From NCBI GenBank assembly GCA_016188215.1, contig JACPIF010000010.1:43174-107173 (forward strand): DNA of 64,000 nt, written 5' to 3'. Positions within the stretch are counted from its first letter, which is position 1; each line of letters begins with the position of its first letter. Positions 1-64,000 of this stretch are shown piece by piece. Source of the DNA: Candidatus Woesearchaeota archaeon (lineage in GTDB: Archaea; Nanobdellota; Nanobdellia; Woesearchaeales; JACPIF01). Below the pieces are notes generated by a model. The model was not told the origin of the DNA. It saw only the letters and a program-made list of their open reading frames with translations, and did not search any database. The position numbers were made by a program, and so were the translations under genes.

Positions 1-282
1 GACGCATTTGCCTTCCATTACAGGAAGCGCAGCTTCCGCGCCGATATTCCCCAGGCCAAGGACCGCACTTCCATCGCTTACGACTGCTACTGTGTTGCTC
101 TTGAACGTGTAGTCATACACCTTGCCCTTGTCAGCTGCTATCTCCCTGCAAGGCTCAGCAACGCCGGGCGTGTAGGCAAGGCTTAAGTCATCCTTTGTTT
201 CAACCTTTACTTTTGGAAGAATTGATACTTTGCCTTTGTTTTTGGAATGAAGCTCCAGGGCTTTTCTTTTGAGATCATCCAT
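1..282 (-). CDS. maeA: NAD(P)-dependent malic enzyme, N-terminal part (gene continues beyond window start)
   Basis: Minus-strand translation from ATG (280-282) reads [73 protein letters not shown], the conserved malic-enzyme N-terminus. It is absent from the ORF track because no stop lies in the window. Confidence 0.6.
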
Positions 283-379
283 AATTTTTCAGTATTAGAA
301 CTGCTATTTAAATCTAGCCATAATACTTTACTCAGGCATATTAAAACTTTTCAGGTGCATGAAAAAGACTGGGGAATAG

Positions 380-1333
380 TCAGAGCCCCAGAAGCATGGT
401 AGAGATTCTAGCGGCATAAGCCACGTGCTGGTGTAAATATCGCCTGGGATGTCCTCTGGTCTCCGAGATATACTGAATTGCATTAAGAATGTTTGAAGGC
501 ACCATCTCATCCCAGGATTTCAGGCCTGGAAGCTTTTTCTCTGCGCACCGCTCAACCAAGCTAGGATACATGGATAAACACTGCTCATATCCGGTGATAA
601 GCGTCGGGATTCCATAAGCTCGGCCTCTTGCTTTTGTTTTTCTACTGGATATAGCTCTATAAAGATCCTCTGGACTTGTCCCCCTGAATTTTGTGTACGC
701 CGTAGCCCCGACCGGAAAATGCAAGTCACTTGCTCCAAGGACTGCAAACGGCTTTTTACCGTGCCAAACGCTATAGCCAGCCAATAGAAATTTCGTCCAG
801 TAGTTTGCTACCGTTTGAGTATATGGCGCGTTAATTACTTCAACAGCATCAAAAGGCAGTGTAAAAATCTTTCTCCCCACTCCCTTGTAATGCATTCCCT
901 CACCTCCAAACCCAACAAAAGGGAGTACAAGGAGCGTGAAAGGATGCGGCGCCACTGCAAGCCCGCCTTGCTCTTTTATGGCAGCTATGGTCTCGGAAGC
1001 GGACATCTTGTCTGGAACATGTTGCTTGAGATATAACCCTATAATGTGGCCTTCAAGAGAGGTGACCTCTTCGCCAGTCACAATTTTCGGATATATTTCC
1101 TGCTCCGACATGGATTGCCTATAGACATATTCAAGAATTCTGAGGGCACCTTCAAGCGTGTCGTGGTCAGTGATAGCTATGACATGGCGCGCCAACCTCC
1201 GCCTTTTGTCAAGCATCCTTAGATTCATCTGCCTGTAAATCTCAGCGACGTGCTCTGGAGAAAGATAAGAATCTCCATGCTTGCCATGAAAAGTATGGAT
1301 ATGCGTATCTGCCCTGCCTATGTGTCTGTTCAT
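380..1333 (-). CDS. PHP-domain metal-dependent phosphoesterase
   Basis: The 317-aa ORF has His-rich PHP motifs (HIHTFHGKHGDS.., ITDHDTLEGA, VAPHPF). Confidence 0.65.
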   Translation of the reverse strand: MNRHIGRADTHIHTFHGKHGDSYLSPEHVAEIYRQMNLRMLDKRRRLARHVIAITDHDTLEGALRILEYVYRQSMSEQEIYPKIVTGEEVTSLEGHIIGLYLKQHVPDKMSASETIAAIKEQGGLAVAPHPFTLLVLPFVGFGGEGMHYKGVGRKIFTLPFDAVEVINAPYTQTVANYWTKFLLAGYSVWHGKKPFAVLGASDLHFPVGATAYTKFRGTSPEDLYRAISSRKTKARGRAYGIPTLITGYEQCLSMYPSLVERCAEKKLPGLKSWDEMVPSNILNAIQYISETRGHPRRYLHQHVAYAARISTMLLGL

Positions 1334-1357
1334 TAGCCAATAATTCAGTGCATCAGT

Positions 1358-1801
1358 TTAAATAATCTTTGCAGATGAGTTCAGAGTTTTAATGAGGGAG
1401 ACGCAAGCCTCAGTGACCTGCTTGGCTCTCTTGATGCGGACAACTGCCTGCTCAGGCGTCATCTTTGGTCCATTAATGCCAAGCACCACGGGTTTGTTAT
1501 AAAGCAAAGAAAGCTCGCTCAGCTTCTCAGCAACTGTGTATGCAATAAGCTCGTCATGGCCTGTCTCGCCTTTTATTATAACTCCGAGCGTCACAATCCC
1601 GTCAACATCCTCTTTCTCAAGCATCATCCTGGCTGCAAGCGGAATATCAAAACTGCCTGGCACCTTAATCACTTTCTGCACTTTGACGTCAAGATTCTTT
1701 GCAGTAAGTTCAGCTAGCTCAAGCATCTTATCTGTTATTTCCTTGTGCATCTGTGATACCACTATGCCTATTTTGTGTTTCATGTCATCCTTATTGGGCA
1801 T
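1358..1801 (-). CDS. ribH: 6,7-dimethyl-8-ribityllumazine synthase
   Basis: The 147-aa product reads KIGIVVSQMHKEITDKMLE..VPGSFDIPLAA..GVIIKGETGHDELIA, the lumazine synthase fold and motifs. It sits beside ribC. Confidence 0.75.
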   Translation of the reverse strand: MPNKDDMKHKIGIVVSQMHKEITDKMLELAELTAKNLDVKVQKVIKVPGSFDIPLAARMMLEKEDVDGIVTLGVIIKGETGHDELIAYTVAEKLSELSLLYNKPVVLGINGPKMTPEQAVVRIKRAKQVTEACVSLIKTLNSSAKII

Positions 1802-1884
1802 ATTTAGTTTTTGGGCGCTTTTTTAAAAGCGCATGTTGAAAGGTTTCCTTTCCGAATGATGCTATTTTTTCGTTTTTTCCCAAA

Positions 1885-3065
<1,181 letters not shown>

Positions 3066-3226
3066 GCACCAAAAGAACATAGTTGCTACTTATAAATGTT
3101 ATGATACTTAAGAATGGGTAGGTATTTCTTTAGAGGACATCATCCCACCTTTCATCGTACGGGTTACTCCAAGTTCTCCTCAAAGATGATTCGCTCAGTA
3201 ACATAAAAGCTTTAGTTTCATTCACC

Positions 3227-3475
3227 CTAAGCCAATCCAAGTGCCTTCTTAATAGCAGGCTTATCAAAGCCAACGATAATCTCTTCTCCAATCTCTATGA
3301 CCGGCACGCCCATCTGGCCGCTCTTCTCTATCATGTGCTCGGCAGCCTCGCGGTTTGCAGATACATCTATATCGTCAAACTCTACCTTGTTCGCCTTGAA
3401 GAACTCCTTAGCCATTTTGCAGTAAGGGCATGTCGGAGTTGAATAGATAATGACCTTTTGCTTTGCTTTTGCCAT
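3227..3475 (-). CDS. glutaredoxin-like protein (CPYC)
   Basis: The 82-aa product reads VIIYSTPTCPYCKMAKEFF..GQMGVPVIEIGEEIIVGFD, a glutaredoxin/NrdH fold. Confidence 0.75.
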   Translation of the reverse strand: MAKAKQKVIIYSTPTCPYCKMAKEFFKANKVEFDDIDVSANREAAEHMIEKSGQMGVPVIEIGEEIIVGFDKPAIKKALGLA

Positions 3476-3721
3476 CTTAATGCCTTTTCAACTTGGATAG
3501 GAATATTGGTATATATATTTTATCCCTTAATAATCGGATATCCGATATTTAGGCCTTATATCCTTTAAAAGACTTGTGAATAAAGCAAGCAAAATCTTTA
3601 TAAATAGGTAAGTCTTACACTTACTGTAAAGGTAAAGTTTGGGTAGAATTTACATTCATTTTAAATGCAGCACGGCATGGGGTTTTTGACACCTCTTTTC
3701 CTCATGCCAGTGCTCATTTCC

Positions 3722-3931
3722 TTATAATGGGTATGGGTAAGCTATTTCTGAGCAATAGGAACTTAGGCTTTGATTCACATCAGCTATAATAGGTTTTGGA
3801 ATGCTTCCTCTCTTGTATGGCGGGTTATAGATCTTATCTTCTTTGCTATATGTCTGAAGCTCTGAGCAACCAATTAGAAGTAGTGCAACTAATGCAAAAC
3901 TAACAAACCTGGTGTAGCGAGACATATTCAA
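3722..3931 (-). CDS. small lipoprotein candidate
   Basis: There is a signal peptide with a LIGC lipobox. It is short and overlaps the next ORF by 30 nt. Confidence 0.3.
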   Translation of the reverse strand: MNMSRYTRFVSFALVALLLIGCSELQTYSKEDKIYNPPYKRGSIPKPIIADVNQSLSSYCSEIAYPYPL

Positions 3932-4502
3932 TATGGGGCAAAGCCCCTTGATAATCCTTTTGTTCGGCTTTTTCTATAGCAAGCTTGGCTTCCTGCTTAA
4001 GCCTGTCAAAGTCACGGTAGTATGCAGGCAGGAGCTTTCTGGCCTCTTCTGACTGCCTTACCCAATCCTCGTAACCATTATTAGAAGCTTGTGCAGCATG
4101 CTCTATCCTATCTGTATCATTGAAAGCTATGTAAAGCTTGAGATGGTCTATTTCATGGGGAACACAGATTAAGGGTTCACCTGTTTCAACATAGGAATAG
4201 ATGAAAGACAAACTATGGCCAATATGCTCTCCCTGATTGTGCTCAGCGAGCCATAGTGTTTCTAAATAGAAGTCTTCCATTGCGTGATCTTCCAGAGGAA
4301 GCACCAACTCAATGCCCCTTATATCTTCTGGCGTCAAATTTCTGGTGTAGCTTTCTAATTCAAGTTCGCCAATGGCAGCTAGTATCTGCTCCTTGCGCTC
4401 AAATGATTTCCGTCCTATCTCAGGCTGCTCATTGACAACAGCTGCGTTGCAGCCTGCAAGGAAAATTGCTAAAATGATAAACAATGCAAGAATCTGCTTC
4501 AT
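3900..4502 (-). CDS. lipoprotein of unknown function
   Basis: There is a signal peptide with lipobox LAGCNAA. The rest has no recognisable family. Confidence 0.45.
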   Translation of the reverse strand: MKQILALFIILAIFLAGCNAAVVNEQPEIGRKSFERKEQILAAIGELELESYTRNLTPEDIRGIELVLPLEDHAMEDFYLETLWLAEHNQGEHIGHSLSFIYSYVETGEPLICVPHEIDHLKLYIAFNDTDRIEHAAQASNNGYEDWVRQSEEARKLLPAYYRDFDRLKQEAKLAIEKAEQKDYQGALPHIEYVSLHQVC

Positions 4503-4553
4503 TGTTTTACAAGAGATGTAAAGCTTACTTATAAAGGTTTTGGAATTCTGCGA

Positions 4554-5129
4554 TTAGGAATCAAGAGCCTTTTTGATCTCTTGTTCCATAATTTCCTTAG
4601 TTATCTTACCAAAGAATCTGTTTGTAATAATCCCCTCTTTATTTATGAAGTATGTAACGGGCATGCCCCTCAGGATGTATACGTTTGACACATCTTCATT
4701 GCTGTCCAGCAGTATAGGATAGGTGACTGAAACAGGAAGGTTTTCTTTGGCATAAGAAAATGCAATCTCTTTCTTTTCCCCGCGGTTTACGCCTAAGATA
4801 ACAGCATCATCTTCATGCTTTTTGCCGACTGCCTCAAAATCAGGCATCTCGTCCAAGCAAAACGGGCACCAGGACGCCCAGAAGTTGAGGACAACAACCT
4901 TTTCACCTCTGAAATCAGAGAGCTTTATCAGCTTGCCATCCAAATCCTGCAATATAAAGTTTGGGGCTTGTGCGCCTATCTCTATGCCTGTTTGAGGGGT
5001 TTTCTTAACACCAAGGACCTGCCCCTGAGGGATACCGCTTGTTGCATAGGGTTTTTCTATCAGTACAATGGCAACGATGATTGCGGCAACAGCAATTCCG
5101 AGCAGAATATGTTTCGTATTCTTCTTCAT
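4554..5129 (-). CDS. membrane-anchored TlpA/ResA-family thiol-disulfide oxidoreductase
   Basis: An N-terminal TM anchor is followed by a thioredoxin fold with the WASWCPFC motif. Confidence 0.75.
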   Translation of the reverse strand: MKKNTKHILLGIAVAAIIVAIVLIEKPYATSGIPQGQVLGVKKTPQTGIEIGAQAPNFILQDLDGKLIKLSDFRGEKVVVLNFWASWCPFCLDEMPDFEAVGKKHEDDAVILGVNRGEKKEIAFSYAKENLPVSVTYPILLDSNEDVSNVYILRGMPVTYFINKEGIITNRFFGKITKEIMEQEIKKALDS

Positions 5130-5188
5130 AATGAGAAAGAGAATTTGCCTCTATTTAAACATTTATCAGATTTGGATTATGAAACAAA

Positions 5189-5830
5189 TTAAAGCTTCAC
5201 ATCATTCCTTAGTTCAGCAATGGCCTTTTCCGGATTCTCAGAGAACATTATAGCAGAGCCAACCACAATCTGGTTAACCCCTTCTTTAGCAGCTAAACGC
5301 GCAGTGCCGACTTTCATAGAGCCGTCTGTCTCTATAACAATAGTGCTGTTTAGTTTCCTGACCTGCTTTATTTTCTTGAGAGCATCCTCTACGAACGGGG
5401 CGCCATACTGCCCTGGAACTACAGTCATTATCACTACCTGATCCAGCTTTGGGATAAGGTTCCTGATGGTTGATACCGGGGTATCCGGGTTTATTGCAAT
5501 GCCTGCCCTGCGCTTCTTCCCCTTTATCCGCACAATTGTGTCCAGCGCTTCCTTCTCGCCACTGCATGCCTCGTAATGGAATATCACTGTGTCACAGTAT
5601 GGTGTGTAATCCTTTACGTGCAGCCAGGGCTCCTCTATCATAAGGTGAGCTTCTACCTTTGGCTTTATTTTTACCCCTTTGAGAGCATCACTGGCGACTG
5701 TCTTAGAAGCAACAAATGAGCCGTCCATCACGTCAAAGTGGAGCTTTTTTGCCAAATCCCCCACTTTTTTCAGCTTGGCAAGAAAATCATCCTTGCTGAA
5801 TGCTATGATGGAGGGGATTATCTCAACCAT
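5189..5830 (-). CDS. rpe: ribulose-phosphate 3-epimerase
   Basis: PSIIAFSKDD..HFDVMDGSFV..EAHLMIEEP..VIMTVVPGQYGAPF..VIETDGSM are the typical Rpe motifs. Confidence 0.8.
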   Translation of the reverse strand: MVEIIPSIIAFSKDDFLAKLKKVGDLAKKLHFDVMDGSFVASKTVASDALKGVKIKPKVEAHLMIEEPWLHVKDYTPYCDTVIFHYEACSGEKEALDTIVRIKGKKRRAGIAINPDTPVSTIRNLIPKLDQVVIMTVVPGQYGAPFVEDALKKIKQVRKLNSTIVIETDGSMKVGTARLAAKEGVNQIVVGSAIMFSENPEKAIAELRNDVKL

Positions 5831-5832
5831 TG

Positions 5833-6345
5833 TTAATGTTCCATATCACTAATCATATCCAGCCTTCTCTGATGCCTGCCGCCTTCAAACTTTGTTGTGA
5901 GGAAAATATCGATAAGTTTCTTGACCTTTATCAAGCTAATTTTCTTAGGCTTTAAGTCCATAAGCACTTTTTCACCTTTCATCTTGCTAAGCTTTTTGTA
6001 AAATCCTGTGAAATCAAGTCCGTTCAGGCACAGGACATTGATATTGTTGTGGCTTCTTCCAAGGTAGACAGCATCTTCAGTTGTAAGCTCAGCAGCCCTT
6101 ATCCCTTTCACCTTATTTGCAGCTATCGCAACACCAGTGCCAGAGCCGCATACAATAATCCCCCTGCTTTCAGGATCTTTGGCAACAGCTTCTGCAACCT
6201 TCCTGGCGTATACAGGGTAATCATCATCCTTATCAAATGCCGCAGGCCCTGCATCAACTGCCGGCACCTTCCTGCCTTTAAGGTACTTTACAATATCATT
6301 CTTGAGAAAGAAGCCGTTATGGTCTGCGCCTACGATGACCTTCAT
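5833..6345 (-). CDS. rpiB: ribose-5-phosphate isomerase B
   Basis: MKVIVGADHNGF..GIIVCGSGTGVAIAANKVKGIRAA is the RpiB/LacAB signature. Start is placed at the internal ATG 6343-6345 (MKVIVGADH). Confidence 0.8.
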   Translation of the reverse strand: MKVIVGADHNGFFLKNDIVKYLKGRKVPAVDAGPAAFDKDDDYPVYARKVAEAVAKDPESRGIIVCGSGTGVAIAANKVKGIRAAELTTEDAVYLGRSHNNINVLCLNGLDFTGFYKKLSKMKGEKVLMDLKPKKISLIKVKKLIDIFLTTKFEGGRHQRRLDMISDMEH

Positions 6346-6409
6346 GTAATAAACCAGTATCAAGACATATTTAAAGGTATCTGGCTTCACTTATGTCTTA
6401 GTTGTTGAA

Positions 6410-6480
6410 TCTCCCCAGCCGGATTTGAACCAGCACACATCGGGTTACAGCCGATTGCTCTGCCATTGAGCTATGGGGAG
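6410..6480 (-). tRNA. tRNA-Tyr (anticodon GTA), class I (short variable arm, archaeal type)
   Basis: The minus-strand sequence is CTCCCCA-TA-GCTC-AATGGCA-GAGC-A-ATCGG-CTGTAAC-CCGAT-GTGT-GCTGG-TTCAAAT-CCGGC-TGGGGAG. It has a 7-bp acceptor stem, D, anticodon and T arms, and a T-loop TTCAAAT. No CCA is encoded. Confidence 0.8.
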
Positions 6481-6703
6481 AATAAAGCAAAGCTAGCAAA
6501 CAATGACGGCCTGAATTAAACCAGAATTATGAATTAAAGGAGAAAATTTCACAGTCTGGGAAAACAGGCCAGACTACAGATAATAGTAGAATCTAAAGTT
6601 AGGACTAGCAAAAACTTCTGCACTACAATTCATTATATGTATTTTTGCTGTCATAATACGTAATAATACGTAATTAGTTTGAATAGCTATTTAAACATTT
6701 TGA

Positions 6704-7633
6704 TTAGCCTTTCCCAGCACTACCAAACAGCATAATCCTTCTCTCAACGGTCTGCTGCACAAGCTGTTTGGCAGGGTTCAGTATTTTCCGCGGATCAAAC
6801 TCTCCAGGATTCTTTGCAAGGAACTCCCGCTCTGCAGCTGTGAATGAAAGCCGCAAGTCTGTGTCTGTGTTAATCTTGCAGATGCCATTCTTAATGGCCT
6901 GTTGTATCTGGGAGTCTGGGACACCGGATACATCCTGCAGTTTCGCGCCATATTTTACTGCTTTCTTTACAATATCCTTTGGAACGCCCGATGCCCCGTG
7001 CAGCACTAATGGAATCTTTACCTTGCTCCTTATCTGCTTGAGACGCTTTATATCAAGCCTGCCGCTGCCCTTGAACTTGTAAGCTCCGTGTGACGTGCCA
7101 ATTGCGACTGCAAGGCTATCTACACATGTCTTTTCAACAAATTGCTTTGCATATGCAGGATCAGTCAGGATAATCCTGCGCGCTTCCACCTTGTCCTCAG
7201 CTCCTCCTATAGTGCCCAGCTCAGCCTCAACAGAAACTCCTTTTTTATGGCAAAGAGCAACTACTTTTTTCGTAACTGCAACATTCTTGCGAAATTCGTA
7301 TTGAGAAGCGTCTATCATAACAGATGTGTAGCCTTCCCTGATGCACTGCTTTATAGTGTTGAGGCTCTTTCCATGGTCAAGGTGCAGCACAATAGGAATC
7401 TTGCTCTCGTGAGCAGCAGTCTTGATCATGCCTGCGAGATATTTCAGGCCAGCATACTCTATGGCGCCTTCTGTAGTCTGTAGTATAACCGGAGACCTTA
7501 GCTTCATGGCAGCAGCCACAATAGCCTGCATCATCTCAAGGTCATTGACGTTAAAAGCTCCAACTGCATACCTGCCTTTTTGGGCCTTAGAAAGCACCTC
7601 TTTTGAGCTGACGAGCATAGTTTCATTATTCAT
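6704..7633 (-). CDS. fba: class II fructose-bisphosphate aldolase
   Basis: GRYAVGAFNVNDLEMMQAIV..PVILQTTEGA..IVLHLDHG..HGAYKF are the class II FBA/tagatose-BP aldolase motifs. Confidence 0.8.
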   Translation of the reverse strand: MNNETMLVSSKEVLSKAQKGRYAVGAFNVNDLEMMQAIVAAAMKLRSPVILQTTEGAIEYAGLKYLAGMIKTAAHESKIPIVLHLDHGKSLNTIKQCIREGYTSVMIDASQYEFRKNVAVTKKVVALCHKKGVSVEAELGTIGGAEDKVEARRIILTDPAYAKQFVEKTCVDSLAVAIGTSHGAYKFKGSGRLDIKRLKQIRSKVKIPLVLHGASGVPKDIVKKAVKYGAKLQDVSGVPDSQIQQAIKNGICKINTDTDLRLSFTAAEREFLAKNPGEFDPRKILNPAKQLVQQTVERRIMLFGSAGKG

Positions 7634-7702
7634 TAAATGATTATATAATAGTTTTGATTTGAAAGCAACTTTCTTATATCACCTCTTTCTTCTATCATCC
7701 AA

Positions 7703-8002
7703 ATGAAAAACCTAATCTGGTATCTCCTTTTAGGAACAAGAGGTGGGGAAACAAGAGCCAAGATTCTCCTTGCTATTAACAAGAAGCCGATGAACGCAAA
7801 CCAGCTTGCTACCCGCCTTAAGCTTGATTACAAGACAATTCAGCACCATGTAAAGATTTTGACTGATAACCGGTTGCTTGCTCCGATAAACAATGGCAAA
7901 TACGGGGCAGCCTACTTTATCTCTGAAGAAATGAAAAGCCTATGGAAGGAGTTTGGCAAGGTTTGGGCTCAATTTGGGAATAATCTGGGAAAAAGTAAAT
8001 AA
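7703..8002 (+). CDS. winged-helix (ArsR/TrmB-like) transcriptional regulator
   Basis: The HTH segment is TRAKILLAINKKPMNANQLATRLKLDYKTIQHHVKILTDNRLL. Confidence 0.5.
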   Translation: MKNLIWYLLLGTRGGETRAKILLAINKKPMNANQLATRLKLDYKTIQHHVKILTDNRLLAPINNGKYGAAYFISEEMKSLWKEFGKVWAQFGNNLGKSK

Positions 8003-8027
8003 ACAGCAAAGGGATGGGTGATCTACA

Positions 8028-8312
8028 ATGGAACTTGAGATGCAGGCGACATTTGCGCTTACAGGCATAAACATACTGCTGTTACTTTCGTTGGCATACA
8101 TATACGGAAGGAACTGGATGAAAGTAAAGACAAGCTTCAGCACCGGCCTGCTGCTGTTCACTGCCATATTCCTCATCCAAAGCATCACTTCATTTTACTT
8201 TTACATGACTGAGATGCCTTACTTTGTCGAGATGGTGAGCCTGCACGTATTGATACTTACCGTGCTTCAGACTATAGCGTTTTCAGTGCTGAATGTAATA
8301 TCATGGAAATGA
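8028..8312 (+). CDS. small membrane protein (3 predicted TM)
   Basis: Only hydrophobic segments are seen, with no family recognised. Confidence 0.35.
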   Translation: MELEMQATFALTGINILLLLSLAYIYGRNWMKVKTSFSTGLLLFTAIFLIQSITSFYFYMTEMPYFVEMVSLHVLILTVLQTIAFSVLNVISWK

Positions 8313-8471
8313 AAGGGTAAACTATAACAAAGAGCAACGGGTTGAGCTGTGTGGTATGTGTCCTCCGTTATCGGTAGAACCACAAAAGTACGGAGGACTT
8401 GTTGAAGTGCACAGTTGGTGCTCGTTGTGCAAAAGAGTAGTTTTCCAAATAAAGACTATGGAGGTATAACC

Positions 8472-9230
8472 ATGAGAATCATAACACTATTCGTTGCTCT
8501 ACTGGCACTATCTGTTTTTGTTGCAGGATGCACCAATGCAGTTACACAAGACAATCAGATGGTGGAAAAGAAAGCAATGGAAGGTAAGAATGTCATGGAC
8601 AATGAAATGATGGCAGAGGAAGGCTTTGAGATGAAGGATGGGAAGATGCTCATGGTGAATGAAAAGACAAAGGCCATGGTCCTGATGACAGAAAATGCTA
8701 TACTAGCGGATGGGACTAAGGTAAGCACGGCTGGCCAGATTATGAGGCCTAACGGCACTATTTTTATGCTTCAAGAAGGGGAATCTATATGGATGGACGG
8801 CTCTTTCATGAAGGCTGGGGAAGTGATGGAAGAAGAATCAGGTATGATGGGAAAAGATGAATATAGAGGAGCAATCCTTGCAGGCACTACAACTCCATAC
8901 CTAGATTTCAATAAAGAAGACTACGATAAGGCTTTGGCAGAGAATAAAGTTATTCTGCTCAATTTTTATGCAAGCTGGTGCCCCACATGCAAAGCTGAGC
9001 ATCCTGAGGCAGTTGCTGCCTTTAATGAGCTGAATCTTCCTAATGTTATGGGTTTCAGGGTCCACTTTAAGGATGATTTTGCAGGGGCAGACGAAACCGC
9101 GCTTGCAAAGCAGTTCGGCATTCCGTACCAGCACACGAAGGTCATAATAAAGAATGGGGAAAGAGTGCTAAAAGCGCCCGATGCTTGGGACAAGCAAAGG
9201 TATATAAGCGAAATTACAAGGTACTCATAA
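8472..9230 (+). CDS. lipoprotein with Met-rich repeat domain and C-terminal thioredoxin-like domain
   Basis: The SD GGAGGT lies 6 nt before ATG 8472. The product has a lipobox VAGCTNA, a Met-rich region (MxxM, KDGKMLMVNEK..) and then NFYASWCPTCKAEHPE. Confidence 0.6.
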   Translation: MRIITLFVALLALSVFVAGCTNAVTQDNQMVEKKAMEGKNVMDNEMMAEEGFEMKDGKMLMVNEKTKAMVLMTENAILADGTKVSTAGQIMRPNGTIFMLQEGESIWMDGSFMKAGEVMEEESGMMGKDEYRGAILAGTTTPYLDFNKEDYDKALAENKVILLNFYASWCPTCKAEHPEAVAAFNELNLPNVMGFRVHFKDDFAGADETALAKQFGIPYQHTKVIIKNGERVLKAPDAWDKQRYISEITRYS

Positions 9231-9231
9231 C

Positions 9232-9939
9232 ATGGTTGAAGTCAGCGTTATTGCAGCATTTCTTGCAGGCATCGTATCGTTCCTGAGCCCCTGCGTGCTG
9301 CCCATCATACCTGGATTCCTTGCATACCTTTCCGGAACTTCGTTTGATAATCCTGCAGGTGCACGCTGGAGGATATTTTTCAACAGCGTTGCATTTGTGC
9401 TGGGATTCTCTCTGGTTTTTGCATTGCTGGGAGTATTGCTCAATACAGTGCTTGACAGAATAGCATATTCAACCCAACTATGGCTTTCTCGGATAGGAGG
9501 AATTATCATCATCTTGTTTGGCCTGTATCTGCTTGGCTTGATCAAAGTTAATTTCCTTGAGCGGGAGCATAAGCTTAAGGTAAAAAAGAGGTTTAGCATC
9601 ACTTATGTAACCTCTTTCATCTTTGGAGCAGCATTTGCAGTGGGCTGGACACCATGTGTTGGAGCAGTGCTAGGCTCGATATTCGCATTGGCTGTCTCAA
9701 ATCCGGGCACCAGCTTCCTGCTCCTGAGCAGCTATGCCGTCGGATTGGGCATCCCGTTCCTGCTTGTAGGGTTGTTCTCGGCTCAGGCACTGACATTCAT
9801 AAACAAGCTTGGGCCATTCTTACGGTACTTCAACATAGTCATAGGCATACTGCTCATCATACTGGGCATACTTGTCTTTACGCAAACGCTTAACGTGATA
9901 GCTAATTTCAGCCTGCTCAATTATTTTCTCCTGAAATAA
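9232..9939 (+). CDS. ccdA: cytochrome c-type biogenesis / disulfide electron transporter CcdA (DsbD family)
   Basis: The 6-TM protein has LSPCVLPIIPGFLAY and a second conserved Cys (WTPCVGAVLG). Confidence 0.8.
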   Translation: MVEVSVIAAFLAGIVSFLSPCVLPIIPGFLAYLSGTSFDNPAGARWRIFFNSVAFVLGFSLVFALLGVLLNTVLDRIAYSTQLWLSRIGGIIIILFGLYLLGLIKVNFLEREHKLKVKKRFSITYVTSFIFGAAFAVGWTPCVGAVLGSIFALAVSNPGTSFLLLSSYAVGLGIPFLLVGLFSAQALTFINKLGPFLRYFNIVIGILLIILGILVFTQTLNVIANFSLLNYFLLK

Positions 9940-9942
9940 AAA

Positions 9943-11052
9943 ATGGCACCTATAAAACGCTCTAGAAGTATCCAAAATAGGTACAAGAATTACATTCTTC
10001 TTGGACTTCTATTTGCCATTATACTGTCAATATTCTTTATACAGAAACTGAAGGTACAGCAAGGCAATACAACTGTGACTGAGCTTTCAGTAAAGGACAG
10101 CTCAGAAAGGGTAGAAGATAAAGCTGGACAGTATTCGCGGGCTGTTGAGCTTGTTAATCCTGATGGATACATCAATACTGGTGATAAGCCCATAACGATA
10201 GCAGAGCATATAGGGAAGGATGTCATATTGGTAGACTTCTGGACATACAGCTGCATCAACTGCCAAAGAACTCTCCCTTACCTTACTGCATGGCATGAAA
10301 AGTATGGCGATAAGGGGCTGGTCATAATAGGGATTCATACACCTGAGTTTGATTTTGAAAAGGATTATGACAATGTAAAAAGAGCTGTGGAGAAATTTGG
10401 CATTAAATATCCGGTGGTGCAGGATAATAATTACCAGACATGGAGAGCCTACCAGAACAGGTACTGGCCGCATAAATATCTGATTGACATAGACGGCTTT
10501 ATTGTCTATGACCACATTGGGGAAGGGGCGTATGAAGAGACTGAACGGAAGATACAAGAGCTGCTTGAGGAAAGGAATACTGTCCTGCGGATGAAGGAAG
10601 AAATCAGTAAGGATATCGCACAGCCTGAGGCTGAGAAGCCTGGTGCAATTGGTACTCCTGAGATATACTTCGGGTATGGGTTCTCAAGAAACCAGATGGG
10701 CAATGCAGAAGGGTGGCAGCCTGGGAAGACCGTTGCTTATATGATCCCTGACAAGGCACAGCCCAATAAGTTCTACTTGCAGGGCGAATGGCTCAACAAC
10801 AAGGACAACATGGAGCTCAAGAGCCAGGGCGCTATCCTGCTTGCTTATTTTGCAAAGAACGTCAACCTAGTTGCAGGAGCGGAAGAGCCTGTTGAAATAA
10901 CCGTGCTCTTGGACGGAGAAGAATACAGGAAGCTGACTGTCTCTGATTTTGACCTTTACAATATAGTGTCAATGAACGAGAGCAATACCCATGTTTTAGA
11001 AATTGTAGCTTCAAAGCCGGGATTGATGGCTTATACGTTTACGTTTGGTTAA
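9943..11052 (+). CDS. membrane-anchored thioredoxin-like protein (DipZ C-terminal-domain type, CxxC = CINC)
   Basis: A TM anchor is followed by DFWTYSCINCQRTLPYL..IIGIHTPEFDFEK..YWPHKYLID. The gene immediately follows ccdA (a split DipZ arrangement). It is a paralog of 22725-23714. Confidence 0.7.
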   Translation: MAPIKRSRSIQNRYKNYILLGLLFAIILSIFFIQKLKVQQGNTTVTELSVKDSSERVEDKAGQYSRAVELVNPDGYINTGDKPITIAEHIGKDVILVDFWTYSCINCQRTLPYLTAWHEKYGDKGLVIIGIHTPEFDFEKDYDNVKRAVEKFGIKYPVVQDNNYQTWRAYQNRYWPHKYLIDIDGFIVYDHIGEGAYEETERKIQELLEERNTVLRMKEEISKDIAQPEAEKPGAIGTPEIYFGYGFSRNQMGNAEGWQPGKTVAYMIPDKAQPNKFYLQGEWLNNKDNMELKSQGAILLAYFAKNVNLVAGAEEPVEITVLLDGEEYRKLTVSDFDLYNIVSMNESNTHVLEIVASKPGLMAYTFTFG

Positions 11053-12002
11053 GCCGGCTCAATATGGTTCTTGCTGATATAAGTATAGGCCTGATAACAC
11101 GCTTTGACCCCTTCCCCTACTCCTGTAATTGCCTGCTTGAATTCGCTGTCTGCAACGTCGCCTGCGGCATAAACTCCTGGGATATTTGTCCGTGACTCCT
11201 TGTCAATTATAATCTCGCCTTTGGCATCAATTGCAACGCCAAGCTCTTTTGCAAGCCCTGACCTGGGAATGTGGCCTATTGCGATGAAAATAGCATCCAG
11301 CCTGAATTCAGCGCTGCCATTGTACGGATTGTCAAGCAGCACATGGGTCACCTTCTTTCCGTCGCCCTTGATTTCCTTGACATTAGTCTTGTAGATGATC
11401 TCTATCTTTTGATTAGCCATAACCCTTTCATAGTTTATTGGCTCAGGCCGTATCTTCTCGCCGCGGTAGATCATGTACACTTTCTTTGCCCACTGCGTCA
11501 ATACGAGGGCATCCTTGGCTGCACTGTCGCTTCCCCCAACTATTGCCATCACTTTATCCTGGTAAACTGCTCCGTCGCATAATGCGCAGTAATGCACGCC
11601 CTTGTTTGCGTACTGCTCCTCACCAGGCACATCCAGCTTTTTCCATTCCGAGCCAGTTGCAAATATGACAGTCTTTGCATCATGGTAATGCTCTTCATCA
11701 GTATGCACCCTGAAATGGTGGTGTCCGTTCTTGGCTGGGAATTTTTCCACTTTAATGGCTTTTTCTTCAGCAAATCTTACATGTTTGCTGTAATCCTGCG
11801 CGTGCTCCTTAACCTTGTCGGCAAGCTCCTGCCCGGTGAGCCTGATAAAGCCAGGATAGTTCTCAACAACATCCGTCAGTATAATAGTGCCTCCTGGCTT
11901 GCCTTCTATGACAAGGGTCTTCAGGTTAAGCCGGCCGCAGTACATGGCAGTGCCGTAGCCCACGACACCGCCTCCTATAATGATGACATCGTATAAGGTC
12001 AT
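11049..12002 (-). CDS. trxB: thioredoxin reductase-like FAD/NAD(P)H disulfide oxidoreductase
   Basis: The product has an FAD site (DVIIIGGGVVG), a redox CxxC (CALCDG) and an NADPH site (GGSDSAAKDA). Start is placed at ATG 12000-12002. Confidence 0.7.
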   Translation of the reverse strand: MTLYDVIIIGGGVVGYGTAMYCGRLNLKTLVIEGKPGGTIILTDVVENYPGFIRLTGQELADKVKEHAQDYSKHVRFAEEKAIKVEKFPAKNGHHHFRVHTDEEHYHDAKTVIFATGSEWKKLDVPGEEQYANKGVHYCALCDGAVYQDKVMAIVGGSDSAAKDALVLTQWAKKVYMIYRGEKIRPEPINYERVMANQKIEIIYKTNVKEIKGDGKKVTHVLLDNPYNGSAEFRLDAIFIAIGHIPRSGLAKELGVAIDAKGEIIIDKESRTNIPGVYAAGDVADSEFKQAITGVGEGVKACYQAYTYISKNHIEPA

Positions 12003-12060
12003 AAGGCTCAAAAACAAGAAATAGTTTATAAATGTTAGTTTTAGCCCCGTGTCTAAGGAA

Positions 12061-12852
12061 TTATAGCAAGTCTGCAAGCTTTTTAATATCCCTGTTCGCG
12101 ACGTGCGTATAAATCTGTGTAGTCTGCAAATTTGAGTGCCCCAGCAGCTTCTGGATATGCCTTATATCAGCGCCTGCTTCCAGCAGATGCGTTGCAAAGC
12201 TGTGCCTAAAAGTATGTGGAGTCACTCTTTTCCTTATGCCTGCTCTTTTTGCCGCATTCTTTACGATCATCTGGATAGACCGTTTATTGTATTTTCTCCC
12301 AAGATTTGAGACAAGCGCAAGACCTTCTCTTTTCAAATTAAAATATTCAATAAATTCTTTCAATTTGCCATGCAGAAAGATTATCCTCTCCTTTCCGCCC
12401 TTGGCTGTCTTAAGGTGGATTATGTCTCTCTTAAAATCTATGTCTTCCCACTCCAGATTAACCAGTTCGCTAAGCCTTATGCCAGTGTAATAAAGGGACA
12501 TCAAGACCAGCCTGTGCCTTAAGTTCAGCGTAGTCTCGAGCATGCCATTAACTTCCTCTTTGCTCAATACCAGAGGCAGCTTTCCCCTGCTCCTGGCAAG
12601 AGGTATATTCTCATCAAACTTCTGTCCCAGAATGTTCCCGTAAAAGAACTTCAAGGCAAAATACGCGCTCCTTATGCTGGACCTGCTCTTTTCAGTATAT
12701 CCTAACAGGAATTCCCTTGGCTGCAGGCCTGATCTGATAAACTTTCTTATTAAATAAAGGTAAGCCCTCTCAGTCTGCCTTGAATATTTCCTGAGCCTCA
12801 GCTCTTCCAGCAGCTTATCCAAATAAGCCTGATCATCCCCCATCAATCCCAT
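12061..12852 (-). CDS. xerA: tyrosine recombinase (XerA/XerC/XerD family)
   Basis: The C-terminal catalytic motifs are HTFRHSFATHLLEAGADIRHIQKLLGHSNLQTTQIYTH. The N-terminal core-binding domain is present. Confidence 0.8.
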   Translation of the reverse strand: MGLMGDDQAYLDKLLEELRLRKYSRQTERAYLYLIRKFIRSGLQPREFLLGYTEKSRSSIRSAYFALKFFYGNILGQKFDENIPLARSRGKLPLVLSKEEVNGMLETTLNLRHRLVLMSLYYTGIRLSELVNLEWEDIDFKRDIIHLKTAKGGKERIIFLHGKLKEFIEYFNLKREGLALVSNLGRKYNKRSIQMIVKNAAKRAGIRKRVTPHTFRHSFATHLLEAGADIRHIQKLLGHSNLQTTQIYTHVANRDIKKLADLL

Positions 12853-13049
12853 AGAATAACACTTTGTATATAAATATTCGCTTTAACCCTCATAACAAAC
12901 TATTAAACAGCAATTAAAACTGCGTTTAATAGTTGTTAAACTCAATAAATTTGAAGTCCTACAAAACAAAAGAGGGCTGTTTTCCTTAATAATGTAAAAG
13001 GGTGTTTTAAGTTTAGAAGAACTTATACCAATATGCATTTTCTTATTTT

Positions 13050-14462
13050 TCACTCCCAAAGCGATTCCTTCCCTTCGTCTGAAAACGCAATAATTACAGG
13101 TGTGCTAGGTTTAAAATTATCTTCTATTAGCCGGTTAGGCACGATTAAGATTCCATTTACCAAAGTGCCTGATGAGCCGCCAAGTTTCTCTTTCCAGATT
13201 ACATTTCCATTTTCTGCATTAAAGCTGTAAAAGTATTCATCGCCCCCTTCGCCAACTCCAAAATAAACTTTGTTGTCTGCCAAGACTGGTGATGAGTCAG
13301 CATTTGCCTTGCCAAAATTATATTCCCATACAATCTTGCCATCTTTTTGATCTAAAGCAAGGAATTTTCCCTCATAAGTGCCAATAAATACCTTGCCGTA
13401 GCCTAATGCAGCAGCAGCTGAAACACCAATCAATTCCTCAGCACCAGAAGCAATTTTGTTTTTCCAGATTAAGCTGCCGTCTTTTGCATTTAAAGCGTAA
13501 AAATAGCCGTTTTCCGCACCAACATAAACAATTCCATCTAAAATAGCGGGAGTTGCATGAATCAAATTTAATTTTCCTTGGATATAATCTACTTTAAACC
13601 TCCACAATTCTTTTCCATTTTCTGCGTCTAAAGCATATAAATGGCTCGGCATAGCATTGTTTCTTTGCGAGCCTTCTGTTCCAACAAAAATAACCCCGTT
13701 ATAATAAGCAGGAGAAGAATGAACAACTTCAGCATATTCCAAGTATTTTTTCCATATTAAGTTCCCATTATCAGCATTTAATGCATAAATGTTTCCAGAA
13801 TCATCACCAACAAAGACTTTATTGTCTGCAAACAAAGGCAATGAATGCGAAACTCCTTTCTGGGTTTGGTATTTCCATAAAAACTTTCCTGTGTTCTCGT
13901 TTAATGCGTAAACAAATCCCGGCGGAAGATTTCTCAGGTTATCGCCAGCATTAACGCTTACAAAAAGTTTTCCATTGCCAGCTGCAAGACCTCTTGGAAA
14001 GAAACTCCTCCCATTCTCGGCATAAGACCAGACTTTTTTCCCTGTGTTAAGGTCCAGCGCAAATATATGTTCTGGAGCGATAAAAACCTTATTATCATTA
14101 ATTATAGGCCAGTTGCCCTCAAAATTGCCATCATAATCTATTTGCATAAAATCATCAAAAGTCCATTTCCACAGAACATTGGGTTTAGAAGGCACTTTAG
14201 AGGTTGAAAAACCAGTTCTTGCATTGTTGCCGTGAAAAGTTGGCCAGTTTGTTTCTTTATCTTCTGGTTTTTCTACAGGCTTTTCTTCAATTGGTTCTTT
14301 TGGAACAGCTTCTTGTTGCGGCTCTGTTATTTTTTCAGCAGATGCTTCTTTAACCTTTTCTATAGGTTTTATCGTTTCAGTATCTTTTTTTCCTACTTGT
14401 TGAATGCAACCGATGATAAAAACTGCTAAAAATACAACTAACAATATGGTTATTTTTTTCAT
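13050..14462 (-). CDS. PQQ-repeat beta-propeller lipoprotein
   Basis: A signal peptide with lipobox IIGC and a Pro/Glu/Lys-rich linker precede repeated (A/Y)LD/N..GK..W motifs typical of PQQ/BamB-like propellers. Confidence 0.65.
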   Translation of the reverse strand: MKKITILLVVFLAVFIIGCIQQVGKKDTETIKPIEKVKEASAEKITEPQQEAVPKEPIEEKPVEKPEDKETNWPTFHGNNARTGFSTSKVPSKPNVLWKWTFDDFMQIDYDGNFEGNWPIINDNKVFIAPEHIFALDLNTGKKVWSYAENGRSFFPRGLAAGNGKLFVSVNAGDNLRNLPPGFVYALNENTGKFLWKYQTQKGVSHSLPLFADNKVFVGDDSGNIYALNADNGNLIWKKYLEYAEVVHSSPAYYNGVIFVGTEGSQRNNAMPSHLYALDAENGKELWRFKVDYIQGKLNLIHATPAILDGIVYVGAENGYFYALNAKDGSLIWKNKIASGAEELIGVSAAAALGYGKVFIGTYEGKFLALDQKDGKIVWEYNFGKANADSSPVLADNKVYFGVGEGGDEYFYSFNAENGNVIWKEKLGGSSGTLVNGILIVPNRLIEDNFKPSTPVIIAFSDEGKESLWE

Positions 14463-14463
14463 T

Positions 14464-14913
14464 TCATAACCACTTAAAAGACTCTCTGACTTCCTGATTA
14501 TTTTTCAGCTTTATAAATACTAAGCCAAGTATGATTACAATTACCATTACAAGAAAGCTTCCATAAAAAAATCTGTTTAAGAGATGTAAAATATATTGTT
14601 TAATAGTGGGGTCGGAATAAGGAAATAAAAATACCCTAAAAACAAAAGCTTTTAGTCCATGGATTATAAAAGAGTATAATATTCCCAAAAACAAAACATT
14701 TTTTATATTAAAATTGTAGTATAAAGTAAGCTTAACCACAGACAAAGCAACCATTATTGCCCATAAAGCCTGTGTCAGATTTAATATATAAGGATAGTTT
14801 CTGCTTAGTGGAAGCACAACATAATATTGCGATACAACAACCAAAATAGCAATAAGAATATAATATCTTATTGGCCAAATATACTCTTTTAAAGTTTTTC
14901 CAAATATTTTCAT
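14464..14913 (-). CDS. membrane protein, unknown function (4 TM)
   Basis: Only hydrophobic helices are seen. The stop overlaps the start of the upstream gene. Confidence 0.4.
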   Translation of the reverse strand: MKIFGKTLKEYIWPIRYYILIAILVVVSQYYVVLPLSRNYPYILNLTQALWAIMVALSVVKLTLYYNFNIKNVLFLGILYSFIIHGLKAFVFRVFLFPYSDPTIKQYILHLLNRFFYGSFLVMVIVIILGLVFIKLKNNQEVRESFKWL

Positions 14914-16637
14914 TTTCCAAACAGACTCCTTAAAAAATCAATAATTTTCTCAAAAAATCCCTTCTTTTGAATCTCAGTATCCCTATTGTCTATTTCGTCT
15001 TTATCATTTAATCTATCACTCTTTTCAATAAGTTCTTCATTTAAATCACAGTTTTCTCCACAACAATCTTTATAACAGTTTTCTTTTGTTTCAGAACCTT
15101 CGCACATTCCATCCCCACAGATAGATTCTTTTATTATTGCATCTGCCTCCTTAGCAATTTCTTCCTTTAACCCTTTTTCTGGATTATATATGGGATGATG
15201 CCCTTCAGATAGATATTGGGCAGCACCAGTTCCAGCCACAATATAGGTGCCGTCGACAGAGATTGCAACGCTAGCAACCCATGAATCAGTTTTATAATTC
15301 CATATAGGAATTTTGCTTTCTTTAGAGAGAAGATAGACATTTTTATCCTTGCTTCCCGCAGCGATATAATTTCCGTCTTGCGAGATAGAAACATAACCAA
15401 CTCTTTCATCAGCCTCAAACTTCCATAACGGTTGATCTTTGTCTTTATCAATTAAATATATGTTATGGTCTCCGCTTCCAACAGCTATATACTTACCATT
15501 AGAAGATATATCTACAGAGCGAACCCACCAATCGGTTGTCCAGGTTTTTAAAGGAGTATTTTTATCATTTAAGAAAAGAAAAATTGAAGTGTATGTATTT
15601 GCACTATCCAACCCATAGATAGTATATTTTCCATCTCTTGACATTGCTGCAGTCCAGACAGGAGCATCCGGGCTGGTCTTAAACTTTGTTAAGGGAACAT
15701 TGTTTTCTATAGAAAAGAGATATGCCATCTCTTCGGGAGAATGAGAGCCAGCAGCAACTAATCTGCCATCAGAAGAAACAGACAAGCCATGGACATCCGA
15801 TGTTGCTTGGTATTTCCAAAGCGGTTTATTGCTCTTCCTAGAAAAGAAGATAAGCTCGTCACTGAATTATGTTCCCACAGCAAGATATTCACCATCAGCA
15901 GAGATAGAAACAGCATAGATACCAATATTATCTTTATATGTCCATACTAATTTTCCACTTTCTGAAAAGAGATTTAAAGATTCACGGCAACCACCAACGA
16001 TATACTTTCCATCAGCAGATATATCAACCCAGCCACTTCCGCCAGAGGGATCTTCTGCTCCAGTCTCGCATTGGTATTTCCATAAAGGCTGATTACTATC
16101 TTTAGAAAAAAAGTAGATATAATTATTTGTTTTTACGGCAATGCGGCTGCCATCATCTGAAATTACGGCATTTTGTACTTGGTTTTTTCCAATATCATAA
16201 CTCCAAAGAGGTTCATTATTTTCTTTAGAGAAGAAATAAATCTTGTTGGTTTCCAATTTTTCAGAAATAATATTAACTGGAGCCAGAGTGCCACCATACC
16301 AAGGTAGTTTAGCAGTCTCTTTTCCATCGCTTGCTTCAAAGCGATAGTCAAAACTATCATTTTGTTTCCAACTGAATTCATATACCACTCCTGTTTTATA
16401 ATTTCCGCTTATCTTTCTCATCTCTTTTGCTTCGGTCCCGGTAAAAATGATTTTGACATACTCTGGAGCATCATCATCTTCATCGGTATAAGTAACCTGG
16501 TAAACAATAAGAGTGCCAGGTGTTGCAACAGGCGGTTCTGCATGTCCCTCTATCAATTTTGGAGGAGAATTAGCAAAGGCAATAGCAGACCCTAAAATTA
16601 GAAATACAATTCCAAAAATAATTGCTTTTTTCACCAT
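14910..16637 (-). pseudogene. secreted WD40/PQQ-like beta-propeller protein interrupted by a single in-frame TAA (15867-15869)
   Basis: ORFs 15867-16637 and 14910-15785 are in the same frame. Translating through gives ..LAVGT*FSDELIFFSRKSNKPLWKYQATSDVHGL(S)VSSDGRLVAAGS.., which continues the repeat pattern (PLWKY/PIWNY, S/DGxYIxxG). The N-terminus has a signal peptide and the C-terminus is a Cys-rich tail. Confidence 0.55.
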
Positions 16638-17140
16638 ACGCCTCTTTTATATTAGCATAATAAAACTATTATTTAAATGCTTCTCAAAACGCCCCTAAAT
16701 GTAATTTCTTTAAGAGCCTTTGGTTTGGAACGGAAAACTGCCCTTTACTTCTTGTTCTTGACGTATCGCTTTGCTCATTGGATAGAACGCCCTCTTTCTC
16801 GACTTTGATTTTTTGCCTTCGGCATCGTTGCACTAAAAATCAAGTCCTAACGGACGAGTTTGACAGGGCTCGATGTTATATTCAATTTGCCCCCGAGCCC
16901 GAATTGAGCTAAGAAAACGTATAAATCATCTTTATGTAAGGTTGTATTTCATCAGGTTTAACTTTAAGTTTTGCTGTATCTGAAATTAGTCTTGACAATG
17001 GTTGTGATACTTCTTGATGTGTTGTTACTCCTAACAAACCGTTTTCTGGAGTTCAATTGGATTCACTTTGATGAGTTAAAGGGTTTATTCCTTCTACTTG
17101 CATTCCAAAATCTCCAAATTGAGTACAAAATTTAATAAAA

Positions 17141-17497
17141 TTAACTTGTCACTTCATCAAATTTTCTGAGAAATTCCTGAATTTCTTCGTTAAGTCTTTC
17201 CGGTAAATATTTAGAAATAGCTTTGATAGATTCTTCATTCATTGTTTCAAAAAAGGACACAAACACAGCATCTTGTACATCTTTATCACCTTCATTATTA
17301 CATCTTAATATGAACTTTGCGATTCTTTTTAACAGCTTTTGGTCGTTTTGTTGTATTGTTTTTTCAGCAAGTCGTTTCAGATCTCCAAATACAAGATTAA
17401 TTCCTATTTTATGATATTCTTTTTCATGAACTGATTCAAATTCAGGAATTTCTTTGAGTAATTCTTGAATAAAATTTTCTTCAGCTATTTTGCTCAT
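17141..17497 (-). CDS. hypothetical cytoplasmic protein
   Basis: The ORF is 118 aa with no motif recognised. It lies in the AT-rich block. Confidence 0.4.
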   Translation of the reverse strand: MSKIAEENFIQELLKEIPEFESVHEKEYHKIGINLVFGDLKRLAEKTIQQNDQKLLKRIAKFILRCNNEGDKDVQDAVFVSFFETMNEESIKAISKYLPERLNEEIQEFLRKFDEVTS

Positions 17498-17710
17498 AAT
17501 ATCTATTATTTTATTTTATTATTTAAATATATCGGTGGATTGGCGGATTTGCAACTTCCATCGACCACATAGCATTCTCGCTACGCTCGGGGCATTTAAC
17601 AGGAATTAAACGCACATGCTCTTGCAGAGCATTCGGGTTTCGCTCCCTCTTTGAAAATTTGCATATCCTCTGAACAAGATTTAAATACTGCTCTGCCCAT
17701 TAAAACAAAT

Positions 17711-19732
17711 ATGGCAAAGTGTTTTGCACTCCTCATGATTTCCCTAATCTTTCTTGTTAGTTGCGCGCAGCAAGATAGGCCCACTGAGAACGCAATTCAA
17801 CCGCCGGCACGGCAACAAATTGAGCAACAGCCAGAGACAGAAGAGAATATTCAAGTACCTCCAGAGCAGACCCTGCCGCCACCTCAACCTGTGCGGCAAC
17901 AGCAACAATCCTGGCAGCCTGGTGGAATTGCAATACAAGGAACTTATGCAGATGCCGAGATTGCGGAGCTTGGTGATGGCAATTACAGGATGTATTATTC
18001 CATTGAGCCGGAAGTTCCTGGAAACAAATTGGAAGTCTTCTCAGCAACATCAACAGACGGAACAAATTGGGTAAAAGAAGATGGGATAAGAAAGGAGTTT
18101 GCGACGTTCCCTGATGTAGTAAAGCTTCCGGATGGGCGGTTTAGGATGTATTTCCAGAATGCAGGCGTGATAAAAAGCGCAACATCGCATGACGGCTTAA
18201 CTTGGGTTGATGATCCAGGTGTTAGAATTGATAAGGATGAACCCGGGTTTATCCTGGAGAATGTAGGCGCTCAAGGCACAATTAGATTGGAAGATGGGAC
18301 TTACATCATGCTTTATCGCGGCACAATTGATGAACCATATAGAACTGCTGAAAAGATCCCTAACAAGGATACGCACATCTATTTCCGGGCAACCTCAAAA
18401 GACGGCCTGGATTTTGAAAAGAAGGGATTGGCCATTGACTCCAGGAACGAGGTTCTGCTTGGTGCAGCTGATGGGGCCGAATGGGTGAAGTGGGATCAGA
18501 CTTCAGAGAAAGTTGAACTAAGAATCTACTTCTGGAGCTATGCGGGTGTTTATCATGCGATTTACCAGGAGGGGCTCTTCTCCGAGCCAGTCTTTGACTT
18601 TACTAATAAAGAGGATAATATGGCTAAATTCCCGCCTAATCCCCCTTCTGATCCTACATTTGCAAAAATCAAAGGCAAATGGCTCATGTACTATGGGCAG
18701 CATACAAAGGGGATTTACTATGCGACATTTGAAACGCAAGAGACACAAATGGCGGATAAAGCTGCACCTGCGGCACAAGGAGCTTCCACAGGGATTCCTG
18801 AGAGTATAGAAAGCAATTGCATAGGCTTCTTAGTTGGGATACCCAGCGAGGTGAGGACAATCCTATTGACAGGAGCAGGATGGGCAAGGCCTCATCCAGG
18901 CCCATTTGTATGGGATCATGTAGAGCCTCAACAGGGAAATTTCAATTTTGAGGCGACAGATGATTACGTGAAAAATGCGCAGGACAATAATATTGCGATG
19001 CTTGCCACAGTCTGGCCATATTCAGTTTGGGATCAGTCAGCCTGCCATGGCAGCGAATGCCAGGTATCTTCCGATGATCAGTTCCTGAAGCCCTTGGAGC
19101 AGCTGCCCAAATCAAGATGTGCCCCCTGCAGCCTTGATAGCTATGATAGATTCCTGACAAAAATAGTTGAAAGGTATGACGGTGACGGAATTGACGATAT
19201 GCCTGGGTTGAGGATTCCTGTAAAATATTGGGAAATCCTGAACGAGCCGGAGATGAATGAGCCTGACTTGACGTTCTACAAGGGGACGCAAGAGGAATAT
19301 GTTGGGATATTGAAGAACAGTAATAAGGCCGTAAAGACAGCCTGCGCAGACTGCAAGATTGTCCAGGGCGGCGCAGCAGGCATAAGATCTGGTATGCTCT
19401 CTTACTGGGGAAAAATATTTGATTTAGGAGGAGCTGCCTACTTTGACATAGCAAACATACACTATATCAATTCCGGTGACTTAAATTCACTCAATGTGAA
19501 AGATTTCAAAAACTTAATGCAAGAAAAAAATGTTGTTAAGCCAATATGGGTGACTGAAGCTGAATACAGTTCTGAGTCCCAAATTGAAACGTCTGTAAAT
19601 GGGGCGCTAAATGCAGGCGCATCAAAGATATTCTTCACAAGGTTTATTGTAGGGCAGAGAAGCCCGCCACCTCCCGGTCAATATTCGGCGATTTACGAGA
19701 AAATAACCGAACTGTGTCCAAAAATCTCCTGA
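17711..19732 (+). CDS. secreted two-domain glycoside hydrolase (N-terminal beta-propeller-like domain + clan GH-A TIM-barrel with WEILNEP motif)
   Basis: A lipoprotein signal (LVSCAQQ) and a Pro/Gln linker lead into a propeller-like domain (DGTNW..DGRFRMY..DGLTW). After that come KYWEILNEPE (acid/base Glu) and IWVTEAEYS (nucleophile-like). Confidence 0.55.
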   Translation: MAKCFALLMISLIFLVSCAQQDRPTENAIQPPARQQIEQQPETEENIQVPPEQTLPPPQPVRQQQQSWQPGGIAIQGTYADAEIAELGDGNYRMYYSIEPEVPGNKLEVFSATSTDGTNWVKEDGIRKEFATFPDVVKLPDGRFRMYFQNAGVIKSATSHDGLTWVDDPGVRIDKDEPGFILENVGAQGTIRLEDGTYIMLYRGTIDEPYRTAEKIPNKDTHIYFRATSKDGLDFEKKGLAIDSRNEVLLGAADGAEWVKWDQTSEKVELRIYFWSYAGVYHAIYQEGLFSEPVFDFTNKEDNMAKFPPNPPSDPTFAKIKGKWLMYYGQHTKGIYYATFETQETQMADKAAPAAQGASTGIPESIESNCIGFLVGIPSEVRTILLTGAGWARPHPGPFVWDHVEPQQGNFNFEATDDYVKNAQDNNIAMLATVWPYSVWDQSACHGSECQVSSDDQFLKPLEQLPKSRCAPCSLDSYDRFLTKIVERYDGDGIDDMPGLRIPVKYWEILNEPEMNEPDLTFYKGTQEEYVGILKNSNKAVKTACADCKIVQGGAAGIRSGMLSYWGKIFDLGGAAYFDIANIHYINSGDLNSLNVKDFKNLMQEKNVVKPIWVTEAEYSSESQIETSVNGALNAGASKIFFTRFIVGQRSPPPPGQYSAIYEKITELCPKIS

Positions 19733-19817
19733 ACAAGAATAAAGTGATATTAACTAAGATTACACAAAGCTGGGCAAAACAAGCGATTATTGCTAATAGT
19801 TAACAATTAGCGCTCTT

Positions 19818-20063
19818 CTAATCAATAATCCCCAGAGCCATCTTGATAGCCCTCTTATCATAGCCAACGATTATTTCTCCTTCAATGTCAAATACAGGCA
19901 CGCCCATCTGCCCGGATTTGTCTATCATTTCCTGGACTTTTTCAGGATGCTCCTCCAGGTTCATTTCCTCCCATTGGATATTCTTCTCCCTGAAAAAGCG
20001 CTTGGCCTGCTCGCAATAGACACAGGCTGATGTTGTGTACATGATGATTTTCTTCTGTATCAT
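19818..20063 (-). CDS. glutaredoxin-like protein (CVYC)
   Basis: MIQKKIIMYTTSACVYCEQAKRFF..GQMGVPVFDIEGEIIVGYD is a paralog of 3227-3475. Confidence 0.7.
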   Translation of the reverse strand: MIQKKIIMYTTSACVYCEQAKRFFREKNIQWEEMNLEEHPEKVQEMIDKSGQMGVPVFDIEGEIIVGYDKRAIKMALGIID

Positions 20064-20067
20064 AGTC

Positions 20068-20799
20068 TCAGATATCCTTGATTGCAACGAAATTGCCCCT
20101 TAATAATTTAACTTGCTTGTCCATTATCTTTACTATCCTTGCCTTTTGGCTTGATTTCCTGATAGTTATAACATCTCCTGCCTCGAGCATTGGCATTTTG
20201 TGGCTGTTGTCCGAAACTAATAATGCCGGGCCCCTGAGCACCTTTACCTTTATTACAGCATTCTCGTCTGCAAACAACGGCTTGTCACGAGTGACTGCAT
20301 TATTGAATGCTATCCCCAGTCCCTTACTGAATGATTTTCCAGTCATGGAATTAAAGTATGCAGTGCTGCCGTGCGGTGTTGCAACCAATACACCATCACC
20401 GATCACAAGCTCTTTGATAATTCTGCCATTGATTGACACTTGAAGCCTGACAGCATGCGGGACTTTATGGTGTATGTCAATCTCATTAAGCGCAATGAAC
20501 CTCTGCGGCAGGTTATTGATGCGGGCTTCAAGCTTAAGCTGCTCAACAATGCTGTATTTTCCTGCTTTTAGGGCATTGAATATGGTAGCATAATCATGCT
20601 TAGGGCAAGTCTTGCATATCTTGCTGTGGCGGATCAGCACCCTTGGAATGCCGGGATAGACCCGCTCCCCATAAAGGGATGTCCCATCGCCGCCAAAGGA
20701 GATTACCAAATCTGGATTCTTTTTAACTACGGTAAAGCCATGCTCTTTTAGAGGGACTTTAACCAGGTGAGCGCTCTTGCCTACGACAGCAACTTTCAT
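20068..20799 (-). CDS. nadK: NAD kinase
   Basis: The motifs are GGDGT (ISFGGDGTSL), NEIDIHH and DGVLVATPHGSTAYFNS. Start is placed at ATG 20797-20799 (MKVAVVGK). Confidence 0.75.
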   Translation of the reverse strand: MKVAVVGKSAHLVKVPLKEHGFTVVKKNPDLVISFGGDGTSLYGERVYPGIPRVLIRHSKICKTCPKHDYATIFNALKAGKYSIVEQLKLEARINNLPQRFIALNEIDIHHKVPHAVRLQVSINGRIIKELVIGDGVLVATPHGSTAYFNSMTGKSFSKGLGIAFNNAVTRDKPLFADENAVIKVKVLRGPALLVSDNSHKMPMLEAGDVITIRKSSQKARIVKIMDKQVKLLRGNFVAIKDI

Positions 20800-20888
20800 G
20801 GACAAGAAACATAAAATTATGGTATATAAAACCATTGATTTTTAGACACGGAATACTATGTATTCTGTTGTATAAATGTTGGGTATGG

Positions 20889-21263
20889 CTAAGGCTCAAT
20901 CCGCTTTATTTCCAAATTGTTGAAATCATTATCATAAGAAACAAATTCAGTGCAGCTATTAAGCATGGCAGTACTGTAATTTATTAAGTCAAATATGTTA
21001 AGGTTATACCTTTCTACCCTTTTAATGCTTTCAAACAATAGGTTCTTATCTAAAGAGACTATTTTGCTCTTGCCCTTAAACAGCGCCTTGATGCATTTTG
21101 AGGCATAGACCTTATTATTCCTTATGATTGATATGGCATGCTGCGCCTCAACAAGGCATAAAGTATTTGTGACAAAATCCTGGGATAGAACTTTCCTGCA
21201 TCTTTCTTTGTCTTCATTATCTGTAAATGCCTTAATAATAATATTTGAGTCTACAAATCTCAT
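20889..21263 (-). CDS. vapC: PIN-domain toxin VapC
   Basis: MRFVDSNIIIKAF..(D) carries the PIN acidic residues. It overlaps the upstream antitoxin gene by 4 nt. Confidence 0.65.
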   Translation of the reverse strand: MRFVDSNIIIKAFTDNEDKERCRKVLSQDFVTNTLCLVEAQHAISIIRNNKVYASKCIKALFKGKSKIVSLDKNLLFESIKRVERYNLNIFDLINYSTAMLNSCTEFVSYDNDFNNLEIKRIEP

Positions 21264-21487
21264 CGCCTATGCCTCAATTCATGGCTGAGATCCAGCACTT
21301 CCTCAGTTGTATATCTTTTTTTCTGTTTTAGGGCATCGCATTCCTTAAACATCTCTTCCATTGATGGTGTGTCCTCCTCCTTGAGTATCCTCTTAATAAC
21401 TGAGTCATAGCTCTCCCGAGGGTGCGCCTTCTTCTGCTCCAGCTTTCTTCTTGTGTCATCCTTCACTTGAATGCTCGTTATTCCCAT
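21260..21487 (-). CDS. vapB: antitoxin (VapB-like, putative RHH/CopG-type)
   Basis: The ORF is 75 aa and sits immediately upstream of, and overlapping, the PIN gene. Confidence 0.5.
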   Translation of the reverse strand: MGITSIQVKDDTRRKLEQKKAHPRESYDSVIKRILKEEDTPSMEEMFKECDALKQKKRYTTEEVLDLSHELRHRR

Positions 21488-21569
21488 TTTTTAGTCCGTT
21501 CTATAGATTATTATAGATAATTATATATATCTATAGGTATATAAAGCTTTCTATTCTAAAGACAGCTTC

Positions 21570-21718
21570 TAATAGTAAAGTGCAGAAATAATGGAACTTA
21601 TATATAAAGCACTTTACTATTCTAGCAAATCTCGCAAATCACAGAAACACCTTGTGTTTCTGGGACAAGGAAACCAAAAGTTTCCTATGAGTTCAATAAT
21701 TAACGAGATTTGCTATAA
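21570..21718 (+). repeat. 149-bp repeat, copy 1 (inverted partner at 48081-48228)
   Basis: The reverse complement of 48081-48228 matches 21570-21718 except for one 1-nt indel (tatatataaagc vs tatatataagc). The repeat contains internal hairpins agaaacac/gtgtttct and ggaaac-caaaa-gtttcc. Confidence 0.85.
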
Positions 21719-21891
21719 GAACAGAGGTAGCAGTTTACTTTAGCGCATGCTGTATTATTCCCAGATTGCAGCTTTTATGCTTACTGCACCATTCTTCACA
21801 CTTCTCTGCCCATGCCTTGTCTGCATACGCAAACCCGCACTCTTTGCAGATAAAGGATTTCATGCTCTAACAATGACCTTACACTATAAAA

Positions 21892-22359
21892 ATGTTTTTA
21901 AACACAACTATACCTCCTTTCTATATGGTAGACTGGAATGTGATTAGGTATATTACCGATAAGATTGGGCAAGGTGAGCAGCCCGCAGCCATTAAGCAGC
22001 AGCTTGTAGCAAATGGCTATGACATGAAGCTCATCAATGAGTCATTTACCCAGGCGATCCCATGGCTCAAGCAGGAGGATGCAGATAAAATTAAGGCTAT
22101 GCAGGCAGCAGATAAGCCAGTAGTTCAGCCGCCAGCCCAGCCAGCCCAAAGCGCTCAGCAGGCCCCAAAGCCGGTTGAGCAGTCTACTCAACCTCAATCA
22201 GCACCAAACCCACAGCCTGTTGCAGAACCTACAGTTAGCCAGACAGTTCAAGGGCAGGAAGAGCCAAAGCAAAAATTAAAAATCAAGAAATCCTGGGTAT
22301 ATACCTCAATTGCAGCAGTTGTTATAGCTATAGTTGCACTGTATGCCCTTCTGCGCTAA
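21892..22359 (+). CDS. Pro/Gln-rich protein with C-terminal TM anchor
   Basis: The product has low-complexity PAQPAQSAQQAPKP and a C-terminal hydrophobic helix. Confidence 0.4.
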   Translation: MFLNTTIPPFYMVDWNVIRYITDKIGQGEQPAAIKQQLVANGYDMKLINESFTQAIPWLKQEDADKIKAMQAADKPVVQPPAQPAQSAQQAPKPVEQSTQPQSAPNPQPVAEPTVSQTVQGQEEPKQKLKIKKSWVYTSIAAVVIAIVALYALLR

Positions 22360-22410
22360 ATTTTCAAGGTTGCCATAATCTTTAAAAACACCTCAAAAAT
22401 CTACATCCTT

Positions 22411-22692
22411 ATGACACTTGCTGACATAGCAGGACTACCTACATCTTTGATGCCGGCAGTTGAGCTTAGAAATATACATTTCTATGAAGAAAGATCCTTA
22501 TATGATGAGGCTATCTTAAGAAAACTGCAGGAAGGCCTGCGCGACAAAAGAGATGCATTGTACAGGGCTGTTGAAATGTCACAACATGGCCCAGCCAAGG
22601 AATTTCTGCTGCATAGGGCTGCATCCTGTGTTGTTGTGCTTATGGATATCAAACAAGCCTTAAATGCCAAGGCTCATGGGGCGTATTCATAA
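22411..22692 (+). CDS. hypothetical protein
   Basis: The ORF is 93 aa with no family recognised. Confidence 0.3.
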   Translation: MTLADIAGLPTSLMPAVELRNIHFYEERSLYDEAILRKLQEGLRDKRDALYRAVEMSQHGPAKEFLLHRAASCVVVLMDIKQALNAKAHGAYS

Positions 22693-22724
22693 TCTTTTTA
22701 TAGTTTCATTCACATAATGAAAGC

Positions 22725-23714
22725 ATGAACATAATTAGAACCCTTGCTGGCAGGTCTCCAGAGCTGAATGGCGTCGTAGCATGGATAAATTCCAAGCCCC
22801 TGTTCCTCAGGAACCTTCATGGCAAGGTAGTATTGATAGATTTCTGGACATACAGCTGCGTTAATTGCTTAAATACAATCCCGCATATGAAGGCATTGCA
22901 TAAAAAATATGCAAAGCATGGGCTTGTTATCATTGGAGTGCACACCCCTGAATTCACATTTGAGAAAAATACGGATAATGTAAAGGCTGCTGTCAAGCGA
23001 TTAGGCATTGAATACCCTGTGGTGGTTGATTCTGAGCTTGAGGTGTGGAATGCATTTGGCAACAGCTATTGGCCAAGGCAATACCTGATCAATAAGGAAG
23101 GTAAGATAATATATGACCACGTAGGTGAAGGGGGTTATGAGGAAATAGAACGGAATGTGAGAAAGGCGCTTGCTGAAGCCGGCGCCAATTTAAATAGGGA
23201 AGCGCAGATTGCAGCCCCTAAAGAAAAAAGCAGGGCAAAGGGATTCCTGTTCATTACGCCAGAGATTTATCTGGGATATGCGCGCAGCAAAGGGTTTGGC
23301 AATGCCAAAGTATGCATTCCCGGAAGCTGTGAGCATTATGTTGATGCAAAGGAGCACGTTGAGCATATCCCTTACCTCCATGGCGACTGGGCGCAGCACA
23401 AGGAATTCTTGGGCCACGAAAAGGGAGAATCTGGCTATATCGCATTAAAATATGTGGCAAGGAAAGCAAACATTGTACTCGGCTCTGCATCAGGAAAGCC
23501 TTACACTATGGCTGTTACCCTTGACGGCAAGCCTGTCCCTAAAAATATGGCTGGAAGCGATATAAAAAGGGATGATAAAACTGGTGCAACCTACATACTG
23601 GTTGACAGGCCGGACATGTACAACCTTACCAGCATCCCGGAATTTGAGAAACATGAGTTAAGGCTTATTACAAATAGTGATGATTGTGCAGCTTATACAT
23701 TTACTTTCAGCTAA
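22725..23714 (+). CDS. thioredoxin-like protein, DipZ-C-type (CxxC = CVNC), soluble paralog of 9943-11052
   Basis: DFWTYSCVNCLNTIPHM..IIGVHTPEFTFEK..YWPRQYLIN is collinear with 9943-11052, including the C-terminal AYTFTF(S/G) end. No TM segment is present. Confidence 0.7.
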   Translation: MNIIRTLAGRSPELNGVVAWINSKPLFLRNLHGKVVLIDFWTYSCVNCLNTIPHMKALHKKYAKHGLVIIGVHTPEFTFEKNTDNVKAAVKRLGIEYPVVVDSELEVWNAFGNSYWPRQYLINKEGKIIYDHVGEGGYEEIERNVRKALAEAGANLNREAQIAAPKEKSRAKGFLFITPEIYLGYARSKGFGNAKVCIPGSCEHYVDAKEHVEHIPYLHGDWAQHKEFLGHEKGESGYIALKYVARKANIVLGSASGKPYTMAVTLDGKPVPKNMAGSDIKRDDKTGATYILVDRPDMYNLTSIPEFEKHELRLITNSDDCAAYTFTFS

Positions 23715-24296
23715 TCATTTCTTGCTGAATATCCGCGCGTTATTGGTTACGCTGGCAAGCTGCCGGTCAATATCTTCCTGGCTGCCTTCACCATATGTAA
23801 CTAATATCTTGTCAAGGTCAAAGAACTCATAATCCTTGTAATTATCTATGAGCATCCCGTTGACGTACACCCTCAGCTTCTTAGTGGTTGTGTCGCACAG
23901 CTTCCTGCTTTCAAAAGTAATGCAATTCCCTTCAAAGGCAAATCCAAGGGTGCTCAAAAAATAGCCTATTGTTACACCTGTTGCATGCTTATGTAGCACA
24001 TCCCCTCTACCCTCTTCAAGGTGTACAAATTTATCAGTAAGCTGGTATCTCAGTTGGGACAAGTCAAGTTGAGTTCCATCAACATATATTGCAATATCCG
24101 CATGCTCATGCACGCTCCCAAGCTGACCAACTTTCTGGTGATTAATGAATTCAGGGCGCGGATAATCAGGAAGGGGTTTCCTGAGATGCTCCGGCAGCTG
24201 CTCCTCATTGTCTGTGAACTGTTTATACAGGACAATAATGAAAAGCAATACAATTGCAGCCCCTCCTATGTACAAATAGATTCTCTTGGTTTTCAT
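23715..24296 (-). CDS. membrane-anchored His-rich protein, unknown function
   Basis: There is an N-terminal TM segment, and HEHADIAIYVDG..HLEEGRGDVLHKH suggests metal ligands. Confidence 0.4.
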   Translation of the reverse strand: MKTKRIYLYIGGAAIVLLFIIVLYKQFTDNEEQLPEHLRKPLPDYPRPEFINHQKVGQLGSVHEHADIAIYVDGTQLDLSQLRYQLTDKFVHLEEGRGDVLHKHATGVTIGYFLSTLGFAFEGNCITFESRKLCDTTTKKLRVYVNGMLIDNYKDYEFFDLDKILVTYGEGSQEDIDRQLASVTNNARIFSKK

Positions 24297-25246
24297 GGCG
24301 TGTCCAGCTCTTCTACAACTTTAATCAGATACAACCGTGCAAATGCCAGTGCAGGGATAACAAGCACAAAACCAAGTACAAGTGCAAGCCATTGATTTGC
24401 TGATCCTACAAGCTGAAGCAAGTAGTTTATTGTTATAAAGATTCCTGTCAATATCAAGAATAATGGAAGAAGATACTGGATATTTAGAACTCCTAATGAA
24501 AATGAGCTGCGGTATGTCCCCCAGTCCCTGTATTTCCCGAGCAGCCCGTAGGAGATAAAGGCAAAATATGACAATACAATCAGGTATACGAACAGCGACC
24601 AGTACACAAGAGCAGCGCTGCTTGGCTGGTTCAGCCTTAAAGCACGCTGTGCAATATATCCATAAACAATGTTAGTACCATAATAGAGCAGGAATAATAT
24701 GTACCACAAAATGTTAATCCTGAAGAATTGCCATAAGAATTTGTAGAATGCTAACCCCTTATTAGCTTGTTTCTTTGCAATAAACCATGCAATTCCCTGG
24801 AAAAAGCAGTATAAAAAATAAGCTATTAATGATAGTATCAACAGCAGCAACAAAAAGTTCCTTAAGTAATATCCTGTCGGATCCCCTGCGAATGCGCCTA
24901 TTATGCCTTTTGTCGGCACAAGCTCGCTTATCTCAGCATGGCGGTCTTGGGCAACATAGGCAATTGCCTGCACATGCTCAAGTATCTTTATCCAGATTGG
25001 GGCTGTGATGAAGCCGTATATGAGGAAAAACAGCATATCAAATATTCCCGGCAGCAGGATGTAAGATTTATGCGCAGCCATATGCCCAAGCGTTTCCCTG
25101 AATTTCCGGACTAGGATGAAATTAGATACTTCACTATTTTCCTGCTTTATACTCTTTTTCATGGGGTAGGAAGCGCCGCCGGGTATGGGAAAACGTATCC
25201 TATGAGCATTGAGAATAGCAGTATCAACAGTAGAATTACTAGGCAT
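24293..25246 (-). CDS. polytopic membrane protein, unknown function
   Basis: About 8 hydrophobic helices are predicted. The gene is translationally coupled (4-nt overlap) to 23715-24296. Confidence 0.45.
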   Translation of the reverse strand: MPSNSTVDTAILNAHRIRFPIPGGASYPMKKSIKQENSEVSNFILVRKFRETLGHMAAHKSYILLPGIFDMLFFLIYGFITAPIWIKILEHVQAIAYVAQDRHAEISELVPTKGIIGAFAGDPTGYYLRNFLLLLLILSLIAYFLYCFFQGIAWFIAKKQANKGLAFYKFLWQFFRINILWYILFLLYYGTNIVYGYIAQRALRLNQPSSAALVYWSLFVYLIVLSYFAFISYGLLGKYRDWGTYRSSFSLGVLNIQYLLPLFLILTGIFITINYLLQLVGSANQWLALVLGFVLVIPALAFARLYLIKVVEELDTP

Positions 25247-25267
25247 ATCGCCAAAGTGAATACATCC

Positions 25268-26059
25268 TTACTTATTTTCATGATTCCTCTTTAACCGGTA
25301 CAGCATGATAGCTCCGCCCACAAACATGGGAAAAGTGAGCAGCTGACCCATGGTAAAGTAGCCCAAGAAGAAGCCAAGCTGTGAATCCGGCTCTTTCACA
25401 AATTCTATCAGGAACCGCAGAAGGCCGTACATTGTGACAAAGCTCCAGAACAGGAACCCGTCCGGAAGCATCTTATCTTTGATCTTCCATAAGGTTGCAA
25501 AGATGGCAAGATTCTTTAGCGATTCATATAACTGGCTGGGATGCCTGAATCCTTCTGCATCCGGAAATTTCACGCCCCAGGGCATCTCAGTTACCCTGCC
25601 GTATACCTCTCCATTGAGGAAATTGCCTATCCTTCCGAGAGCAAGGCCGATGGCAGCAGGTATCACTGCTATATCAGCAAGCTTATAGAAGCTGATCTTC
25701 TTTTTCCTGCAGAAATACCAGCCTGCAAGCGCCGCTCCCGCTAATCCGCCATGGAACGACAATCCGCCATGCCACACCGCAACCATCTCCAGGGGATTCT
25801 GGAGGTAATATTGAAGGTTGTAGAAAACAATGTAAAATACCCTTGCCCCTGCCACCACACCTACCAGGATGTACAGGATAAGGTCGGCTGCATCATCATC
25901 AGTAATGCCCAGCTTTCGCTGCTTAGCCAGGTATCTTATCATGAAATACGCTATGATGAATGAGAGCATGTAGAGCATGCCGTAATACCGTATCTCAAAG
26001 TTCGCGCCAAAGAGCGTGAAATCAAACAGTGTAGGATTTATGTTATGGATAAATACCAT
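25268..26059 (-). CDS. lgt: prolipoprotein diacylglyceryl transferase
   Basis: GANFEIRYYGMLYMLSFI..AGARVFY..ALGRIGNFLNGEVYGRVT..RHPSQLYESL are the Lgt signature motifs. Start is placed at the internal ATG 26057-26059. Confidence 0.7.
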   Translation of the reverse strand: MVFIHNINPTLFDFTLFGANFEIRYYGMLYMLSFIIAYFMIRYLAKQRKLGITDDDAADLILYILVGVVAGARVFYIVFYNLQYYLQNPLEMVAVWHGGLSFHGGLAGAALAGWYFCRKKKISFYKLADIAVIPAAIGLALGRIGNFLNGEVYGRVTEMPWGVKFPDAEGFRHPSQLYESLKNLAIFATLWKIKDKMLPDGFLFWSFVTMYGLLRFLIEFVKEPDSQLGFFLGYFTMGQLLTFPMFVGGAIMLYRLKRNHENK

Positions 26060-26182
26060 CTTGGAACACAAAAATCCGCTGGCATTTAAAGCTTGCGGAA
26101 GCTTGTCTCCATTGACAGAATATAAGTTTTCAGACAAAGAAATGCACCAACCTTTAAAAAGACCCGTTTTATTGATGGCCAC

Positions 26183-27001
26183 ATGGTCAATTATAGTGCA
26201 GAACTTATGGAATTTTACAGGATGAGCAGCCAGGTTAGCGGAATAGCAGCTGCCATTAAAGAAATGGAACCAAGGCTTCCTCCTGATCATACATTTGTAG
26301 ACATAGGGGCGCATTCCGGCCTTCTTACGAAAGAAATAATCAGACATTTGAATCCGGCAGCCGCGTATGCTTGTGAACCCCTACCAGACCCATATCAGAC
26401 CTTGCGGCGAAGAAGATATCATAAAGAAACATCTGTCACTGTTGATAATCTTGATTTTGCAGGGTGGTACAGGAAGCATGGAAGCAGGCTGGAAGGAAAG
26501 GTAGACCTGCTGCTGAACTCGCACACATTCTGCCATTACCCGCAACGTAGCTGGGAGGGTGTATTTGAAAAATGCAGCGGCTTGCTAAGCCAAGCTGGCT
26601 TGCATATTATTATAATAGACGCTGAGCAGAATCCGCTCGCCTTGCTGAAGCCTGAAGTTGAGAAAAAGCTGAAAGGAATCCGAAAAGTTCCAGTATATGG
26701 CAATTTTGTAACCGGCTACGACATTGAGCAATTTCTCAAGGCACGAAACATTGCCTATGAGCGTGGGGGTATTGAAAAGCCAATCACAATAAAATTGAGC
26801 GATGACTCGGAGAGGCAATTTGCAAGATTGCTCGGTTTCTTATTTAGATACAGGGCAGAGGACGTGATGCACTATGCAGACCCCCTTATAAAGAAACATC
26901 TTAACCGGTACGGTCCCTTCAGGACATCATTTGGAGTGAAATCACAGCCTGTCTTTCAGATTCCGCGAGTGCAAGACGTATTTTTATTAGGGAAATCTTA
27001 G
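26183..27001 (+). CDS. putative SAM-dependent methyltransferase (FkbM-like)
   Basis: The glycine-rich motif I is VDIGAHSGLLTKEI. The call is weak. Confidence 0.4.
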   Translation: MVNYSAELMEFYRMSSQVSGIAAAIKEMEPRLPPDHTFVDIGAHSGLLTKEIIRHLNPAAAYACEPLPDPYQTLRRRRYHKETSVTVDNLDFAGWYRKHGSRLEGKVDLLLNSHTFCHYPQRSWEGVFEKCSGLLSQAGLHIIIIDAEQNPLALLKPEVEKKLKGIRKVPVYGNFVTGYDIEQFLKARNIAYERGGIEKPITIKLSDDSERQFARLLGFLFRYRAEDVMHYADPLIKKHLNRYGPFRTSFGVKSQPVFQIPRVQDVFLLGKS

Positions 27002-27078
27002 CTTCTGTATCTCTACCCCCTACATAACACAGCAGCTGTGGAAAAGCTTTAATAGAATGCTGTTATTCTGAAGCCGGT

Positions 27079-27378
27079 ATGAAAAGAACTATTGATGCCA
27101 AAGTTTTAGAAGGGAATTCCGCTGTATTGGAAGCGCTTTCTTTTGCCTATAGGCTGGAAAGATGCACTCTTGACGATTTTCAAAGTAGGGGATTGTCAGT
27201 AGGTGCAAGAGCATTATTGGATAAGGGATATCTAAGAAGAGAATCTGGAGAGGACACAGCAGCTGAAGGAGGCGTTATTATTACAGATACTGGAAAAAGA
27301 TTATACGAGCAAGCACTTAAATATGCCGCCACTGTTCTCAAACTAGACACTAGTACGCCACAAACTTCTCCACCTTGA
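27079..27378 (+). CDS. hypothetical protein
   Basis: The ORF is 99 aa with no family recognised. Confidence 0.3.
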   Translation: MKRTIDAKVLEGNSAVLEALSFAYRLERCTLDDFQSRGLSVGARALLDKGYLRRESGEDTAAEGGVIITDTGKRLYEQALKYAATVLKLDTSTPQTSPP

Positions 27379-27413
27379 TCAGTTCCGGTTTGTGAACAAT
27401 ATTCTCTTAGCCA

Positions 27414-30029
27414 CTATATCTTGTGAGCCCTCATCAACAACGAATTCATCACGACACTCACAGAGCTGAAAGCCATGGCAGCTGCTGCTATCATCGGATT
27501 TAATAGGAATCCAAAGTATGGGAATAGAATGCCTGCGGCAATAGGTATCCCGACTATGTTATAGATAAAAGCCCAGAACAGGTTCTGCTTGATCTTCCTT
27601 ATAGTATACCTGCTCAGCTCAATTGCTTTTGGAACATCCCGCACATCATTCCTCATTAATACTATATTCCCGGTCTCAAGCGCAACGTCAGTCCCTGAGC
27701 CTACGGCAATACCTATATCTGCCGTGGCAAGCGCAGGAGCATCATTTATACCGTCACCTATCATTGCAACAACCTTGCCCTTTGCCTGCAGCTCTTTTAC
27801 CTTCTTTTCTTTCTCCTCAGGCAATACCTGTGCAAATACTTTATCTGCAGGGATGCCAAGCTGCCCGGCAATTGCCTCAGCTGTTTCCTTGTTGTCGCCG
27901 GTTATCATGTATACATCAATCTTCTTGCGCTGCAGCTCAGCTACAGCTTCCTTTGCGCCTTCAGTGATGGTGTCTGCAACCGCTATGACCCCTTCTGCCT
28001 TTCCGTCAAGCGCAGCAACAATCGTCGTCTTCCCCTGCTTTTGGAACTCGCTGATCTTTGCCTCAAGGAATGAAACATCAATCTTCTGCTCACGCAGGAA
28101 CTCAGGGTTGCCCAATACTGCCTTCTTTTTCTGGTAACTGCCTATGAGCCCTTTTCCGGGGACAGCCTTGAAATCCTTGAATTCCTTTCCTGCTATCCCC
28201 TTCTTTTTTGCATGATTCACAATAGCCTGCCCTATGGGATGCTCGGAGCCTTTTTCTGCTGACGCAGCTACCTCAAGCAGCCTGTTTTCATCTGCCACTG
28301 CAAATACGTCAGTTACCTCAGGCTTCCCCTTTGTCAGTGTTCCTGTCTTGTCAAATATGATTGCATTTAGCTTGTATGCAGTTTCAAGCGCTTCTCCACT
28401 CTTGATCAGGACGCCCTGCTCAGCCCCCTTTCCAGTGCCTACCATGATGGCAGTCGGCGTAGCTAATCCCAAGGCGCAAGGGCATGCTATGATTAGCACT
28501 GCAATGAAGACACTTAGTGAGAATACCAGCTTTCCAAGTTTTTCATATGCACCAAGCTGGTCTCCAGACAGCCATGCCTGCCCTAAAAAATACCATGCTG
28601 CGAATGAAAGCAATGCAATGACAATAACAACAGGGACAAAATACGCACTTACCCTGTCTGCAAGCCTCTGTATAGGAGCCTTACTGCCCTGCGCCTCTTC
28701 AACCAGTCTGATGATGTGAGCAAGTGTCGTATCCTTGCCAACTTTCTCTGCCCTGAATCTCAGAAGCCCATTCCCGTTTATAGTCCCGCCAAAAAGCCTG
28801 TCACCCGGCTTCTTATCAACAGGCTTTGATTCACCTGTCAGCATTGACTCGTCTGCATATGAAGTGCCCTCTGTGATGGTGCCATCCACCGGTATCCTTT
28901 CCCCGGGCCTCACAATGACAATGTCCCCCACTCTGATGTCATCAACCTCTATTGTTATCTCTTTGCCGTTTCGCAGCACTCTGGCTGTCTTCGGCTGCAG
29001 TTGCATCAGCTTCTTTATGGCAGCAGATGTCTTGCCCTTCGCCTTTGCCTCAATATATCTCCCTAAGATGATAAGGGTGGTGATGATGGCTGCTGTATCA
29101 TAATACACCCCAATGCTCCCCCGTGCAATAAAAAATTCAGGGAATAATGTAACCAGGGCACTGTACAGGTATGCAGCAGTAGTGCCTATGGCTATCAGCG
29201 TGTTCATGTCTGCAGTCCTGTTCTTTAATGCCACCCATGTTGAGCTGTAGAACTGCCATCCCACCCAGAATTGGACAGGAGCAGTCAGTATAAGCAATAC
29301 ATAAAGATTAGTCAGGAAATCAGGAACAAACGGGAAGAATTCAGGAAAGCTGCCGAGCAGGATAACGGTGGATAGGAGCGCTCCTATAATAAATTTCTTC
29401 TTCAACTCATACATCTCTCTATCCCGCGCCTGCTGCTCAAGGTCTGCTATATTCCCTGTTTCTTCTATTGGAGTGTAACCTGAGCCCTTTATTGCATTCT
29501 TTATTGCAGTCAGGTCTATATGGCTTGGGTCAAATTTTATCTCTGCCCTCTCATTTGCGTAGTTCAGGCTTACGTTTTGGATGCCGTCAAGTTTTTTCAG
29601 GGCTTTCTCAACAATCTCTACACAATGCGGCGAATGCATGCCGAGCACTTTGAGGCGCACAAACTCCGCTCTTTCGGATGTGGCAGGTTTGGGTGCAACA
29701 AGCGCTTTGTATCCTGTGCTGTTGATAGCCTTATAGACATCAGTTTCCTGAACTTTAGTAGGATCAAATGTGACGGTGGCGCGCTCAGTTCCATAATTGA
29801 CGCTGGCTGCCATAATCCCCGAAGTCTTCTTCAGGGCTTTCTCTACAGTCACGGCGCAGGATGCGCAATGCATGCCCCTTATTGGCACAATAATTGTTTT
29901 TTCCTTGCCGCTTTGTGAGGCATGAGTTAAATGGTTGATATTCAGCTCGCGCTTGGCTGCCTTTTTAGCCCTGACAGTATGCTTGGCATTCTTACCTTTG
30001 CTTTTACTTATATGCTTCTTTCCTGCCAT
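27414..30029 (-). CDS. copA: copper-translocating P1B-type ATPase
   Basis: Two N-terminal HMA domains are present ([15 protein letters not shown] and degenerate [15 protein letters not shown]). The core motifs are TGE (TGESKPV), CPC ([12 protein letters not shown]), DKTGTLT and [10 protein letters not shown]. Confidence 0.9.
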
Positions 30030-30030
30030 A

Positions 30031-30951
30031 TTACCTTAAGTCCCAGGCAAATTCCCTCCTATTGCCATGGTCAGATATTACAAGTTTAATAGACTTTGCC
30101 TGCTGGTTTATATCAGGAAAACTTAGGATGCCTTCCCTATGGTGGCCTCCAGGCGGGCTGCCTTCCCAGGAAACAGGCTGGTAAGCATCCTCCAAATCAT
30201 CGTAAAGGAGTGCAATCTTTGTGACATCAAAATCAAGCTCAACAGAATGTGTATTAATGCTTACCTTGAATTCAGAGGAGCTTACTGGCGTCACGGTAAA
30301 ATCAACATTATTCTGGCTGCTTGTCTGAGCTGCAGGGAACTTGTATGCAGCTTGTATCGGGGATGAGCCACCATCTTCCGAAAGGAAATAAAAAGAGGCA
30401 GCTACGGTAATAATTGAAGCAACAAGAAGCGCATAAAATATACTCTTAATCTTACGGCCTTTATCAATAGACCTGCTGCCCATTATGCTTGACATATAAA
30501 CTATGCCTAAAGCATTAGACAGCAGTCCAATCAGGAGGAAGGCAGTCTGGTATTTTGTAAAGAAGATGCCAAGGGCTGCGATGCCGAGGAAGGGAGCTAT
30601 ATCTGAAACATGGTGCGCACAGCACGCCACCATGGAGGTTGCTGAAGCGCCTGTTGAAACAGCAGCAGAGGCAGTGGCAGCCTTATGCATGGCATCACGC
30701 ATGTAGAAAAACATGCCCATCTGGACGCCGAACCCCACTGATAACGGAACCATCCAGTACCAAAGCGCCACGAAATTGTCTAATGCAAATTCTGCGCCGC
30801 CAAGCAGGGAGGCGACTATGAAGTAAAACATAAGCAGGGCTGCGCTTGCAGATATACCTATTATGAAGTATTTTTCTTTTGTTTCAGAAATCGAAGGTTT
30901 CTGAGACCCAGAACTTTGTTCTTTTGTTTCCGTATAAAAGGTTTTTTTCAT
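30031..30951 (-). CDS. membrane protein with CC..HH motif and soluble C-terminal domain (copper-operon partner)
   Basis: About 5 TM helices carry [17 protein letters not shown], and the tail ends PGGHHREG. The stop is 2 nt before the copA start. Confidence 0.5.
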
Positions 30952-31571
30952 TTTATTGCCTCAATAAAATCAATATTTCTTTTTGCTCTGGAGAGCCTAA
31001 TATTCCTAAACTTTGCCTGTTTAATAAAAAGAGGAATCTTGCCTTCATAATTATCTTTTCCTTCCTCAATATATAGCGGAATCCACATTAACATCGTCAT
31101 AAGTAGACCTTTTGGCTTTCCAAAATCAGTAACTATAAGCCTTCCTCCTTTCCTTAGGATCCTATACATTTCCCTGAATGCTGCAATTTTTTGAGGTGTC
31201 TTAAGGTGGTGAATCGCCAGAGTAGTTGTAATAACATCAAAGCTTTCATTAGGGAAAGGAAGCTTCTCAGCAGACCCATGAATGTATTTTATCTTTAAAT
31301 TGTTTTGGAGTGCTTTGCTCTTTGCTATACGCAATGCCTGCATATCAGGATCAAGGCCAGTAACTTCTAGATTGTGATATTTAGTCTTGTACAGCCTCGT
31401 CATTATACCTGTGCCGCATCCAATATCCAACAGCTTCCCTTTGCTTGGCAAAGCGGCTTTGCTTAGCAAATCTTTCCTGAACTTATCTCCAAGACCGATA
31501 ATGCTGCAGAGCAAGTCATAAAATCTTGTCAAAAAATGATATCTAAGGGGAGGGATATATCCATCTGCCAT
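30948..31571 (-). CDS. class I SAM-dependent methyltransferase (UbiE/Methyltransf_11-like)
   Basis: The motif LLDIGCGTGIMTRL..FDVITTTLAIHHL is present. The gene overlaps the downstream gene by 4 nt, indicating translational coupling inside the copper operon. Confidence 0.65.
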   Translation of the reverse strand: MADGYIPPLRYHFLTRFYDLLCSIIGLGDKFRKDLLSKAALPSKGKLLDIGCGTGIMTRLYKTKYHNLEVTGLDPDMQALRIAKSKALQNNLKIKYIHGSAEKLPFPNESFDVITTTLAIHHLKTPQKIAAFREMYRILRKGGRLIVTDFGKPKGLLMTMLMWIPLYIEEGKDNYEGKIPLFIKQAKFRNIRLSRAKRNIDFIEAIK

Positions 31572-31579
31572 TATATCAC

Positions 31580-31813
31580 CTAATGCCTATGCCCAGCTCC
31601 CTTACCATGGCGCATGCCGTACATCATCACCACATGCACCAGGATCATTGCACCAATTGCGATAAGCGTAAGCAGCGCATTATTCTTCCACCCAAAGTAC
31701 GGAGCTATTGCAAAAATAGCTATTGGAACTAGGCAGGCAAGCATCATAAGCCACATAGAATGGCCATGACCATCTGCAATGCCATATGTCTTCTTGGCAC
31801 TACCGGTTCCCAT
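31580..31813 (-). CDS. small His-rich membrane protein (DUF2933-like)
   Basis: GHGHSMWLMMLACLVPIAIF plus a His-rich tail (HGKGAGHRH) resembles the small proteins often found beside metal ATPases. Confidence 0.45.
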   Translation of the reverse strand: MGTGSAKKTYGIADGHGHSMWLMMLACLVPIAIFAIAPYFGWKNNALLTLIAIGAMILVHVVMMYGMRHGKGAGHRH

Positions 31814-32081
31814 AAGATCCCAGCCAGTTATAGATAAATGCAAATAAATATCCAGTGATTGCGGCCACTATAAACCATACGATCATGCCTGCAGCAATCC
31901 CTATAACGCTAAGGTTCTTTACTGCAATGCTGCCGATATCCACACTGTGGAACAGCATATTCGCTACACGTACAGTTGCCCCCAGCGGGAACACTGCAAC
32001 GAGCACCGCGCAGAGCAATGATATGCCTGCTGCCGTCGTGCCCAATGCAACCGCAGCAACATTCGGATTAAGTCGTTCCAT
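31800..32081 (-). CDS. small membrane protein (3 TM)
   Basis: This is the first gene of the copA-containing minus-strand operon. It is hydrophobic with no family recognised. Confidence 0.4.
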   Translation of the reverse strand: MERLNPNVAAVALGTTAAGISLLCAVLVAVFPLGATVRVANMLFHSVDIGSIAVKNLSVIGIAAGMIVWFIVAAITGYLFAFIYNWLGSYGNR

Positions 32082-32099
32082 TTTTATCTTCCTCCTTGC

Positions 32100-32240
32100 A
32101 TCTTAAAGATATATCTTATTTTGACATATAGTGAAACTAACAAATATTTAAATCTTTGCATTATATCCTATTTTGATATATGAGATTGCTTGGCAATCTC
32201 GGATACTCAAAAATAGGTCTATTTTTGATATATCAAGAAA
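32100..32240. promoter_or_regulatory. divergent promoter region with three ~52-bp-spaced ATTTTGAYATAT motifs and a perfect 8-3-8 palindrome
   Basis: The motif occurs at about 32114-32130, 32167-32182 and 32218-32234. The palindrome gagattgc-ttg-gcaatctc is at 32182-32200. The outer motifs sit about 25-30 nt from the two divergent start codons, which is a TATA-like position. Confidence 0.4.
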
Positions 32241-32260
32241 TACAAAGTTATTTATAATTC

Positions 32261-32698
32261 ATGCCATCCCCAATTGATATGGCAGACATCAAAGTGACCA
32301 ACATGGTGAAGTTCTACACGCTGAGCCTCCTGGCAGCGGGCCCTAAACACGGCTATGAGCTCCTCAAGGAACTGGAAGGCAGGCTGGGCAGGAAGATGAG
32401 CGCCTCCCATGTGTACCCTTTCCTAAACAGCCTGAAGCAGAAGCGGCTGGTTACCATCAACCGGAGGGGCGGCCGCGAAAAAAAGGTATACCAATTGACC
32501 CCGAATGGCAAGGCTTTCACCAGGCGGATGTTCGTAAAGTTTGGGGACCTCATCTCGCTTGCCATTGAGCCGAAGCTTACAATCTGCATGCAATGCGGCT
32601 GCAAAGTATATGAAGGCGGGCATGAGGAAAGCGTAGGTGGCAAAGCCATGAAGTTCTGCTGCCAATATTGCGCCAGGTCATACCGCTCCCGGCACTAG
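32261..32698 (+). CDS. PadR-family winged-helix regulator fused to C-terminal Cys-rich (zinc-ribbon/metal-binding-like) tail
   Basis: The PadR core is LAAGPKHGYELLKELE..HVYPFLNSLKQKRLV. The tail is CMQCGCKVYEGGHEE..KFCCQYCARSY. Confidence 0.55.
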   Translation: MPSPIDMADIKVTNMVKFYTLSLLAAGPKHGYELLKELEGRLGRKMSASHVYPFLNSLKQKRLVTINRRGGREKKVYQLTPNGKAFTRRMFVKFGDLISLAIEPKLTICMQCGCKVYEGGHEESVGGKAMKFCCQYCARSYRSRH

Positions 32699-32707
32699 CT
32701 ACTCCTG

Positions 32708-33229
32708 TTATTCCTTGCAGCAGTCCACCAGCTTCTTGACCATAAGCGAAAAGCGGCGCATCATCCCTTTCTCTGCATCCTCCTTCTGTAGGGCATCAGG
32801 TTTCCTGGCAGACTGACTGAATTCCTCAACTGCAACAAGCTTCAGATTTATAGCAAAGAATAATGAGTACATGTTGAAGGCAGCAGTGAAGAATTCCTCT
32901 GCCTCCTCAATATTTTTCCTTGAAAGCTCTTTTGTGCCGACTTCCATGAGGCGCATGCTGGCAGCCAGCAGATGCTTGCTGATGCACCATTCCTCCCCTT
33001 TAGGGCTCTTCACTATCTTGGCAAGCATCTTTTTCCGTAATTCGCGGACACTGTCCAGCATCTCAAGATACTTGCGGTTTCCGGTCTTCATGGCAGTAAA
33101 ATAAAGATGCTCTTCCAGGCTGAGCAGGTTCATTATGCCTATGCTAAGATCCTCGTCCCTTGAAAGATCAGCGCTCCCTTTCTTCTGCTCTTCCAGTTTC
33201 CTGAGCCAAACCTGTATCTCTTCTTCCAT
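32708..33229 (-). CDS. hypothetical cytoplasmic protein
   Basis: The ORF is 173 aa and helical, with a C-terminal CC. Confidence 0.35.
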   Translation of the reverse strand: MEEEIQVWLRKLEEQKKGSADLSRDEDLSIGIMNLLSLEEHLYFTAMKTGNRKYLEMLDSVRELRKKMLAKIVKSPKGEEWCISKHLLAASMRLMEVGTKELSRKNIEEAEEFFTAAFNMYSLFFAINLKLVAVEEFSQSARKPDALQKEDAEKGMMRRFSLMVKKLVDCCKE

Positions 33230-33239
33230 GCAGACCTCC

Positions 33240-33782
33240 TCATACGATAAAGTACAATCCCAGCCAGCCTAAGCCTAAGGCCATTACAGTCAACGCAACC
33301 CCCTGGTAGGGGAACAGGACCTTGCCCCGCACAGCCTTAATCCTCACATGAGTCCAGTAAGCAATAATGGTGAGCAATGCGCCAAAGGCGCTGCCAAACA
33401 GCATCTTTGGAATCCAGTACACCTTGTTCAGCAATGTTCCGGGCTCTCCGCCAAGCAGGATTGGCAAATATAGCATATCATTATTGATGTACAGCAGTGG
33501 CATTACTGTCAGCAATAAGGAACTGACCGTAAGCACTGATTTTTGGAATGGAACCTTGGCTCCGTATCTTCTTTCTATAACCAGTGCAAACCATAATCCT
33601 GTGGATATCCCGAAAGCGCCCAGCATCAATCCTATGAGGCTTGGGTCAAAGCCATAATAGCTTGCAGAGGCAGCAGCGCTACCCACAGCTATGGTACATA
33701 GAGGGCAATGCGCCCATGCCTGCGGCATCCTTAACAGCAGAAGTGCCGGGAGTGCAAAAAGCCAAAAAATTACCTTTTTCAT
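33240..33782 (-). CDS. membrane protein with N-terminal HCPLC motif
   Basis: Start is placed at ATG 33780-33782 (MKKVIF). The signal-like N-terminus is followed by AHCPLCT and about 5 TM helices. Confidence 0.45.
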   Translation of the reverse strand: MKKVIFWLFALPALLLLRMPQAWAHCPLCTIAVGSAAASASYYGFDPSLIGLMLGAFGISTGLWFALVIERRYGAKVPFQKSVLTVSSLLLTVMPLLYINNDMLYLPILLGGEPGTLLNKVYWIPKMLFGSAFGALLTIIAYWTHVRIKAVRGKVLFPYQGVALTVMALGLGWLGLYFIV

Positions 33783-33784
33783 GG

Positions 33785-33943
33785 TTAATGACAGCACCCG
33801 CCCTTCTTTGAATTTTTAGCATTTTTCTCGTATTGCTGAACACATGCACTTGAGCAAAACCACTCATCATGCTTCCGTATCCCCTTGCCTTTTTCTTCTT
33901 TCATTCCACAAATTGGATCTTTTTTCCTTAGGAAGCCAAACAT
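33785..33943 (-). CDS. YHS/TRASH-domain metal-binding protein
   Basis: DPICGMKEEKGKGIRKHDEWFCSSACVQQYE matches the YHS pattern (DPVCGM.V....YYFCS..C...F). The C-terminus ends GGCCH. Confidence 0.6.
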   Translation of the reverse strand: MFGFLRKKDPICGMKEEKGKGIRKHDEWFCSSACVQQYEKNAKNSKKGGCCH

Positions 33944-33944
33944 T

Positions 33945-34283
33945 TTAACAACCCCCAACCATGCCGGATGATGAAGGTGTTGCTCCTTGCTGCACTCCCG
34001 CAGGAAGCACGCCATGGTGCTCATACATCATCTTATCGTTCTCTGACCATGAGGATATGTCAAGCGATTGCTGCCCTGCCACTGATGCTCCAGACGCAAT
34101 CTCTCCCCTTAGTGTATTTATCTGGAATGCCTGCACTACTACAAACAGCAGCACAAGGCTGACCATGCCGAGGATTATGTAGCTCCTTAGCTTGCCCTGG
34201 CCTGATTCATGGCTCTCTCCAGCTTTTTCCTTGCTGTGTGAGCCACAGCAATCCTCTACTCCTTTTTCGTCTCTATGTCTCAT
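33945..34283 (-). CDS. single-TM protein ending in C-terminal MVGGC
   Basis: The N-terminus has DCCGSH, one TM follows, and the protein ends ..SSSGMVGGC. The SD GGAGGT lies 8 nt upstream. Confidence 0.5.
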   Translation of the reverse strand: MRHRDEKGVEDCCGSHSKEKAGESHESGQGKLRSYIILGMVSLVLLFVVVQAFQINTLRGEIASGASVAGQQSLDISSWSENDKMMYEHHGVLPAGVQQGATPSSSGMVGGC

Positions 34284-34392
34284 TTTTGATACCTCCGAAT
34301 TTATGAGGAGGTTCCAAATTCCTGTTTGATACCTCCGAATTTATGAGGAGGTTCCAAATTCCTGTTTGATACCTCCGAATTTATGAGGGGGT
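34284..34392. repeat. 40-bp direct repeat x2.7 in 5' region of 33945-34283
   Basis: The unit tttgatacctccgaatttatgaggaggttccaaattcctg repeats with period 40. Each unit has the inverted repeat cctcc-N10-ggagg. Confidence 0.85.
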
Positions 34393-34453
34393 CAGAAACC
34401 GAGAAAAGCTATGCTTTTCTGGTCCCGAAAATCTATGGATTTTCGTGGAATTA

Positions 34454-35107
34454 TTAATTTTCTATACCCCTGTACTTGTTTGATGCTATATTTATGTAAT
34501 TCAGTTCAATCCCTTTCTTCTGCATGACTGCAGCTTTCTCAGCCATTATATCCGGGAAAAACAATGTTTTCCACTTGCCAAGCTCTTCAAGAATCTCATC
34601 ATCAGTGAATTCTGAGCCGTGGTTCCTGATGAGATATTTTGCAACGCCGCGCATCGCGAAGCTGTGCTGGCATCCGCATGCAGCTTCCCCATTCTGGAAT
34701 ATTATTGAATCTGTGCCGCAGCAATATTCGCAGCTTATCTGGCTGGCAATGCTGATGTACCTTTCCTTTTCCTCGCCTGAAAGCCTGATACCAGTATCAA
34801 GCCTTCCGAGCTTAGCTATAGTACCGTCAGCCTTCTTCTGGTCCTGCAGCGAGATGTCGTCATAGCTGACACTGAGCTCGGCGCCGTATATCCTTGGCAT
34901 TCCTTTTGGGAATATGTCAGGCAGGTTCTCCTTGGCCGGCTGTGCCTGCACACCTTGCTGCATGATGGCCTGCCCTTGTATAGTATTGGAGGGAGCATTC
35001 ATGCTTCCCATACCCATCAGCTGGAATTCGTTGAATCCAGCTATGAACATGCCTGCAACCAATAATCCTAATACCAAGCGATCTATATTATCAATCTGCA
35101 TTTGCAA
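34454..35107 (-). CDS. membrane-anchored Cys-rich protein, CxxCC..CGC family (paralog of 43851-44579)
   Basis: ISCEYCCGTDSIIFQNGEAACGCQHSFAMRGVAKYLI.NH..TDDEILEELGKWK is collinear with ISCEFCCGAPSVVDNNGRDLCGCSHAQSFMGLSKYLIKTH..TNDEILLELTKWK. Confidence 0.5.
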   Translation of the reverse strand: MQMQIDNIDRLVLGLLVAGMFIAGFNEFQLMGMGSMNAPSNTIQGQAIMQQGVQAQPAKENLPDIFPKGMPRIYGAELSVSYDDISLQDQKKADGTIAKLGRLDTGIRLSGEEKERYISIASQISCEYCCGTDSIIFQNGEAACGCQHSFAMRGVAKYLIRNHGSEFTDDEILEELGKWKTLFFPDIMAEKAAVMQKKGIELNYINIASNKYRGIEN

Positions 35108-35197
35108 TCACCAGTCTTTTGATGCAAAGAAACAGCTTATCTATTTACTGATGAAACTAGTTTCATTAGAAGTTTCGTATAGAATTATCTATTTGGT

Positions 35198-35674
35198 CTA
35201 TTTAAGAACAACTATATTAGTCATGCCCCTTCTCTTCTTCTCAAGGATGCCCTTGCTCTCCATCTTGTCCAGGATACGTGTCATGCGCACCTTGCTCAGG
35301 CCCATCTCCTTGATAATGTCTGACTGGTATGCAGAGCCTTCCCTGGCCTTGACGAATTCATACACCTGTTTCTCATTAGCGTCAAGCCTGCTTAGGTCAA
35401 CTGGTTTGATGAGAGCTTTTTCGCCTGCCTTATAAAAAAACATAAGGTAGATCCCTACGCCCAGCATGATAAAGGTTATGCCAAACGCTATAGTGAGCAG
35501 CCAGGAGAGGTTGCTTTTATGGGCAGGATTATCCTGGATCTTTATTCCTTGCTCATGGGCGCTTTCGCACAGTAGCCTGGCCTGCTCATCTGTGGTTACC
35601 TTTACGAAGGCAAGGATAAACAACAGGATGATTGATACTGTAAGGAGCCCTGCTCCAATTGTCTTTGTCTGCAT
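35198..35674 (-). CDS. membrane-anchored winged-HTH (MarR/TrmB-like) protein
   Basis: Two TM segments are followed by a C-terminal wHTH (EKQVYEFVKAREGSAYQSDIIKEMGLSKVRMTRILDKMESKGIL). Confidence 0.45.
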   Translation of the reverse strand: MQTKTIGAGLLTVSIILLFILAFVKVTTDEQARLLCESAHEQGIKIQDNPAHKSNLSWLLTIAFGITFIMLGVGIYLMFFYKAGEKALIKPVDLSRLDANEKQVYEFVKAREGSAYQSDIIKEMGLSKVRMTRILDKMESKGILEKKRRGMTNIVVLK

Positions 35675-35695
35675 AGTGCTATAGAAAATAGGGGG

Positions 35696-36262
35696 CTATT
35701 TATCTTTCTTTCGCTTGGCCTTTATTTGCTTACCAAGCAGCTTTCTTTTTTGATATTGCATATGGAAAAATACAAGGGCAAATGAAAAGAGCAGGATGAT
35801 CCAATTCCACTTGAAGAAGGTAGGCTGGCCCCATGAAACTAGCCCTGGAAAGGGAACTTGCTGGAGCGGCCAGAACGGTTTTAGCTCAAACACGTTCTTG
35901 TGGGTAAATATGTCCATGGTGATGTGCAGGGCAAGCGCGAAAGTGGCTGGAGCTGTGTATTCCCTATAAGTGAAGTACAGGATTACCGCAATCAAAGCAA
36001 TAAAGAAATAATTGTGGTTGATGTAATACCAGGTGAACATCCATTGCGGGAAATGAGGGGCAATCTGGTAGAAATCACTTCTAGCTGGAAAATGAGTGAG
36101 CATATAGAAGAACTGAGGCGCGAACAGCAAGTCAATCCCGAAGCCTGCAATGACTGCAGTAGCAATTTTCTTCTTTGTGTTGAAATAGCCGGCAGTTGGC
36201 TTCCACTGGCTTAGAAGGTATACTATTACGAATGTCCATAACGCGTGGGCAGCAACATCCAT
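35696..36262 (-). CDS. polytopic membrane protein, unknown function
   Basis: The product is hydrophobic and His/aromatic-rich, with a lysine-rich C-terminus. Confidence 0.4.
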   Translation of the reverse strand: MDVAAHALWTFVIVYLLSQWKPTAGYFNTKKKIATAVIAGFGIDLLFAPQFFYMLTHFPARSDFYQIAPHFPQWMFTWYYINHNYFFIALIAVILYFTYREYTAPATFALALHITMDIFTHKNVFELKPFWPLQQVPFPGLVSWGQPTFFKWNWIILLFSFALVFFHMQYQKRKLLGKQIKAKRKKDK

Positions 36263-36320
36263 GTTTAGAGAAAGAGTTATTTACTATATAAAACGGTACT
36301 AAACTAACGAGGATATTAGT

Positions 36321-36446
36321 CGGTGAGCTGAAGCTTACCTCCAGGGCGACGTTGGTCCCCCGAATCGCGAGTTTGCTGCGCATCGGGGGACTTTTGGGCA
36401 CAGTGCGCGAGCAGATGCGAGCGCTTCCGCGCAGCAGCGCGGTGCA
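36321..36446. other. GC-rich structured island in AT-rich intergenic DNA (candidate ncRNA/structured element)
   Basis: A 9-bp perfect stem gtcccccga/tcgggggac (36354-36390) is followed by GC-rich palindromic runs (gcgcttccgcgc). It shares collinear motifs with 50080-50165. Confidence 0.3.
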
Positions 36447-36491
36447 AGTTTTATTGTTTAAATGTTTTAAAGAAATAGCTAACTCCAAGTC

Positions 36492-37034
36492 TTATTTGCC
36501 CATCTTTAGCATGACACTCTGAAACAGCCTGTAGTTCTTGTGCTTCATGAATTTGAGGCGCTGCTCTGCAGGGAGGGTGTATATAAAATCATGCATCATG
36601 TGAAGCGCCTTGCGCACATCTTCCTTGGCTATCTGATGCTCCCTGTTCTTAGCGTGATGCTCGGCCCTAAACCGGTCCATGACCTTTCCCTTAAACCTTA
36701 GATCTTTTATTTTAAAGATAGCATCCATTACCGCATCCCTTGTCTTCTTCAAGTCTGCCTGCATAAGCTTCTCGCGGGCAAGGAGCACTGCTATCTTATT
36801 CTTCAGCTCATTCTCTGGCCTGAATTCCTGCTTGGCACGCTCATTATGCCTGGCTGCAAGGAAATGCAGGGTATATAATGATATGAACATAACTGCCAGC
36901 CCATAGACAGAAAGCGGGATGTTATTATTCAACAGGCCGAGCAGCAAGAAGGCGGCGCCTGCAATGAAAAAAAGGTTATCCAGAACCCTCAGTACTATGT
37001 TGCCCTCTATCTCATTATGGAATGCCTTGAGCAT
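36492..37034 (-). CDS. membrane protein with 2 TM and charged coiled-coil tail
   Basis: Only hydrophobicity and charge pattern support this call. Confidence 0.4.
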   Translation of the reverse strand: MLKAFHNEIEGNIVLRVLDNLFFIAGAAFLLLGLLNNNIPLSVYGLAVMFISLYTLHFLAARHNERAKQEFRPENELKNKIAVLLAREKLMQADLKKTRDAVMDAIFKIKDLRFKGKVMDRFRAEHHAKNREHQIAKEDVRKALHMMHDFIYTLPAEQRLKFMKHKNYRLFQSVMLKMGK

Positions 37035-37170
37035 CTACCTACCCCTTTTTAATTAAGTACACGCTTATTGCTATATAAAGTTAACGGTGCATCTATACTA
37101 GAAAAGAAAATAAAAAATAAAATCTTATCATGCGCTATTGGGCTCTTCAATGTTTATGCTTTATTGAAAT

Positions 37171-37434
37171 TTATTTAAGGATTTTACCATCAGTAAAAGC
37201 CCATTGAGCTATGCCAAATAAACCCATTATAGTGTATAAAGCCATTCCACTAAAGACGGCCAAATATTGCCACCCAGAAACTGTCTGGGTTACACCATAA
37301 AGTGCTATGCCCAATCCAAAGATGGTTGTGGCATTTGTTAGGTTCTGATTCATGTTTTTTCTCCTAAGACCTAATCTTTTTGCTTTAGCTTGAGCTAGCC
37401 CTGAAAAGATACACAAATTTAATATAGAACTCAA
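37171..37434 (-). CDS. small membrane protein
   Basis: The 87-aa product has 2 TM. Confidence 0.35.
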   Translation of the reverse strand: MSSILNLCIFSGLAQAKAKRLGLRRKNMNQNLTNATTIFGLGIALYGVTQTVSGWQYLAVFSGMALYTIMGLFGIAQWAFTDGKILK

Positions 37435-37573
37435 CCAACTCGACTCTTTGCTAAATGAGAGCTAGTGAGCCTATTGGGTTTACTTGCTAGCCTAGCAAGC
37501 TTCGGCTTGTTAGATCTTATTTTTGTCCATTCTGACTGTAACTCGTACTTAAACTTTATGATGGTAACGGCGC

Positions 37574-39199
37574 TCAGGCAGCCCTCGGAGGCTCTCCCTC
37601 TTTCTTTGCCCTTCGGTACATGAGCCAGGCAACACCAACTGCTATGAAGGTGCTCACGATAAGAATTATGTTCACAGGATTTGAGAATGTCTGCCTTGCA
37701 AATGCTGCAATCTCCCTGACCTGCAGCGTATCCTCTACCTTGTTTGCTATATCGGACACTGTTGCAGATACGTTTGCCTTGTCCTTGAGGCTCTCAACCG
37801 GGATATTAAAATATTTCTCTTCAGGAGGAGTATAAGGGGCTTCAACAAAAAGCTCGTATCTCCTGGTTAAGCTGAGCAGTTGGTCGTATTCAGTCATATA
37901 CTTGACATGTATGGTCACATTAAATGTGGTATTTTCAGTTACCGCAGGTGCAGTAAATGTATCATTGAATACCGTAATGCTTGAATAATTTTGCAGCTTC
38001 ATGTCAAGCGTCTTCTGCACAGCCCGGAATCCTGGCATGCCAGAGCCAACAGAGGCATCAATGCCGTCATAGTAATACTTTTCAGTATTGCTCTTGAGGG
38101 ATGCAGTAATTGTAATGGGCTTGCCTGCAGCAGCATGTGAAGGCGCATTATATATTATCTCAAGGGGTTTTGCTGCGACTGTTACGTTTGCATAGCTTAC
38201 ATACACCTTTTCCAGGCCTTGCACAACATAAGATGCCTTGAGCGGAATAGAGAAGTTTCCCGAGCTTATGGCAAGAAGCCGGACCCATGCAGATATAGCA
38301 TTTCCCTTTGAGAGCTGGCTATCCCATGAAAGCGTATTGCCATCCTTTTCAAACTCATATGTCTTGTTTGCTATCGTAAACCCTTTAGGCACTTCTATAA
38401 CAAATGAAATGCTTTGATTGTCTCCTGCCAACACGTTTCTTACAGAAGCGTTGAGCTCAACATAATCGCCTACTTCAAGAAAATTTGTGGAAACGCTTTT
38501 CTGGATCTCAAAGCTGCCATTCTTGATGTCCAGCTCAATAACGCCAAGAAGAACAGTCTTGTTAGCTACGCCATTATTGTAGCTCAGGTTTCCTGTAATG
38601 CTGAACTTTCCAGCTTCTCCAGGGCGTACTTCGTATGGGCAGCTCAGCCTCTGGTTAGGCGCAAGCTTGCCTTCCCAGGATACAATGCCTGAGCCAAGTG
38701 TGCAGTCGCTCTTCTTAGCCTCCAATGAAAAGCTTGCAGGGAACTTCTGCACGAACGTAACATTAGCTGCTTCCCGCGAGCCGGTGTTCTCAATTGTTGC
38801 TGTTATTGTAAAGGTATCTTCAATGGTACCCTCATCCTTATCTGCAACTTGCGACGCAGTTGCCTCTGCGCTCTGCCGGGTAAGGGTTATATACGCCTTA
38901 TAGTAGCGCTCCTTGGTGATAGGATCAGTGCGGTTGTGCTGCACGTCATCAACGCAGAGCTGAATGAAATCCTCAACATCGCAGAAGGTGGCATAAACCT
39001 TTAGAAGGGTGCCACCAAATTCCAGGACTACATATTTTGGGTCATCGCTCAGCACAAAATTATAGAGCGTTCCGCCAATTGTCATGTTTTCCTGCTTGAT
39101 CCAGCCTTTGATTATTGTTTCATTACCTGCAAAAGCAAAGGAGCTGAATATGCTTAACAGGAAAATAAGAAGGCAGGGCCTCAGGATACACCTTTTCAT
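37574..39199 (-). CDS. cell-surface glycoprotein candidate (signal peptide, DUF11/CARDB-like repeats, C-terminal TM anchor)
   Basis: Start is placed at ATG 39197-39199 (MKRCILRPCLLIFLL..AFAG). There are more than 15 N-x-S/T sequons. The C-terminus has a TM helix plus a basic tail. Confidence 0.55.
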   Translation of the reverse strand: MKRCILRPCLLIFLLSIFSSFAFAGNETIIKGWIKQENMTIGGTLYNFVLSDDPKYVVLEFGGTLLKVYATFCDVEDFIQLCVDDVQHNRTDPITKERYYKAYITLTRQSAEATASQVADKDEGTIEDTFTITATIENTGSREAANVTFVQKFPASFSLEAKKSDCTLGSGIVSWEGKLAPNQRLSCPYEVRPGEAGKFSITGNLSYNNGVANKTVLLGVIELDIKNGSFEIQKSVSTNFLEVGDYVELNASVRNVLAGDNQSISFVIEVPKGFTIANKTYEFEKDGNTLSWDSQLSKGNAISAWVRLLAISSGNFSIPLKASYVVQGLEKVYVSYANVTVAAKPLEIIYNAPSHAAAGKPITITASLKSNTEKYYYDGIDASVGSGMPGFRAVQKTLDMKLQNYSSITVFNDTFTAPAVTENTTFNVTIHVKYMTEYDQLLSLTRRYELFVEAPYTPPEEKYFNIPVESLKDKANVSATVSDIANKVEDTLQVREIAAFARQTFSNPVNIILIVSTFIAVGVAWLMYRRAKKEGEPPRAA

Positions 39200-39227
39200 G
39201 ATATACAAAGGTATGCACTGCTTTAAA

Positions 39228-40067
39228 TTAGTTTCTTTTAACCTGGTACAGCCTTGGAAAGTAAAACCTGTTGAAATAGACTGCAACGTACATAATAACC
39301 AGGAACAGCGCAATCATGATATATAAGTATACTGCGTACTGGAATTCTGTCGTATCCCTGAAGAAGAAATACATGAATGCGCTTCCCGCCAGGTATATGA
39401 TGCTGAAGAGTGTAAGGGCCAGCAAGAGGCTGATATATACTGCAAAATTCCTCAACTTGAATGTAAACCTGAGCGCCTGCTTTATGGATGGCATGATTGA
39501 TTGAGTATTGAAGTAAGCGGCAATCAAAGCATTATAGTATAGATATGCAAGAATGGCTATTGGTATCACGATAATAAGCCTTAGGTACTGGATAAAAACA
39601 GCGCGAACAGAGAACTGTATAATCATCATGACAAAGGTCAGGGCTGCGTAGAGCACAGCACTATTAAGCAACATTATAAAGTATAGCTTCCAGAACTTCC
39701 TGAAATTCAGACTAGTGCCCAGTTTGCTTATTGCAATATCAGTGATGCAATACCTGAAGAAAACCAGGCTGAAGAGCAGCAGCGCAGCATACAGGAGCCT
39801 GAGCCCCTGCAAAGCTATGCCTGTAAGAGGGCCGAATGCCACAGTGATGTAGTACAGCACTGTCTGGTTAAAAGCCATGATAAAAACGTAAGGGATGACG
39901 TAAAGGAATGTAAGTACAGATAATATGTCAAATGCAACAAGAAGCCAGTTGTAATGCCTTAGCTGCTTTATATCAGCATATGAATGGTAGAATTGCGTGC
40001 TTCTGAAACTTTCATTTAGCCTATTGAATATGCTTTGGCTGCCTCTTTTATCTGCCTTTTTTATCAT
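39228..40067 (-). CDS. polytopic membrane protein, unknown function
   Basis: About 7 hydrophobic helices are predicted. Confidence 0.45.
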   Translation of the reverse strand: MIKKADKRGSQSIFNRLNESFRSTQFYHSYADIKQLRHYNWLLVAFDILSVLTFLYVIPYVFIMAFNQTVLYYITVAFGPLTGIALQGLRLLYAALLLFSLVFFRYCITDIAISKLGTSLNFRKFWKLYFIMLLNSAVLYAALTFVMMIIQFSVRAVFIQYLRLIIVIPIAILAYLYYNALIAAYFNTQSIMPSIKQALRFTFKLRNFAVYISLLLALTLFSIIYLAGSAFMYFFFRDTTEFQYAVYLYIMIALFLVIMYVAVYFNRFYFPRLYQVKRN

Positions 40068-40075
40068 CTCTAAAC

Positions 40076-41074
40076 CTATTTGAGCTTGAGCTTTAAATTC
40101 TTATCTTTTTGCTTGCTGGACTGCCTGGCCTTGCCACTTCTTCTCCAAAAGTAGACCATCAATATAATAAATGCTGCCAACAGCAGCCCGCCAAGGATAT
40201 TGCCGAGAGCAGAGCCGAACAGTTTGCGCTGCCAGTCATAGAAGAGCAATTTGCCGCCGAACATGCTGAAGGCATTGAACTTCCAGGTTCCTCTGTAAAC
40301 GTAGATGATAACTCCCATTGCGATTAAAAGCAAGCCTCCGAGCATGTTGCTTGAATTAAATGCAAACCTGCCAAGATAGATTGTCTTGCCGCGCATCCAG
40401 GGCTTGCTTCCAAGATCATAGCGGTCATATAATCCTGCTATGATGAACAATGGGACAAGAATACCTATCCCGTAAAAGAAGAATAGCAATGTTGCATAGA
40501 AGAAATTGTGCAAATAAGTTGCCATGACAAGAATTCCTACTAAGATAGGCCCTAAACAGGCGCTCCACCCAACAACAAAGAACATACCTAGAAGGTACAT
40601 GCCAAGGTAATCATGCCTGAACCTTCCGGGCTTGATGAACGAGGAAAATCCTTTGCCAAAGAACAGCATTATGCCTAAAGCAATAAGAAGCAGCCCGGAC
40701 ACCTGGGGCAATATGGATGACTCTTCCTGTAAAAAGAGAAATGATTTTCCTATATAGGCTGCAATTAAGCCGAGAGCTATAAACACTGTCATAAACCCGG
40801 CAGAAAATGCAAGCATTACCCTAAAGATATCCTTCTTTTCCTTAAAGGTAAATGCGAAGAAAGCAGGAAGTGTAGTTGCAGTGCATGGGCTCAGCAAGCT
40901 GATGAATCCTGCAAGGAAAGCTATGAGGAATGATATGTTCCTCACATTAGCTTCAGCATCCTGCTGGTTTGATGCCATGGCATTCAGCAGGCTCTGCGGC
41001 AGCTGCTGGGGATATGCAATCGGTATAAATAATAAGACAAGAAATAAAAAAATAACTATATTTTTGGTTTTCAT
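40076..41074 (-). CDS. DsbD/CcdA-family transmembrane disulfide electron transporter (extended)
   Basis: A signal peptide is followed by LSPCTATTLPAFFAF and a second conserved Cys (WSACLGPILVG). Confidence 0.7.
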   Translation of the reverse strand: MKTKNIVIFLFLVLLFIPIAYPQQLPQSLLNAMASNQQDAEANVRNISFLIAFLAGFISLLSPCTATTLPAFFAFTFKEKKDIFRVMLAFSAGFMTVFIALGLIAAYIGKSFLFLQEESSILPQVSGLLLIALGIMLFFGKGFSSFIKPGRFRHDYLGMYLLGMFFVVGWSACLGPILVGILVMATYLHNFFYATLLFFFYGIGILVPLFIIAGLYDRYDLGSKPWMRGKTIYLGRFAFNSSNMLGGLLLIAMGVIIYVYRGTWKFNAFSMFGGKLLFYDWQRKLFGSALGNILGGLLLAAFIILMVYFWRRSGKARQSSKQKDKNLKLKLK

Positions 41075-41075
41075 A

Positions 41076-41498
41076 CTACCTGACGATAATGCTGCCTTTC
41101 ATGTCACTATGGCCTGAGCCGCAGAAAACAGTGCATATCATGCCTGGATTGAATGTTCCTGTCTTGTCTGCAACAAATTCAATAGTCTGGGTCTCGTTAG
41201 GCGGCAGCCTGACGCTCTCCACGCCGAAATCAGGCAGTGCCATGCCGTGGGTTACATCAATGCTTGTCACTTTCAGCCTTACCCTGTCCCCTTTATTGAC
41301 TTCAATAGTACTGGGAATAAATTCCCATCTCTTTGCAGTAATCTCAAATTCCTTGACGGGAATTGTCACGCTATTTCCAGTATTATCTCCGGTATTATCT
41401 CCAGTATCCTCTTCAGTATCAGTTCCCTGAACTATTGGCTGAGTCTGCGTGCAGCCTGCTAAAAGCAGGAGAGCGATCAATATAAGATATTTTTTCAT
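41076..41498 (-). CDS. cupredoxin-domain lipoprotein with CuA-like C-x3-C-x3-H-x2-M motif
   Basis: The lipobox is LAGCTQT. The motif EFITAKRWEFIPSTIEVNKGDRV..THGMALPDFG..GMICTVFCGSGHSDMKG has COX2/NosZ-like CuA ligand spacing. Confidence 0.6.
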   Translation of the reverse strand: MKKYLILIALLLLAGCTQTQPIVQGTDTEEDTGDNTGDNTGNSVTIPVKEFEITAKRWEFIPSTIEVNKGDRVRLKVTSIDVTHGMALPDFGVESVRLPPNETQTIEFVADKTGTFNPGMICTVFCGSGHSDMKGSIIVR

Positions 41499-41528
41499 GT
41501 AGACCTCTGAAAAGCTATTTCTCTGAAA

Positions 41529-42767
41529 CTATTGAGCCTGCGGCTGCGGCTCAACAACCTTATTGCTCTTTAGATCCTTATAAGTGCCCAGCGCTTCAGT
41601 AAACCTGAACACATAAACAGCCTCACCAGTGGCTGTATCGTTAGTTGCGGTGCCGACCTCTTTCCATAGTTCCACCACCTGCGGATAGGCTTCCAAATCA
41701 TTGGAAAGGAAAATTGTAGGAACCTTTGTTATATTATAATTCTGCAGGAATCTTTTGCCTTCATTTGATGAGATATCATATGTGTGCTCATCCCCTGTTG
41801 TGACCCCTAAGCTAGCCAATATCTGCTTGTGAAGGGCAGCATCATAGCATGCAGTGCAGCTTTTGTCAGTGATATAGGTTATATCAACCAACCCCACAAT
41901 ATCTTTTTTCTGCAGGTCATAGTAAGGCATGGCGACTTCCCGTAATATATATGAGCCGTCTGCTTCATGCGTTCCTACTGCAGCCCAGTTCTGCTGTACA
42001 GCCTCATAATCGCCAATGCTGTCGCTGAACACCAATGCAGGCAATTTCTTTATGCTATACTTGCTGAGCAGCTGCTGCCCTTCCTTTGAAGAGGCTTCAT
42101 ATTTTTTTTCATCATTGATATAAACGCCGGCTGCCTTAGCCTGCACCAGGAATTCATTCAGGTCAGTGCAGTTTCTGCAACCATCCTTAAATATAAGGAC
42201 AGCACTTACCACACCTTTCAGGCTGCCTGTCTTCAAGTCAATGTACGGCGCAGGGGTTGCAAGGACATAAGCATCATCCCTTTTCTCAAGCTGCTGTGCC
42301 AGGCCGCTCTTTTCAACCTCGCCGGTTACTATCAACGCAGGGATACGCTCAATGCTATATTGTGCTATAAGCTCCCGGGCCTGCGCATCGTTTCTCTCAT
42401 AAACTGTTTCTTTTGTTACAGTAACCTTGCCTTCCTTGAGCAATTCTACAAGCCTTTCAAGCGCAACGCAGTTTGTGCAGCTGCTGTCTTTAATAGTGAC
42501 AAACTGGAGCTGCGCCGGCTTTGACTGCTCCTCAGCCTGTGCAACTGTATTTTTTATCTGGCCCTGCAATATAAACAGGATTATCACATTGACAATCAAT
42601 ATGGCTGCAAGCCCTATAAGAAGGACGTTTCTCCAGTTTTCCCAGTCAAACTGCTTATCCCTAGCCATTGGCTCCAGGCGCTTTTCGTGTTTCAAACCTC
42701 CTGGTTTGAGACTAGGAACAAAGTTCCTATGCTTCATTTTATGCCCTTTCTGCTTTCCAGTATCCAT
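41529..42767 (-). CDS. membrane-anchored protein with three tandem thioredoxin-fold CxxC modules
   Basis: A TM anchor is followed by three repeats: SCTNC..RIPALIVTGE, GCRNC..KLPALVFSD and SCTACYDA..KVPTIFLSN. Confidence 0.55.
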   Translation of the reverse strand: MDTGKQKGHKMKHRNFVPSLKPGGLKHEKRLEPMARDKQFDWENWRNVLLIGLAAILIVNVIILFILQGQIKNTVAQAEEQSKPAQLQFVTIKDSSCTNCVALERLVELLKEGKVTVTKETVYERNDAQARELIAQYSIERIPALIVTGEVEKSGLAQQLEKRDDAYVLATPAPYIDLKTGSLKGVVSAVLIFKDGCRNCTDLNEFLVQAKAAGVYINDEKKYEASSKEGQQLLSKYSIKKLPALVFSDSIGDYEAVQQNWAAVGTHEADGSYILREVAMPYYDLQKKDIVGLVDITYITDKSCTACYDAALHKQILASLGVTTGDEHTYDISSNEGKRFLQNYNITKVPTIFLSNDLEAYPQVVELWKEVGTATNDTATGEAVYVFRFTEALGTYKDLKSNKVVEPQPQAQ

Positions 42768-42780
42768 CGTATCAACTCTT

Positions 42781-43281
42781 TTACACTACTTGGCTGCCTT
42801 GCCCGGCTTCTGTATCTTGATTTGCTGCCATTCCCGAGAGCGGGCATCCTGTTAGCTGTGACAGCCTATCAAAGCTTTGTACACCCTCATACCGCTCGCC
42901 ATTGATTTCCCATGTAGGGGTTTTCCTGATGCCTTGAGTTTCCTTGTAGTCCTTATAATTGACATACTTGAATGAATTGCCAAACCAGGCTGCCTGCTGT
43001 TTCGTATACTGGCACCAGCCAATTGCACCGTACATGACTGCGCCTTTATCCGTAAGGCATTTTGCAAATGCGTCATACTGCCCTGGCTTGAATTTAGCTG
43101 AGTATATTGAATATGAAAGCCCGCCGAAGATCAATACAATGATGACAGCAGCACTAATGAAATAAAGCCTTGTTTTCCGGCTTTTTTCACCCTGAAATCT
43201 TGCCAGGTCAGCCTCATGCTGCTTTCTGAGCGCTTCTGCCTGCTCCCTGTGCCTTTGCTGCGCTAGCTTAGAACTATCCAT
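42781..43281 (-). CDS. membrane-anchored VKOR-associated-type thioredoxin-like domain with CxxT in place of CxxC
   Basis: VMYGAIGWCQYTKQQAAWFGNSFKYVNY..TPTWEINGERYEGVQSFDRL resembles the Trx domain fused to bacterial VKORs. The second Cys is Thr. Confidence 0.5.
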   Translation of the reverse strand: MDSSKLAQQRHREQAEALRKQHEADLARFQGEKSRKTRLYFISAAVIIVLIFGGLSYSIYSAKFKPGQYDAFAKCLTDKGAVMYGAIGWCQYTKQQAAWFGNSFKYVNYKDYKETQGIRKTPTWEINGERYEGVQSFDRLSQLTGCPLSGMAANQDTEAGQGSQVV

Positions 43282-43308
43282 TGTGCATGCATTTTCTTGT
43301 GCATAATA

Positions 43309-43533
43309 TTATGCAGATGGCGCTCCTGCACTGGCTGCATCAGCTGCCGCGCCTGTGTCTGCTGCAGGCGCTGCGACTCCGCATCCGCCGCCTACGGCAG
43401 CCTGCTGCCCCTGAGGCTGGCCCTGATATGCCGCATATCCTGATGGCGTCTGGTTTTTAGTGCATCCTGCCAAAAGCAGAAGAGAGATGCTTATAACCAA
43501 TGCCACAACTAAAATTCCTTTTCTCATTAGCAT
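43309..43533 (-). CDS. small Gly/Ala-rich lipoprotein
   Basis: The lipobox is LAGCTKN, with a GGGCGV motif. Confidence 0.4.
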   Translation of the reverse strand: MLMRKGILVVALVISISLLLLAGCTKNQTPSGYAAYQGQPQGQQAAVGGGCGVAAPAADTGAAADAASAGAPSA

Positions 43534-43620
43534 TACCCCCGTATTTTATTATTTCAAAATAAAATAATAAGCAAGCAAAAATAGCCTGCTATTTAAAGCT
43601 TGTTGCCCGCGTACAGTCCG

Positions 43621-43857
43621 CTAACAGCCGCCTACCATTGTCGGCAGGTTCTGGATGCTTGACGGCACATTCGGGCTGCCCTGCTGTCCGGACTGGCTTA
43701 CTGTGTTTTGGGCAGTTCCGCCTACTTTCAACTGGCCGCTTGCCAGCTTGCTTTTCAGGCCTACTAACTGAACTGCCTGCACCAAGGTTACTAATACCAG
43801 CACTACCAGCACAATCACGATTACTGTATTCTTGTTCATTTCTAAACCTCCTAACAA
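43621..43857 (-). CDS. single-TM protein ending in C-terminal MVGGC
   Basis: The protein has a TM and a Gln/Ser-rich tail, and ends ..IQNLPTMVGGC. Confidence 0.5.
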   Translation of the reverse strand: MLGGLEMNKNTVIVIVLVVLVLVTLVQAVQLVGLKSKLASGQLKVGGTAQNTVSQSGQQGSPNVPSSIQNLPTMVGGC

Positions 43858-44579
43858 CCTCCTACCATTGCCGGCAGCGCGCCTATGCTTGAGGTATCGC
43901 CTGTGCTTAGCTTGCTCAAGAGCTGCGCATCGTTTAGGCTGGATGCAGTGAGCTCCATGTCATTGCTCAGCAAGGCTGCTGCCTTTTCTACCATATTCCT
44001 GGGGTAGTATAAAGATTTCCATTTTGTCAATTCAAGCAGGATCTCATCATTTGTATATTCAGGATGCGTCTTGATGAGATATTTTGACAGGCCCATGAAT
44101 GATTGCGCATGGGAGCATCCGCACAGGTCCCTTCCATTGTTGTCAACTACTGAAGGTGCCCCGCAGCAGAACTCACAGCTGATCCTTGTGCCAATGTCAA
44201 TATACCTCTGCTTTTCATCACCAGTCAGGCTGCCTGTTGGCACTTGGCCATGGAGGCTCGCCAGCCTGTTAAGGCTATTTACTGGATCGTCATATGAGAC
44301 TCCAAGCTCAGGCCCCCACTCGGGAGTTCCAGTAGGTATCAACGCGTTGATTGCATCCTGGACATTATCGCCTGTGCGCTTCACTTCAAGGGCAAGCTCG
44401 CCGCTCGTTCCTTTAGTCATCTTGCTGCCTGAAGGGGTAAACGTCTTAGATATAGTATTTGTGCTCAAAGGGCCAGGGCTTGCAATGGTTGCAATCTGGA
44501 ACCAATTGAATAGAATCAGGAGTGCGACCGCACCAATCACGTATAAGCTGTATCTTTCAACAAATTCGTTGCTTTTCAT
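43851..44579 (-). CDS. membrane-anchored Cys-rich protein, CxxCC..CGC family, with C-terminal MVGGC
   Basis: It is a paralog of 34454-35107 and ends ..IGALPAMVGGC. Confidence 0.55.
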   Translation of the reverse strand: MKSNEFVERYSLYVIGAVALLILFNWFQIATIASPGPLSTNTISKTFTPSGSKMTKGTSGELALEVKRTGDNVQDAINALIPTGTPEWGPELGVSYDDPVNSLNRLASLHGQVPTGSLTGDEKQRYIDIGTRISCEFCCGAPSVVDNNGRDLCGCSHAQSFMGLSKYLIKTHPEYTNDEILLELTKWKSLYYPRNMVEKAAALLSNDMELTASSLNDAQLLSKLSTGDTSSIGALPAMVGGC

Positions 44580-44685
44580 GCGCCCTCAAAAATAAGATCT
44601 GAATCCCCGACGAAAGACATACTGTTACAACCTTTGTAAAACTTAAAGTATATAAAGTTTTCGCTTGATTTTTATGATTTGGCAT

Positions 44686-44733
44686 TATTCTCGTATTCTC
44701 GTATTCTCCTATTCTCCTATTCTCCTATTCTCC
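44686..44733. repeat. 8-bp microsatellite (TATTCTCS)x6 in divergent promoter
   Basis: The repeat reads tattctcg tattctcg tattctcc tattctcc tattctcc tattctcc and is followed by tatataatc. Confidence 0.8.
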
Positions 44734-44808
44734 TATATAATCATTAAAGCATATAAGGGCAATTGTTATAAATAGTATTCTTTCAATAAGAGGAAAGCGG
44801 GTGGTAGA

Positions 44809-45303
44809 ATGACCCTTATGACAGCTGAAATTGGCGAAAGAAGAGATGAAAGGCTCCTTGAAGACAGTGTAGATGCATTAATAGGACAGACAACAGGCGC
44901 CTCCTCAGATGAAAAGTTTGTAACCAGGATAATGTATGAGAATCAGCCATTTATTGATATCTTTGGAGACTCTGCTCAAGTATACATTCGCGGAACTTCA
45001 CCAAAAATGCCTGATAGGCTCAGAAGGATAGTTCAAGACAAAGAGAAAATTGAGGGTGGATCTGATGCTAATTCTGTGGTAGCCGATATTGAAAATGAGC
45101 CAGGGATAACTAAATCTATAGAGATGGTGAGGCGAATTGGGTTGCTTGGAAAAAACATAATAGATGTGTATAGGGCTTCAAGGCAAGTCCATGTCCGTGT
45201 TCCCTCCTCGCGATTGCCTGATATATTGCAGGAAGTCTTACGGTTGTACCAGCATGAGGGTTATGGCATCTCTGGTGGCGCACCATCTGCAGGGTTCTTT
45301 TAG
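44809..45303 (+). CDS. hypothetical cytoplasmic protein
   Basis: The ORF is 164 aa with no family recognised. Confidence 0.4.
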   Translation: MTLMTAEIGERRDERLLEDSVDALIGQTTGASSDEKFVTRIMYENQPFIDIFGDSAQVYIRGTSPKMPDRLRRIVQDKEKIEGGSDANSVVADIENEPGITKSIEMVRRIGLLGKNIIDVYRASRQVHVRVPSSRLPDILQEVLRLYQHEGYGISGGAPSAGFF

Positions 45304-45418
45304 ATCTAACTCAATGGAAAAACAAAGTTTTTTCATGGGATTTGAAAAAGAATTTTTCAATTTTTGAACCTTTACAAAAAGCGTAAAGTATTTATAGTTT
45401 GCAGGGAATCTGCATGGC

Positions 45419-45778
45419 ATGAGACGACTCAGGTTTGCCGGGACTAATGATTCTGTGCTGAGCCCGCTTGAAAATGATGTTCTAAAGATTCTGTGGCCTG
45501 ACAAGAGGATGAAGGTGCGCGCAATCTACGACAGGCTGAAAGGGAAGCGAAAGGTTGCCTTGTCAAGCATTGCGGTGATCCTGGACAGGCTGCATGAGCG
45601 CTCTATTGTTGAGCGGCAGATTGAGACAGGCAGAGGAGGGGTGCGCTATATATACTTCCCTAAGAAAAACAAGCAGGAATTTGAGACCGAGATCGTCGAA
45701 TCCACTGTCAATTCACTCATAAACAAGTTCGGGCAGACTGCAATCAGTTATTTCAATGAGCGGTTTTCAAAACGGTAG
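45419..45778 (+). CDS. BlaI/MecI/CopY-family winged-helix repressor
   Basis: LSPLENDVLKILWPDKRMKVRAIYDRL...ALSSIAVILDRLHERSIVERQ fits the family. Confidence 0.6.
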   Translation: MRRLRFAGTNDSVLSPLENDVLKILWPDKRMKVRAIYDRLKGKRKVALSSIAVILDRLHERSIVERQIETGRGGVRYIYFPKKNKQEFETEIVESTVNSLINKFGQTAISYFNERFSKR

Positions 45779-45817
45779 GTTTAAAAGGGCAATAAGCTTT
45801 GAAAAAGAGGGGTTACC

Positions 45818-46564
45818 ATGGATCTAACGTGCTCAAGCTGCGCATATGCGTTTTTTACTGATCCCTTAAAGATGGGATTGGTACTTGTATCTTTTACCCT
45901 AGCCATAGCTTTTTTCCTGTATCTAAGATATGCAAGGGGCATAAGCAACGGAAGGAAACTCGGCCTGATATATGCCCACATATTCTTCCTGGTCTTCCCG
46001 GTTGTGTTTTATATGCTCTTTAGGGGATGTACTACATACTTCTCAAATTGTGACCAGCTCAAACCTGTCATAGCGCTGCTGTTCCTGACCGGCCTTACAG
46101 CAGGATTGCTGGGGGCAGTAATAGCTCCATTCCTCTTTATCAGGAAGCATGCCAGGATATCAATCCCATTAAGGGAAGGGCATCTTGCTGATGTTGTCAG
46201 GAAGCACGGCGGCAGGAAAAAGGCACAGCTGTACATGCTTGATACTGCCAAGCCGCTGGCATTTTCCACGTCTCACTTCAGCCATAAGATATTTGTCTCA
46301 ATCGGGCTGGCAGACCTGCTTACAAAGAAAGAAAAGGAAGCTGTCGTGCTGCACGAGCTCGCGCATCTTCATAATAAATCCTCGCTGCTGAAAAGCTCAA
46401 CCTTCCTGCTTGGCCTGGTGTCGCCGCTTTCAAACTTCTCAAGCATACATAGTGTAACGCAGGAGGAAGAGAAGGCAGACAGGTTTGCCGCGGCGAGGCA
46501 AGGCACCTGGCGCTATGTGCGGTCTGCAAAACAGAAGATTAACGAATTCTATAGAGAATCCTGA
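45818..46564 (+). CDS. BlaR1-like M56-family membrane metalloprotease
   Basis: About 4 TM helices carry HExxH (VVLHELAHLHNK). The gene is adjacent to the BlaI-like repressor. Confidence 0.6.
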   Translation: MDLTCSSCAYAFFTDPLKMGLVLVSFTLAIAFFLYLRYARGISNGRKLGLIYAHIFFLVFPVVFYMLFRGCTTYFSNCDQLKPVIALLFLTGLTAGLLGAVIAPFLFIRKHARISIPLREGHLADVVRKHGGRKKAQLYMLDTAKPLAFSTSHFSHKIFVSIGLADLLTKKEKEAVVLHELAHLHNKSSLLKSSTFLLGLVSPLSNFSSIHSVTQEEEKADRFAAARQGTWRYVRSAKQKINEFYRES

Positions 46565-46617
46565 GTATGCCTTATAGTCTATAATTTTAAATAAAAGAGA
46601 ACTTAAAGGATCGCCTT

Positions 46618-47784
46618 ATGGTACGGATAGTAATTCTTGGAGCAGGATTCGGCGGCGTATATGCTGCGCTCCGCCTGCAAAAAGGGCTCAGGAAAGGGGA
46701 TTCATTGGTTGTAGTAAGCATCCAAAAGGATTTTGTGTTCACGCCCCTGCTTCATGAGGTCTCTGCAGGCTTCCTCAGCGCTTCAGACGTCTCTATACCA
46801 TTATCTTCACTTCTCAGGAAGTGCCAGCTGATACAGGGGGATGTCAAAAGCATTGACTTTAATAGGCAGGTTGTGGCGGCTGGCTCTAAAAAAGTTCCTT
46901 ATGATTTACTGCTCATTGCATTAGGCGCAATGCCCAATAAGAGCGTTCTATCCCATATAAATATAAAGCAGCGCAGGAAGTTCCTGCAGCTCAAGACAGT
47001 GCATGACGCCAAGGCTCTCCATAAGAGACTGGCTGATCCGCATAAGCAAAAAAGCGTCCTTGTTATCGGAGCCGGAGCAACAGGCATTGAGGCTGCAGCT
47101 GAGGCAAAAGAATTTTTCAAAGAAAATGGATTCAATGGAGCCAAAGTCTCTATTGTGCAGGACCTGCCTGATATATTTTTAGATAAGCCTGCGAGTTTCA
47201 GGAATTATATTAAAAAAAGCCTTGGAAGGCAGAATATTACTATTTTCTATGACGCCCTGCTTGCTTCCTATGCGGATGATACTGCGGTCATTCAAACGCC
47301 TGAAGGGAAAAAGAAGATTGAGGCTACAGTGCCACTATTGGCAGCAGGCGTGATTCCTGTCCCTGTCAAGACATTTCCTAAGATTACCGATGAAAAGGGA
47401 TTTTTTAATGTCAATCAATTCCTTGAAGTAAAAGGAGCAAAGAGCGTATGGGCAGTGGGAGATATCTCCTTATATCTCAATCCTGTAGACAAAAAGCCAG
47501 TCCCCATGCTTGCACAGGCCGCTAAAGATGAGGGGATATTTGCCGCAGGGAACATAGCCGCCAAGCTCAGCGGTAAGCCGCAGAAAGCCTACAAGTTCCA
47601 CAGCAAAGGTTTCCTGCTTTCACTTGGGAAGTTTGATGGTGTTGGGAATGCGTTCGGCATTCCTGTAAAGGGGTTCATTGCGTGGTGGCTGAAGCGCACT
47701 GCATATGCGATGGAAGCCCCGGGATTTTCAAATAAGCTGAGGATGTTCTGGAGATTGAGTATTGCATCGCTGTTCAAGAGGTAA
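46618..47784 (+). CDS. type II NADH dehydrogenase-like FAD-dependent oxidoreductase
   Basis: RIVILGAGFGGVYAA..FTPLLHEVSAG is the NDH-2/SQR-type Rossmann pattern. A second GxGxxG (LVIGAGATGIEAA) is present. Confidence 0.65.
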   Translation: MVRIVILGAGFGGVYAALRLQKGLRKGDSLVVVSIQKDFVFTPLLHEVSAGFLSASDVSIPLSSLLRKCQLIQGDVKSIDFNRQVVAAGSKKVPYDLLLIALGAMPNKSVLSHINIKQRRKFLQLKTVHDAKALHKRLADPHKQKSVLVIGAGATGIEAAAEAKEFFKENGFNGAKVSIVQDLPDIFLDKPASFRNYIKKSLGRQNITIFYDALLASYADDTAVIQTPEGKKKIEATVPLLAAGVIPVPVKTFPKITDEKGFFNVNQFLEVKGAKSVWAVGDISLYLNPVDKKPVPMLAQAAKDEGIFAAGNIAAKLSGKPQKAYKFHSKGFLLSLGKFDGVGNAFGIPVKGFIAWWLKRTAYAMEAPGFSNKLRMFWRLSIASLFKR

Positions 47785-47786
47785 AG

Positions 47787-48029
47787 TATTTAATTAAGTC
47801 CTTTTTTGCAAAGCCATTCAAGTGGGGCAGGATAAAAGCGAGATGCAGGAAATTTGCTGCGCTTCATTCAGTTGATGATTATTATGTCCCCCTGCAGCAT
47901 GCAGGTGTCTTAAAGAGAAGACTAAATGCAGAGCTTATAATAAAATACAACATGAGGCATTTCTCAAACTCAGACGGAATCAAAAAACTGCCTGACGGGC
48001 TGAAAGCCCTGCTGAAGATGGCAAAGTAA
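47787..48029 (+). pseudogene. 3' remnant of alpha/beta-hydrolase (YdeN/RBBP9-like serine hydrolase); no start codon
   Basis: The frame reads ..ALHSVDDYYVPLQHAGVLKRRLNAELIIKYNMRHFSNSDG..*, matching the C-terminal catalytic Asp/His region (hS.DD..VP...L...l.AEli...n.GHF). The N-terminal two thirds are absent. Confidence 0.5.
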
Positions 48030-48080
48030 ATCAAATAAAGAGTTCAACAAAAAACAATAAAAGGAAAATAAAAGAAGATT

Positions 48081-48228
48081 TTATAGCAAATCTCGTTAAT
48101 TATTGAACTCATAGGAAACTTTTGGTTTCCTTGTCCCAGAAACACAAGGTGTTTCTGTGATTTGCGAGATTTGCTAGAATAGTAAAGTGCTTATATATAA
48201 GTTCCATTATTTCTGCACTTTACTATTA
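48081..48228 (-). repeat. 149-bp repeat, copy 2 (inverted relative to 21570-21718)
   Basis: See copy 1. The last 3 nt supply the TAA stop of the DoxX gene. Confidence 0.85.
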
Positions 48229-48660
48229 CATCTCCTTCTTCCACAGCATTTTCTCAAGGCTCAACGGTCCTGGTCCTGAAACTATCAGTGCCAGTGCTAT
48301 GCCGAGCAGCCCCAGGTCGAGCTCGTAGCCGCCCAGGAGGCCCATGGCCCACTTGACCTTCCAGATAGCTACAATCATGACAATAGCTATCAGCGCAGCT
48401 GCGTACCTGGTGAAGATACCAAGGAGCACTGCAATGCCGCCGACAAATTCAACGAGCGCCACAAGGTAGGCTGTTGCTGTCACCGCGGGAAATCCTAAGC
48501 TGGTGAGCATGCCCATCCAGGCTTCCATGCCGGGCATCATGCCAAATAATTTGCCCCACCCATGGGCAATAAATACAATACCCAACACAACACGAAGAAT
48601 AACAGGTGCCCAATCACTGTGCTTTGACAGTTGTTTGCTCCACATCATATCCACCTCCAA
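48226..48660 (-). CDS. DoxX-family membrane protein
   Basis: APVILRVVLGIVFIAHGWGKL.. fits the DoxX four-TM pattern. Confidence 0.65.
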   Translation of the reverse strand: MEVDMMWSKQLSKHSDWAPVILRVVLGIVFIAHGWGKLFGMMPGMEAWMGMLTSLGFPAVTATAYLVALVEFVGGIAVLLGIFTRYAAALIAIVMIVAIWKVKWAMGLLGGYELDLGLLGIALALIVSGPGPLSLEKMLWKKEM

Positions 48661-48725
48661 TAGTCTGATATATAGTAATTAAAAGGTGTATTCTATTATA
48701 ATATTAAAAGATTTCTATATTAAAG

Positions 48726-49133
48726 TTATATTAAAGAGAATAAAACAGCAATCATGAGATTAATAGCAGCAGAGCCCAAACATACCATGCATCTAGTCTT
48801 TAGCTTTGCTACCAGAATGTATGTCAGATATAGGGACATGGCTGCTACGAACCACACTAATGCCAGAAAGGGAATCCTGTATCCGCTATCAGTAAAGAAC
48901 AGGGTAAAGCTTACTGCAATCAGCGCAGCGTAATAAAAAACTGAGAGCACATAATTTGGCACATAGAATATGCGCGCATACCTTGTTTTGACCAGTGAGG
49001 TACACTTGTCTCCTGCACACAGCATTGTATGCCTGTGCTCTTCTTTTCTGAGATGGTGCGTATAGATGAAATGCGCATTAAGCAGGAAGCCGAGGAGTGC
49101 AAGGGCTCTGATGGTATAAATAGGCAACGCCAT
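48726..49133 (-). CDS. vitamin K epoxide reductase (VKOR)-family thiol oxidoreductase
   Basis: It has the loop Cys pair CAGDKC and the TM4 active site CMVCLGSA, with 4 TM helices. Confidence 0.6.
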   Translation of the reverse strand: MALPIYTIRALALLGFLLNAHFIYTHHLRKEEHRHTMLCAGDKCTSLVKTRYARIFYVPNYVLSVFYYAALIAVSFTLFFTDSGYRIPFLALVWFVAAMSLYLTYILVAKLKTRCMVCLGSAAINLMIAVLFSLI

Positions 49134-49249
49134 GACAAGATAATGATATTGAAGATATTAAAGCTTGCCTGAGTCCTTCTAAGTGAAGCAGCTTAGCCAT
49201 TTCAAAAACCAAAAGTATTATATACTATGAACTTTTACTAGGAATTACT

Positions 49250-49492
49250 ATGGGAATCTCAAAAATCACAAGGAATTTCCAGGTGACGCTGCCCAGGGAT
49301 GTGAGGGAACTTAAGAACCTCCGTGTTGGCGAGAAAGTCCTGTTTGTAATAGAAGGCAGCAGGGTTGATCTCGTTAAAATTGATAAGAACATTATAAAGG
49401 ATGCTGCTGGTCTGTGGGCAGGACAGAAGGAAACAGGCATTGCATATGAAGCAAGGTTAAGGAAAGGGTGGGTTAAACGGCAGGCAGCATAA
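49250..49492 (+). CDS. vapB: AbrB/SpoVT/MazE-type antitoxin
   Basis: KITRNFQVTLPRDVRELKNLRVGEKVLFVIEG is the swapped-hairpin motif. A PIN gene follows. Confidence 0.6.
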   Translation: MGISKITRNFQVTLPRDVRELKNLRVGEKVLFVIEGSRVDLVKIDKNIIKDAAGLWAGQKETGIAYEARLRKGWVKRQAA

Positions 49493-49863
49493 TTCTTTTA
49501 GACACCAATATCTTTGTTGATCATCTTAGGAATTATCCTCCTGCTGTACACTTTTTTGGCTCTTTGTCCACTAATGAGGGGATTATTTTTTCGGCAATAA
49601 CTGAGGCAGAGCTGCTTGCGGGCAAGGCAAACAGTGATAATGATAAAAGAGAAAGGCTTTTACATTTTCTTCACCGATGGGATAAGAAAGTTGTAGACAA
49701 TGCAGTTTCGGCTCTTGCCGGGGATATAAGCAGGACTTACGGCCTTTCCATACCAGATGCAATAATAGCAGCAACCTGCATACTTAATAATGCAGAGCTC
49801 TTAACTAAAAACCTCAAGGATTTTAAGAAATTAAAAGAGTTAAAAATGCGCAGCCCTTACTAG
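49489..49863 (+). CDS. vapC: PIN-domain toxin VapC whose ancestral ATG start appears mutated to ATA
   Basis: The frame reads (I)ILLDTNIFVDHLRNYP..FSAITEAELLAG..AIIAATCILNNAELLTKN with PIN motifs. The first in-frame ATG is 25 codons in, after the catalytic Asp. The junction cATAAtt equals an ATGA overlap with G>A. Confidence 0.5.
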   Translation: MILLDTNIFVDHLRNYPPAVHFFGSLSTNEGIIFSAITEAELLAGKANSDNDKRERLLHFLHRWDKKVVDNAVSALAGDISRTYGLSIPDAIIAATCILNNAELLTKNLKDFKKLKELKMRSPY

Positions 49864-50079
49864 CATTACCCAAACCTTAGCATGATGCTATCGCTGCCTC
49901 CAATATCTTTTTCTGCAGGATTAGGGGTACGGTGCACCGTATAGCCTCTAAATGAAAGAATAGCGAGCTCAACAGAACTCGCAAACATTCTTCTTACTGC
50001 TCTTTGGCTGCTGCCTTTCTTTGGATTTCTTCATGTTTTTCACCTCTTTGGTTCCTTTATTTGTTGAACACTTTAACAT

Positions 50080-50165
50080 GTACCGCGCCGGCGTTGGATA
50101 GCGCTCGCTTACGGCTCGCGCGCTAAACAAGTCCTGCGGACGGCACTGGCGCACTGGTGATTCCT
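50080..50165. other. GC-rich island downstream of kefB-like gene (related to 36321-36446)
   Basis: In reverse complement it reads agtgcgc..gcgcgagc..gcgagcgct..gcgcggtaca, the same motif order as 36391-36446. Confidence 0.25.
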
Positions 50166-50173
50166 AACCTGCT

Positions 50174-52129
50174 TTACTGCTTCTTCTGCACCTCTACTTC
50201 CTTCTCCAGGAATAGCTCGTGATGCTCCTCAATATGGAGCTTCTGGGGGTCCTTGACCTCAACTACTTTCTTCAGGTCCTGGGAGACCTCGTTAATGATG
50301 TCCTGGGCTGTAATCATGGTGTCTACAGCTGTCTTCTGCACCTTATGGGCGACTTTACTGCTCTCGCCTATCTTGTGCGTTATGTTCTTCAGGAAGGTGT
50401 CAATCTCTACCATCATGGTGTCCTGCTCATACAGCTTCCTCTGCATGTATTCCTTCTTACGCAGCTCTTCTATATGGTTAAGCTTGGAATTGACAATTGA
50501 GTTTAGATCCTTGTTTACAGACTCTACAATAAGGCTGACTTGTTTTTCTCCGAGATAGTTTGGCAGTATGACATAGTCTGCGCCTTCGTTGTACAGGTCT
50601 AAGGAGTCTTTTACCTTATTAGCAGTAAGGATGACAACTGCTTTCCTGTTTGCCTCTCTAGTCTTTTTGATTAGCACCATGCTGTTGAATATGTCTGGAA
50701 TAGTTGATATCACTATCTGGACTTTCTCAAAATTGACTTTCTCAAGCACATCAACCTGGCTTATGTCACCATAGAGGCAGTTCATGGATTGGGTCTTGAG
50801 AGATTTTATCACATTAGGATTGTTATCAATGACCAGCACATCCTTCTTTGCCTCCTTAAACCTGCTTATGAGCGCAGGATCAAGGTTCTCATAGCCATAT
50901 ACTACCACTTCTGCATCACTCTTGCCTGCCTCAAGCACATGCCCTGGCCTGAAAAATCTGTCAAGGAATTTCATATTCTCAAAATAGCGGTGATATATGA
51001 ACAGGTTGTACTTTATAGCGTATGAAGAGAGCGCCATGCTTACTATTATCAACAGTATTGTAAGAGAGAGCATGCTGCTGTCCACATGGCCTAATAAGAT
51101 GCCTTGTGCAACAACTATCAAGCCGAACTCGCTTATCTGGCCAAGGCCTATACCTGAATAAACTGCTGTCTTCTTGTCATAGCCCTGCCATATAACTAGG
51201 AATATGATCAGTAATGGCTTCAGGATGAATGTTATGCCTAGCAGCACAAGCAGTGGTATGAATACAGTCTTTATTGTTGAAGGGACTATCTGTATGCCTA
51301 ATGAGACAAAGAACAGTGCATTGAAGAATATTGCAAGGCTCTTTATCCTTGAAGTTAGGTCTAGTGAATATGGAAGGTTCGCTATCATGACGCCTGCAAG
51401 GAATGCTCCTATTGATACTGAGAAGCCAAGGTAGCTTGCAACCATGGTAAGTACAAAGCAGAGCGCTAAGCTGGCTACAAACAGGAGCTCCTGATACTTT
51501 GCTGTGAAGTCAAACAGCCTGTTAAGCAGGAACCTGCTCATGAAGTAGGCTGTTGCAAGCAGCAGGATACCTTTGCCTAAGTAGGATGGTATGTATAATA
51601 TTGAAAAATTGCTCAGGTTTGATAATAATGATAGCGCAACTATAACCATTATATCCTGCAATACCAAGATACCGACTATTATCCTACCGTGCAGCGTGTC
51701 AATCTCTTTTTTTTCTGCAAGTAAAGAGACAACCAAGAGTGTTGAGCTGAATGCGAGGACAACAGCAAGGTATATAGATTGTATCCAGGTGAAGCCTATC
51801 ACCTTTACAATGCCTATGCTGAATAAAAACGTAAGTAGGATCTGAAGGCTGCCAGCAAGCAGCACGACTCTGCCCACTTCCTTGAGCTTGTTTATATTTA
51901 GCTCTAAGCCCACTACAAATAAGAGGAAGGTTATGCCAAGCTCTGAGAGCGATATGATGGTCTCTTCACTGCTTATGAAATTCAAGCCGAACGGGCCGAT
52001 AGCTAAGCCTGCGAATATGTACGCAAGTATCATGGGCTGCTTGAAGTACTTTATGATAATGCCTGCAAGCGCCGCGAACACGATTATGATTCCTATATCT
52101 CTCAGGATGTACTCTACCATTGCCACCAC
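50174..52129 (-). CDS. CPA2-family cation:proton antiporter with TrkA-N/RCK domain and coiled-coil C-terminal extension (KefB-like)
   Basis: There are 12-13 TM helices (AYIFAGLAIGPFGLNFI..). The RCK Rossmann is VVVYGYENL..VLVIDNNP. The C-terminus is acidic and Lys-rich. Confidence 0.8.
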   Translation of the reverse strand: MVAMVEYILRDIGIIIVFAALAGIIIKYFKQPMILAYIFAGLAIGPFGLNFISSEETIISLSELGITFLLFVVGLELNINKLKEVGRVVLLAGSLQILLTFLFSIGIVKVIGFTWIQSIYLAVVLAFSSTLLVVSLLAEKKEIDTLHGRIIVGILVLQDIMVIVALSLLSNLSNFSILYIPSYLGKGILLLATAYFMSRFLLNRLFDFTAKYQELLFVASLALCFVLTMVASYLGFSVSIGAFLAGVMIANLPYSLDLTSRIKSLAIFFNALFFVSLGIQIVPSTIKTVFIPLLVLLGITFILKPLLIIFLVIWQGYDKKTAVYSGIGLGQISEFGLIVVAQGILLGHVDSSMLSLTILLIIVSMALSSYAIKYNLFIYHRYFENMKFLDRFFRPGHVLEAGKSDAEVVVYGYENLDPALISRFKEAKKDVLVIDNNPNVIKSLKTQSMNCLYGDISQVDVLEKVNFEKVQIVISTIPDIFNSMVLIKKTREANRKAVVILTANKVKDSLDLYNEGADYVILPNYLGEKQVSLIVESVNKDLNSIVNSKLNHIEELRKKEYMQRKLYEQDTMMVEIDTFLKNITHKIGESSKVAHKVQKTAVDTMITAQDIINEVSQDLKKVVEVKDPQKLHIEEHHELFLEKEVEVQKKQ

Positions 52130-52370
52130 CCCACTTATTTACTCGAGGGAAGCCCTCTGTGCTGGTTCAAACTGCTCAAGAATGAAATGCAGGAATTTGT
52201 GGAATTCCTGATGCCTGTTGTCGCTGCTCATAGTTGCTCACCGCTGGTCACTACCTTACCACCTGTATCTTTCTTCTCTCTGTGAATTTTATTGGTTATT
52301 ACTAGTATACTAATTAGTATACTGATATATAAATTTAATGGTTCAAATAGGAAATGATATATGAAAAGAA

Positions 52371-52736
52371 TCAAAAGAGCATGTCTTCGCTTTTTTCCTT
52401 GTCGTATATTCCATTGAACTTAAAGAAATCTTCACTTACTTTAAAGCCGTACAGAATAATCATCTCTTTCCTTATGATTGCCTGCATAATAATTTCAGAG
52501 AGCCTCTGGCAAGTCTTCTTTTCTACCATAACAGAGCTTGCTTTCATATGTTGCGCATCACTCTCCCTATTTGCATCTACCTCCAAATTAGAAAAAATTG
52601 ATGCTGAATTGCAATTCGTATTTAATTGGTAGGGATAAAGTTTGATGGGCGGTGTGATCCTTTGGCCGTATGCAGGTGCGGCTACAAGAATCCCCAATAA
52701 GCCAATGGCAATGGCTTTGTTTATCATCTTCTTCAA
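52371..52736 (-). CDS. small secreted protein
   Basis: A signal peptide (LGILVAAPAYG) is present. No family is recognised. Confidence 0.4.
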   Translation of the reverse strand: MKKMINKAIAIGLLGILVAAPAYGQRITPPIKLYPYQLNTNCNSASIFSNLEVDANRESDAQHMKASSVMVEKKTCQRLSEIIMQAIIRKEMIILYGFKVSEDFFKFNGIYDKEKSEDMLF

Positions 52737-52841
52737 GGATATTGGATTCTATTTAAATACATCTTGCCGGTTCCCGGTTGTCAGGAAAGATTTATATATA
52801 AATTCAAGAATATATTTGCAAATACATATAACCCCTAGGAG

Positions 52842-53204
52842 GTGGTTTATATCGCAGACGTACAAAAGACATATGCGATGGTTTTGGGTGCAGTCTTAGT
52901 TCTAGTTGGTTTGCTGGGTTTTGTTATGGAAAGCCCATTGTTAGGACTCTTCGGCGTTAACGCTGCCCAGAATATATTGCATCTGGTTGGCGGAGCACTT
53001 GGATTATGGCTCGGCTACAAAGGATCAGGAAAGGCCTACAACATGTGGACCGGTATAATTGCTGCAGTCGTTGCAGTAATGTGGTGGGTCCCTGGCGCAA
53101 GTGGGTTGCTGGTGAGCGTCTTCAATATCAACGCAACCATAACATACCTGCATGCAGCCATTGCAGTGGTATCACTGGCAGTAGCATTTGGGGTAAAGGA
53201 ATAA
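52842..53204 (+). CDS. DUF4383-like small membrane protein
   Basis: KTYAMVLGAVLVLVGLLGF..VNAAQNILHLVGGALG fits the family. The start is uncertain (a GTG inside AGGAGGTG). Confidence 0.45.
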   Translation: MVYIADVQKTYAMVLGAVLVLVGLLGFVMESPLLGLFGVNAAQNILHLVGGALGLWLGYKGSGKAYNMWTGIIAAVVAVMWWVPGASGLLVSVFNINATITYLHAAIAVVSLAVAFGVKE

Positions 53205-53515
53205 GTCCTTTATTTCCTTTTTTATTTTATTCTTCTCATTAAGAACCAAATCAGTTTTGAACAGGCGTCGCAGACTCCCGAAATGGACATATCAGTTCTA
53301 AGTGGTTTCACAGAGCAATAAATTTGGCTCTAAATTAGGCAGCTTCTTTCACAGATACAATGCTCATTATTAGTCTAGCATGGTTAAACAAGAGTGCAAA
53401 TAATGCAAAGACGAAATGTGCAGGAACTAAATTTCAACAAGTCCTCAGGCGGCGGACAGCCTCCTGCAAATCTTATATGTAAAGTAATAAATATAACCTT
53501 TATCTAAAGAAATAT

Positions 53516-53755
53516 GTGGATAAGAAAAGGCTCATTGACACAATCGGGATTATACTGCTGTTCATAGGCATGTTCTATGCATTCCTGCCGCATGCTTTAC
53601 ATGGTGTAGTGCTTGGCTCTTTGGATGATGAGTCAAGCCATTTGAAGCATGTTGTGGTAGGGATAACTTTGGTTGTGGTTTCCCTAGGAATGCTCGTATA
53701 CAGCAATAGGAGACTAGATGATGGCAAAAAAAGAAACATTCGGCGGAAGCGCTAA
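53516..53755 (+). CDS. small membrane protein
   Basis: The product has 2 TM and a basic tail. It overlaps the next gene start. Confidence 0.3.
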   Translation: MDKKRLIDTIGIILLFIGMFYAFLPHALHGVVLGSLDDESSHLKHVVVGITLVVVSLGMLVYSNRRLDDGKKRNIRRKR

Positions 53756-54383
53756 AACAGGCGCATCACTGTTGTCAGGCATTGAGCGGAAATTAGTCCA
53801 AAAGTATGTTTCGTATATACCACCATGGCTTGAGACTTATCATCTTACCCTGCTCACTATCCTCTGGAGCCTGCTTATCATTGCGTTCAGCTACCTTGCC
53901 AGGTCTGACATTAAATGGCTGTGGCTTGTCTCACTATGTATAATACTGCAATACATCAGCGATTTGTTTGACGGTGCAGTAGGCAGATACAGGGATACAG
54001 GGCTTGTAAAGTGGGGCTATTACATGGACCACTTTCTGGATTATGTCTTTCTCTGCTCTGTCCTTATTGGCTATTCGCTGATCCTGCCAGGCAACTTCTA
54101 TCTTCTGTTTTTCATCCTCGCTATTTTCGGCGCATTCATGGTGAATTCCTACCTCTCTTTTGCCGCTACCAACGAATTCAAGATAGCATACCTAAAGATA
54201 GGCCCGACTGAAGTCAGAATCATCTTTATCATCATCAATACTTCACTGATAATGTTTGGAAGAATCTATATGGCGAAGGCTTTGCCCTACATTCTCATAC
54301 TCTCACTTCTCGGGCTCTGCGTTGTGGTGTACAGAACCCAGAGCTATATATGGGGCATTGACATGGCGAATAAGAAGAAATAA
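53718..54383 (+). CDS. CDP-alcohol phosphatidyltransferase family protein
   Basis: The motif D-G-x2-A-R (SDLFDGAVGRYRD) is followed by G..D...D spacing, with multiple TM helices. Confidence 0.65.
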   Translation: MMAKKETFGGSAKTGASLLSGIERKLVQKYVSYIPPWLETYHLTLLTILWSLLIIAFSYLARSDIKWLWLVSLCIILQYISDLFDGAVGRYRDTGLVKWGYYMDHFLDYVFLCSVLIGYSLILPGNFYLLFFILAIFGAFMVNSYLSFAATNEFKIAYLKIGPTEVRIIFIIINTSLIMFGRIYMAKALPYILILSLLGLCVVVYRTQSYIWGIDMANKKK

Positions 54384-56000
54384 TTATTTCTTTCTGAATT
54401 TACCTTTCTCAATATCCTCTATCGTATGCTTGAAATCCGCATCCTTGGCTGGCTTCTCGAGCTTGTGCTCCTGCTCTTCCTCAACGACGCGCTTCACGAA
54501 CTGCTGCACGTATTTCTCTTTTTCAGGCCCTGCATCCTTAGTATCAGGCTTCTTGGGCCGCAGCTGCGGCTGCTTCTCTTTTTTCGGCTGCCTGTCAATG
54601 ATAAAGGGATGCATTGAGCCGCCTTCGCTGGGGCGTATTGCAAGGAATCTGTTGAATGTAAATATAGTTGAGTGCCCCAGAGGAAGCTCAATCAATCTCA
54701 CTTCCTTCAGTTTAGGGGCAAAGTAGAGTGCCATGACCAATCTAAGCACCCCAGATATTACAAACACTGCAGGGATTGCAGACAATAAAAGGGCATCACG
54801 CAGGTGGTATAATAGGTAGCTTCCCAGGGAAGCCCCTGCTAATAATCCTATTGCAACGTAAAAGTTATAGTATGCAATGCATCTTATCCTGTTTTCCGGC
54901 CGCACTGCATCAAATACAAAGTTAGAGGCTGCAAGATTGAATCCGGCCCATACTGCTCCTGAAAATAATTGCACAAGAACCAGCCACCATATCTTAGTGG
55001 AAAAGACCCAGAGAATGGGTATCCAGGGTATCAACAGCGAGCTGATCAGCATGACCCTCCTTGTCCCCAGCTTGTCAATGGTCTTGCCCCATATGCCAAG
55101 GAACAGAAAGCTGGAAATGACTTCTAAAGCGGTCAGGCTCATGAAGAGGAAGTATGAGAAATGCAGATCCTGCAGCATGTACACGGCAAGGAACGGCGAG
55201 GCGATATGCGCAGCGAACTTAAAGGATGTAATAAATAAGACAAACATACCATAGTTGGTATGTGTCATCTGCCTGGTAAAGTCAAGAAGGGAAAACTCAT
55301 TTTTGATATTTGGTGTGAATGGAGGTTCGTAAATCCTTGACTTGAAATATGCTGATGTGAACCTGAAGATAATTGCAAGGCTGAAGAGTATGGTAAATCC
55401 GACAAAAACATTCCTTGGCTGGAAATAATTGAGGATTAATCCTGCTGCAAACGTCGCAATAAATGTTGCCAATCCCACGAAACGGTTCCTTTTTCCAAAG
55501 AACTCGCCTCGCTGGTTGCTCGGGACGAGATCACCTAAAATGCTGTTCCATACAGGGACAACCAAAGCTCCAATGCCTGCCTGCAATGTTATCAATGCCA
55601 GCAGGAGCCAGGTATTACCATTTGCAATATACGGTATCAGTAGAATCGGGATCCATACTATGGCCTGCAGGAATGCTGCAGCGACCATTATCTTTTTCCG
55701 GCTTTTAATAAGCTTGAGAAGAGCCGGCTCAAAAAGCTGAAAAAAAGCCCCTATCAGTTCAGGGAACGATGCTAAAAGCCCAATAATTGTGTTGGAAGCC
55801 TTGAGTGCGAGCGCGAACGGAATGATGTAGGATTGTGTCAAGCCCTGCATGACTGAGCTGGCCATTGCATCCTTGATAGTAGTGTTAAGGCTTTTTTCTA
55901 CCTTAACGTAGCTGGGTTCCTCTTTCTGCTCACCCTTTTTAGGGCCAGCACCCTTTTGCAGCACCTTTTTGCTGCTTTTTGCCTCTTTTTCATCAGCCAT
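54384..56000 (-). CDS. MFS transporter with Lys-rich termini
   Basis: There are 12 predicted TM helices with MFS loop motifs. The N- and C-terminal extensions are Lys/Glu-rich. Confidence 0.7.
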   Translation of the reverse strand: MADEKEAKSSKKVLQKGAGPKKGEQKEEPSYVKVEKSLNTTIKDAMASSVMQGLTQSYIIPFALALKASNTIIGLLASFPELIGAFFQLFEPALLKLIKSRKKIMVAAAFLQAIVWIPILLIPYIANGNTWLLLALITLQAGIGALVVPVWNSILGDLVPSNQRGEFFGKRNRFVGLATFIATFAAGLILNYFQPRNVFVGFTILFSLAIIFRFTSAYFKSRIYEPPFTPNIKNEFSLLDFTRQMTHTNYGMFVLFITSFKFAAHIASPFLAVYMLQDLHFSYFLFMSLTALEVISSFLFLGIWGKTIDKLGTRRVMLISSLLIPWIPILWVFSTKIWWLVLVQLFSGAVWAGFNLAASNFVFDAVRPENRIRCIAYYNFYVAIGLLAGASLGSYLLYHLRDALLLSAIPAVFVISGVLRLVMALYFAPKLKEVRLIELPLGHSTIFTFNRFLAIRPSEGGSMHPFIIDRQPKKEKQPQLRPKKPDTKDAGPEKEKYVQQFVKRVVEEEQEHKLEKPAKDADFKHTIEDIEKGKFRKK

Positions 56001-56240
56001 GAGAGAAACAGTAAATTTTTAGTGAGCTGGTTTATAGATTTTTCTGATAAATGGGCTAATATGGAAGAAAGTTTAAAATGTCCCAACTCTTCTCTACAAT
56101 AATGGCAAATCGCGGAACGGATATAGGAGGGCTTGCTATGCTGCTTATAAGGGCTGCAGTGATAGGTTCCTTAATCTGGATGGGGACTTGTAATAATACT
56201 AATGGCAACACTCCACAATATATCCAGCTTGATAACTACA

Positions 56241-56918
56241 CTAAATCCTATCAGGATAATCAGAAAAAACCCCATCAACCCTATAATCCCGCATCCTATC
56301 AATAAGCCTCATGCTGTTTACAGTCCATACAAAGACCTTTATGCCCTGCTCATGCAGTTCCCTTACCATATCCCTAGTTACAGCTACAAAATGGAGGTGC
56401 ACTGAGTATGGCTTATACTGTTTTATGGCTGCACTAAGATTTCTTGTCGGCTTATTGTACAGAAGCCCAATCCTTATCCGAGGACTCAATTTTTTAATGC
56501 GCAGCAGTTCATCTTTTATAAATGAGGAGACAATGAAATGCCTGTAGCCCCATCGCTTTTTTGAGACGTATTCATTTATGAGCCTGCATACTGGCGCTGC
56601 GCTCCTGCGATCTTTCAGCTCAATGTTGACAGCAGCTTTCTTATTTATAAGATCAAGGGCTTCCCGCAGTGAAGGGATATGCTGGTTCTTGGCCAGCCTT
56701 ATCATCTGGACTGTCTCAAGCGTGTGGTGCGTTATGCTCAGGTATTTGTATCCGACCCAAACCTTCTGGTCGTGGCAGACAACCAATTTCCTATCTTTAG
56801 TCAGCTGTACATCAAGCTCTATGATGTCTGCATCCAGTTCCAGCGCTTTCCTGATTGCAAGGAGCGTGTTGCCGGGCTCGTAGCCGGATGCGCCGCGGTG
56901 GGCTATTGAAAGCATCAT
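56241..56918 (-). CDS. glycerophosphodiester phosphodiesterase
   Basis: IAHRGASGYEPGNTLLAIRKALELDADIIELDVQLTKDRKLVVCHD.. is the GDPD catalytic motif. Confidence 0.75.
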   Translation of the reverse strand: MMLSIAHRGASGYEPGNTLLAIRKALELDADIIELDVQLTKDRKLVVCHDQKVWVGYKYLSITHHTLETVQMIRLAKNQHIPSLREALDLINKKAAVNIELKDRRSAAPVCRLINEYVSKKRWGYRHFIVSSFIKDELLRIKKLSPRIRIGLLYNKPTRNLSAAIKQYKPYSVHLHFVAVTRDMVRELHEQGIKVFVWTVNSMRLIDRMRDYRVDGVFSDYPDRI

Positions 56919-57076
56919 TACTTTCTATTTTTTTAAATAGATATATAAATATAGCCTACGTCAATAACTTCATGGAGAAGTCTAGATTTGGATCACAACC
57001 TAAACTACAGAAATTTAAGAAGAACAACAGAGCAAGGTTTCATGAGTAATACGATTAAACACTTAAACACTAAATC

Positions 57077-57086
57077 TTTATAAATA
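57077..57086 (+). promoter_or_regulatory. TATA box (tttataaata) about 26 nt upstream of srp54 ATG, implying a leaderless mRNA
   Basis: The archaeal TATA consensus occurs at the expected distance, and there is no SD. Confidence 0.4.
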
Positions 57087-57106
57087 ATCACATAATAGCT
57101 TGCACC

Positions 57107-58468
57107 ATGGTATTAGACAAGCTTGGAAGCTCACTGAAAGAGACATTGCAGAAGATAGCCCGCTCTGTGTTTGTAGATGACAAGCTAGTCAATGAATTAG
57201 TTAAAGATATTCAGAGAGCATTGCTGCAGGCTGATGTCAATGTCAGGCTGGTGTTTGAGCTTACTGAGCGGATCAAGCAAAAAGCGTTGAAGGACGAGAC
57301 TCCTACTTCTATCAGCAAGAAAGAGCACCTTGTAAAGATAGTGTATGACGAGCTTGCGCAATTCCTGGGAGGGGAATCTTCAAAGCTTGAGGTAAGCGAT
57401 AAAAAGCCGTTCAAGATCATGCTTGTCGGCCTGTTTGGCTCAGGAAAGACAACTACCTCCGGGAAGTTAGCGCGGTATTTTACAAAAAGGGGGCATAAGG
57501 TTGCGCTGGTCGGCCTGGACATACATCGTCCTGCAGCCATGGAGCAGATAGAGCAGGTTGCAAAGCAGGCGCAGGTTCCTGTTTTTATTGACAAGAAGAT
57601 AAAAGACCCGCTCAAGATATGGGATCACTATGAGAAAGAATTGCATAAATATGATATCCTGATAATTGACACTGCAGGAAGGGACGCGCTTTCTGAAGAT
57701 TTGATTGAAGAGATAGAAGCTGTTAACAAAAGATTGCAGCCTGATGAGAATCTGCTTGTAATTTCAGCTGATATAGGGCAGGCTGCGCAGCGCCAGGCAG
57801 AGCAGTTCCATAAAAGCTGCGGGATCACTGGTGTTATCATAACAAAAATGGACGGCACGGCGAAAGGAGGAGGGGCATTGTCTGCATGTGCCGCTACTCA
57901 CGCGCCTATCAGGTTTATAGGGGTTGGGGAGAAGCTTGATGATTTAGAGCAGTTCAACCCGAAAGGGTTTGTCGGTAGATTGCTGGGGATGGGCGATATT
58001 GAAGCGCTGCTGGAGAAAGCCTCTGGAGCGATAACCGAGGAGGAAGCGCAGGATTTAGGCGAGAAATTCATGAAAGGCGAGTTTTCACTCATTGATCTGT
58101 ACCAGCAGATGGAAGCCATGAAGAAGATGGGAAGCATAGGCAAATTGGTTGAGATGATACCTGGATTTAGCCAGCTGCACATGCCAAAAGAAATGCTTGA
58201 CGTGCAGGAGGGGAAGTTGGAAAAATGGCGCCATGCCATGGATTCAATGACTAAGGAGGAACTGGAGGATCCTGAGGTGATATCTTCTGCACGGATTGAA
58301 AGGATTTCAAAGGGTTCCGGGGTTGCGACTTATGACATACGGGAGATGATAAAGCAATACAGGCAGAGCAAGAAGATGATGAAGATGTTTAAAGGCACCA
58401 AGGACATGGGCAAGATGATGAAGAAGATGCAGGGCATGATGGGCAAGGGCGCCAAATTTACTAGGTAA
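57107..58468 (+). CDS. srp54: signal recognition particle protein SRP54
   Basis: MVLDKLGSSLKETLQKI..LLQADVNVRLV.. is the N-domain. The G domain has GLFGSGKTTT, DTAGR and TKMDG. The M domain is Met-rich. Confidence 0.9.
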   Translation: MVLDKLGSSLKETLQKIARSVFVDDKLVNELVKDIQRALLQADVNVRLVFELTERIKQKALKDETPTSISKKEHLVKIVYDELAQFLGGESSKLEVSDKKPFKIMLVGLFGSGKTTTSGKLARYFTKRGHKVALVGLDIHRPAAMEQIEQVAKQAQVPVFIDKKIKDPLKIWDHYEKELHKYDILIIDTAGRDALSEDLIEEIEAVNKRLQPDENLLVISADIGQAAQRQAEQFHKSCGITGVIITKMDGTAKGGGALSACAATHAPIRFIGVGEKLDDLEQFNPKGFVGRLLGMGDIEALLEKASGAITEEEAQDLGEKFMKGEFSLIDLYQQMEAMKKMGSIGKLVEMIPGFSQLHMPKEMLDVQEGKLEKWRHAMDSMTKEELEDPEVISSARIERISKGSGVATYDIREMIKQYRQSKKMMKMFKGTKDMGKMMKKMQGMMGKGAKFTR

Positions 58469-58509
58469 GAATAGAAATCTTTAATAGCTAGTTCAAGGAT
58501 GATTACCCC

Positions 58510-60102
58510 ATGGGTAAAAGAGGGCAGGCTGCTTTAGAATTCTTGATGAATTACGGTATTGCTATAATGGTTGTCCTTATCGCGCTTGGGGCTTTGGCTT
58601 ATTTCGGTCTCTTGAATCCTGCAAAGATATTGCCTTCTGCTTGCTTTCTTGAGCCTGGGCTTGCGTGCATTGAGACGAAGGTGAACAGGGATTCAGTTGT
58701 GCTAAGGATCCGCAATGGAAAGGGGGAAAACCTGAATATCAGCAGTATCAAAGTTGCAAACTGCAACGGCTCAGCCTCAGGATACTTAAAAGATGGCACA
58801 GTCGGAGAGTACATCATAGGCAGCTGCAACAATAATCCCAATTTTAAGTATTCAAGCACCATAAACATCACGTATGCCGGACAGAAAAGCGACGTGGTCC
58901 ATGCAAAGATAGGGAGCATCGTGGACACTGTTGAGAATAACTGCGGCAACGGGACTAACTGCGGATGCCTTGACATTGACACAAGCTGCGGGGCTTACCC
59001 AAGCTGCAATAACTGCAATGCACAGGATTCCTATTCTGCAAATTACTGTACTGGAGCTGACGTGTATAGGGATTTCTTTAACTATGGCTGCGCAAGCCAG
59101 GCATGCGCCCTTACAACAACGCCTGAATTACTGCAGAGCTGTACTGGAGGAACGTGCTCTGGAGGCTCATGCGCTTGTCTGGGAACAGATATTAATTGTG
59201 GTACTTATCCTGGGTGCAATAACTGCAATAACCTGGATTCGTATTCAGCTAATTACTGCAATGGTAATTCAGTTTATAAGAATTTCACTAATTACGGATG
59301 TGCAAGCCAGACCTGTTCATCAACAACAACTCCTGAACTGCAGCAGAACTGTGCAGGAAGCAATGGGATCTGCCAAAATGGCGCGTGCAGCTGTGCAAAT
59401 TCTGATGCCAGTTGCGGAACATACCCAAGCTGCAATAATTGTGCCTCAAATAATGGAAAATGCCAGTCAGGATCCTGTGCATGCTCAAACACACAATCAA
59501 GCTGCGGAACTTATCCAAGCTGCTCAGCATGCGGCGCAAACCAGGCCTGCCAAGGCAATCAATGCGTCACGACAAGCTGCTCTGACGGGACCCCTGTCAA
59601 TACCTGCTCTGCTACTAAACCGCAGTACTGCAATTCCGGCGGAACTTTAGTCAATAGCTGCAGCACGTGCGGTTGTCCTTCAGGCAAAGTATGCCAAGGA
59701 GATGGGAGTTGTGTGAATGCAGTTGCTCAGTTTAGTGCGAGTTATAGTAACCTTTGCCCAAATTGTGGAAGTCAACCACCTGGTTATCCTGGTTCGCCTT
59801 ATAATTGGTGGAATTTTGATACAACTCTACGAGAGACTGGTGGTATCATTGGGGTTACTGTTAATCAAAGACAAAAATGTTTCAACAGTAATGTTTATGG
59901 TAGCTGGTGCGACCCAGTAAAGACTGATATTTCGATAAGATTTGGAACTAATTCTATCCTAGCGGGAGGACAAATTGTATGGAATAATAATGCTGTCTGG
60001 TTTTATCCCGGGCAAACTGTAACAGTAACAGAAACCTTTTGGGGAGTTGATGGAAACAGTAATAATGTGCAAGCTAGTTATAGTTTTAATGTAGTTTCAT
60101 AA
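58510..60102 (+). CDS. archaeal type IV pilin-like (class III signal peptide) protein fused to tandem Cys-rich repeat modules
   Basis: The N-terminus MGKRGQAALEFLMNYGIAIMVVLIALGALAYF is the class III signal pattern. Repeated modules follow, CG.YP.CNNCN..DSYSANYC.G..VY..F.NYGCASQ.C..TTTPEL, and then shorter SCGTYPSC units. The C-terminus is a CVNAVA module. Confidence 0.6.
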   Translation: MGKRGQAALEFLMNYGIAIMVVLIALGALAYFGLLNPAKILPSACFLEPGLACIETKVNRDSVVLRIRNGKGENLNISSIKVANCNGSASGYLKDGTVGEYIIGSCNNNPNFKYSSTINITYAGQKSDVVHAKIGSIVDTVENNCGNGTNCGCLDIDTSCGAYPSCNNCNAQDSYSANYCTGADVYRDFFNYGCASQACALTTTPELLQSCTGGTCSGGSCACLGTDINCGTYPGCNNCNNLDSYSANYCNGNSVYKNFTNYGCASQTCSSTTTPELQQNCAGSNGICQNGACSCANSDASCGTYPSCNNCASNNGKCQSGSCACSNTQSSCGTYPSCSACGANQACQGNQCVTTSCSDGTPVNTCSATKPQYCNSGGTLVNSCSTCGCPSGKVCQGDGSCVNAVAQFSASYSNLCPNCGSQPPGYPGSPYNWWNFDTTLRETGGIIGVTVNQRQKCFNSNVYGSWCDPVKTDISIRFGTNSILAGGQIVWNNNAVWFYPGQTVTVTETFWGVDGNSNNVQASYSFNVVS

Positions 60103-60104
60103 AA

Positions 60105-62717
60105 ATTGGAAAAAGAGGTAAGTCTCAGATAGCCGGAAATCCGATTCTTGCGTTGTTCTTTGCTGCAGGATTTATACTTATTGCAATCTTTGGATTCAAG
60201 GCGTACCATTACATTAAAGATAGCCAGTGCAGGGCCGCTCTTGTCAATCTACAGAGCAATGTAAGGTCTGATTTCATTGAATTGGCTTCAAGGCAAGGTT
60301 CAGTCAAGCAGAAATCATATGTCTACGGGTGTGATACCGATGCTATCTACTTTGTTGATGCTGCTCAGAATATTCCTCAAGATGCTTTTAACCGCAGCGC
60401 TGAGATCCAGAACAGCCTTTTCGGCAGCACAACTGACAACCTTTTTATTCTAAGAAAAGGCAAACTGTTCGCATCATTCAATATTGGTCAGCTCTCCCTT
60501 TCTCATCCGCATTACCGCTGCTTCAACACGACAGCTATTAAAAAGCTTGACATGCTGGTCCAAGGCGAAGGAAATGCAGTTTCTATTGAGCACACTGAAA
60601 ACTTTAAAGGCTCTGGATACGATTGCACTGACCATGAACTTCCGGAAGAGATTGCTGTCCAGCCGTCCATTGAAAAGGCAAGCAATATTATAGGGAATTC
60701 TGCTGATTATCTTGGGAGGACGTTTGACCTGGATCAAAGGCAGGCTATTGAACGGTTTAACGAGACGCAAGAAAGGGTTGAGATTGACCGCGAGTTCCAG
60801 GTTTTAGAGGGCGGGACAAAGGTAAAGATAAGTGCAGATCCAGTTATAGCATGGCACTTCGCTTCAATAGAAGGCAGGCAGGAAGCTAGCTATTTCATAC
60901 CTGATGTGGAGCTTAAAGAACGCTGCAAAGATTTGATTGATGGTGTTGGTCTTGCAGAGAATTTTGTGGATAGCATAGAAAAGATAGAAAATAATCCTCC
61001 TATACTTGCTGTGCCAAATCTTGTGCTTACAGAAGATACAAAACTGGTGGTTGATCTCAGCCGGTATATCTCGGATCCTGATACTAATAAAAAGGAGCTT
61101 ATTGCATCTATTGCCACTCCAACAAATATGCAGGCTATTATGAATGGCTTTACCCTAACACTTATTCCAAATCCTAATTGGTATGGAACTGAAACATTGT
61201 ATATCACTACAAGGGACGAAGCTGAGGCCACAACACAACAGATAACAGCTACTGTAGAGGCAGTTAATGATGCTCCTGTAATAACATCAACTCCTTTAAC
61301 ACAGATTGCCCAATATCAGGAATATTCATACAAGGTTGCTGCTTCTGATACTGAGCAGGATCCATTGAGCTATTCACTGGTTGAATATCCTGTCGGCATG
61401 TCAATTGATGCAGATGGCGTTATCAGCTGGGTACCACAGGTTTCAGGGAGCTTATCTACAGCCCAGGAATACACTCTTGATGTGCAGCATGTCAATAAAG
61501 CTCCGCAGTTTGCAGCTTTAACTGCAGCTACATTAAAGGGAATTGTAGGCAGCGATAATGGATTTAGGGATAATGTAGTTGCAAACCTTTGGATATTTGT
61601 GGCAGACGATAGTGATACAAAGAAACTCGAATACTCTGTTTCGTCACAGACAAATCCAAATTTGGTTACATGTTTTGTTGATGGCCTGAAAAACTTAGAC
61701 TGTAATGTAAAAAATAATTATGATGGCTACTCAGAGGTTACCTTAAGTGTAAGCGATGGCCAATTTAACGCATATGCTGTTTTAAGAATAAATATTGAAA
61801 AAAGTCTGTGCATTCCAAACGTCTTAAAGAAATGTGAAGACAGCAGAGTATACTGGTTTGATAGCTGTGATATAAAAGGCTCCCTTTACTATGACTGCAA
61901 AAAGAATTGGCTAAGAAATCAGTGCCGTGATGCCAAATGCTGCATCGGAAATGTTTTTTGCCAAGAGCCTATTCAAAGCTGCAAGGATGAATGCAAGCCT
62001 GAAGAAAGGCAGTGCTCCGGCTCAGGCGGCTACAGAGTTTGTGGCGACTCTAACAATGACGGATGCTTTGAATGGGGCTCAGTAACAAGCTGCGGCTCTG
62101 ATCACTGTGATGAATTCGGGAGCTGGTCTTGTAAAGACTCAAAATCAAGAACAAGGTCAAGGACTTGCTACAAGCAAGGCTGTGCTAATGGGAATTGCGA
62201 TTCAGCTCTATGGCAGGACACGCAGACAGAATCTTGCAGCTCAAACCGAGTATGCCTGGCTGGAAACTGTATTGCAGCTTGTATTCCACAGACTTGCTCT
62301 TCTCTTGGCAGGCAATGTGGTAGTTCCCCAGATGGCTGCGGTGGCACTTTGAATTGCGGAGGCTGTACCTCTAGTCAGAGATGTGACAATGGAAAATGTG
62401 TTAATGCTGTTGCAAGTTTAAGCATGGAATTTATCAATATCAATCATCAGCATTCTGATGGAAGGCATTACATTTATCACACTAGAGTTATAAAAGAAAT
62501 TAATGGTATTGGTGTCACACTAACATCCGGCCAGTTATGCATTCAAAATAGTGGATGTAATTCAGCCTCAGTCAATTACAGAATAAACGCAAATAGTCAA
62601 TATGTGTTTGATAATTATTTTTGGACAAGATACTCTTCTGATACATTCACATTAACTTATACCGGAATGGATGATAACGGAAATGCTGTTTCTGTGACAC
62701 AATCCTTTACTCATTAA
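60105..62717 (+). CDS. second pilin-like secreted protein with cadherin-like/putative-Ig domain and Cys-rich C-terminal region; probable non-AUG (ATT) start
   Basis: The ORF-track start is TTG 60153. In-frame upstream codons give (I)GKRGKSQIAGNPILALFFAAGFILIAIFGF, paralleling MGKRGQ.. of the upstream gene. Further in come NDAPVITSTPLTQ..YSYKVAASDTEQDPLSYSL..GMSIDADGVISWVP (a cadherin-like motif) and a C-terminal Cys-rich region that ends GKCVNAVA. Confidence 0.5.
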   Translation: MGKRGKSQIAGNPILALFFAAGFILIAIFGFKAYHYIKDSQCRAALVNLQSNVRSDFIELASRQGSVKQKSYVYGCDTDAIYFVDAAQNIPQDAFNRSAEIQNSLFGSTTDNLFILRKGKLFASFNIGQLSLSHPHYRCFNTTAIKKLDMLVQGEGNAVSIEHTENFKGSGYDCTDHELPEEIAVQPSIEKASNIIGNSADYLGRTFDLDQRQAIERFNETQERVEIDREFQVLEGGTKVKISADPVIAWHFASIEGRQEASYFIPDVELKERCKDLIDGVGLAENFVDSIEKIENNPPILAVPNLVLTEDTKLVVDLSRYISDPDTNKKELIASIATPTNMQAIMNGFTLTLIPNPNWYGTETLYITTRDEAEATTQQITATVEAVNDAPVITSTPLTQIAQYQEYSYKVAASDTEQDPLSYSLVEYPVGMSIDADGVISWVPQVSGSLSTAQEYTLDVQHVNKAPQFAALTAATLKGIVGSDNGFRDNVVANLWIFVADDSDTKKLEYSVSSQTNPNLVTCFVDGLKNLDCNVKNNYDGYSEVTLSVSDGQFNAYAVLRINIEKSLCIPNVLKKCEDSRVYWFDSCDIKGSLYYDCKKNWLRNQCRDAKCCIGNVFCQEPIQSCKDECKPEERQCSGSGGYRVCGDSNNDGCFEWGSVTSCGSDHCDEFGSWSCKDSKSRTRSRTCYKQGCANGNCDSALWQDTQTESCSSNRVCLAGNCIAACIPQTCSSLGRQCGSSPDGCGGTLNCGGCTSSQRCDNGKCVNAVASLSMEFININHQHSDGRHYIYHTRVIKEINGIGVTLTSGQLCIQNSGCNSASVNYRINANSQYVFDNYFWTRYSSDTFTLTYTGMDDNGNAVSVTQSFTH

Positions 62718-62727
62718 ATGGCTAGAA

Positions 62728-63381
62728 CTAAATACCGCCGCCGCCACCTGGACCCACAGGTGCTGGAGTGCTCTGAGGAGTATCATGCCCATGTTTACCG
62801 TTACCACTTAATTCTGCGCCTATTAGACCGTATGCTGTTCCATGTAGTACTGCCTCAATAGGGTTTTTTTCTTTTTTTTTCACAATATTTTCAAATATTT
62901 TACCGATGTACAAAACAGGAGCAAAAATTATACTTCCCCAGAAATGACCTCTCTCCTCTTCTGGTGTCTTGCTATTTTTAATTCTTTCTTTGGCATCATC
63001 TATAACACTCGATGGAGTATCATACAAAAATGTTTTGGGAGCCATTACTGCTCTTATTACAGTTTTTCTAGCAAAATCATAAGGTAAGCGCGCGATTCCT
63101 TCTAAATATTCACCTTCTTTGAATGCAGTATCAATTGATCTATCACTTAGTAAAGAATCCAACACTTTTTGACCTGGATTTTCTTCTTTTATATCTGTTG
63201 CAACGCTAGAACCGCTTGCTAATTGCGGAGAATTTAGTCTAGCAACACCTGCACATCCGTTCAAAACAGTTAATAATGTTACCGTAGCAACTACTTTACC
63301 TAACGGAGAATAAAATCTATCTGAGAGAGTTTTATAGCTTGTATTTGCTGCTTGCATTTTATTATAGCAGATAACTACCAC
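62728..63381 (-). CDS. lipoprotein of unknown function with Gly-rich C-terminus
   Basis: The lipobox is LNGCAG. The C-terminus is PAPVGPGGGGGI. Confidence 0.4.
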   Translation of the reverse strand: MVVICYNKMQAANTSYKTLSDRFYSPLGKVVATVTLLTVLNGCAGVARLNSPQLASGSSVATDIKEENPGQKVLDSLLSDRSIDTAFKEGEYLEGIARLPYDFARKTVIRAVMAPKTFLYDTPSSVIDDAKERIKNSKTPEEERGHFWGSIIFAPVLYIGKIFENIVKKKEKNPIEAVLHGTAYGLIGAELSGNGKHGHDTPQSTPAPVGPGGGGGI

Positions 63382-63467
63382 TATTTAAATCTTTCTACAT
63401 TCACCACTTTAAAGTTTATACAAGCCAAAAACCAAAATTTATATTATAGTAAACCACAAAACAGCCT

Positions 63468-64000
63468 ATGATAGCAATCCTATCGGATTTTGGGCATTCT
63501 GAATACCTTGGAGTGATGAAGGGCGTCATCAGGAAAACGTATCCTGAGGCTCAGATAACTGATCTGTATAATGACGTAAAAGCGCAGAACATCCTTGAGG
63601 GTGCCTGGATACTATTAAAGAGCTATTCACATTTTCCCAAAGGCACGGTATTTCTTGCGGTTGTTGACCCTGGTGTTGGTGGAAAACGAAATCCAATTGC
63701 TATAAAGACAAAAGACTATTACTTTGTGGGTCCTGACAACGGATTGATGTACCCTGCTGCCTCTGACAACGGGATAACTAAAGTAATCAAGCTGAGCGAT
63801 AAAGGGGCTTCAAAGACATTCCAGGGCAGGGACGTGTTTGCGGGCATTGCCGCAAGGATTGCAAAGGGCGAGAGATTTGAGAAGCTGGGTCATGCTGTAA
63901 AGCTGCAAAATAAGCTTGACTTCAGGCCGAAAGGAAGAGAAGGGAAGATTGTACGAGTAGACACCTTTGGCAATATCATAACAAATCTTTCACCTCTGAA
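63468..64000 (+). CDS. SAM hydroxide adenosyltransferase (DUF62 / fluorinase-chlorinase-like SAM hydrolase), 5' part; continues past window end
   Basis: MIAILSDFGHSEYLGVMKGVI..FLAVVDPGVGG..FVGPDNGL are the DUF62 motifs. No stop lies before the window end. Confidence 0.6.
   Translation, partial: MIAILSDFGHSEYLGVMKGVIRKTYPEAQITDLYNDVKAQNILEGAWILLKSYSHFPKGTVFLAVVDPGVGGKRNPIAIKTKDYYFVGPDNGLMYPAASDNGITKVIKLSDKGASKTFQGRDVFAGIAARIAKGERFEKLGHAVKLQNKLDFRPKGREGKIVRVDTFGNIITNLSPL

Follow-up and report, generated by a model that had tools for sequence, protein, structure and literature searches.

The two near-identical inverted repeats in the analyzed stretch of Woesearchaeota DNA (the window, 64 kb in full length) are best explained as two independent insertions of one non-autonomous, non-coding, MITE-like element built of two hairpins; their inverted orientation and 26.4-kb spacing would be coincidental, and the DNA between them ordinary. 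We put the probability of this reading at roughly 0.8. The original prediction had noticed the repeats and proposed that they bracket an accessory block; the observation stands and the block interpretation is not supported. This removes the false lead of a mobile copper/thiol-redox island, and the remaining interest is modest and lies mainly in the repeat family itself.

The two copies and the adjoining genes

Using repeat search and blastn, we found that positions 21570-21718 equal the reverse complement of positions 48081-48228 at 148/149 identity. The arms measure 149 nt (copy 1) and 148 nt (copy 2), and the single 1-nt indel is an additional A in copy 1 (TATATAAAG, vs. TATATAAG in copy 2). 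The identity ends sharply at both borders, and the window contains these two copies only. The copies and the genes next to them are as follows.

21570-21718, minus strand in the family-consensus orientation: MITE copy 1 (75.8 bits with the family covariance model R2; Logan contig breaks)
48081-48228, plus strand in the family-consensus orientation: MITE copy 2, 1 nt shorter than copy 1 (78 bits with R2)
20889-21487, minus strand: vapBC (PIN toxin and VapB antitoxin), not at this position in the related contig L014 and at other loci in other relatives
47793-48029, plus strand: 5'-truncated PF06821 Ser_hydrolase remnant between the NDH-2 stop codon and copy 2, not at this position in the related contig L001
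49250-49863: MazE/PIN toxin-antitoxin pair, outside copy 2

The element proper spans approximately 21572-21715 in copy 1, with flanking TA dinucleotides at 21570-21571 and 21716-21717, and approximately 48084-48226 in copy 2, with flanking TA at 48082-48083 and 48227-48228; position 21718 is a shared flanking base that agrees with the target preference described below. The stop codon TAA of the DoxX gene (minus strand, 48228-48226) consists of the flanking TA and the terminal base of copy 2, and the DoxX C-terminus can be aligned to the final residue of the DoxX of a relative, in agreement with the original prediction that copy 2 provides this stop.

The two-copy arrangement is not an assembly artefact, because independent assemblies of other samples reproduce the junctions. 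Short-read contigs (k=31) break at the repeat: on both sides of copy 1, Logan contigs of SRR12113430, SRR12113384 and SRR12113385 end exactly 30 nt (k-1) inside the element, and on the DoxX side of copy 2, contigs of SRR12113430 and SRR12113433 end 30 and 28 nt inside it. Contigs of SRR12113422 and SRR12113383 traverse copy 2 with its own indel variant and end at 48081. The inverted repeats are thus real, as predicted.

The element was also correctly described as having no coding capacity, since its ORFs (32-50 aa) are spurious only. The longest frame has no real relatives among 1.8 billion protein representatives; its sole match, to a 794-aa protein (E = 1.6e-4), is weak and was judged spurious. 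Exact 22-24-mers of the window element matched nothing in the viral, GTDB-genome and JGI-metagenome collections, and phage and plasmid collections yielded chance-level matches or none.

The neighbors named in the original prediction were recovered as well. The start-less 3' remnant of a hydrolase gene just inside copy 2 matches residues 109-186 of a relative's 187-aa PF06821 Ser_hydrolase (62% identity, E = 9e-35), and toxin-antitoxin pairs, PIN/VapB at 20889-21487 and MazE/PIN at 49250-49863, lie just outside the two copies. It should be noted that lineage-specific DNA adjoins each copy, namely vapBC at copy 1 and the truncated hydrolase gene at copy 2. The vapBC promoter region (21488-21569) has its own TATA and a CTATAG-repeat. 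A single mobile cassette formed by vapBC and the element was rejected, because vapBC of the relatives is found elsewhere with the same promoter/operator and no element.

Hairpins, termini and the dispersed family

Folding and family alignment define the internal structure of the element, given here in the coordinates of copy 1.

21571-21621: hairpin with a 13-bp stem (AATAGTAAAGTGC / GCACTTTACTATT) and a 25-nt loop, corresponding to family hairpin 2 (folding and family alignment)
21623-21715: hairpin with a 12-bp closing stem (TAGCAAATCTCG / CGAGATTTGCTA), corresponding to family hairpin 1, its loop enlarged by a nested insert (folding and family alignment)
21635-21690: nested insert of approximately 52-54 nt (family alignment), with its counterpart at approximately 48109-48162 in copy 2

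The two small hairpins that had been named earlier are present, and the larger 13-bp and 12-bp stems had been overlooked. The small hairpins, AGAAACAC-CTT-GTGTTTCT and GGAAAC-CAAAA-GTTTCC, joined by the linker GGGACAA, make up the nested insert, which bears short inverted ends of its own (TCAYAGRAAAC) and is missing from 20/20 other family members in alignment A2 (21 members), from which the window copy differs by this loop insert only. The insert is common to both window copies, which suggests their recent descent from one master copy. Free-standing double hairpins similar to the nested insert were found elsewhere, and other small repeats are nested within some family members.

Folding of the element gives z = -8.0 and -6.5 for its two strands. 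Across the family, 7 stem pairs are changed on both sides, and the covariation score of 0.284 compares to 0.075 in shuffles (0/500 reach 0.284) and to at most 0.049 when the partners are slid; both hairpin stems covary strongly. The loop of hairpin 2 contains a TATA-like sequence, TTATATATAA, which is particular to the copies of this genome and unconserved in the family; a mobile promoter was dismissed for this reason. An integron attC site was likewise rejected, since we saw by eye no R'/R'' core motifs and no integron-integrase-like gene. At the gathering threshold of Rfam 15, the only match in the window was a tRNA-Tyr, with none on the element, and the best matches of a relaxed search on the element had E >= 0.3.

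The MITE-like reading of the original prediction holds and gains detail: the element belongs to a dispersed two-hairpin family common in Woesearchaeota genomes. By blastn against fetched loci, positions 1-70 of the element are 81-88% identical, and positions 121-149 are 93-97% identical, to elements in L044, L196, L180, L088, L251 and others (E down to 4e-16); the matched members have no counterpart of positions 71-120. With the R2 model, a 95-nt member in the relative L009 reaches 81.7 bits, compared to the 78 and 75.8 bits of the window copies. By our own estimate, a 12-nt match to the relative L011 was not significant alone and became convincing after the covariance-model and pattern scans. 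In metagenomes, the hairpin-1 pattern matched at least 120 stretches; in GTDB representative genomes, it matched at least 119. The rough chance expectation, which assumes uniform base composition, is about 8. Among the matches listed, 107 genome stretches come from 48 archaeal-labelled genomes, with up to 19 in one MAG, and 11 of the 12 bacterial-labelled ones have no second hairpin. Distinct full insertions, whose flanks differ, number at least 123, and the carriers comprise at least 48 archaeal species-level genomes. ORFs of 90 aa or more contain only 6% of the elements; 34% are located no more than 20 nt from an ORF 3' end, and some supply or adjoin stop codons. The family is spread across Woesearchaeota/Nanoarchaeota genomes and, judged from these positions, mostly intergenic.

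At its termini the family conserves TAGCAAATC... and ...ATTT[A/C]CTA; loop motifs are mirrored as well, and the ends form an inverted repeat of approximately 22-27 nt that includes loop sequence. In the window element, the terminal inverted repeats TTATAGCAAATCTCGTTAATTATTGAAC and TAATAGTAAAGTGCAGAAATAATGGAAC match at 17/28 positions, counted by hand. The TAG at the element end lies in the stem, paired with CTA. The 3' flank is TA in 102/123 insertions among the matches listed, giving TA on both sides; the search pattern preset the 5' TA and left the 3' flank unconstrained. In the subtype that holds the window copies, the 3' flank is T followed by TA. Among the same insertions, position -3 is T in 88% and a pyrimidine in 95%, and position +3 is a purine in 97%; the preference is not perfectly symmetric, with T far more frequent than C on the left and A about as frequent as G on the right. 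Flanking TA dinucleotides and a YTAR-like target thus appear to be a feature of the family. Comparisons of filled and empty sites (n = 3) are consistent with one TA at the unoccupied site. The same sequences would result if an element ending in TA had inserted after TTA with no duplication. Some family copies carry ATA or CTA to the left and TTA to the right, which rules out a 3-nt TAA/TTA duplication.

The 26.4 kb between the copies

21719-48080: interval between the copies, 26.4 kb, native chromosomal DNA and not a mobile unit, as judged from synteny, composition and gene content

The interval contains thioredoxin-like genes, lgt, CopA, PadR-TRASH, MarR-like, DsbD, cupredoxin, BlaI/BlaR-like and NDH-2 genes. 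The original prediction was a composite mobile or invertible segment, or a genomic island delimited by MITE insertions. Several observations speak for a composite transposon, an invertible stretch or a horizontally acquired island with copper and thiol-redox genes: the two copies stand in inverted orientation and are nearly the same in sequence, repeats of this kind and length (149 bp) are able to recombine in principle, the interval contains CopA, DsbD, cupredoxin, thioredoxins and lgt, and there is lineage-specific DNA at each copy (vapBC and the hydrolase remnant). Against it, synteny runs unbroken through both junctions in the present orientation. The related contig L014 is colinear with window positions 19821-25267 and L001 with 40079-49157; in these relatives, the NAD kinase and small zinc-ribbon genes are direct neighbors at the copy 1 site, as are NDH-2 and DoxX at the copy 2 site, with gene orientations conserved (NADK(-)/Znr(-) and NDH-2(+)/DoxX(-)). 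The element was not found at the two sites of the window in L014 or L001, and the copy in L009 is approximately 1 kb away. Because gene order is colinear across both copies in relatives, the interval has been neither inserted nor inverted compared to the ancestral arrangement. The present orientation is the ancestral one, and an invertible segment is improbable.

Composition and gene content point in the same direction. Tetranucleotide and GC composition of the interval match those of the rest of the window, so the foreign composition that an island might display was not detected. There is no transposase or integrase in the interval, no invertase in it or beside it, and no transposase anywhere in the window; the only recombinase, a 263-aa tyrosine recombinase (12061-12852), is 9 kb off. 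The copper, thiol-redox and lgt genes are present as predicted, and the theme is not confined to the interval, since redox genes continue beyond both copies, with VKOR and DoxX on the right and Trx, DsbD, a Trx-like paralogue, thioredoxin reductase and glutaredoxin on the left. The composite segment or island is thus largely refuted by the intact synteny, the native composition and the lack of mobility genes in the interval, and we consider it highly improbable. The interval is, by all of these comparisons, apparently ordinary syntenic chromosome, neither an island nor a mobile or invertible block, and the copper/thiol-redox cluster should not be annotated or read as horizontally acquired. The original prediction had set against itself a dispersed MITE family with a coincidental pair, and this is essentially what was found, the dozens of other loci lying in related genomes.

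Mobilization and related systems

Under the preferred reading of two independent insertions, a variant in this genome would have acquired the nested 52-54-nt double hairpin and then been copied recently, landing at two intergenic TA sites; such recent copying would explain the 148/149 identity. The site of copy 1 has the vapB promoter on one side and the small zinc-ribbon gene's stop codon on the other; copy 2 would have landed exactly at the DoxX TAA stop codon, which the insertion would have regenerated. As no cognate transposase was found, we infer the mechanism: mobilization probably occurred in trans, by a transposase encoded elsewhere, the simplest candidate being an IS630/Tc1-mariner-type DDE enzyme that duplicates TA and would recognize the imperfect terminal inverted repeats of approximately 27 nt. 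In the window and within approximately 4-7 kb of about 240 family loci, we saw neither an autonomous element nor a transposase whose ends match; at the fetched loci, there were no pairs of family termini 0.7-2.6 kb apart enclosing an ORF, and no recurrent cluster of transposase-like ORFs within approximately 4-7 kb of the elements. Two properties count against this explanation: a simple DDE/terminal-inverted-repeat mechanism needs no perfectly covarying hairpins in each half, and termini conserved over approximately 48 species are unusual for a purely selfish MITE.

Prokaryotic MITEs with TA targets include SM1 of Sulfolobus, the Correia elements of Neisseria, RUP of pneumococcus and MITEEc1 of E. 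coli. SM1 is mobilized by ISC1048 of the IS630 family; to our knowledge, the enzyme that mobilizes the Correia elements has not been identified, and we know of no parent IS for the Woesearchaeota family. Like these MITEs, the family is non-coding, intergenic and 80-160 bp long. Its terminal inverted repeats are imperfect and its flanks are TA, and its numerous scattered copies can adjoin or supply stop codons. It differs in having two adjacent, independently folding hairpins with covarying stems, and in spanning dozens of species rather than one species or genus. PATEs are MITE-like derivatives of IS200/IS605 (IS1341-type) elements in haloarchaea; they share with the family an archaeal host, non-autonomy and hairpin-bearing ends, whereas the ends of the family are inverted repeats flanked by TA, and no tnpA/tnpB association was seen.

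The covarying hairpins may instead point to mobilization by an HUH/Y1 enzyme that recognizes single-strand hairpins (an IS200/IS605-derived, PATE-like or REPIN-RAYT-like system), with insertion 3' of TTA without true duplication, in a family perhaps old and largely vertical in Woesearchaeota. Each half of the element is an independent hairpin kept by compensatory changes, conservation of the left-flank TTA is far stricter than that of its right-hand mirror, and the termini are conserved over at least 48 species genomes from several continents; IS200/IS605 is also the commonest and most widespread archaeal IS family (PMC13343696). REP/BIME/REPIN sequences (PMC3733652, PMC3116915) are likewise short palindromes arranged as inverted dimers, intergenic and often near ORF 3' ends, with compensatory stem variation, and some elements of the family supply or adjoin stop codons as REPs do. 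A REP is a 20-40-bp palindrome that ends on one side in an unpaired tag, GTAG or CGTC, and the RAYT gene is flanked by REPs (PMC3733652); in the family, which has an archaeal host, there is no such tag, the TAG being base-paired in the stem, and neither a RAYT-like gene nor a recurrent small HUH-like ORF was found near the elements. Furthermore, the ends form an inverted repeat of approximately 22-27 nt, unlike those of IS200/IS605, and flanking by TA at either end is a hallmark of IS630/Tc1. We regard the HUH/Y1 mechanism as conceivable, if unlikely. According to 10.1101/2022.05.22.493013, REPIN-RAYT systems are long-lived and mostly vertical in inheritance, and such longevity would fit termini conserved over many species. 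A broader version, to which we give a low probability, is an old, structure-dependent repeat population of DPANN archaea, REPIN-RAYT-like or moved by a hairpin-recognizing single-strand transposase and kept over dozens of Woesearchaeota species, possibly together with nested double-hairpin mini-elements as another class; in that case, recognition would act on the covarying hairpins.

Strong folding on both strands and covarying stems would also be expected of a structured unit kept by selection for a host function, such as a small RNA gene, a bidirectional terminator/insulator or a protein-binding site; the window would then contain no more than two gene copies. The element is often located just past ORF 3' ends, and in the copies of this genome a TATA-like box, as read from the sequence, lies approximately 25 nt upstream of the 12-bp closing stem. 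This reading is improbable given that the element has no Rfam match, the TATA-like loop is unconserved in the family, and the positions are non-orthologous (the L009 copy lies about 1 kb away, with none at the window's sites in L014 or L001). In addition, individual genomes contain numerous copies whose flanks are unrelated, empty sites exist, and other small repeats are nested in family members.

The family is useful as a marker and, in practice, also a nuisance: short-read assemblies of Woesearchaeota MAGs are interrupted by it at predictable positions. Its copies lie at stop codons and the ends of genes, and they may promote rearrangements in the very small DPANN genomes. The conserved termini and covarying hairpins, captured as a covariance model and target motif, provide a handle for finding the mobilizing enzyme. 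As far as we found, the family has apparently not been described before; the main text of a prokaryote MITE census (PMC11602168) is limited to counts, and we saw in it no description of the family's sequence, structure or target. The same census names MITEEc1_IS630 and places one Woesearchaea genome among those with the highest archaeal MITE densities, 105 per Mb (PMC11602168), which is consistent with the dispersed family found here.

The two copies and their assembly

We compared the two ends of the proposed block and confirmed that they are near-identical inverted repeats, one being the reverse complement of the other. The sole difference is one A in the TATATAAAG/TATATAAG run, and the match breaks off sharply at either boundary in both a repeat search and blastn. 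The features concerned are the following:

20889-21569: vapBC, with a member of a widespread VapC family
21570-21718, minus orientation of the family: copy 1, 149 nt
21719-48080: enclosed block, about 26.4 kb
47793-48029: truncated serine-hydrolase gene (PF06821), 3' 78 codons
48081-48228, plus orientation of the family: copy 2, 148 nt
48226-48228: TAA stop codon of DoxX

Neither a whole nor a partial third copy was detected in the 64-kb window by repeat search, blastn or covariance models. Several SRR121134xx runs contain the same organism, and in the Logan assemblies of these runs (k=31) contigs end exactly 30 nt inside copy 1 from both flanks, and 30 and 28 nt inside copy 2 from the DoxX side; two further contigs, carrying the copy-2 indel variant, read through copy 2 and end at its inner edge. 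Because these independent contigs reproduce them, the repeat, its 1-nt difference and the junctions are not artefacts.

The element is strongly folded (z = -8.0 and -6.5 on the two strands, compared to shuffled controls). The two small hairpins noticed originally are present, together with two larger stems, i.e., a 13-bp stem, AATAGTAAAGTGC/GCACTTTACTATT, with a loop of 25 nt, and a 12-bp stem, TAGCAAATCTCG/CGAGATTTGCTA, which encloses both small hairpins. The two ends of the element form an inverted repeat of about 22-28 nt, loop sequence included (17/28 positions match). There was no match in Rfam, and exact 22-24-mers gave 0 matches in three DNA collections (viral, GTDB-genome and JGI-metagenome), none of which contains the source MAG.

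The DNA between the copies and beside them

The original prediction was that the repeats delimit an accessory copper and thiol-redox block, which would be mobile, invertible or a genomic island. This reading can be compared to gene order in relatives. On the right, the gene order of window 40079-49157 recurs in a JGI metagenome contig from a relative (L001, with amino-acid identities of 47-75%), running DsbD, cupredoxin, thioredoxin, several unnamed genes, BlaI-like, BlaR-like, NDH-2(+), DoxX(-) and VKOR(-); NDH-2 and DoxX are separated by 18 bp in this contig, whereas in the window this interval is taken up by copy 2, the hydrolase remnant and a spacer of 51 bp. On the left, window 19821-25267 has the same gene order as an ENA contig from another relative (L014, whose Trx-like protein is 74% identical), namely glutaredoxin, NAD kinase(-), a 43-aa zinc-ribbon gene(-), a 148-aa gene(+), Trx-like(+) and onward; the distance from NAD kinase to the zinc-ribbon gene is 42 bp, whereas vapBC and copy 1 lie between them in the window. 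Both junctions thus match the ancestral neighbourhood in the present orientation, so that the block did not arrive as a unit and was not left in inverted orientation; it is ordinary chromosome.

Composition points the same way: 5-kb windows wholly inside the block lie at a tetranucleotide distance of 10.5-13.2 from the window average, versus 9-13.5 for ordinary windows outside; GC content is 0.449 inside and 0.424 outside. The block has neither a transposase nor an integrase. The block does carry thiol-redox genes, but they are not confined to it: VKOR and DoxX lie to its right, and Trx, DsbD, a Trx-like paralogue and thioredoxin reductase (8.4-12.1 kb) and glutaredoxin (19.8 kb) to its left. 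Every island, composite or invertible criterion that could be tested came out negative for the element, and the evidence does not support a bracketed accessory block; the two copies are a coincidental pair from a dispersed MITE family, the very situation that the prediction had set against its own reading. We also observed paralogy within the window, between glutaredoxins (3237-3339 and 19831-19933, 77% DNA identity over 103 nt) and between Redoxin+Thioredoxin_10 proteins outside (9943-11052) and inside (22725-23714) the block (~37% identity).

The toxin-antitoxin pairs noted outside both copies are there (PIN/VapB and MazE/PIN). The vapBC beside copy 1 has its own conserved TATA/CTATAG-repeat promoter, and in relatives vapBC is found at other loci, without the element. 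This VapC family (also at loci L020, L021 and L022) shows 62-76% identity across many Woesearchaeota and its location varies, beside L35Ae, beside DUF357 or, in the window, beside NAD kinase; upstream there is always a TATA box with two or three CTATAG repeats, the latter probably being the VapB operator.

Next to copy 2, the start-less hydrolase gene was recognized correctly; it has 62% identity to residues 109-186 of a relative's 187-aa protein. The remnant begins immediately 3' of the NDH-2 stop codon, and the intact homologue is located ~2 kb from lgt in a relative (L009 6959-7522). The truncation implies a lineage-specific rearrangement or deletion. The DNA adjoining each copy (vapBC and the hydrolase fragment) is absent from relatives at the same sites, which suggests local rearrangement at both intergenic spots; this does not imply a causal role of the element.

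A dispersed two-hairpin family at TA sites

A single-sequence covariance model detected in the L009 relative a 95-nt sequence with the same two-module layout, minus the inner part. The hairpin-1 search pattern, TATAGCAAATCNC-N15-45-GNGATTTGCT, then matched at least 120 stretches of metagenome DNA and, in the species-representative genomes of GTDB, at least 119, compared to a rough chance expectation of ~8 under uniform base composition. Among the genome matches listed, 107 stretches come from 48 archaeal-labelled MAGs (up to 19 in one MAG), mostly of Woesearchaeota or Nanoarchaeota from groundwater of the USA, Germany and New Zealand. Of the 12 listed matches with a bacterial label, 11 lack the second hairpin and look like chance palindromes.

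The family unit, with termini TAGCAAATC...ATTTNCTA, reads in the family orientation T, TA, TAGCAAATC(nnn), a loop starting TTAATAATGGAAC, (nnn)GATTTGCT(A), 1-5 nt, TAG(T/G)AAAT..., a loop ending GTTCCATTATTT or CGAAAATTAA, ...ATTT(A/C)CTA(T), TA and R. Subfamilies measure 90-98 nt and 113-119 nt. The window element is the subtype with stems TAGCAAATCTCG and AATAGTAAAGTGC: its positions 1-70 have 81-88% identity, and its positions 121-149 have 93-97% identity (E down to 4e-16), to members at L044, L196 (NC_groundwater_274, 44% GC), L180 and others, where positions 71-120 are missing. In a 21-member alignment the window copy is set apart only by a 52-54-nt insert in the hairpin-1 loop, and the family covariance model (R2) gives the window copies 78 and 75.8 bits and the L009 element 81.7 bits. 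The dispersed-MITE reading therefore holds, since the copies belong to a two-hairpin family with at least 123 distinct insertions in unrelated flanks among the fetched loci.

The 3' flank, which the search pattern left free, is TA in 102 of the 123 listed insertions, and T+TA in the window subtype. In the same set, T makes up 88% and pyrimidines together 95% at position -3, purines 97% at position +3, and T 80% at position +5. Three comparisons of empty and filled sites each fit a single TA in the empty site; two involve homologous loci with 69-74% identity. The other is a natural empty site in L231 (CAYRMP010000063.1), in which a family member interrupts one copy of another ~100-nt repeat (minus-strand offsets 3055-3165), while the 90%-identical paralogue at 408-510 is uninterrupted. 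Only 6% of elements lie within ORFs of at least 90 aa; an ORF 3' end is no more than 5 nt away for 13%, and no more than 20 nt away for 34%. Stop codons of the form TA(A/G) agree with the target motif, which explains the location of copy 2 on the DoxX stop codon. This stop was placed correctly in the prediction, and the DoxX C-terminus aligns through the final residue of a relative's protein; the TAA is rebuilt from the flanking TA and the first element base, and before insertion it was also TAA, read from the base past the other TA of copy 2.

Both stems are preserved by compensatory changes, with 93% of cells paired and seven stem pairs in which both partners change (57 cells). Covariation scores 0.284, versus 0.075 in shuffles (0/500 reach 0.284) and at most 0.049 with partners slid; the search pattern itself set the outer 9-11 bp of hairpin 1, which are uninformative, whereas the covarying positions were unconstrained.

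The window thus holds two young copies of one family variant, at two TA sites in intergenic DNA. Among the fetched loci, a limited search space, we found neither an ORF between paired family termini nor a cognate IS; glycosyltransferase and housekeeping genes make up the commonest ORF clusters that recur near elements. The element would be expected to transpose in trans, the simplest enzyme being a DDE transposase that duplicates TA, of the IS630/Tc1-mariner type. Enzymes of this type stand behind TA-flanked MITEs such as SM1 of Sulfolobus and the pneumococcal RUP. The hairpin covariation within each half and the stricter left flank (TTA) would also suit a single-strand HUH/Y1 mechanism that recognizes hairpins, as in the IS200/IS605-derived PATEs or the REPIN-RAYT system, which we consider unlikely. 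As far as the sequences go, duplication of TA and insertion after TTA of an element ending in TA may fit equally well.

Like MITEs, the family is small, non-coding and dispersed, with terminal inverted repeats and TA-flanked specific sites, and it shares most of their defining traits; two other traits are less usual, namely hairpin covariation and conservation across dozens of species. It differs from REPs as defined (PMC3733652) in having no unpaired GTAG or CGTC tag. A 2024 census (PMC11602168) places a Woesearchaea genome among the highest archaeal MITE densities; we found no description of the family in its main text or in the other literature searched. What remains of interest is the family as such, together with the double-hairpin modules nested in it.

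Other repeats and atypical DNA

32176-32231 and 34402-34445: free-standing double hairpins
~21635-21690 and ~48109-48162: nested double hairpins
34280-34399: three tandem 40-bp repeats
12061-17500: compositionally atypical stretch
12061-12852, minus: 263-aa tyrosine recombinase (Phage_integrase)

The double hairpins look like a second class of small repeats, consisting of paired or arrayed 17-25-nt hairpins with A-rich 5' arms, T-rich 3' arms and spacers such as GGGACACC, GGGACAA and GGACCA. They occur in many fetched loci (e.g., L113 1331-1379, L047 4372-4422 and L065 3520-3571), both free-standing and nested at varying positions in MITE family members, and their stems vary between copies with complementarity preserved. 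We counted 150 (duplicates included) in 1.87 Mb of loci, whereas a mononucleotide shuffle gave 0. They may be mini-elements of a REP-like kind, or T-run terminators that act in both directions. The intergenic tandem repeats, of which the second and third are 95% and 83% identical to the first, have a CCTCC...GGAGG hairpin each and adjoin the double hairpin at 34402-34445.

The only compositionally atypical stretch of the window, which the composition comparison places at 12.5-17.5 kb, lies outside the block (GC ~0.36, tetranucleotide distance 31 versus ~9-13 mostly elsewhere). It codes for PQQ/WD40 beta-propeller repeat proteins and is adjoined by the recombinase. An integrated element is one possibility, and a recombinase that is simply XerA is another. 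Finally, the motif GCGGAC-N4-GGCA(C) recurs in relatives (L012 1-300, L010 1-210, and L001 3929-3958 and 8852-8881), accompanied by variable small hairpins, upstream of a 185-aa gene and near the BlaI-like gene; its sites are also where several assemblies terminate, which suggests another repeat or an operator.

Follow-up and report, generated by a model that had tools for sequence, protein, structure and literature searches.

A Paired-Gene Module of Membrane-Anchored Cys Proteins With MVGGC C-Termini in DPANN Archaea

Introduction

Much of archaeal diversity belongs to the DPANN lineages, in which the function of most conserved genes has yet to be assigned. Some described systems for handling thiols and copper resemble, in part, the genes reported here. 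C-terminal thiol arms are found in SoxY (..GGCGG), thioredoxin reductase (..GCUG), MerA (C-terminal CC), and DsrC. Among envelope copper systems, TlpA keeps the ligands of Sco reduced, and ScsABCD is comparable. The arm of SoxY is a reactive C-terminal Cys on a flexible Gly-flanked segment that is presumed to reach the active sites of its partners (PMC5336275). CcmH acts on an unfolded peptide, reducing its Cys motif via a mixed disulfide, which is resolved by a thioredoxin (Trx)-like partner, with electrons supplied by DsbD/CcdA (PMC3884852). Within DPANN, CuA-only “nosZ-like” proteins have been described (PMC10936187).

Here, we report a previously undescribed two-gene module that occurs across DPANN archaea. 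It is present in two copies in the window, by which we mean the whole 64,000-nt stretch of woesearchaeal DNA analysed. With a near-invariant pentapeptide at the C-terminus, a fixed partner gene, and a coherent redox/copper context, the module is among the sharper unknowns of DPANN genomes. A full-text literature search for “MVGGC” returned unrelated papers only, none using it as a C-terminal tail.

Results and Discussion

Two genes with one tail

Each locus consists of a larger gene, B, followed by a smaller gene, A. At locus 1 (33945–35107), B1 (34454–35107; 217 aa) is followed by A1 (33945–34283; 112 aa, ..SSSGMVGGC). At locus 2, B2 (43851–44579; 242 aa, ..LPAMVGGC) is followed by A2 (43621–43839; 72 aa, ..NLPTMVGGC). 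The initial annotation had noted three ORFs that end in MVGGC (33945–34283, 43621–43857, and 43851–44579). We confirm these ends, and all four ORFs are encoded on the minus strand at the coordinates given here. The likely start of A2 within ORF 43621–43857 is the ATG at 43839, and the resulting length of 72 aa is also the one called independently on identical contigs. B1 and B2 align with 38% identity (E 6e-42) and are clearly paralogous. Six-frame translation of all 64,000 nt contains MVGG exactly three times, each time followed by Cys and a stop, which excludes chance as the cause of the MVGGC ends.

The pairing had been proposed from the two loci in the window and holds widely, the A gene coming after the B gene in 75 of 77 cases. 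The module is present in at least 253 species genomes, and the proteins form 328 clusters at 50% identity in which the terminal Cys is near-universal. MVGGC is the C-terminus of 118 of the 120 best homologues, so the tail is conserved in orthologues, and nearly every full-length representative also has Cys at its very end. Because a tail-only protein query is too short, and a 43-aa query returned only 4 near-identical proteins, the tail census was made by DNA-pattern scan. An unbiased scan of metagenomes recovered 42 B proteins, 64 proteins scored as A-like, and about 8 further A-like proteins recognized by eye, the remainder being chance matches; viral contigs gave chance matches only. Across 80 genome loci (4912 ORFs of ≥40 aa), MVGGC terminates 144 ORFs and QVGGC another 11, and clustering assigns every one of them to the B or A type. 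The tail was found on no other family among ~1,700 neighbouring genes from these loci and the window. Many lineages have Q, W, F, or I at position −4, and the tails of B and A co-vary within a genome (M/M 65, Q/Q 4, mixed 1; these counts are not phylogenetically independent).

The tail had also been suggested to be a sorting or processing signal. Under such a reading LPx[M/Q]VGGC would direct C-terminal processing, sorting, or lipidation: the terminal Cys might carry a thioether lipid anchor, a sortase-like enzyme might cut at LPxM, or loss of the Cys might leave Gly-Gly exposed. The extreme conservation of the last five residues and of their position would suit this, LPx resembles LPXTG, and Gly-Gly termini are used for conjugation in other systems. 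We nevertheless consider it highly improbable, since both the neighbouring genes and the unbiased DNA scan restrict the tail to B and A, whereas LPXTG/sortase and PGF-CTERM/archaeosortase signals are common to many unrelated substrate families and comprise a hydrophobic helix and a basic tail, neither of which follows the motif here. Both A and B already have an N-terminal membrane anchor. CaaX prenylation substrates differ in that their Cys is fourth from the end and cytosolic, whereas this Cys is terminal and the tail is predicted to lie outside. No sortase, archaeosortase, prenyltransferase, or E1-like gene occurs among the conserved neighbours, and ATP-dependent conjugation is implausible outside the cell.

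The B proteins and CcmH

Pfam and NCBIfam scans of A and B gave no match, nor did a profile search of PDB sequences with either protein, in agreement with the earlier description of the larger family as unannotated; homology places it in no well-characterised family. B proteins have an N-terminal transmembrane (TM) helix and a soluble domain of ~140 residues with the consensus I-S-C-E-F/Y-C-C (SCEYCCG..CGCQH in B1). The collinear Cys motif first written for B1 and B2 is correct. Five core Cys plus the terminal one are present in 160 of 173 members. K/R residues average 2.0 before the helix vs. 0.8 after it, and from these counts we infer that the domain and the tail are outside the cell.

AlphaFold2 (AF2) models of the two B paralogues, built separately although from overlapping homologue sets, reached pLDDT values of 88.7 and 88.0. 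In these models the B core is a CcmH-like three-helix bundle in which the loop joining helices 1 and 2 carries the CxxC. Alignment of profiles with hhalign sets the CxxC of B on the RCxxC of CcmH (P 0.0056, probability 6.6%; one of 200 column-permuted controls equals the score), and one register accommodates both the CxxC and the S/TDxEI helix. Because the E. coli CcmH query returned close enterobacterial sequences only, ten diverse CcmH/NrfF sequences were collected from plasmid records, and nine of these were combined with E. coli CcmH in the CcmH profile. Pfam PF03918 matches neither B1 nor B2 (E ≤ 0.1) nor any of 36 core sequences (E ≤ 10). A Foldseek search of the PDB gave insignificant global matches only, probably due to the TM helix and linker. 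The sole link of B to a characterised family, the one to CcmH, is distant and at the level of fold. In the B2 model the tail region has pLDDT values of 79–84, consistent with docking of the tail onto the domain.

Like members of the CcmH/NrfF/CycL family (PF03918), B proteins are membrane-anchored and predicted to be extracytoplasmic, and they have Trx-like and DsbD/CcdA partners, which for the module are indicated by gene context. The differences are considerable. The motif is SCE[FY]CC rather than LRCxxC, with the CxxC kept, the Arg missing, and an invariant, vicinal third Cys added. An inserted G..CGCxH element raises the complement to five Cys and a His, the anchor is N-terminal in B but C-terminal in CcmH, and B carries a C-terminal Cys arm. 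Furthermore, neither CxxCH clients nor signatures of CcmF, CcmE, or heme lyase are found near the module. Among 1,704 neighbourhood genes at the sampled loci none encodes a WWD-motif protein, and CxxCH occurs once in six of them and twice in none. We therefore reject a role in cytochrome c maturation, as heme lyase and CxxCH clients are absent from the sampled loci. Instead of redox-active disulfides, the five-Cys-plus-His site could hold structural Zn or a Cu cluster. An Fe–S cluster is unlikely, judging from the Sec-type membrane anchor, which lacks a twin-arginine signal, and the predicted outside location.

The A proteins

Of 114 A proteins, 104 contain one Cys only, at the very end, and extra Cys occur in N-terminal extensions only. 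A2 is a canonical arm-only protein, with a TM helix ending in LVQAVQL and a Gly/Ser/Gln linker of ~35 residues before the tail. Both A and B conserve a polar motif, QxxQ[ILV], where the TM helix ends on the outer side.

The layout of the pair, in which the small gene has a conserved C-terminal “core” and a larger conserved gene adjoins it, would also be expected of a ribosomal peptide precursor (A) and its recognition or modification protein (B). We find this RiPP-like reading scarcely credible, however: B itself bears the tail of A, what is best conserved at the N-terminus of A is a membrane helix and no leader, and no RiPP enzyme class was detected among the conserved neighbours scanned with Pfam.

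The tails resemble the swinging arms of SoxY, thioredoxin reductase, MerA, and DsrC, in which a reactive Cys likewise lies at or beside the C-terminus, flanked by glycines on a flexible segment. Those proteins belong to unrelated folds and pathways, however, and in the module the Cys is the very last residue, with a strictness that known arm systems do not explain. The arm is also carried on a linker of tens of residues, and an arm-only paralogue, A, exists. The module lacks the features of SoxY-type carriers (an Ig-like SoxY fold, a SoxZ partner, sox genes, and a GGCGG end), and no Sox-, Dsr-, or Mer-type families are among the conserved neighbours.

Gene context

Downstream of the module at locus 2, on the same strand, are several genes for envelope thiol and copper proteins. 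A small lipoprotein with one further Cys in GGGCGV (43309–43533) has an equivalent in position at 14 loci. Next to it is a membrane-anchored Trx-like protein (42781–43281), conserved in 25 loci, that is a clear homologue of the Trx-like domain fused to VKOR in Synechococcus (PDB 3kp8/3kp9; profile E 2e-20). It differs from that domain in standing alone on a TM anchor, with no VKOR detected, and in most members its active site is CxxT (here WCQYT, a monothiol form, not WCPHC), aligned on the CPHC. The gene that follows encodes a membrane-anchored protein with three thioredoxin-like CxxC domains (41529–42767; Pfam Thioredoxin_3, 4e-12) and is the commonest neighbour of the module, found downstream on the same strand in 47 loci. 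Beyond it are a lipoprotein cupredoxin (41076–41498; Pfam Cupredoxin_1 and COX2) in which a motif scan detects the CuA-type motif CTVFCGSGHSDM, and a CcdA/DsbD-type membrane thiol-disulfide transporter (40076–41074; Pfam DsbD_2 and DsbD_TM). Divergent from B2, on the plus strand, are a BlaI/CopY-family repressor (45419–45778; Pfam Penicillinase_R, 4e-13; 38 loci) and a BlaR1-like M48/M56 membrane metalloprotease with HELAH (45818–46564; Pfam M48 4e-6 and M56 8e-5; 37 loci).

Locus 1 has a different set of neighbours, on the minus strand unless stated. Directly downstream is a small YHS/TRASH-like protein (33785–33943, within ORF 33785–34024) that contains DPICGM and ends in KKGGCCH; its likely start, 33943, is 2 nt past the A1 stop. 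Pfam gives only a weak treble-clef match for it, and a YHS-motif gene is at the equivalent position in another locus (L079). It is followed by a multi-pass membrane protein with HCPLC right behind a signal-like N-terminus (33240–33797; no Pfam match), which is conserved in 12 loci near the module, downstream and on the same strand. A helical, presumably cytoplasmic protein ending in VDCCKE (32708–33229), for which neither Pfam nor PDB sequences gave a match, is conserved near the module in 11 loci, and DCCKE ends seven ORFs in the 80 loci. Next is a plus-strand gene for a PadR-family regulator with a C-terminal TRASH metal-binding domain (32261–32698; Pfam PadR 1e-15, TRASH 8e-5). The copper context of the locus includes a CopA-type P1B ATPase with two HMA domains (27414–30029; Pfam E1-E2_ATPase 8e-64, HMA 4e-32). 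Upstream of B1 is a membrane-anchored winged-helix regulator, DUF7343/MarR-like (35198–35674; Pfam DUF7343 8e-13), a type of gene that precedes B in 24 loci. All neighbours named in the initial annotation (the YHS-like ORF, CopA, the cupredoxin, and the GGGCGV lipoprotein) are thus present in the window. In addition, two module loci are on putatively bacterial contigs, labelled “Buchananbacteria.”

The universal context of the module is thiol-redox. A CcdA-like or Trx-like gene is within 5 kb of all 33 well-flanked B genes, with a CcdA-like gene at 24 of them. Copper-type genes (CopA, HMA, cupredoxin) occur in 36 of the 80 loci, which by our estimate, rather than by computation, seems far above random 20-kb stretches of ~1 Mb genomes. 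CuA-motif cupredoxins recur in many loci, and in one (L054) an HMA–DsbD_2–cupredoxin fusion adjoins CopA.

This copper signal raises the question of whether the module is primarily a copper device. The tail may provide a terminal Cu/thiolate ligand, as had been suggested. Terminal Cys arms would in such a device bind Cu(I) on the outer side of the membrane, such as that expelled by CopA, and ligand exchange would deliver it to the CxxCC..CGCxH site; B would sequester a Cu(I)-thiolate cluster or load the CuA cupredoxin, while CcdA and Trx-like proteins would keep the ligands reduced. The genes adjoining locus 1 (YHS, PadR-TRASH, and CopA) fit this, as do the His-rich cytoplasmic N-terminal extensions of B (5% His vs. 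1.3% overall, up to 24%) and A1-type proteins with KMMYEHHG or EMMARMHPDQ outside and CC motifs inside. In addition, the exchange of Met for Gln at −4 parallels the axial-ligand swap known in cupredoxins. W, F, and I are also accepted at this position, however, so Met is not a required ligand. Nor are the copper genes universal: within 5 kb of B, a CuA cupredoxin is present in 8 and an ATPase in 9 of the 33 well-flanked loci, vs. 33 of 33 for thiol-redox genes. Neither A nor B matches CopZ/HMA, Sco, PCuAC, or CopG by sequence profile or fold, or has the metal motif of a known Cu(I) chaperone, and the fold of B is that of a thiol oxidoreductase. We regard a primary copper function as a serious but somewhat unlikely reading. 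The module does share with the CcdA/DsbD–TlpA–Sco–PCuAC route of CuA assembly and with ScsABCD in copper tolerance the combination of CcdA/DsbD-type supply, Trx-like proteins, and Cys-based copper handling by a CuA protein. It differs in having no identifiable homologue of Sco, PCuAC, or Scs and in that its carriers are new families.

A regulator is within 5 kb of 29 of the 33 well-flanked B genes. B and A might on this basis be the missing extracytoplasmic sensor subunits of the BlaR1-like protease, which is short (248 aa) with no further Pfam domain matched, or of the membrane-anchored winged-helix protein. The QxxQ[ILV] helix end shared by A and B would transmit the state, redox or metal, of the Cys cluster and the terminal Cys, and this would switch BlaI proteolysis. 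Such adjacency is weak evidence because stress operons commonly adjoin their own regulator, and about one in eight well-flanked loci has no regulator within 5 kb. Two identically tailed proteins and a full Trx/CcdA set also exceed what a sensor needs, and we consider this role quite improbable.

A possible surface thiol arm

We give an even chance to the proposal that the module acts as a membrane-tethered surface thiol arm, relaying electrons and perhaps copper outside the cell. B would be anchored by its one N-terminal helix and display outside a CcmH-like thiol:disulfide oxidoreductase domain whose site is the enlarged CxxCC..CGCxH. In canonical B proteins such as B2, a flexible linker would extend from the domain to LPx[M/Q]VGGC, with the Cys last, and A would correspond to B minus the domain, retaining helix, linker, and tail with the sole Cys terminal. 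This Cys would be a swinging thiol arm, comparable to that of SoxY or the C-terminal tail of thioredoxin reductase, and may form mixed disulfides, or possibly Cu(I) bridges, with the Cys site of B and with single-Cys partners, namely the CxxT Trx-like protein and the GGGCGV lipoprotein. In the presumed direction of electron flow, CcdA-like transporters and CxxC thioredoxin-like proteins would bring in the reducing power. Probable clients would be surface thiols and the ligand Cys of the neighbouring CuA cupredoxin or of copper-handling proteins. Expression may be controlled by envelope-linked regulators, either BlaI with the BlaR1-like protease or the membrane-anchored winged-helix protein.

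If the thiol arm model is correct, the CcmH fold extends beyond cytochrome c maturation, to organisms without c-type cytochrome machinery at the sampled loci, and the tails represent a new type of C-terminal thiol carrier that includes a domain-less, “arm-only” protein. The module would also provide a handle on how very reduced genomes maintain Cys and copper sites at the cell surface, which may include those of the DPANN CuA-only “nosZ-like” proteins. A bolder and, in our judgment, unlikely version is that A is a gene-encoded, tethered thiol cofactor, a surface stand-in for a low-molecular-weight thiol such as glutathione that serves as redox buffer and Cu(I) shuttle, with B as its dedicated CcmH-like reductase or loader with a built-in copy of the arm. 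If true, this would be a new mode of envelope thiol chemistry for genome-reduced archaea.

Within the thiol arm model, locus 1 would be a recurrent split variant in which B1 is arm-less and the arm is supplied in trans by A1. We rejected the possibility that B1 is a pseudogene or a truncation, as the tail-less B1-then-A1 arrangement recurs in another locus (L058) and further tail-less B-type proteins exist (L075 and P0177). A1 is a single-pass protein with DCCGSH near its N-terminus, on the predicted cytoplasmic side, and its TM helix ends in VVQAFQI ahead of the outside motif W-S-E-N-D-K-M-M-Y-E-H-H-G. The outside His/Met motif together with the cytoplasmic CC motif suggests a metal-oriented subtype at locus 1, and this subtype is also found in two other loci (L042 and L058).

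The B1–A1 intergenic leader is repetitive. No credible Rfam match was found over 33800–35300, which includes this leader. A tandem repeat at 34285–34392, on the minus strand, consists of 2.7 copies of a 40-nt unit (TRF, 98% matches, score 209) that is found nowhere else in the window, where 0 matches are expected by chance. Each unit contains a Shine–Dalgarno-like GGAGGT, and the last copy is immediately upstream of the A1 start codon.

Two paired loci and their distribution

The window contains two loci at which a larger membrane-anchored, Cys-rich protein (B, with a CxxCC..CGCxH motif) is encoded with a small partner (A), all on the minus strand. At locus 1, A1 (33945-34283, 112 aa) ends in ..SSSGMVGGC, and B1 (34454-35107, 217 aa) carries SCEYCCG..CGCQH and is without the tail. 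At locus 2, B2 (43851-44579, 242 aa) ends in ..LPAMVGGC. For A2 (43621-43857) the likely start codon is the ATG at 43839, for a product of 72 aa; genes called independently on identical metagenome contigs have this length too. B1 is a paralogue of B2 (38% identity, E 6e-42); A1 and A2 have little in common except the helix end and the tail. The four ORFs and MVGGC ends of the initial annotation were borne out, and the shared ends are not due to chance: translating all 64 kb in six frames yields MVGG three times, always with Cys and a stop after it.

The gap between B1 and A1 contains 2.7 copies of a 40-nt unit (34285-34392, minus; 98% identity), each with a CCTCC..GGAGG hairpin and a Shine-Dalgarno-like GGAGGT, the final copy lying immediately upstream of the A1 start codon. 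Elsewhere in the window the unit is absent, and nothing in Rfam matches it. A translation-initiation leader may have been duplicated recently here, or the repeat may be a regulatory element.

The module is real, widespread and undescribed, and merits follow-up. Pfam and NCBIfam contain no match for A or B, and a profile of 122 B sequences matched no PDB sequence. A homologue search with B2 returned 203 proteins; those named at source are all hypothetical proteins of Woese-, Aenigm- or Nanoarchaeota. The proposed conservation of MVGGC extends to orthologues, with 118 of the 120 homologues listed (the best 120 of 203) ending this way, mostly as LPxMVGGC. The B core has ten invariant residues (B2 numbering: C135, E136, C138, C139, C153, G154, C155, H157, K188 and P193).

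Searching 1.84 billion representatives with a profile gave 328 clusters at 50% identity. Among 147 cluster representatives, almost every full-length protein has the terminal Cys. Ends are MVGGC (78), QVGGC (27) and variants including MVGAC, MVGSC, MVGDC, WVGEC and FVGSC, with M, Q, W, F or I at position -4; a few end in ..GGCG. What stays constant, then, is the terminal Cys and the Val-Gly just before it. Some representatives carry 230-420 additional N-terminal residues (P0121, 493 aa; P0197, 609 aa; P0246, 456 aa; P0258, 469 aa), and P0121 continues beyond ..MVGGC; in P0215 (546 aa) the additional sequence is C-terminal instead.

Relatives turned up in 253 genomes when one genome per species was scanned, and we kept 80 loci totaling 1.1 Mb. 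These include Woese-, Nano-, Aenigmat-, Micr- and Iainarchaeota and the AR15 chromosome; two of the bins carry the label Buchananbacteria, and a few labels look doubtful. The B-A module, with same-strand BlaI and M48/56 genes, is present in bins labelled Candidatus Buchananbacteria (L048, L054), Gammaproteobacteria and Binatia (L059 and L027), whose A proteins have a long N-terminal extension in common. This reflects either true transfer to CPR bacteria or mis-binning.

Pairing and exclusivity of the tail

The proposed paired-gene arrangement recurs: in 75 of the 77 B genes with enough downstream DNA, a small same-strand ORF ending G-x-C comes after B. Among 4912 ORFs of at least 40 aa in the 80 loci, 144 end in MVGGC and 11 in QVGGC, and the next commonest terminal pentapeptide occurs nine times. 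Clustering assigned every tailed ORF to B or to the small A type. An unbiased search of metagenome contigs with a DNA pattern encoding P-x-M-V-G-G-C-stop recovered 42 B genes, 64 ORFs scored as A-like and about eight further A-like ORFs misfiled by the length or transmembrane filter. The remaining matches were chance (five-codon ORFs, or TGG instead of a stop). No other family with this tail was found in these contigs; in viral contigs, all 19 matches were chance. The tail had initially been suggested to be a processing or sorting signal. It is confined to A and B and no hydrophobic segment follows the motif, which argues against sorting, lipidation or processing, and we regard such a role as quite improbable. 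B and A tails co-vary per genome (M/M 65, Q/Q 4, M/Q 1; Fisher p 5e-6, on counts that are not phylogenetically independent), which suggests one common reader for both.

Anatomy of A and B

A proteins (n=114) have a median length of 73 aa and a single N-terminal helix that usually ends in QxxQ[ILV] (e.g., VQAFQL), followed by a Gly/Ser/Ala/Gln linker leading to ..(P)SNLQNLPxMVGGC. The helix of B ends similarly (FNQ[YF]QI). A therefore looks like B without its core domain; that A is a RiPP-like precursor is highly improbable. In 104 of 114 A proteins the only Cys is the last residue, further Cys occurring only as CC motifs in N-terminal, presumably cytoplasmic, extensions. Six Cys follow the helix in 160 of 173 B proteins (five core, one terminal). 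Lys/Arg counts before versus after the helix (B, 2.0 vs 0.8; A, 2.0 vs 1.3) favor an N-in, C-out topology for both. N-terminal extensions of at least 20 aa, found in 78 B proteins, are rich in His (5% vs 1.3% overall, up to 24%).

Vicinal-Cys motifs also recur at other protein termini in these loci. A1-type N-termini (L041, L049 and L079 among them) begin DCCGSH, HDCCKE, DECCKN or THCCEE, and the YHS-like protein at 33785-33943 ends in KKGGCCH. A helical protein at 32708-33229 ends in VDCCKE; seven such ORFs occur in the 80 loci, and neither Pfam nor the PDB sequences contain a match to this family.

Predicted fold and possible relation to CcmH

AlphaFold2 models of B2 (pLDDT 88.7, pTM 0.76; tail region pLDDT 79-84) and B1 (pLDDT 88.0, pTM 0.71) are both confident. 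They are not fully independent, since their alignments have most homologues in common. The modelled fold is like that of CcmH/NrfF (PF03918), the non-thioredoxin thiol:disulfide oxidoreductase of cytochrome c maturation; in the fold comparison the next match scores 5.4. A Foldseek search with the B model found nothing significant. Against a 10-sequence CcmH/NrfF profile, the B core aligned over 59 columns (P 0.0056), placing the B CxxC on the CcmH RCxxC and TDDEIL on S-x-x-EI; one of 200 column-permuted controls reached this score. Remote homology to CcmH is plausible. The curated Pfam CcmH model gives no match at all, and by this sequence measure B is not a member of the family.

CcmH reduces the CxxCH of unfolded apocytochrome via a mixed disulfide that is resolved by CcmG, with electrons from DsbD/CcdA (PMC3884852). 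The B-A loci give no indication of cytochrome c maturation: among 1,704 neighborhood genes we found no WWD heme-lyase motif, and a single CxxCH in only six.

Gene neighborhood

Two operon types recur. In type 2, represented by window locus 2, B is divergent from genes for an M48/M56 protease and BlaI, and is followed by A, [GGGCGV lipoprotein], [CxxT Trx-like], three-domain Trx, [CuA cupredoxin] and [CcdA]. Independent contigs of identical sequence also have a gene call for the 164-aa ORF between B2 and BlaI (44809-45303, plus). In type 1, that of locus 1, a membrane-anchored winged-helix protein precedes B1, A1, [YHS], [PF11139, a second CcdA-like family], an HCPLC membrane protein and the DCCKE-ending protein.

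Every one of the 33 B genes flanked by at least 5 kb on both sides lies within 5 kb of a gene of CcdA-like or Trx-like type (CcdA-like for 24, Trx-like for 24). A regulator is nearby in 29 of the 33; that A and B are sensor subunits of these adjoining regulators is improbable. The window regulator (35198-35674, winged helix, DUF7343) has two transmembrane helices and a short outside loop with Cys and His (LCESAHEQG in the window, C..DGCPHE in L038). The protein may sense envelope redox state or metal as a one-component system.

Copper-type genes are present in 36 of the 80 loci; of the 33 well-flanked B genes, eight have a CuA-motif cupredoxin gene within 5 kb and nine a P-type ATPase gene. 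A chiefly Cu(I)-carrying module, a reading that overlaps with a thiol relay, is possible but doubtful. DPANN are already known to encode CuA-only 'nosZ-like' cupredoxins (PMC10936187). One protein (L054:9759-11084) joins HMA (cytoplasmic Cu-binding), DsbD_2 membrane and cupredoxin domains, directly followed by a CopA-type ATPase. This fusion suggests that cupredoxin and CcdA, adjoining separate genes in the window (41076-41498 and 40076-41074), work together.

The 166-aa protein at 42781-43281 is a homologue of the Trx-like domain in the cyanobacterial VKOR fusion (3KP8, E 2e-20), with WCxxT in place of WCPHC in most members, and would be another single-thiol partner. It is stand-alone and membrane-anchored, members often end in ..TGCPL, and no VKOR gene was seen nearby. 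The product of 23715-24296, a conserved neighbor in 23 loci (cluster c9) without a Pfam match, has an N-terminal helix, D-x-D-G-R-C-D-A-C-G..C..C, and HIHADF and HMHATG motifs.

A possible extracytoplasmic thiol relay

The module is best described as an envelope thiol-disulfide relay combining a CcmH-like fold with C-terminal Cys arms, including an arm-only protein. We give this best-supported reading, an extracytoplasmic thiol relay, an even chance. Conservation, pairing, confinement of the tail to A and B, likeness of fold, Cys counts and gene context are direct results; the arm chemistry, the topology, the clients and the direction of electron flow are inferred. In this reading A, and B where it is tailed, would use the terminal Cys as a flexible arm. 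The analogy draws on the tails of DsrC, MerA and thioredoxin reductase. A further basis is the swinging arm of SoxY (PMC5336275). The CcmH-like domain of B would recognize LPx[M/Q]VGGC peptides, its own and those of A, and take part in disulfide exchange with both. Further single-thiol partners would be the GGGCGV lipoprotein and the CxxT Trx-like protein. Cytoplasmic reducing power would reach the relay via CcdA and CxxC Trx domains. Surface thiols, together with the Cys ligands of CuA or other copper proteins, are the probable clients.

At locus 1, the arm for tail-less B1 would be supplied by A1. This split subtype recurs in L058. A1 adds KMMYEHHG (outside) and DCCGSH (inside), beside YHS, PadR-TRASH and CopA, which fits a copper-oriented version.

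Follow-up and report, generated by a model that had tools for sequence, protein, structure and literature searches.

Within the window, by which we mean the whole stretch of 64,000 nucleotides of DNA that was analysed, seven co-directional minus-strand genes (40076–44579) most likely form a single operon, to judge from their arrangement. We propose, with middling confidence, that they encode a CcdA-fed reducing thiol relay, which would work on the outer side of the membrane in this DPANN (Woesearchaeota-like) archaeon and have a role in thiols that bind or move copper. The operon uses known folds in a combination without earlier description, and is a variant of the DsbD/CcdA-dependent envelope redox systems. 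Its first gene (43851–44579) encodes a cysteine-rich protein of 242 amino acids with a predicted TM (transmembrane) anchor and the ending LPAMVGGC, and is followed by genes for a mini-protein (43621–43857; 78 amino acids as listed) consisting of a predicted TM anchor, a Ser/Gly-rich linker and a C-terminal LPxMVGGC, a small GGGC-motif lipoprotein of 74 amino acids (43309–43533), a VKOR-type Trx (thioredoxin)-like domain of 166 amino acids, predicted to be membrane-anchored, with the monothiol active site C90-Q-Y-T93 (42781–43281), a triple-Trx protein of 412 amino acids with an N-terminal tail, one predicted TM helix as its anchor and three homologous CxxC modules (41529–42767), a CuA-type cupredoxin lipoprotein of 140 amino acids, which is an accessory member (41076–41498), and, as the last conserved gene, a CcdA/DsbD-family membrane electron transporter of 332 amino acids (40076–41074).

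The initial annotation had picked out four of these ORFs, all at exactly these coordinates, as an extracytoplasmic redox cluster. They do encode extracytoplasmic thiol-redox proteins in one syntenic cluster, but they are the downstream half of the unit. The operon continues past 43281 with three further co-directional genes (43309–44579), and these, which encode the two MVGGC-tailed proteins and the GGGCG lipoprotein and are the genes with the tightest link to the triple-Trx protein, were missing from that annotation. Intergenic gaps are at most 87 nt across the seven genes; instead of the 2 nt gaps reported earlier, the ORF coordinates give 1 nt between the CcdA and cupredoxin genes, 30 nt between those for cupredoxin and the triple-Trx protein, and 13 nt between those for the triple-Trx protein and the CxxT domain. 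An inverted repeat had also been described, but we found no substantial one, only 21 pairs of 20–27 nt with 72–85% complementarity.

Gene order was compared across two sets of loci, 20 from genomes, centred on the triple-Trx gene, and 81 from metagenomes, for which the CxxT domain served as seed. The core conserved in relatives consists of the two LPxMVGGC-ending proteins and the triple-Trx protein, often together with CcdA. Among the genome loci the mini-protein is present in 17 (no more than 100 nt from the triple-Trx gene in 15 of the 20), the cysteine-rich protein in 16, CcdA in nine and the cupredoxin in four; the corresponding metagenome counts are 48, 39, 22 and 14 out of 81, with the triple-Trx protein in 53, many of the contigs being short. 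The order that recurs in the metagenome loci is (CcdA), cysteine-rich protein, mini-protein, lipoprotein, CxxT domain, triple-Trx protein, (cupredoxin, CcdA), and the GGGCG-motif lipoprotein lies directly upstream of its partner, the CxxT gene, in 49 of the 72 loci with room for it. None of the 20 genome loci contains the lipoprotein/CxxT cassette, which is therefore accessory.

The transporter had been identified as DsbD/CcdA, and this is borne out by two Pfam profiles, PF13386 (DsbD_2; 34.9 bits against a cut-off of 24.9) and PF02683 (DsbD_TM; 31.3 bits against 27.1), and by its two catalytic-type cysteines, C64 (xPC) and C173 (CxGP), both of which are kept in all 26 aligned full-length relatives, the window row included. 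CcdA belongs to a family of reducing transporters, and a TrxB-like gene (302 bits) is found within the window. From family membership and gene neighbourhood we infer that electrons would flow from cytoplasmic thioredoxin through CcdA to a thioredoxin outside.

In the triple-Trx protein all three of the tandem CxxC modules claimed earlier are found, with CTNC at residues 97–100, CRNC at 197–200 and CTAC at 304–307. None of these six cysteines (C97, C100, C197, C200, C304 and C307) varies across 78 sequences, nor do the cis-prolines P143 and P350, and P243 is conserved in at least 90% of the sequences. The AlphaFold2 model (pLDDT 91, pTM 0.77) has the order β-CxxC-α-β-α-Pro-β in each module, and the modules are 25–31% identical with one another (E-values of 2e-8 to 9e-15). 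Alignment of the model to single thioredoxins by VIA-align succeeded for modules 1 and 2 (residues 85–173 and 185–280; Z of 5–6.3, rmsd of 2.4–3.4 Å over approximately 72 residues); module 3 is not among the rows aligned in this way, and its assignment comes from 31% identity with module 2 (E 9e-15), a Glutaredoxin match below cut-off (residues 297–356, E 2.5e-4) and the alignments that Foldseek gives between the whole chain and proteins of the PDI type. All three modules thus look like Trx-fold units in the model. The family model TIGR02187 (PDO) also matches, below cut-off, with an E-value of 4.7e-10. The triplication had been called uncommon; it is in fact the mark of a widespread DPANN family. 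A search at E ≤ 0.001 gives 106 protein clusters, and 24 of the 301 genomes of the class contain a match over the full length (E ≤ 5.5e-84). The dipeptides within the CxxC motifs (TN, RN and TA) give no indication of redox potential.

The domain encoded at 42781–43281 had been read as a VKOR-type Trx domain with the site WCQYT, and we confirmed both the reading of the sequence and the kinship. Its best profile match in the PDB is the Trx-like domain of Synechococcus VKOR (3kp9/4nv2; E 3.6e-24), and the six top Foldseek matches of its model (pLDDT 89) are 3kp9, 4nv5 (two chains), 3kp8, 4nv6 and 4nv2, at 27–33% identity. The two proteins have in common the Trx-like domain and the TM helix ahead of it (3kp9, 3kp8, 4nv2, 4nv5 and 4nv6); however, the active site is CPHC in the Synechococcus protein and CQYT here, where the domain is neither fused to a VKOR nor adjoins one. 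The C75/C146 pair of our domain is missing from the aligned positions of the Synechococcus domain; across VKOR-type Trx domains these cysteines co-vary, both being present in 309, neither in 16 and only one in eight. A separate two-cysteine loop is absent from 131 of 165 monothiol forms and is lost here as well. The monothiol site is a conserved state and not an error: the focal homologue has CxxT or CxxS in all 81 metagenome loci, 165 of 333 VKOR-type Trx domain instances are of this kind, the CxxC/monothiol state changes only seven times on a tree of 320 tips, and a single clade takes in 150 of the 156 monothiol rows. On this comparative sequence evidence, the monothiol state is under selection. 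At one locus (L050) the gene immediately upstream of that for the triple-Trx protein encodes a VKOR-type Trx of the canonical CPHC form instead of a monothiol one, so that the triple-Trx protein does not need the monothiol state.

The separate VKOR claimed earlier at 48726–49133 (minus strand) is genuine, with a match to PF07884 of 69.1 bits against a cut-off of 27.5 (E 5.4e-19) and both cysteine pairs (C39 and C44 in the loop, and C115-xx-C118). We rejected it as a member of the operon: it adjoins a DoxX gene (48226–48660) and not the Trx genes, and none of the 81 CxxT-clade metagenome loci has a VKOR match, in a search whose single query was the window's own VKOR and which distant VKORs could escape. 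The earlier reading of the cluster was one of oxidative folding. In the form considered here, the triple-Trx protein would act on secreted proteins as a PDI/DsbA-like oxidase or isomerase at the cell surface and be re-oxidized via the CxxT domain and this VKOR, and NDH-2 and DoxX would complete a small quinone loop. CxxS-type relatives of PDI keep isomerase activity, and it is consistent with such a role that the best Foldseek matches of the triple-Trx model are PDI, ERp44, ERdj5 and PfPDO, that the CxxT domain is homologous with the partner domain of VKOR, that the VKOR, DoxX and an NDH-2-like gene lie 3.3–5.5 kb away, that a DsbA-like gene sits within the operon at one locus (L118) and that non-canonical PDIs of the CxxS type are catalogued in excerpts of the literature. 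We nevertheless regard it as distinctly unlikely. None of 15 longer relatives that were scanned carries a VKOR domain, and VKOR adjacency was seen only for CxxC-type relatives (L054, L075 and L078, also L038). According to the established chemistry of Dsb proteins, a Trx that has lost the resolving cysteine holds no donatable disulfide, and the CxxT domain would be unable to carry one for donation. As CcdA is the gene that is really linked to the operon, VKOR is found in 0/81 loci and the same genome already has a separate, complete and canonical VKOR–Trx fusion with CSSC, a reducing relay is most likely, rather than VKOR-driven oxidative folding.

The likely clients of this relay are the three single-cysteine arm proteins, none of which matched a Pfam or NCBIfam family and each of which carries one conserved cysteine that is predicted to be exposed. 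The lipoprotein keeps its lipobox cysteine, C24, and the motif G48-G49-G50-C51 without exception in 39/39 sequences. The mini-protein tails read VGGC in all 18 sequences, the window included, and MVGGC in 17 of them; its relatives start at an ATG six codons into the listed ORF. The cysteine-rich protein, whose best PDB sequence match is no better than E 0.57, has C135, E136, C138, C139, C153, G154, C155 and H157 invariant in 32 sequences.

These proteins also bear on two further explanations. Protection of single cysteines is known from the DsbD–DsbG pair of E. coli, and on that model the CcdA-fed Trx modules would simply rid surface proteins with exposed single cysteines of sulfenic acids or stray disulfides by reduction, copper would have no particular part in the process and the cupredoxin would be an incidental neighbour. 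Three conserved partners, each with its one conserved exposed cysteine, would suit such a role, as would the absence of CopA from all 20 genome loci, the presence of peroxiredoxin/TlpA-like proteins and desulfoferrodoxin among the neighbours in long loci, and the inclusion of sulfenic acid reduction among DsbD-dependent processes in the excerpted text of PMC3322552. However, generic protection leaves unexplained both the strong conservation of the proteins to be protected (invariant tails, and a domain of five cysteines and a histidine) and the fusions of cupredoxin domains to both kinds of Trx protein, and we consider it unlikely. A SoxYZ-like sulfur-carrier relay appears very unlikely. In such a relay the cysteines of the GGC motifs would bear sulfur adducts such as persulfide on the outside of the cell, and reactivation of the carrier would fall to the Trx proteins and CcdA. 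The carrier arm of SoxY has the motif GGCGG, which the C-terminal VGGC and internal GGGCG resemble; SoxV belongs to the CcdA family and SoxS acts with the carrier SoxY. The likeness consists in a cysteine between glycines at the flexible end of a protein that is encoded alongside a CcdA-family protein and periplasmic thioredoxins (SoxV, SoxS and SoxW); soxS and soxV/soxW are co-regulated with soxY according to the excerpted text of PMC5748708, and rhodanese genes lie near the operon in two of 14 long loci. On the other hand, the arm proteins have no sequence match to SoxY/SoxZ, since no Pfam or NCBIfam model, that of SoxY included, was matched, their resemblance to SoxY is confined to the glycine-flanked cysteine, and a Pfam scan of 91 neighbouring ORFs in the 14 long loci found no Sox family, the query set itself being without Sox proteins.

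Returning to the reducing relay, we envisage that electrons would come from the cytoplasmic thioredoxin system and be carried across the membrane by CcdA to the anchored triple-Trx protein, which would keep the tethered arms of the mini-protein, the cysteine-rich protein and the GGGCG lipoprotein reduced, and may also hold the CuA cysteine pair reduced where a cupredoxin is present. The CQYT domain, having lost its resolving cysteine, would form mixed disulfides only, and for this reason it most likely captures or hands on the cysteines of the arms, in particular the one in the lipoprotein whose gene is next upstream; resolution of these CxxT–arm disulfides would be left to the triple-Trx protein. 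The likely physiological role would be the protection and recycling of exposed thiols that bind or move copper.

The copper side of this proposal starts from the cupredoxin lipoprotein, for which CuA-type ligand spacing had been claimed and was found, with a lipobox cysteine (C16) and the ligand set H84, C122-x3-C126-x3-H130-x2-M133. Cupredoxin_1 (PF13473; E 2.7e-9) and COX2 (PF00116; E 1.6e-7) match above cut-off, and the best NCBIfam matches are NosZ models, by their last ~100 positions only (E 6.9e-17; 61 bits against a cut-off of 625). Of 27 cupredoxin sequences, among them the window protein, 23 have the motif C-x3-C-x3-H-x2-M. We rejected identities as cytochrome c oxidase subunit II or nitrous-oxide reductase, as this is a stand-alone protein of 140 amino acids with no match to the NosZ propeller, in a genome (91% complete) with no match to COX1. 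In relatives, a triple-Trx protein is fused to a cupredoxin (P0035) and, by Pfam, a VKOR-type Trx to a cupredoxin-like domain (P0268); the C-terminal part of P0205 is by eye similar to that of P0268, with no cupredoxin match in the domain scan. DUF411 proteins, whose family includes CopG, are neighbours in three of the 14 long loci. Within the window, a distance of 5–16 kb separates the operon from CopA, a PadR-TRASH regulator and a second MVGGC pair. Of the copper pathway claimed by the initial annotation, some link to copper therefore stands (CuA motif, fusions and neighbours), but it is weak outside the window, where CopA is found in 5/81 metagenome loci and the cupredoxin itself is infrequent, and we consider it suggestive only.

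Among characterized systems, TlpA–ScoI–CoxB of Bradyrhizobium likewise pairs an anchored extracytoplasmic Trx with a CuA cupredoxin. TlpA is fed by a DsbD/CcdA-type transporter; here CcdA, the anchored Trx and the cupredoxin are encoded together. In the excerpted text of PMC6669012, which makes no mention of CcdA, TlpA keeps the cysteines of CoxB and of the copper chaperone ScoI reduced ahead of copper insertion. Our operon differs in that the genome gave no COX1 match, in its three-module Trx and in conserved partners, the MVGGC and GGGC proteins, that belong to none of the known families. The operon proteins and the 91 scanned neighbours also gave no match to Sco or PcuC families, except for a weak secondary SCO1/SenC match on a peroxiredoxin. 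The Scs system also combines a DsbD-family transporter (ScsB) with envelope Trx-fold proteins (ScsC/ScsD), which ScsB reduces, and the scs operon gives copper tolerance, according to the excerpted text of PMC3322552. It is, however, bacterial and periplasmic, ScsB has its own α domain in contrast with the minimal CcdA here, and Scs has neither a monothiol Trx nor cysteine-tailed partners. Tandem Trx-fold units in one chain are shared with PfPDO (1a8l), PDI and ERp44, although TM-scores against PDI-type structures are low (0.12–0.16) because the domain arrangement differs. PfPDO is cytoplasmic and has two units, in contrast with three active CxxC modules, derived from internal triplication and predicted to be tethered outside the membrane, in our protein. 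ERp44 and AGR2-type proteins are, in excerpted sources, monothiol CxxS relatives that act via mixed disulfides. Finally, the cupredoxin (41076–41498) fits, by description and by its match to the C-terminus of NosZ, the short DPANN nosZ-like proteins of PMC10936187, which have the CuA motif C-x3-C-x3-H and no CuZ site and are predicted to lie outside the membrane; the excerpted text states no connection of these proteins to CcdA or thioredoxin genes.

In addition, a divergent plus-strand pair (45419–46564) encodes a BlaI-type repressor (45419–45778; Penicillinase_R, E 3.9e-13) and an M48/BlaR1-like membrane metalloprotease (45818–46564; Peptidase_M48, E 3.9e-6). The pair adjoins the operon in two of the 20 genome loci, BlaI is found in six of the 81 metagenome loci, and we suggest both proteins as candidate regulators of the operon.

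The initial annotation had described four consecutive minus-strand genes at 40076–43281 as an extracytoplasmic redox cluster. Our ORF list returned all four with exactly the same coordinates, although the intergenic gaps, given there as 2 nt, measured 1, 30 and 13 nt, and the inverted repeat said to lie nearby came down to short, imperfect pairs within 36–52 kb, none of them notable. The base-composition profile around the cluster showed nothing out of the ordinary. The gene at 40076–41074 (minus strand) encodes a 332-residue protein whose matches to DsbD_2 and DsbD_TM both exceed the curated thresholds, which upholds its identification as DsbD/CcdA, and its only two cysteines, C64 (in xPC) and C173 (in CxGP), were kept in all 26 aligned full-length rows, the window row included. 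Next to it, at 41076–41498 (minus strand), lies the gene for a 140-residue cupredoxin, which matched Cupredoxin_1 and COX2 as well as NosZ models over their final ~100 positions and which, as had been proposed, is a CuA-like lipoprotein with a lipobox (C16) and the ligands H84 ... C122-x3-C126-x3-H130-x2-M133.

The 412-residue product of 41529–42767 contains the three expected CxxC motifs, CTNC, CRNC and CTAC. In an alignment of 78 relatives the six cysteines, P143 and P350 were invariant, and P243 was present in at least 90%. A confident AlphaFold2 model (pLDDT 91, pTM 0.77) consists of an N-terminal tail that is disordered, a single long helix (42–82) and then three units, each of the order beta–CxxC–alpha–beta–alpha–Pro–beta. 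Pairwise identities between the modules were 29, 31 and 25% (E values of 3e-13, 9e-15 and 2e-8), with CxxC aligned on CxxC, and the three modules are the product of an internal triplication. The best Foldseek matches of the model were the multi-Trx proteins PDI, ERp44, PfPDO (1a8l), ERdj5 and calsequestrin, with TM-scores that were low because the domain arrangement differs. Using VIA-align, modules 1 and 2 singly matched thioredoxins, glutaredoxins and KaiB (Z 5–6.3); there was no row for module 3 alone among the rows returned, and this module is supported by its homology to module 2 and by a Glutaredoxin match below threshold. Given the conserved CxxC/Pro pattern, the model, the module homology and the fold matches, the refuting outcome named in the initial annotation, a lack of the Trx fold in modules 2 and 3, was therefore not borne out. 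The protein is also less uncommon than had been thought, with 106 protein clusters and full-length matches in 24 of the 301 class genomes, counts over related genomes being non-independent samples, and the ESM Atlas contains triple-Trx clusters with 87, 465 and 126 members, most of which are archaeal.

The neighbouring 166-residue protein (42781–43281) has the active site WCQYT, as originally read. Among solved structures, a profile built from 31 relatives scored best against the Trx-like domain of the Synechococcus VKOR (E 3.6e-24), in a match that takes in the preceding TM helix and aligns CQYT with CPHC, and a fold search with a model of the protein (pLDDT 89) returned the same Synechococcus entries, so that both approaches agree on the proposed kinship with the Trx domain fused to VKORs. 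Among 333 domain instances from several collections, the active site was CxxC in 166, CxxT in 154 and CxxS in 11, and the threonine in place of the second cysteine is no accident. When a FastTree phylogeny was computed from 320 VKOR-type Trx rows with the active-site columns left out, at least seven changes of active-site state were needed, and one clade of 151 sequences, including the window protein, held 150 of the 156 monothiol rows. The loop that carries two cysteines in 164/166 CxxC forms has none in 131/165 monothiol forms. C75 and C146 co-vary (both present in 309 sequences, neither in 16 and a single one in eight), which suggests a structural disulfide between them. We also noted three proteins with three to five matched VKOR-type Trx stretches each (P0209, 725 aa; P0294, 951 aa; P0197, 458 aa), the first two of which include monothiol copies outside the main monothiol clade.

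VKOR-type Trx domains were present in 109 of the 301 genome representatives of the class. At the 29 best loci outside the window's own genome the domain was CxxC in 27, the other two (L052 and L068) being unread by the motif pattern and not counted as CxxC, and a VKOR gene lay next door in three. For the monothiol forms, we seeded a metagenome scan with a 17-sequence alignment of the subfamily and took the best 80 of 484 relatives together with L081, giving 81 loci with CxxT (76) or CxxS (five) focal genes. VKOR was found at none of these 81 loci by single-sequence phmmer queries (E≤1e-3 or 1e-4), a procedure that distant relatives, VKOR included, can escape, and the proposed check for fusion of the CxxT domain to VKOR in relatives revealed no VKOR domain in the 15 longer relatives scanned. 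The window's own genome does encode a VKOR–Trx fusion of 306 residues with CSSC and the loop cysteine pair (G000:C13:2637–3557, minus strand, on the same contig but outside the window). Judged from sequence, the monothiol clade appears to have departed from the VKOR partnership. Beside the fusion gene is a 240-residue membrane ORF (3527–4249) that is DsbD-like by eye but has no PF02683 match. The stand-alone VKOR at 48726–49133 was recovered with both of its cysteine pairs (E 5.4e-19); within 46618–49133 it is grouped with an NDH-2-like flavoprotein and DoxX (47785–48225 is unannotated), hinting at a small quinone-linked module. In another protein, P0231 (276 aa), a canonical VKOR-type Trx domain is fused to an N-terminal membrane domain. 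The latter has approximately four helices, contains several cysteines and matches nothing in Pfam, and it may be an undescribed membrane partner replacing VKOR.

To examine synteny, we took 20 genome loci centred on a full-length triple-Trx gene and searched their ORFs with the window's proteins, again as single-sequence phmmer queries. The mini-protein (43621–43857) was detected in 17/20 loci, at most 100 nt from the triple-Trx gene in 15, and the Cys-rich protein (43851–44579) in 16/20, followed by CcdA (nine), cupredoxin (four), VKOR-type Trx (three, all CxxC) and VKOR (one), with CopA in none; on short contigs such absence counts leave these figures as lower bounds on presence. The cluster thus has syntenic counterparts in relatives, against the refuting case of incidental adjacency, but its constant partners proved to be two genes upstream of the interval originally delimited rather than the genes within it, and both of these terminate in LPxMVGGC. 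The single CxxT protein found only one locus in the genome contigs. In the metagenome loci the recurring order was (BlaI–M48, divergent)–(cupredoxin)–CcdA–Cys-rich protein–mini-protein–small lipoprotein–CxxT–triple-Trx–(cupredoxin)–(CcdA). Of the 72 loci that extended far enough, 49 had the small lipoprotein (43309–43533 in the window) immediately upstream of the CxxT gene. The triple-Trx gene was immediately downstream in 40 of 74, and the lipobox cysteine and G48-G49-G50-C51 were invariant in 39 aligned small lipoproteins. From these genome and metagenome neighbour patterns we distinguish two operon forms, a putative short one made up of the Cys-rich protein, mini-protein, triple-Trx and often CcdA, and a long one that would be the short form with a lipoprotein/CxxT cassette inserted. 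The window operon is of the long form, with cupredoxin and CcdA in addition.

A profile of the Cys-rich protein found nothing in the PDB better than E 0.57, and when 32 members were compared with Pfam there were only scattered weak matches, none of them for the window protein. Relatives lacking the MVGGC tail (L031:8419–9630, L032:7291–8706 and L036:2388–3665) have an extra N-terminal membrane domain with C-P-x-C in a predicted helix. At the long loci L142, L157, L147 and L117, two or three DUF1573 Ig-like proteins in a row adjoin the operon, and in the first three a dCache–DUF835 sensor stands beside them.

The DsbD/CcdA family carries electrons outward. A second reducing cluster in the window (8415–12077) comprises a Trx lipoprotein (8415–9230), a 235-residue CcdA (9232–9939), a TlpA/DipZ-like protein with a Thioredoxin_10 domain (9943–11052) and a convergent TrxB-like flavoprotein (11049–12077, minus strand). 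A TrxB-like gene (match of 302 bits) and this CcdA/TlpA-like cluster show that the organism runs outward-electron pathways, and on these grounds we read the operon as a reducing relay, inferring its topology, electron direction, substrates and copper role. CcdA would reduce the triple-Trx protein, which would pass electrons to the exposed cysteines of the mini-protein, Cys-rich protein and GGGCG lipoprotein (the arm proteins) and, where a cupredoxin is present, to its CuA cysteine pair, while the monothiol Trx domain would act via mixed disulfides with the arm cysteines. Precedents include DsbD–DsbG, which shields single cysteines, and SoxV/SoxS, which reactivate SoxY. Two papers offer further precedents, namely TlpA/ScoI/CoxB (PMC6669012) and ScsB/ScsC with copper tolerance (PMC3322552). 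A bolder proposal, which we regard as improbable, is that the monothiol VKOR-type Trx joins with the arms whose cysteine is flanked by glycines (GGGCG lipoprotein and MVGGC tails) in a 'split' redox centre, with the resolving cysteine on a separate mobile membrane-tethered arm, in a so far undescribed extracellular thiol conduit moving electrons or Cu(I) along the surface of an episymbiotic DPANN cell, possibly to or from its host.

We also observed a strong match to bacterial-type Lgt (prolipoprotein diacylglyceryl transferase) at 25298–26005 (minus strand; G000:C13:68471–69178; E 1.4e-74), in keeping with the abundance of lipobox proteins in this region (cupredoxin, GGGC lipoprotein and Trx lipoprotein). 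A control search found Lgt in 10 of 14 control genomes, bacteria only, and in 0/4 archaea; Lgt genes also occur near the operon in loci L145 and L149.

As regards copper, the CuA motif was present in 23/27 cupredoxin sequences. One related protein (P0035) is a triple-Trx fused to a cupredoxin with type-1-like ligands, and another (P0268) is a zinc-finger/TM/VKOR-type Trx protein (CSHC) fused to a cupredoxin-like domain; P0205 looks like the latter by eye, but gave no cupredoxin match in the Pfam scan. Proteins of DUF411, the family that includes CopG, occur in three of 14 long loci. Near the operon, the window itself encodes a CopA ATPase with two HMA domains (27414–30029), a PadR regulator with a TRASH domain (32261–32698) and a second MVGGC pair (33945–35107), in whose mini-protein the tail is preceded by a stretch rich in Met and His. 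This metal-related stretch (27414–35107) also holds a 306-residue membrane protein (CC-x-HH, no family) and a 79-residue Cys-rich ORF. Against a general copper link, however, CopA was found in none of the 20 genome loci and in only 5/81 metagenome loci, and the cupredoxin is an accessory operon member. COX1 was not found in the genome (1.11 Mb, 91% complete; window on contig C13), which makes the cupredoxin an orphan CuA protein, similar to the 'nosZ-like' DPANN proteins of PMC10936187.

DPANN genomes are tiny, yet this one retains two VKORs, numerous Trx proteins at the surface and three DsbD-like transporter genes (two by Pfam, the third by eye), which points to a heavy outlay on extracellular thiol chemistry. 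By source name, the closest homologues come from Woesearchaeota and other DPANN archaea. Our literature search found no account of this gene combination and nothing relevant on MVGGC; the DPANN/Woesearchaeota literature searched yielded no mention of CcdA or VKOR, and PMC8204110 does not mention thioredoxin, disulfide, copper, cupredoxin, DsbD or VKOR. The operon is a concrete, testable system. It combines a monothiol offshoot of the VKOR partner domain, large in itself at about 150 clustered sequences, with an adjoining invariant-motif lipoprotein, a triple thioredoxin and two cysteine-tailed proteins of no known family. Understanding it could reveal how surface cysteines stay usable in cells that have no periplasm, how orphan CuA proteins acquire their metal and what role the widespread MVGGC proteins play.

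Finally, an 8-nt unit (TATTCTCG/C) is repeated head to tail over 48 nt at 44686–44733, in the intergenic stretch from which the first operon gene and an unknown 164-residue ORF preceding the BlaI/M48 pair diverge, and may be an operator or promoter element.
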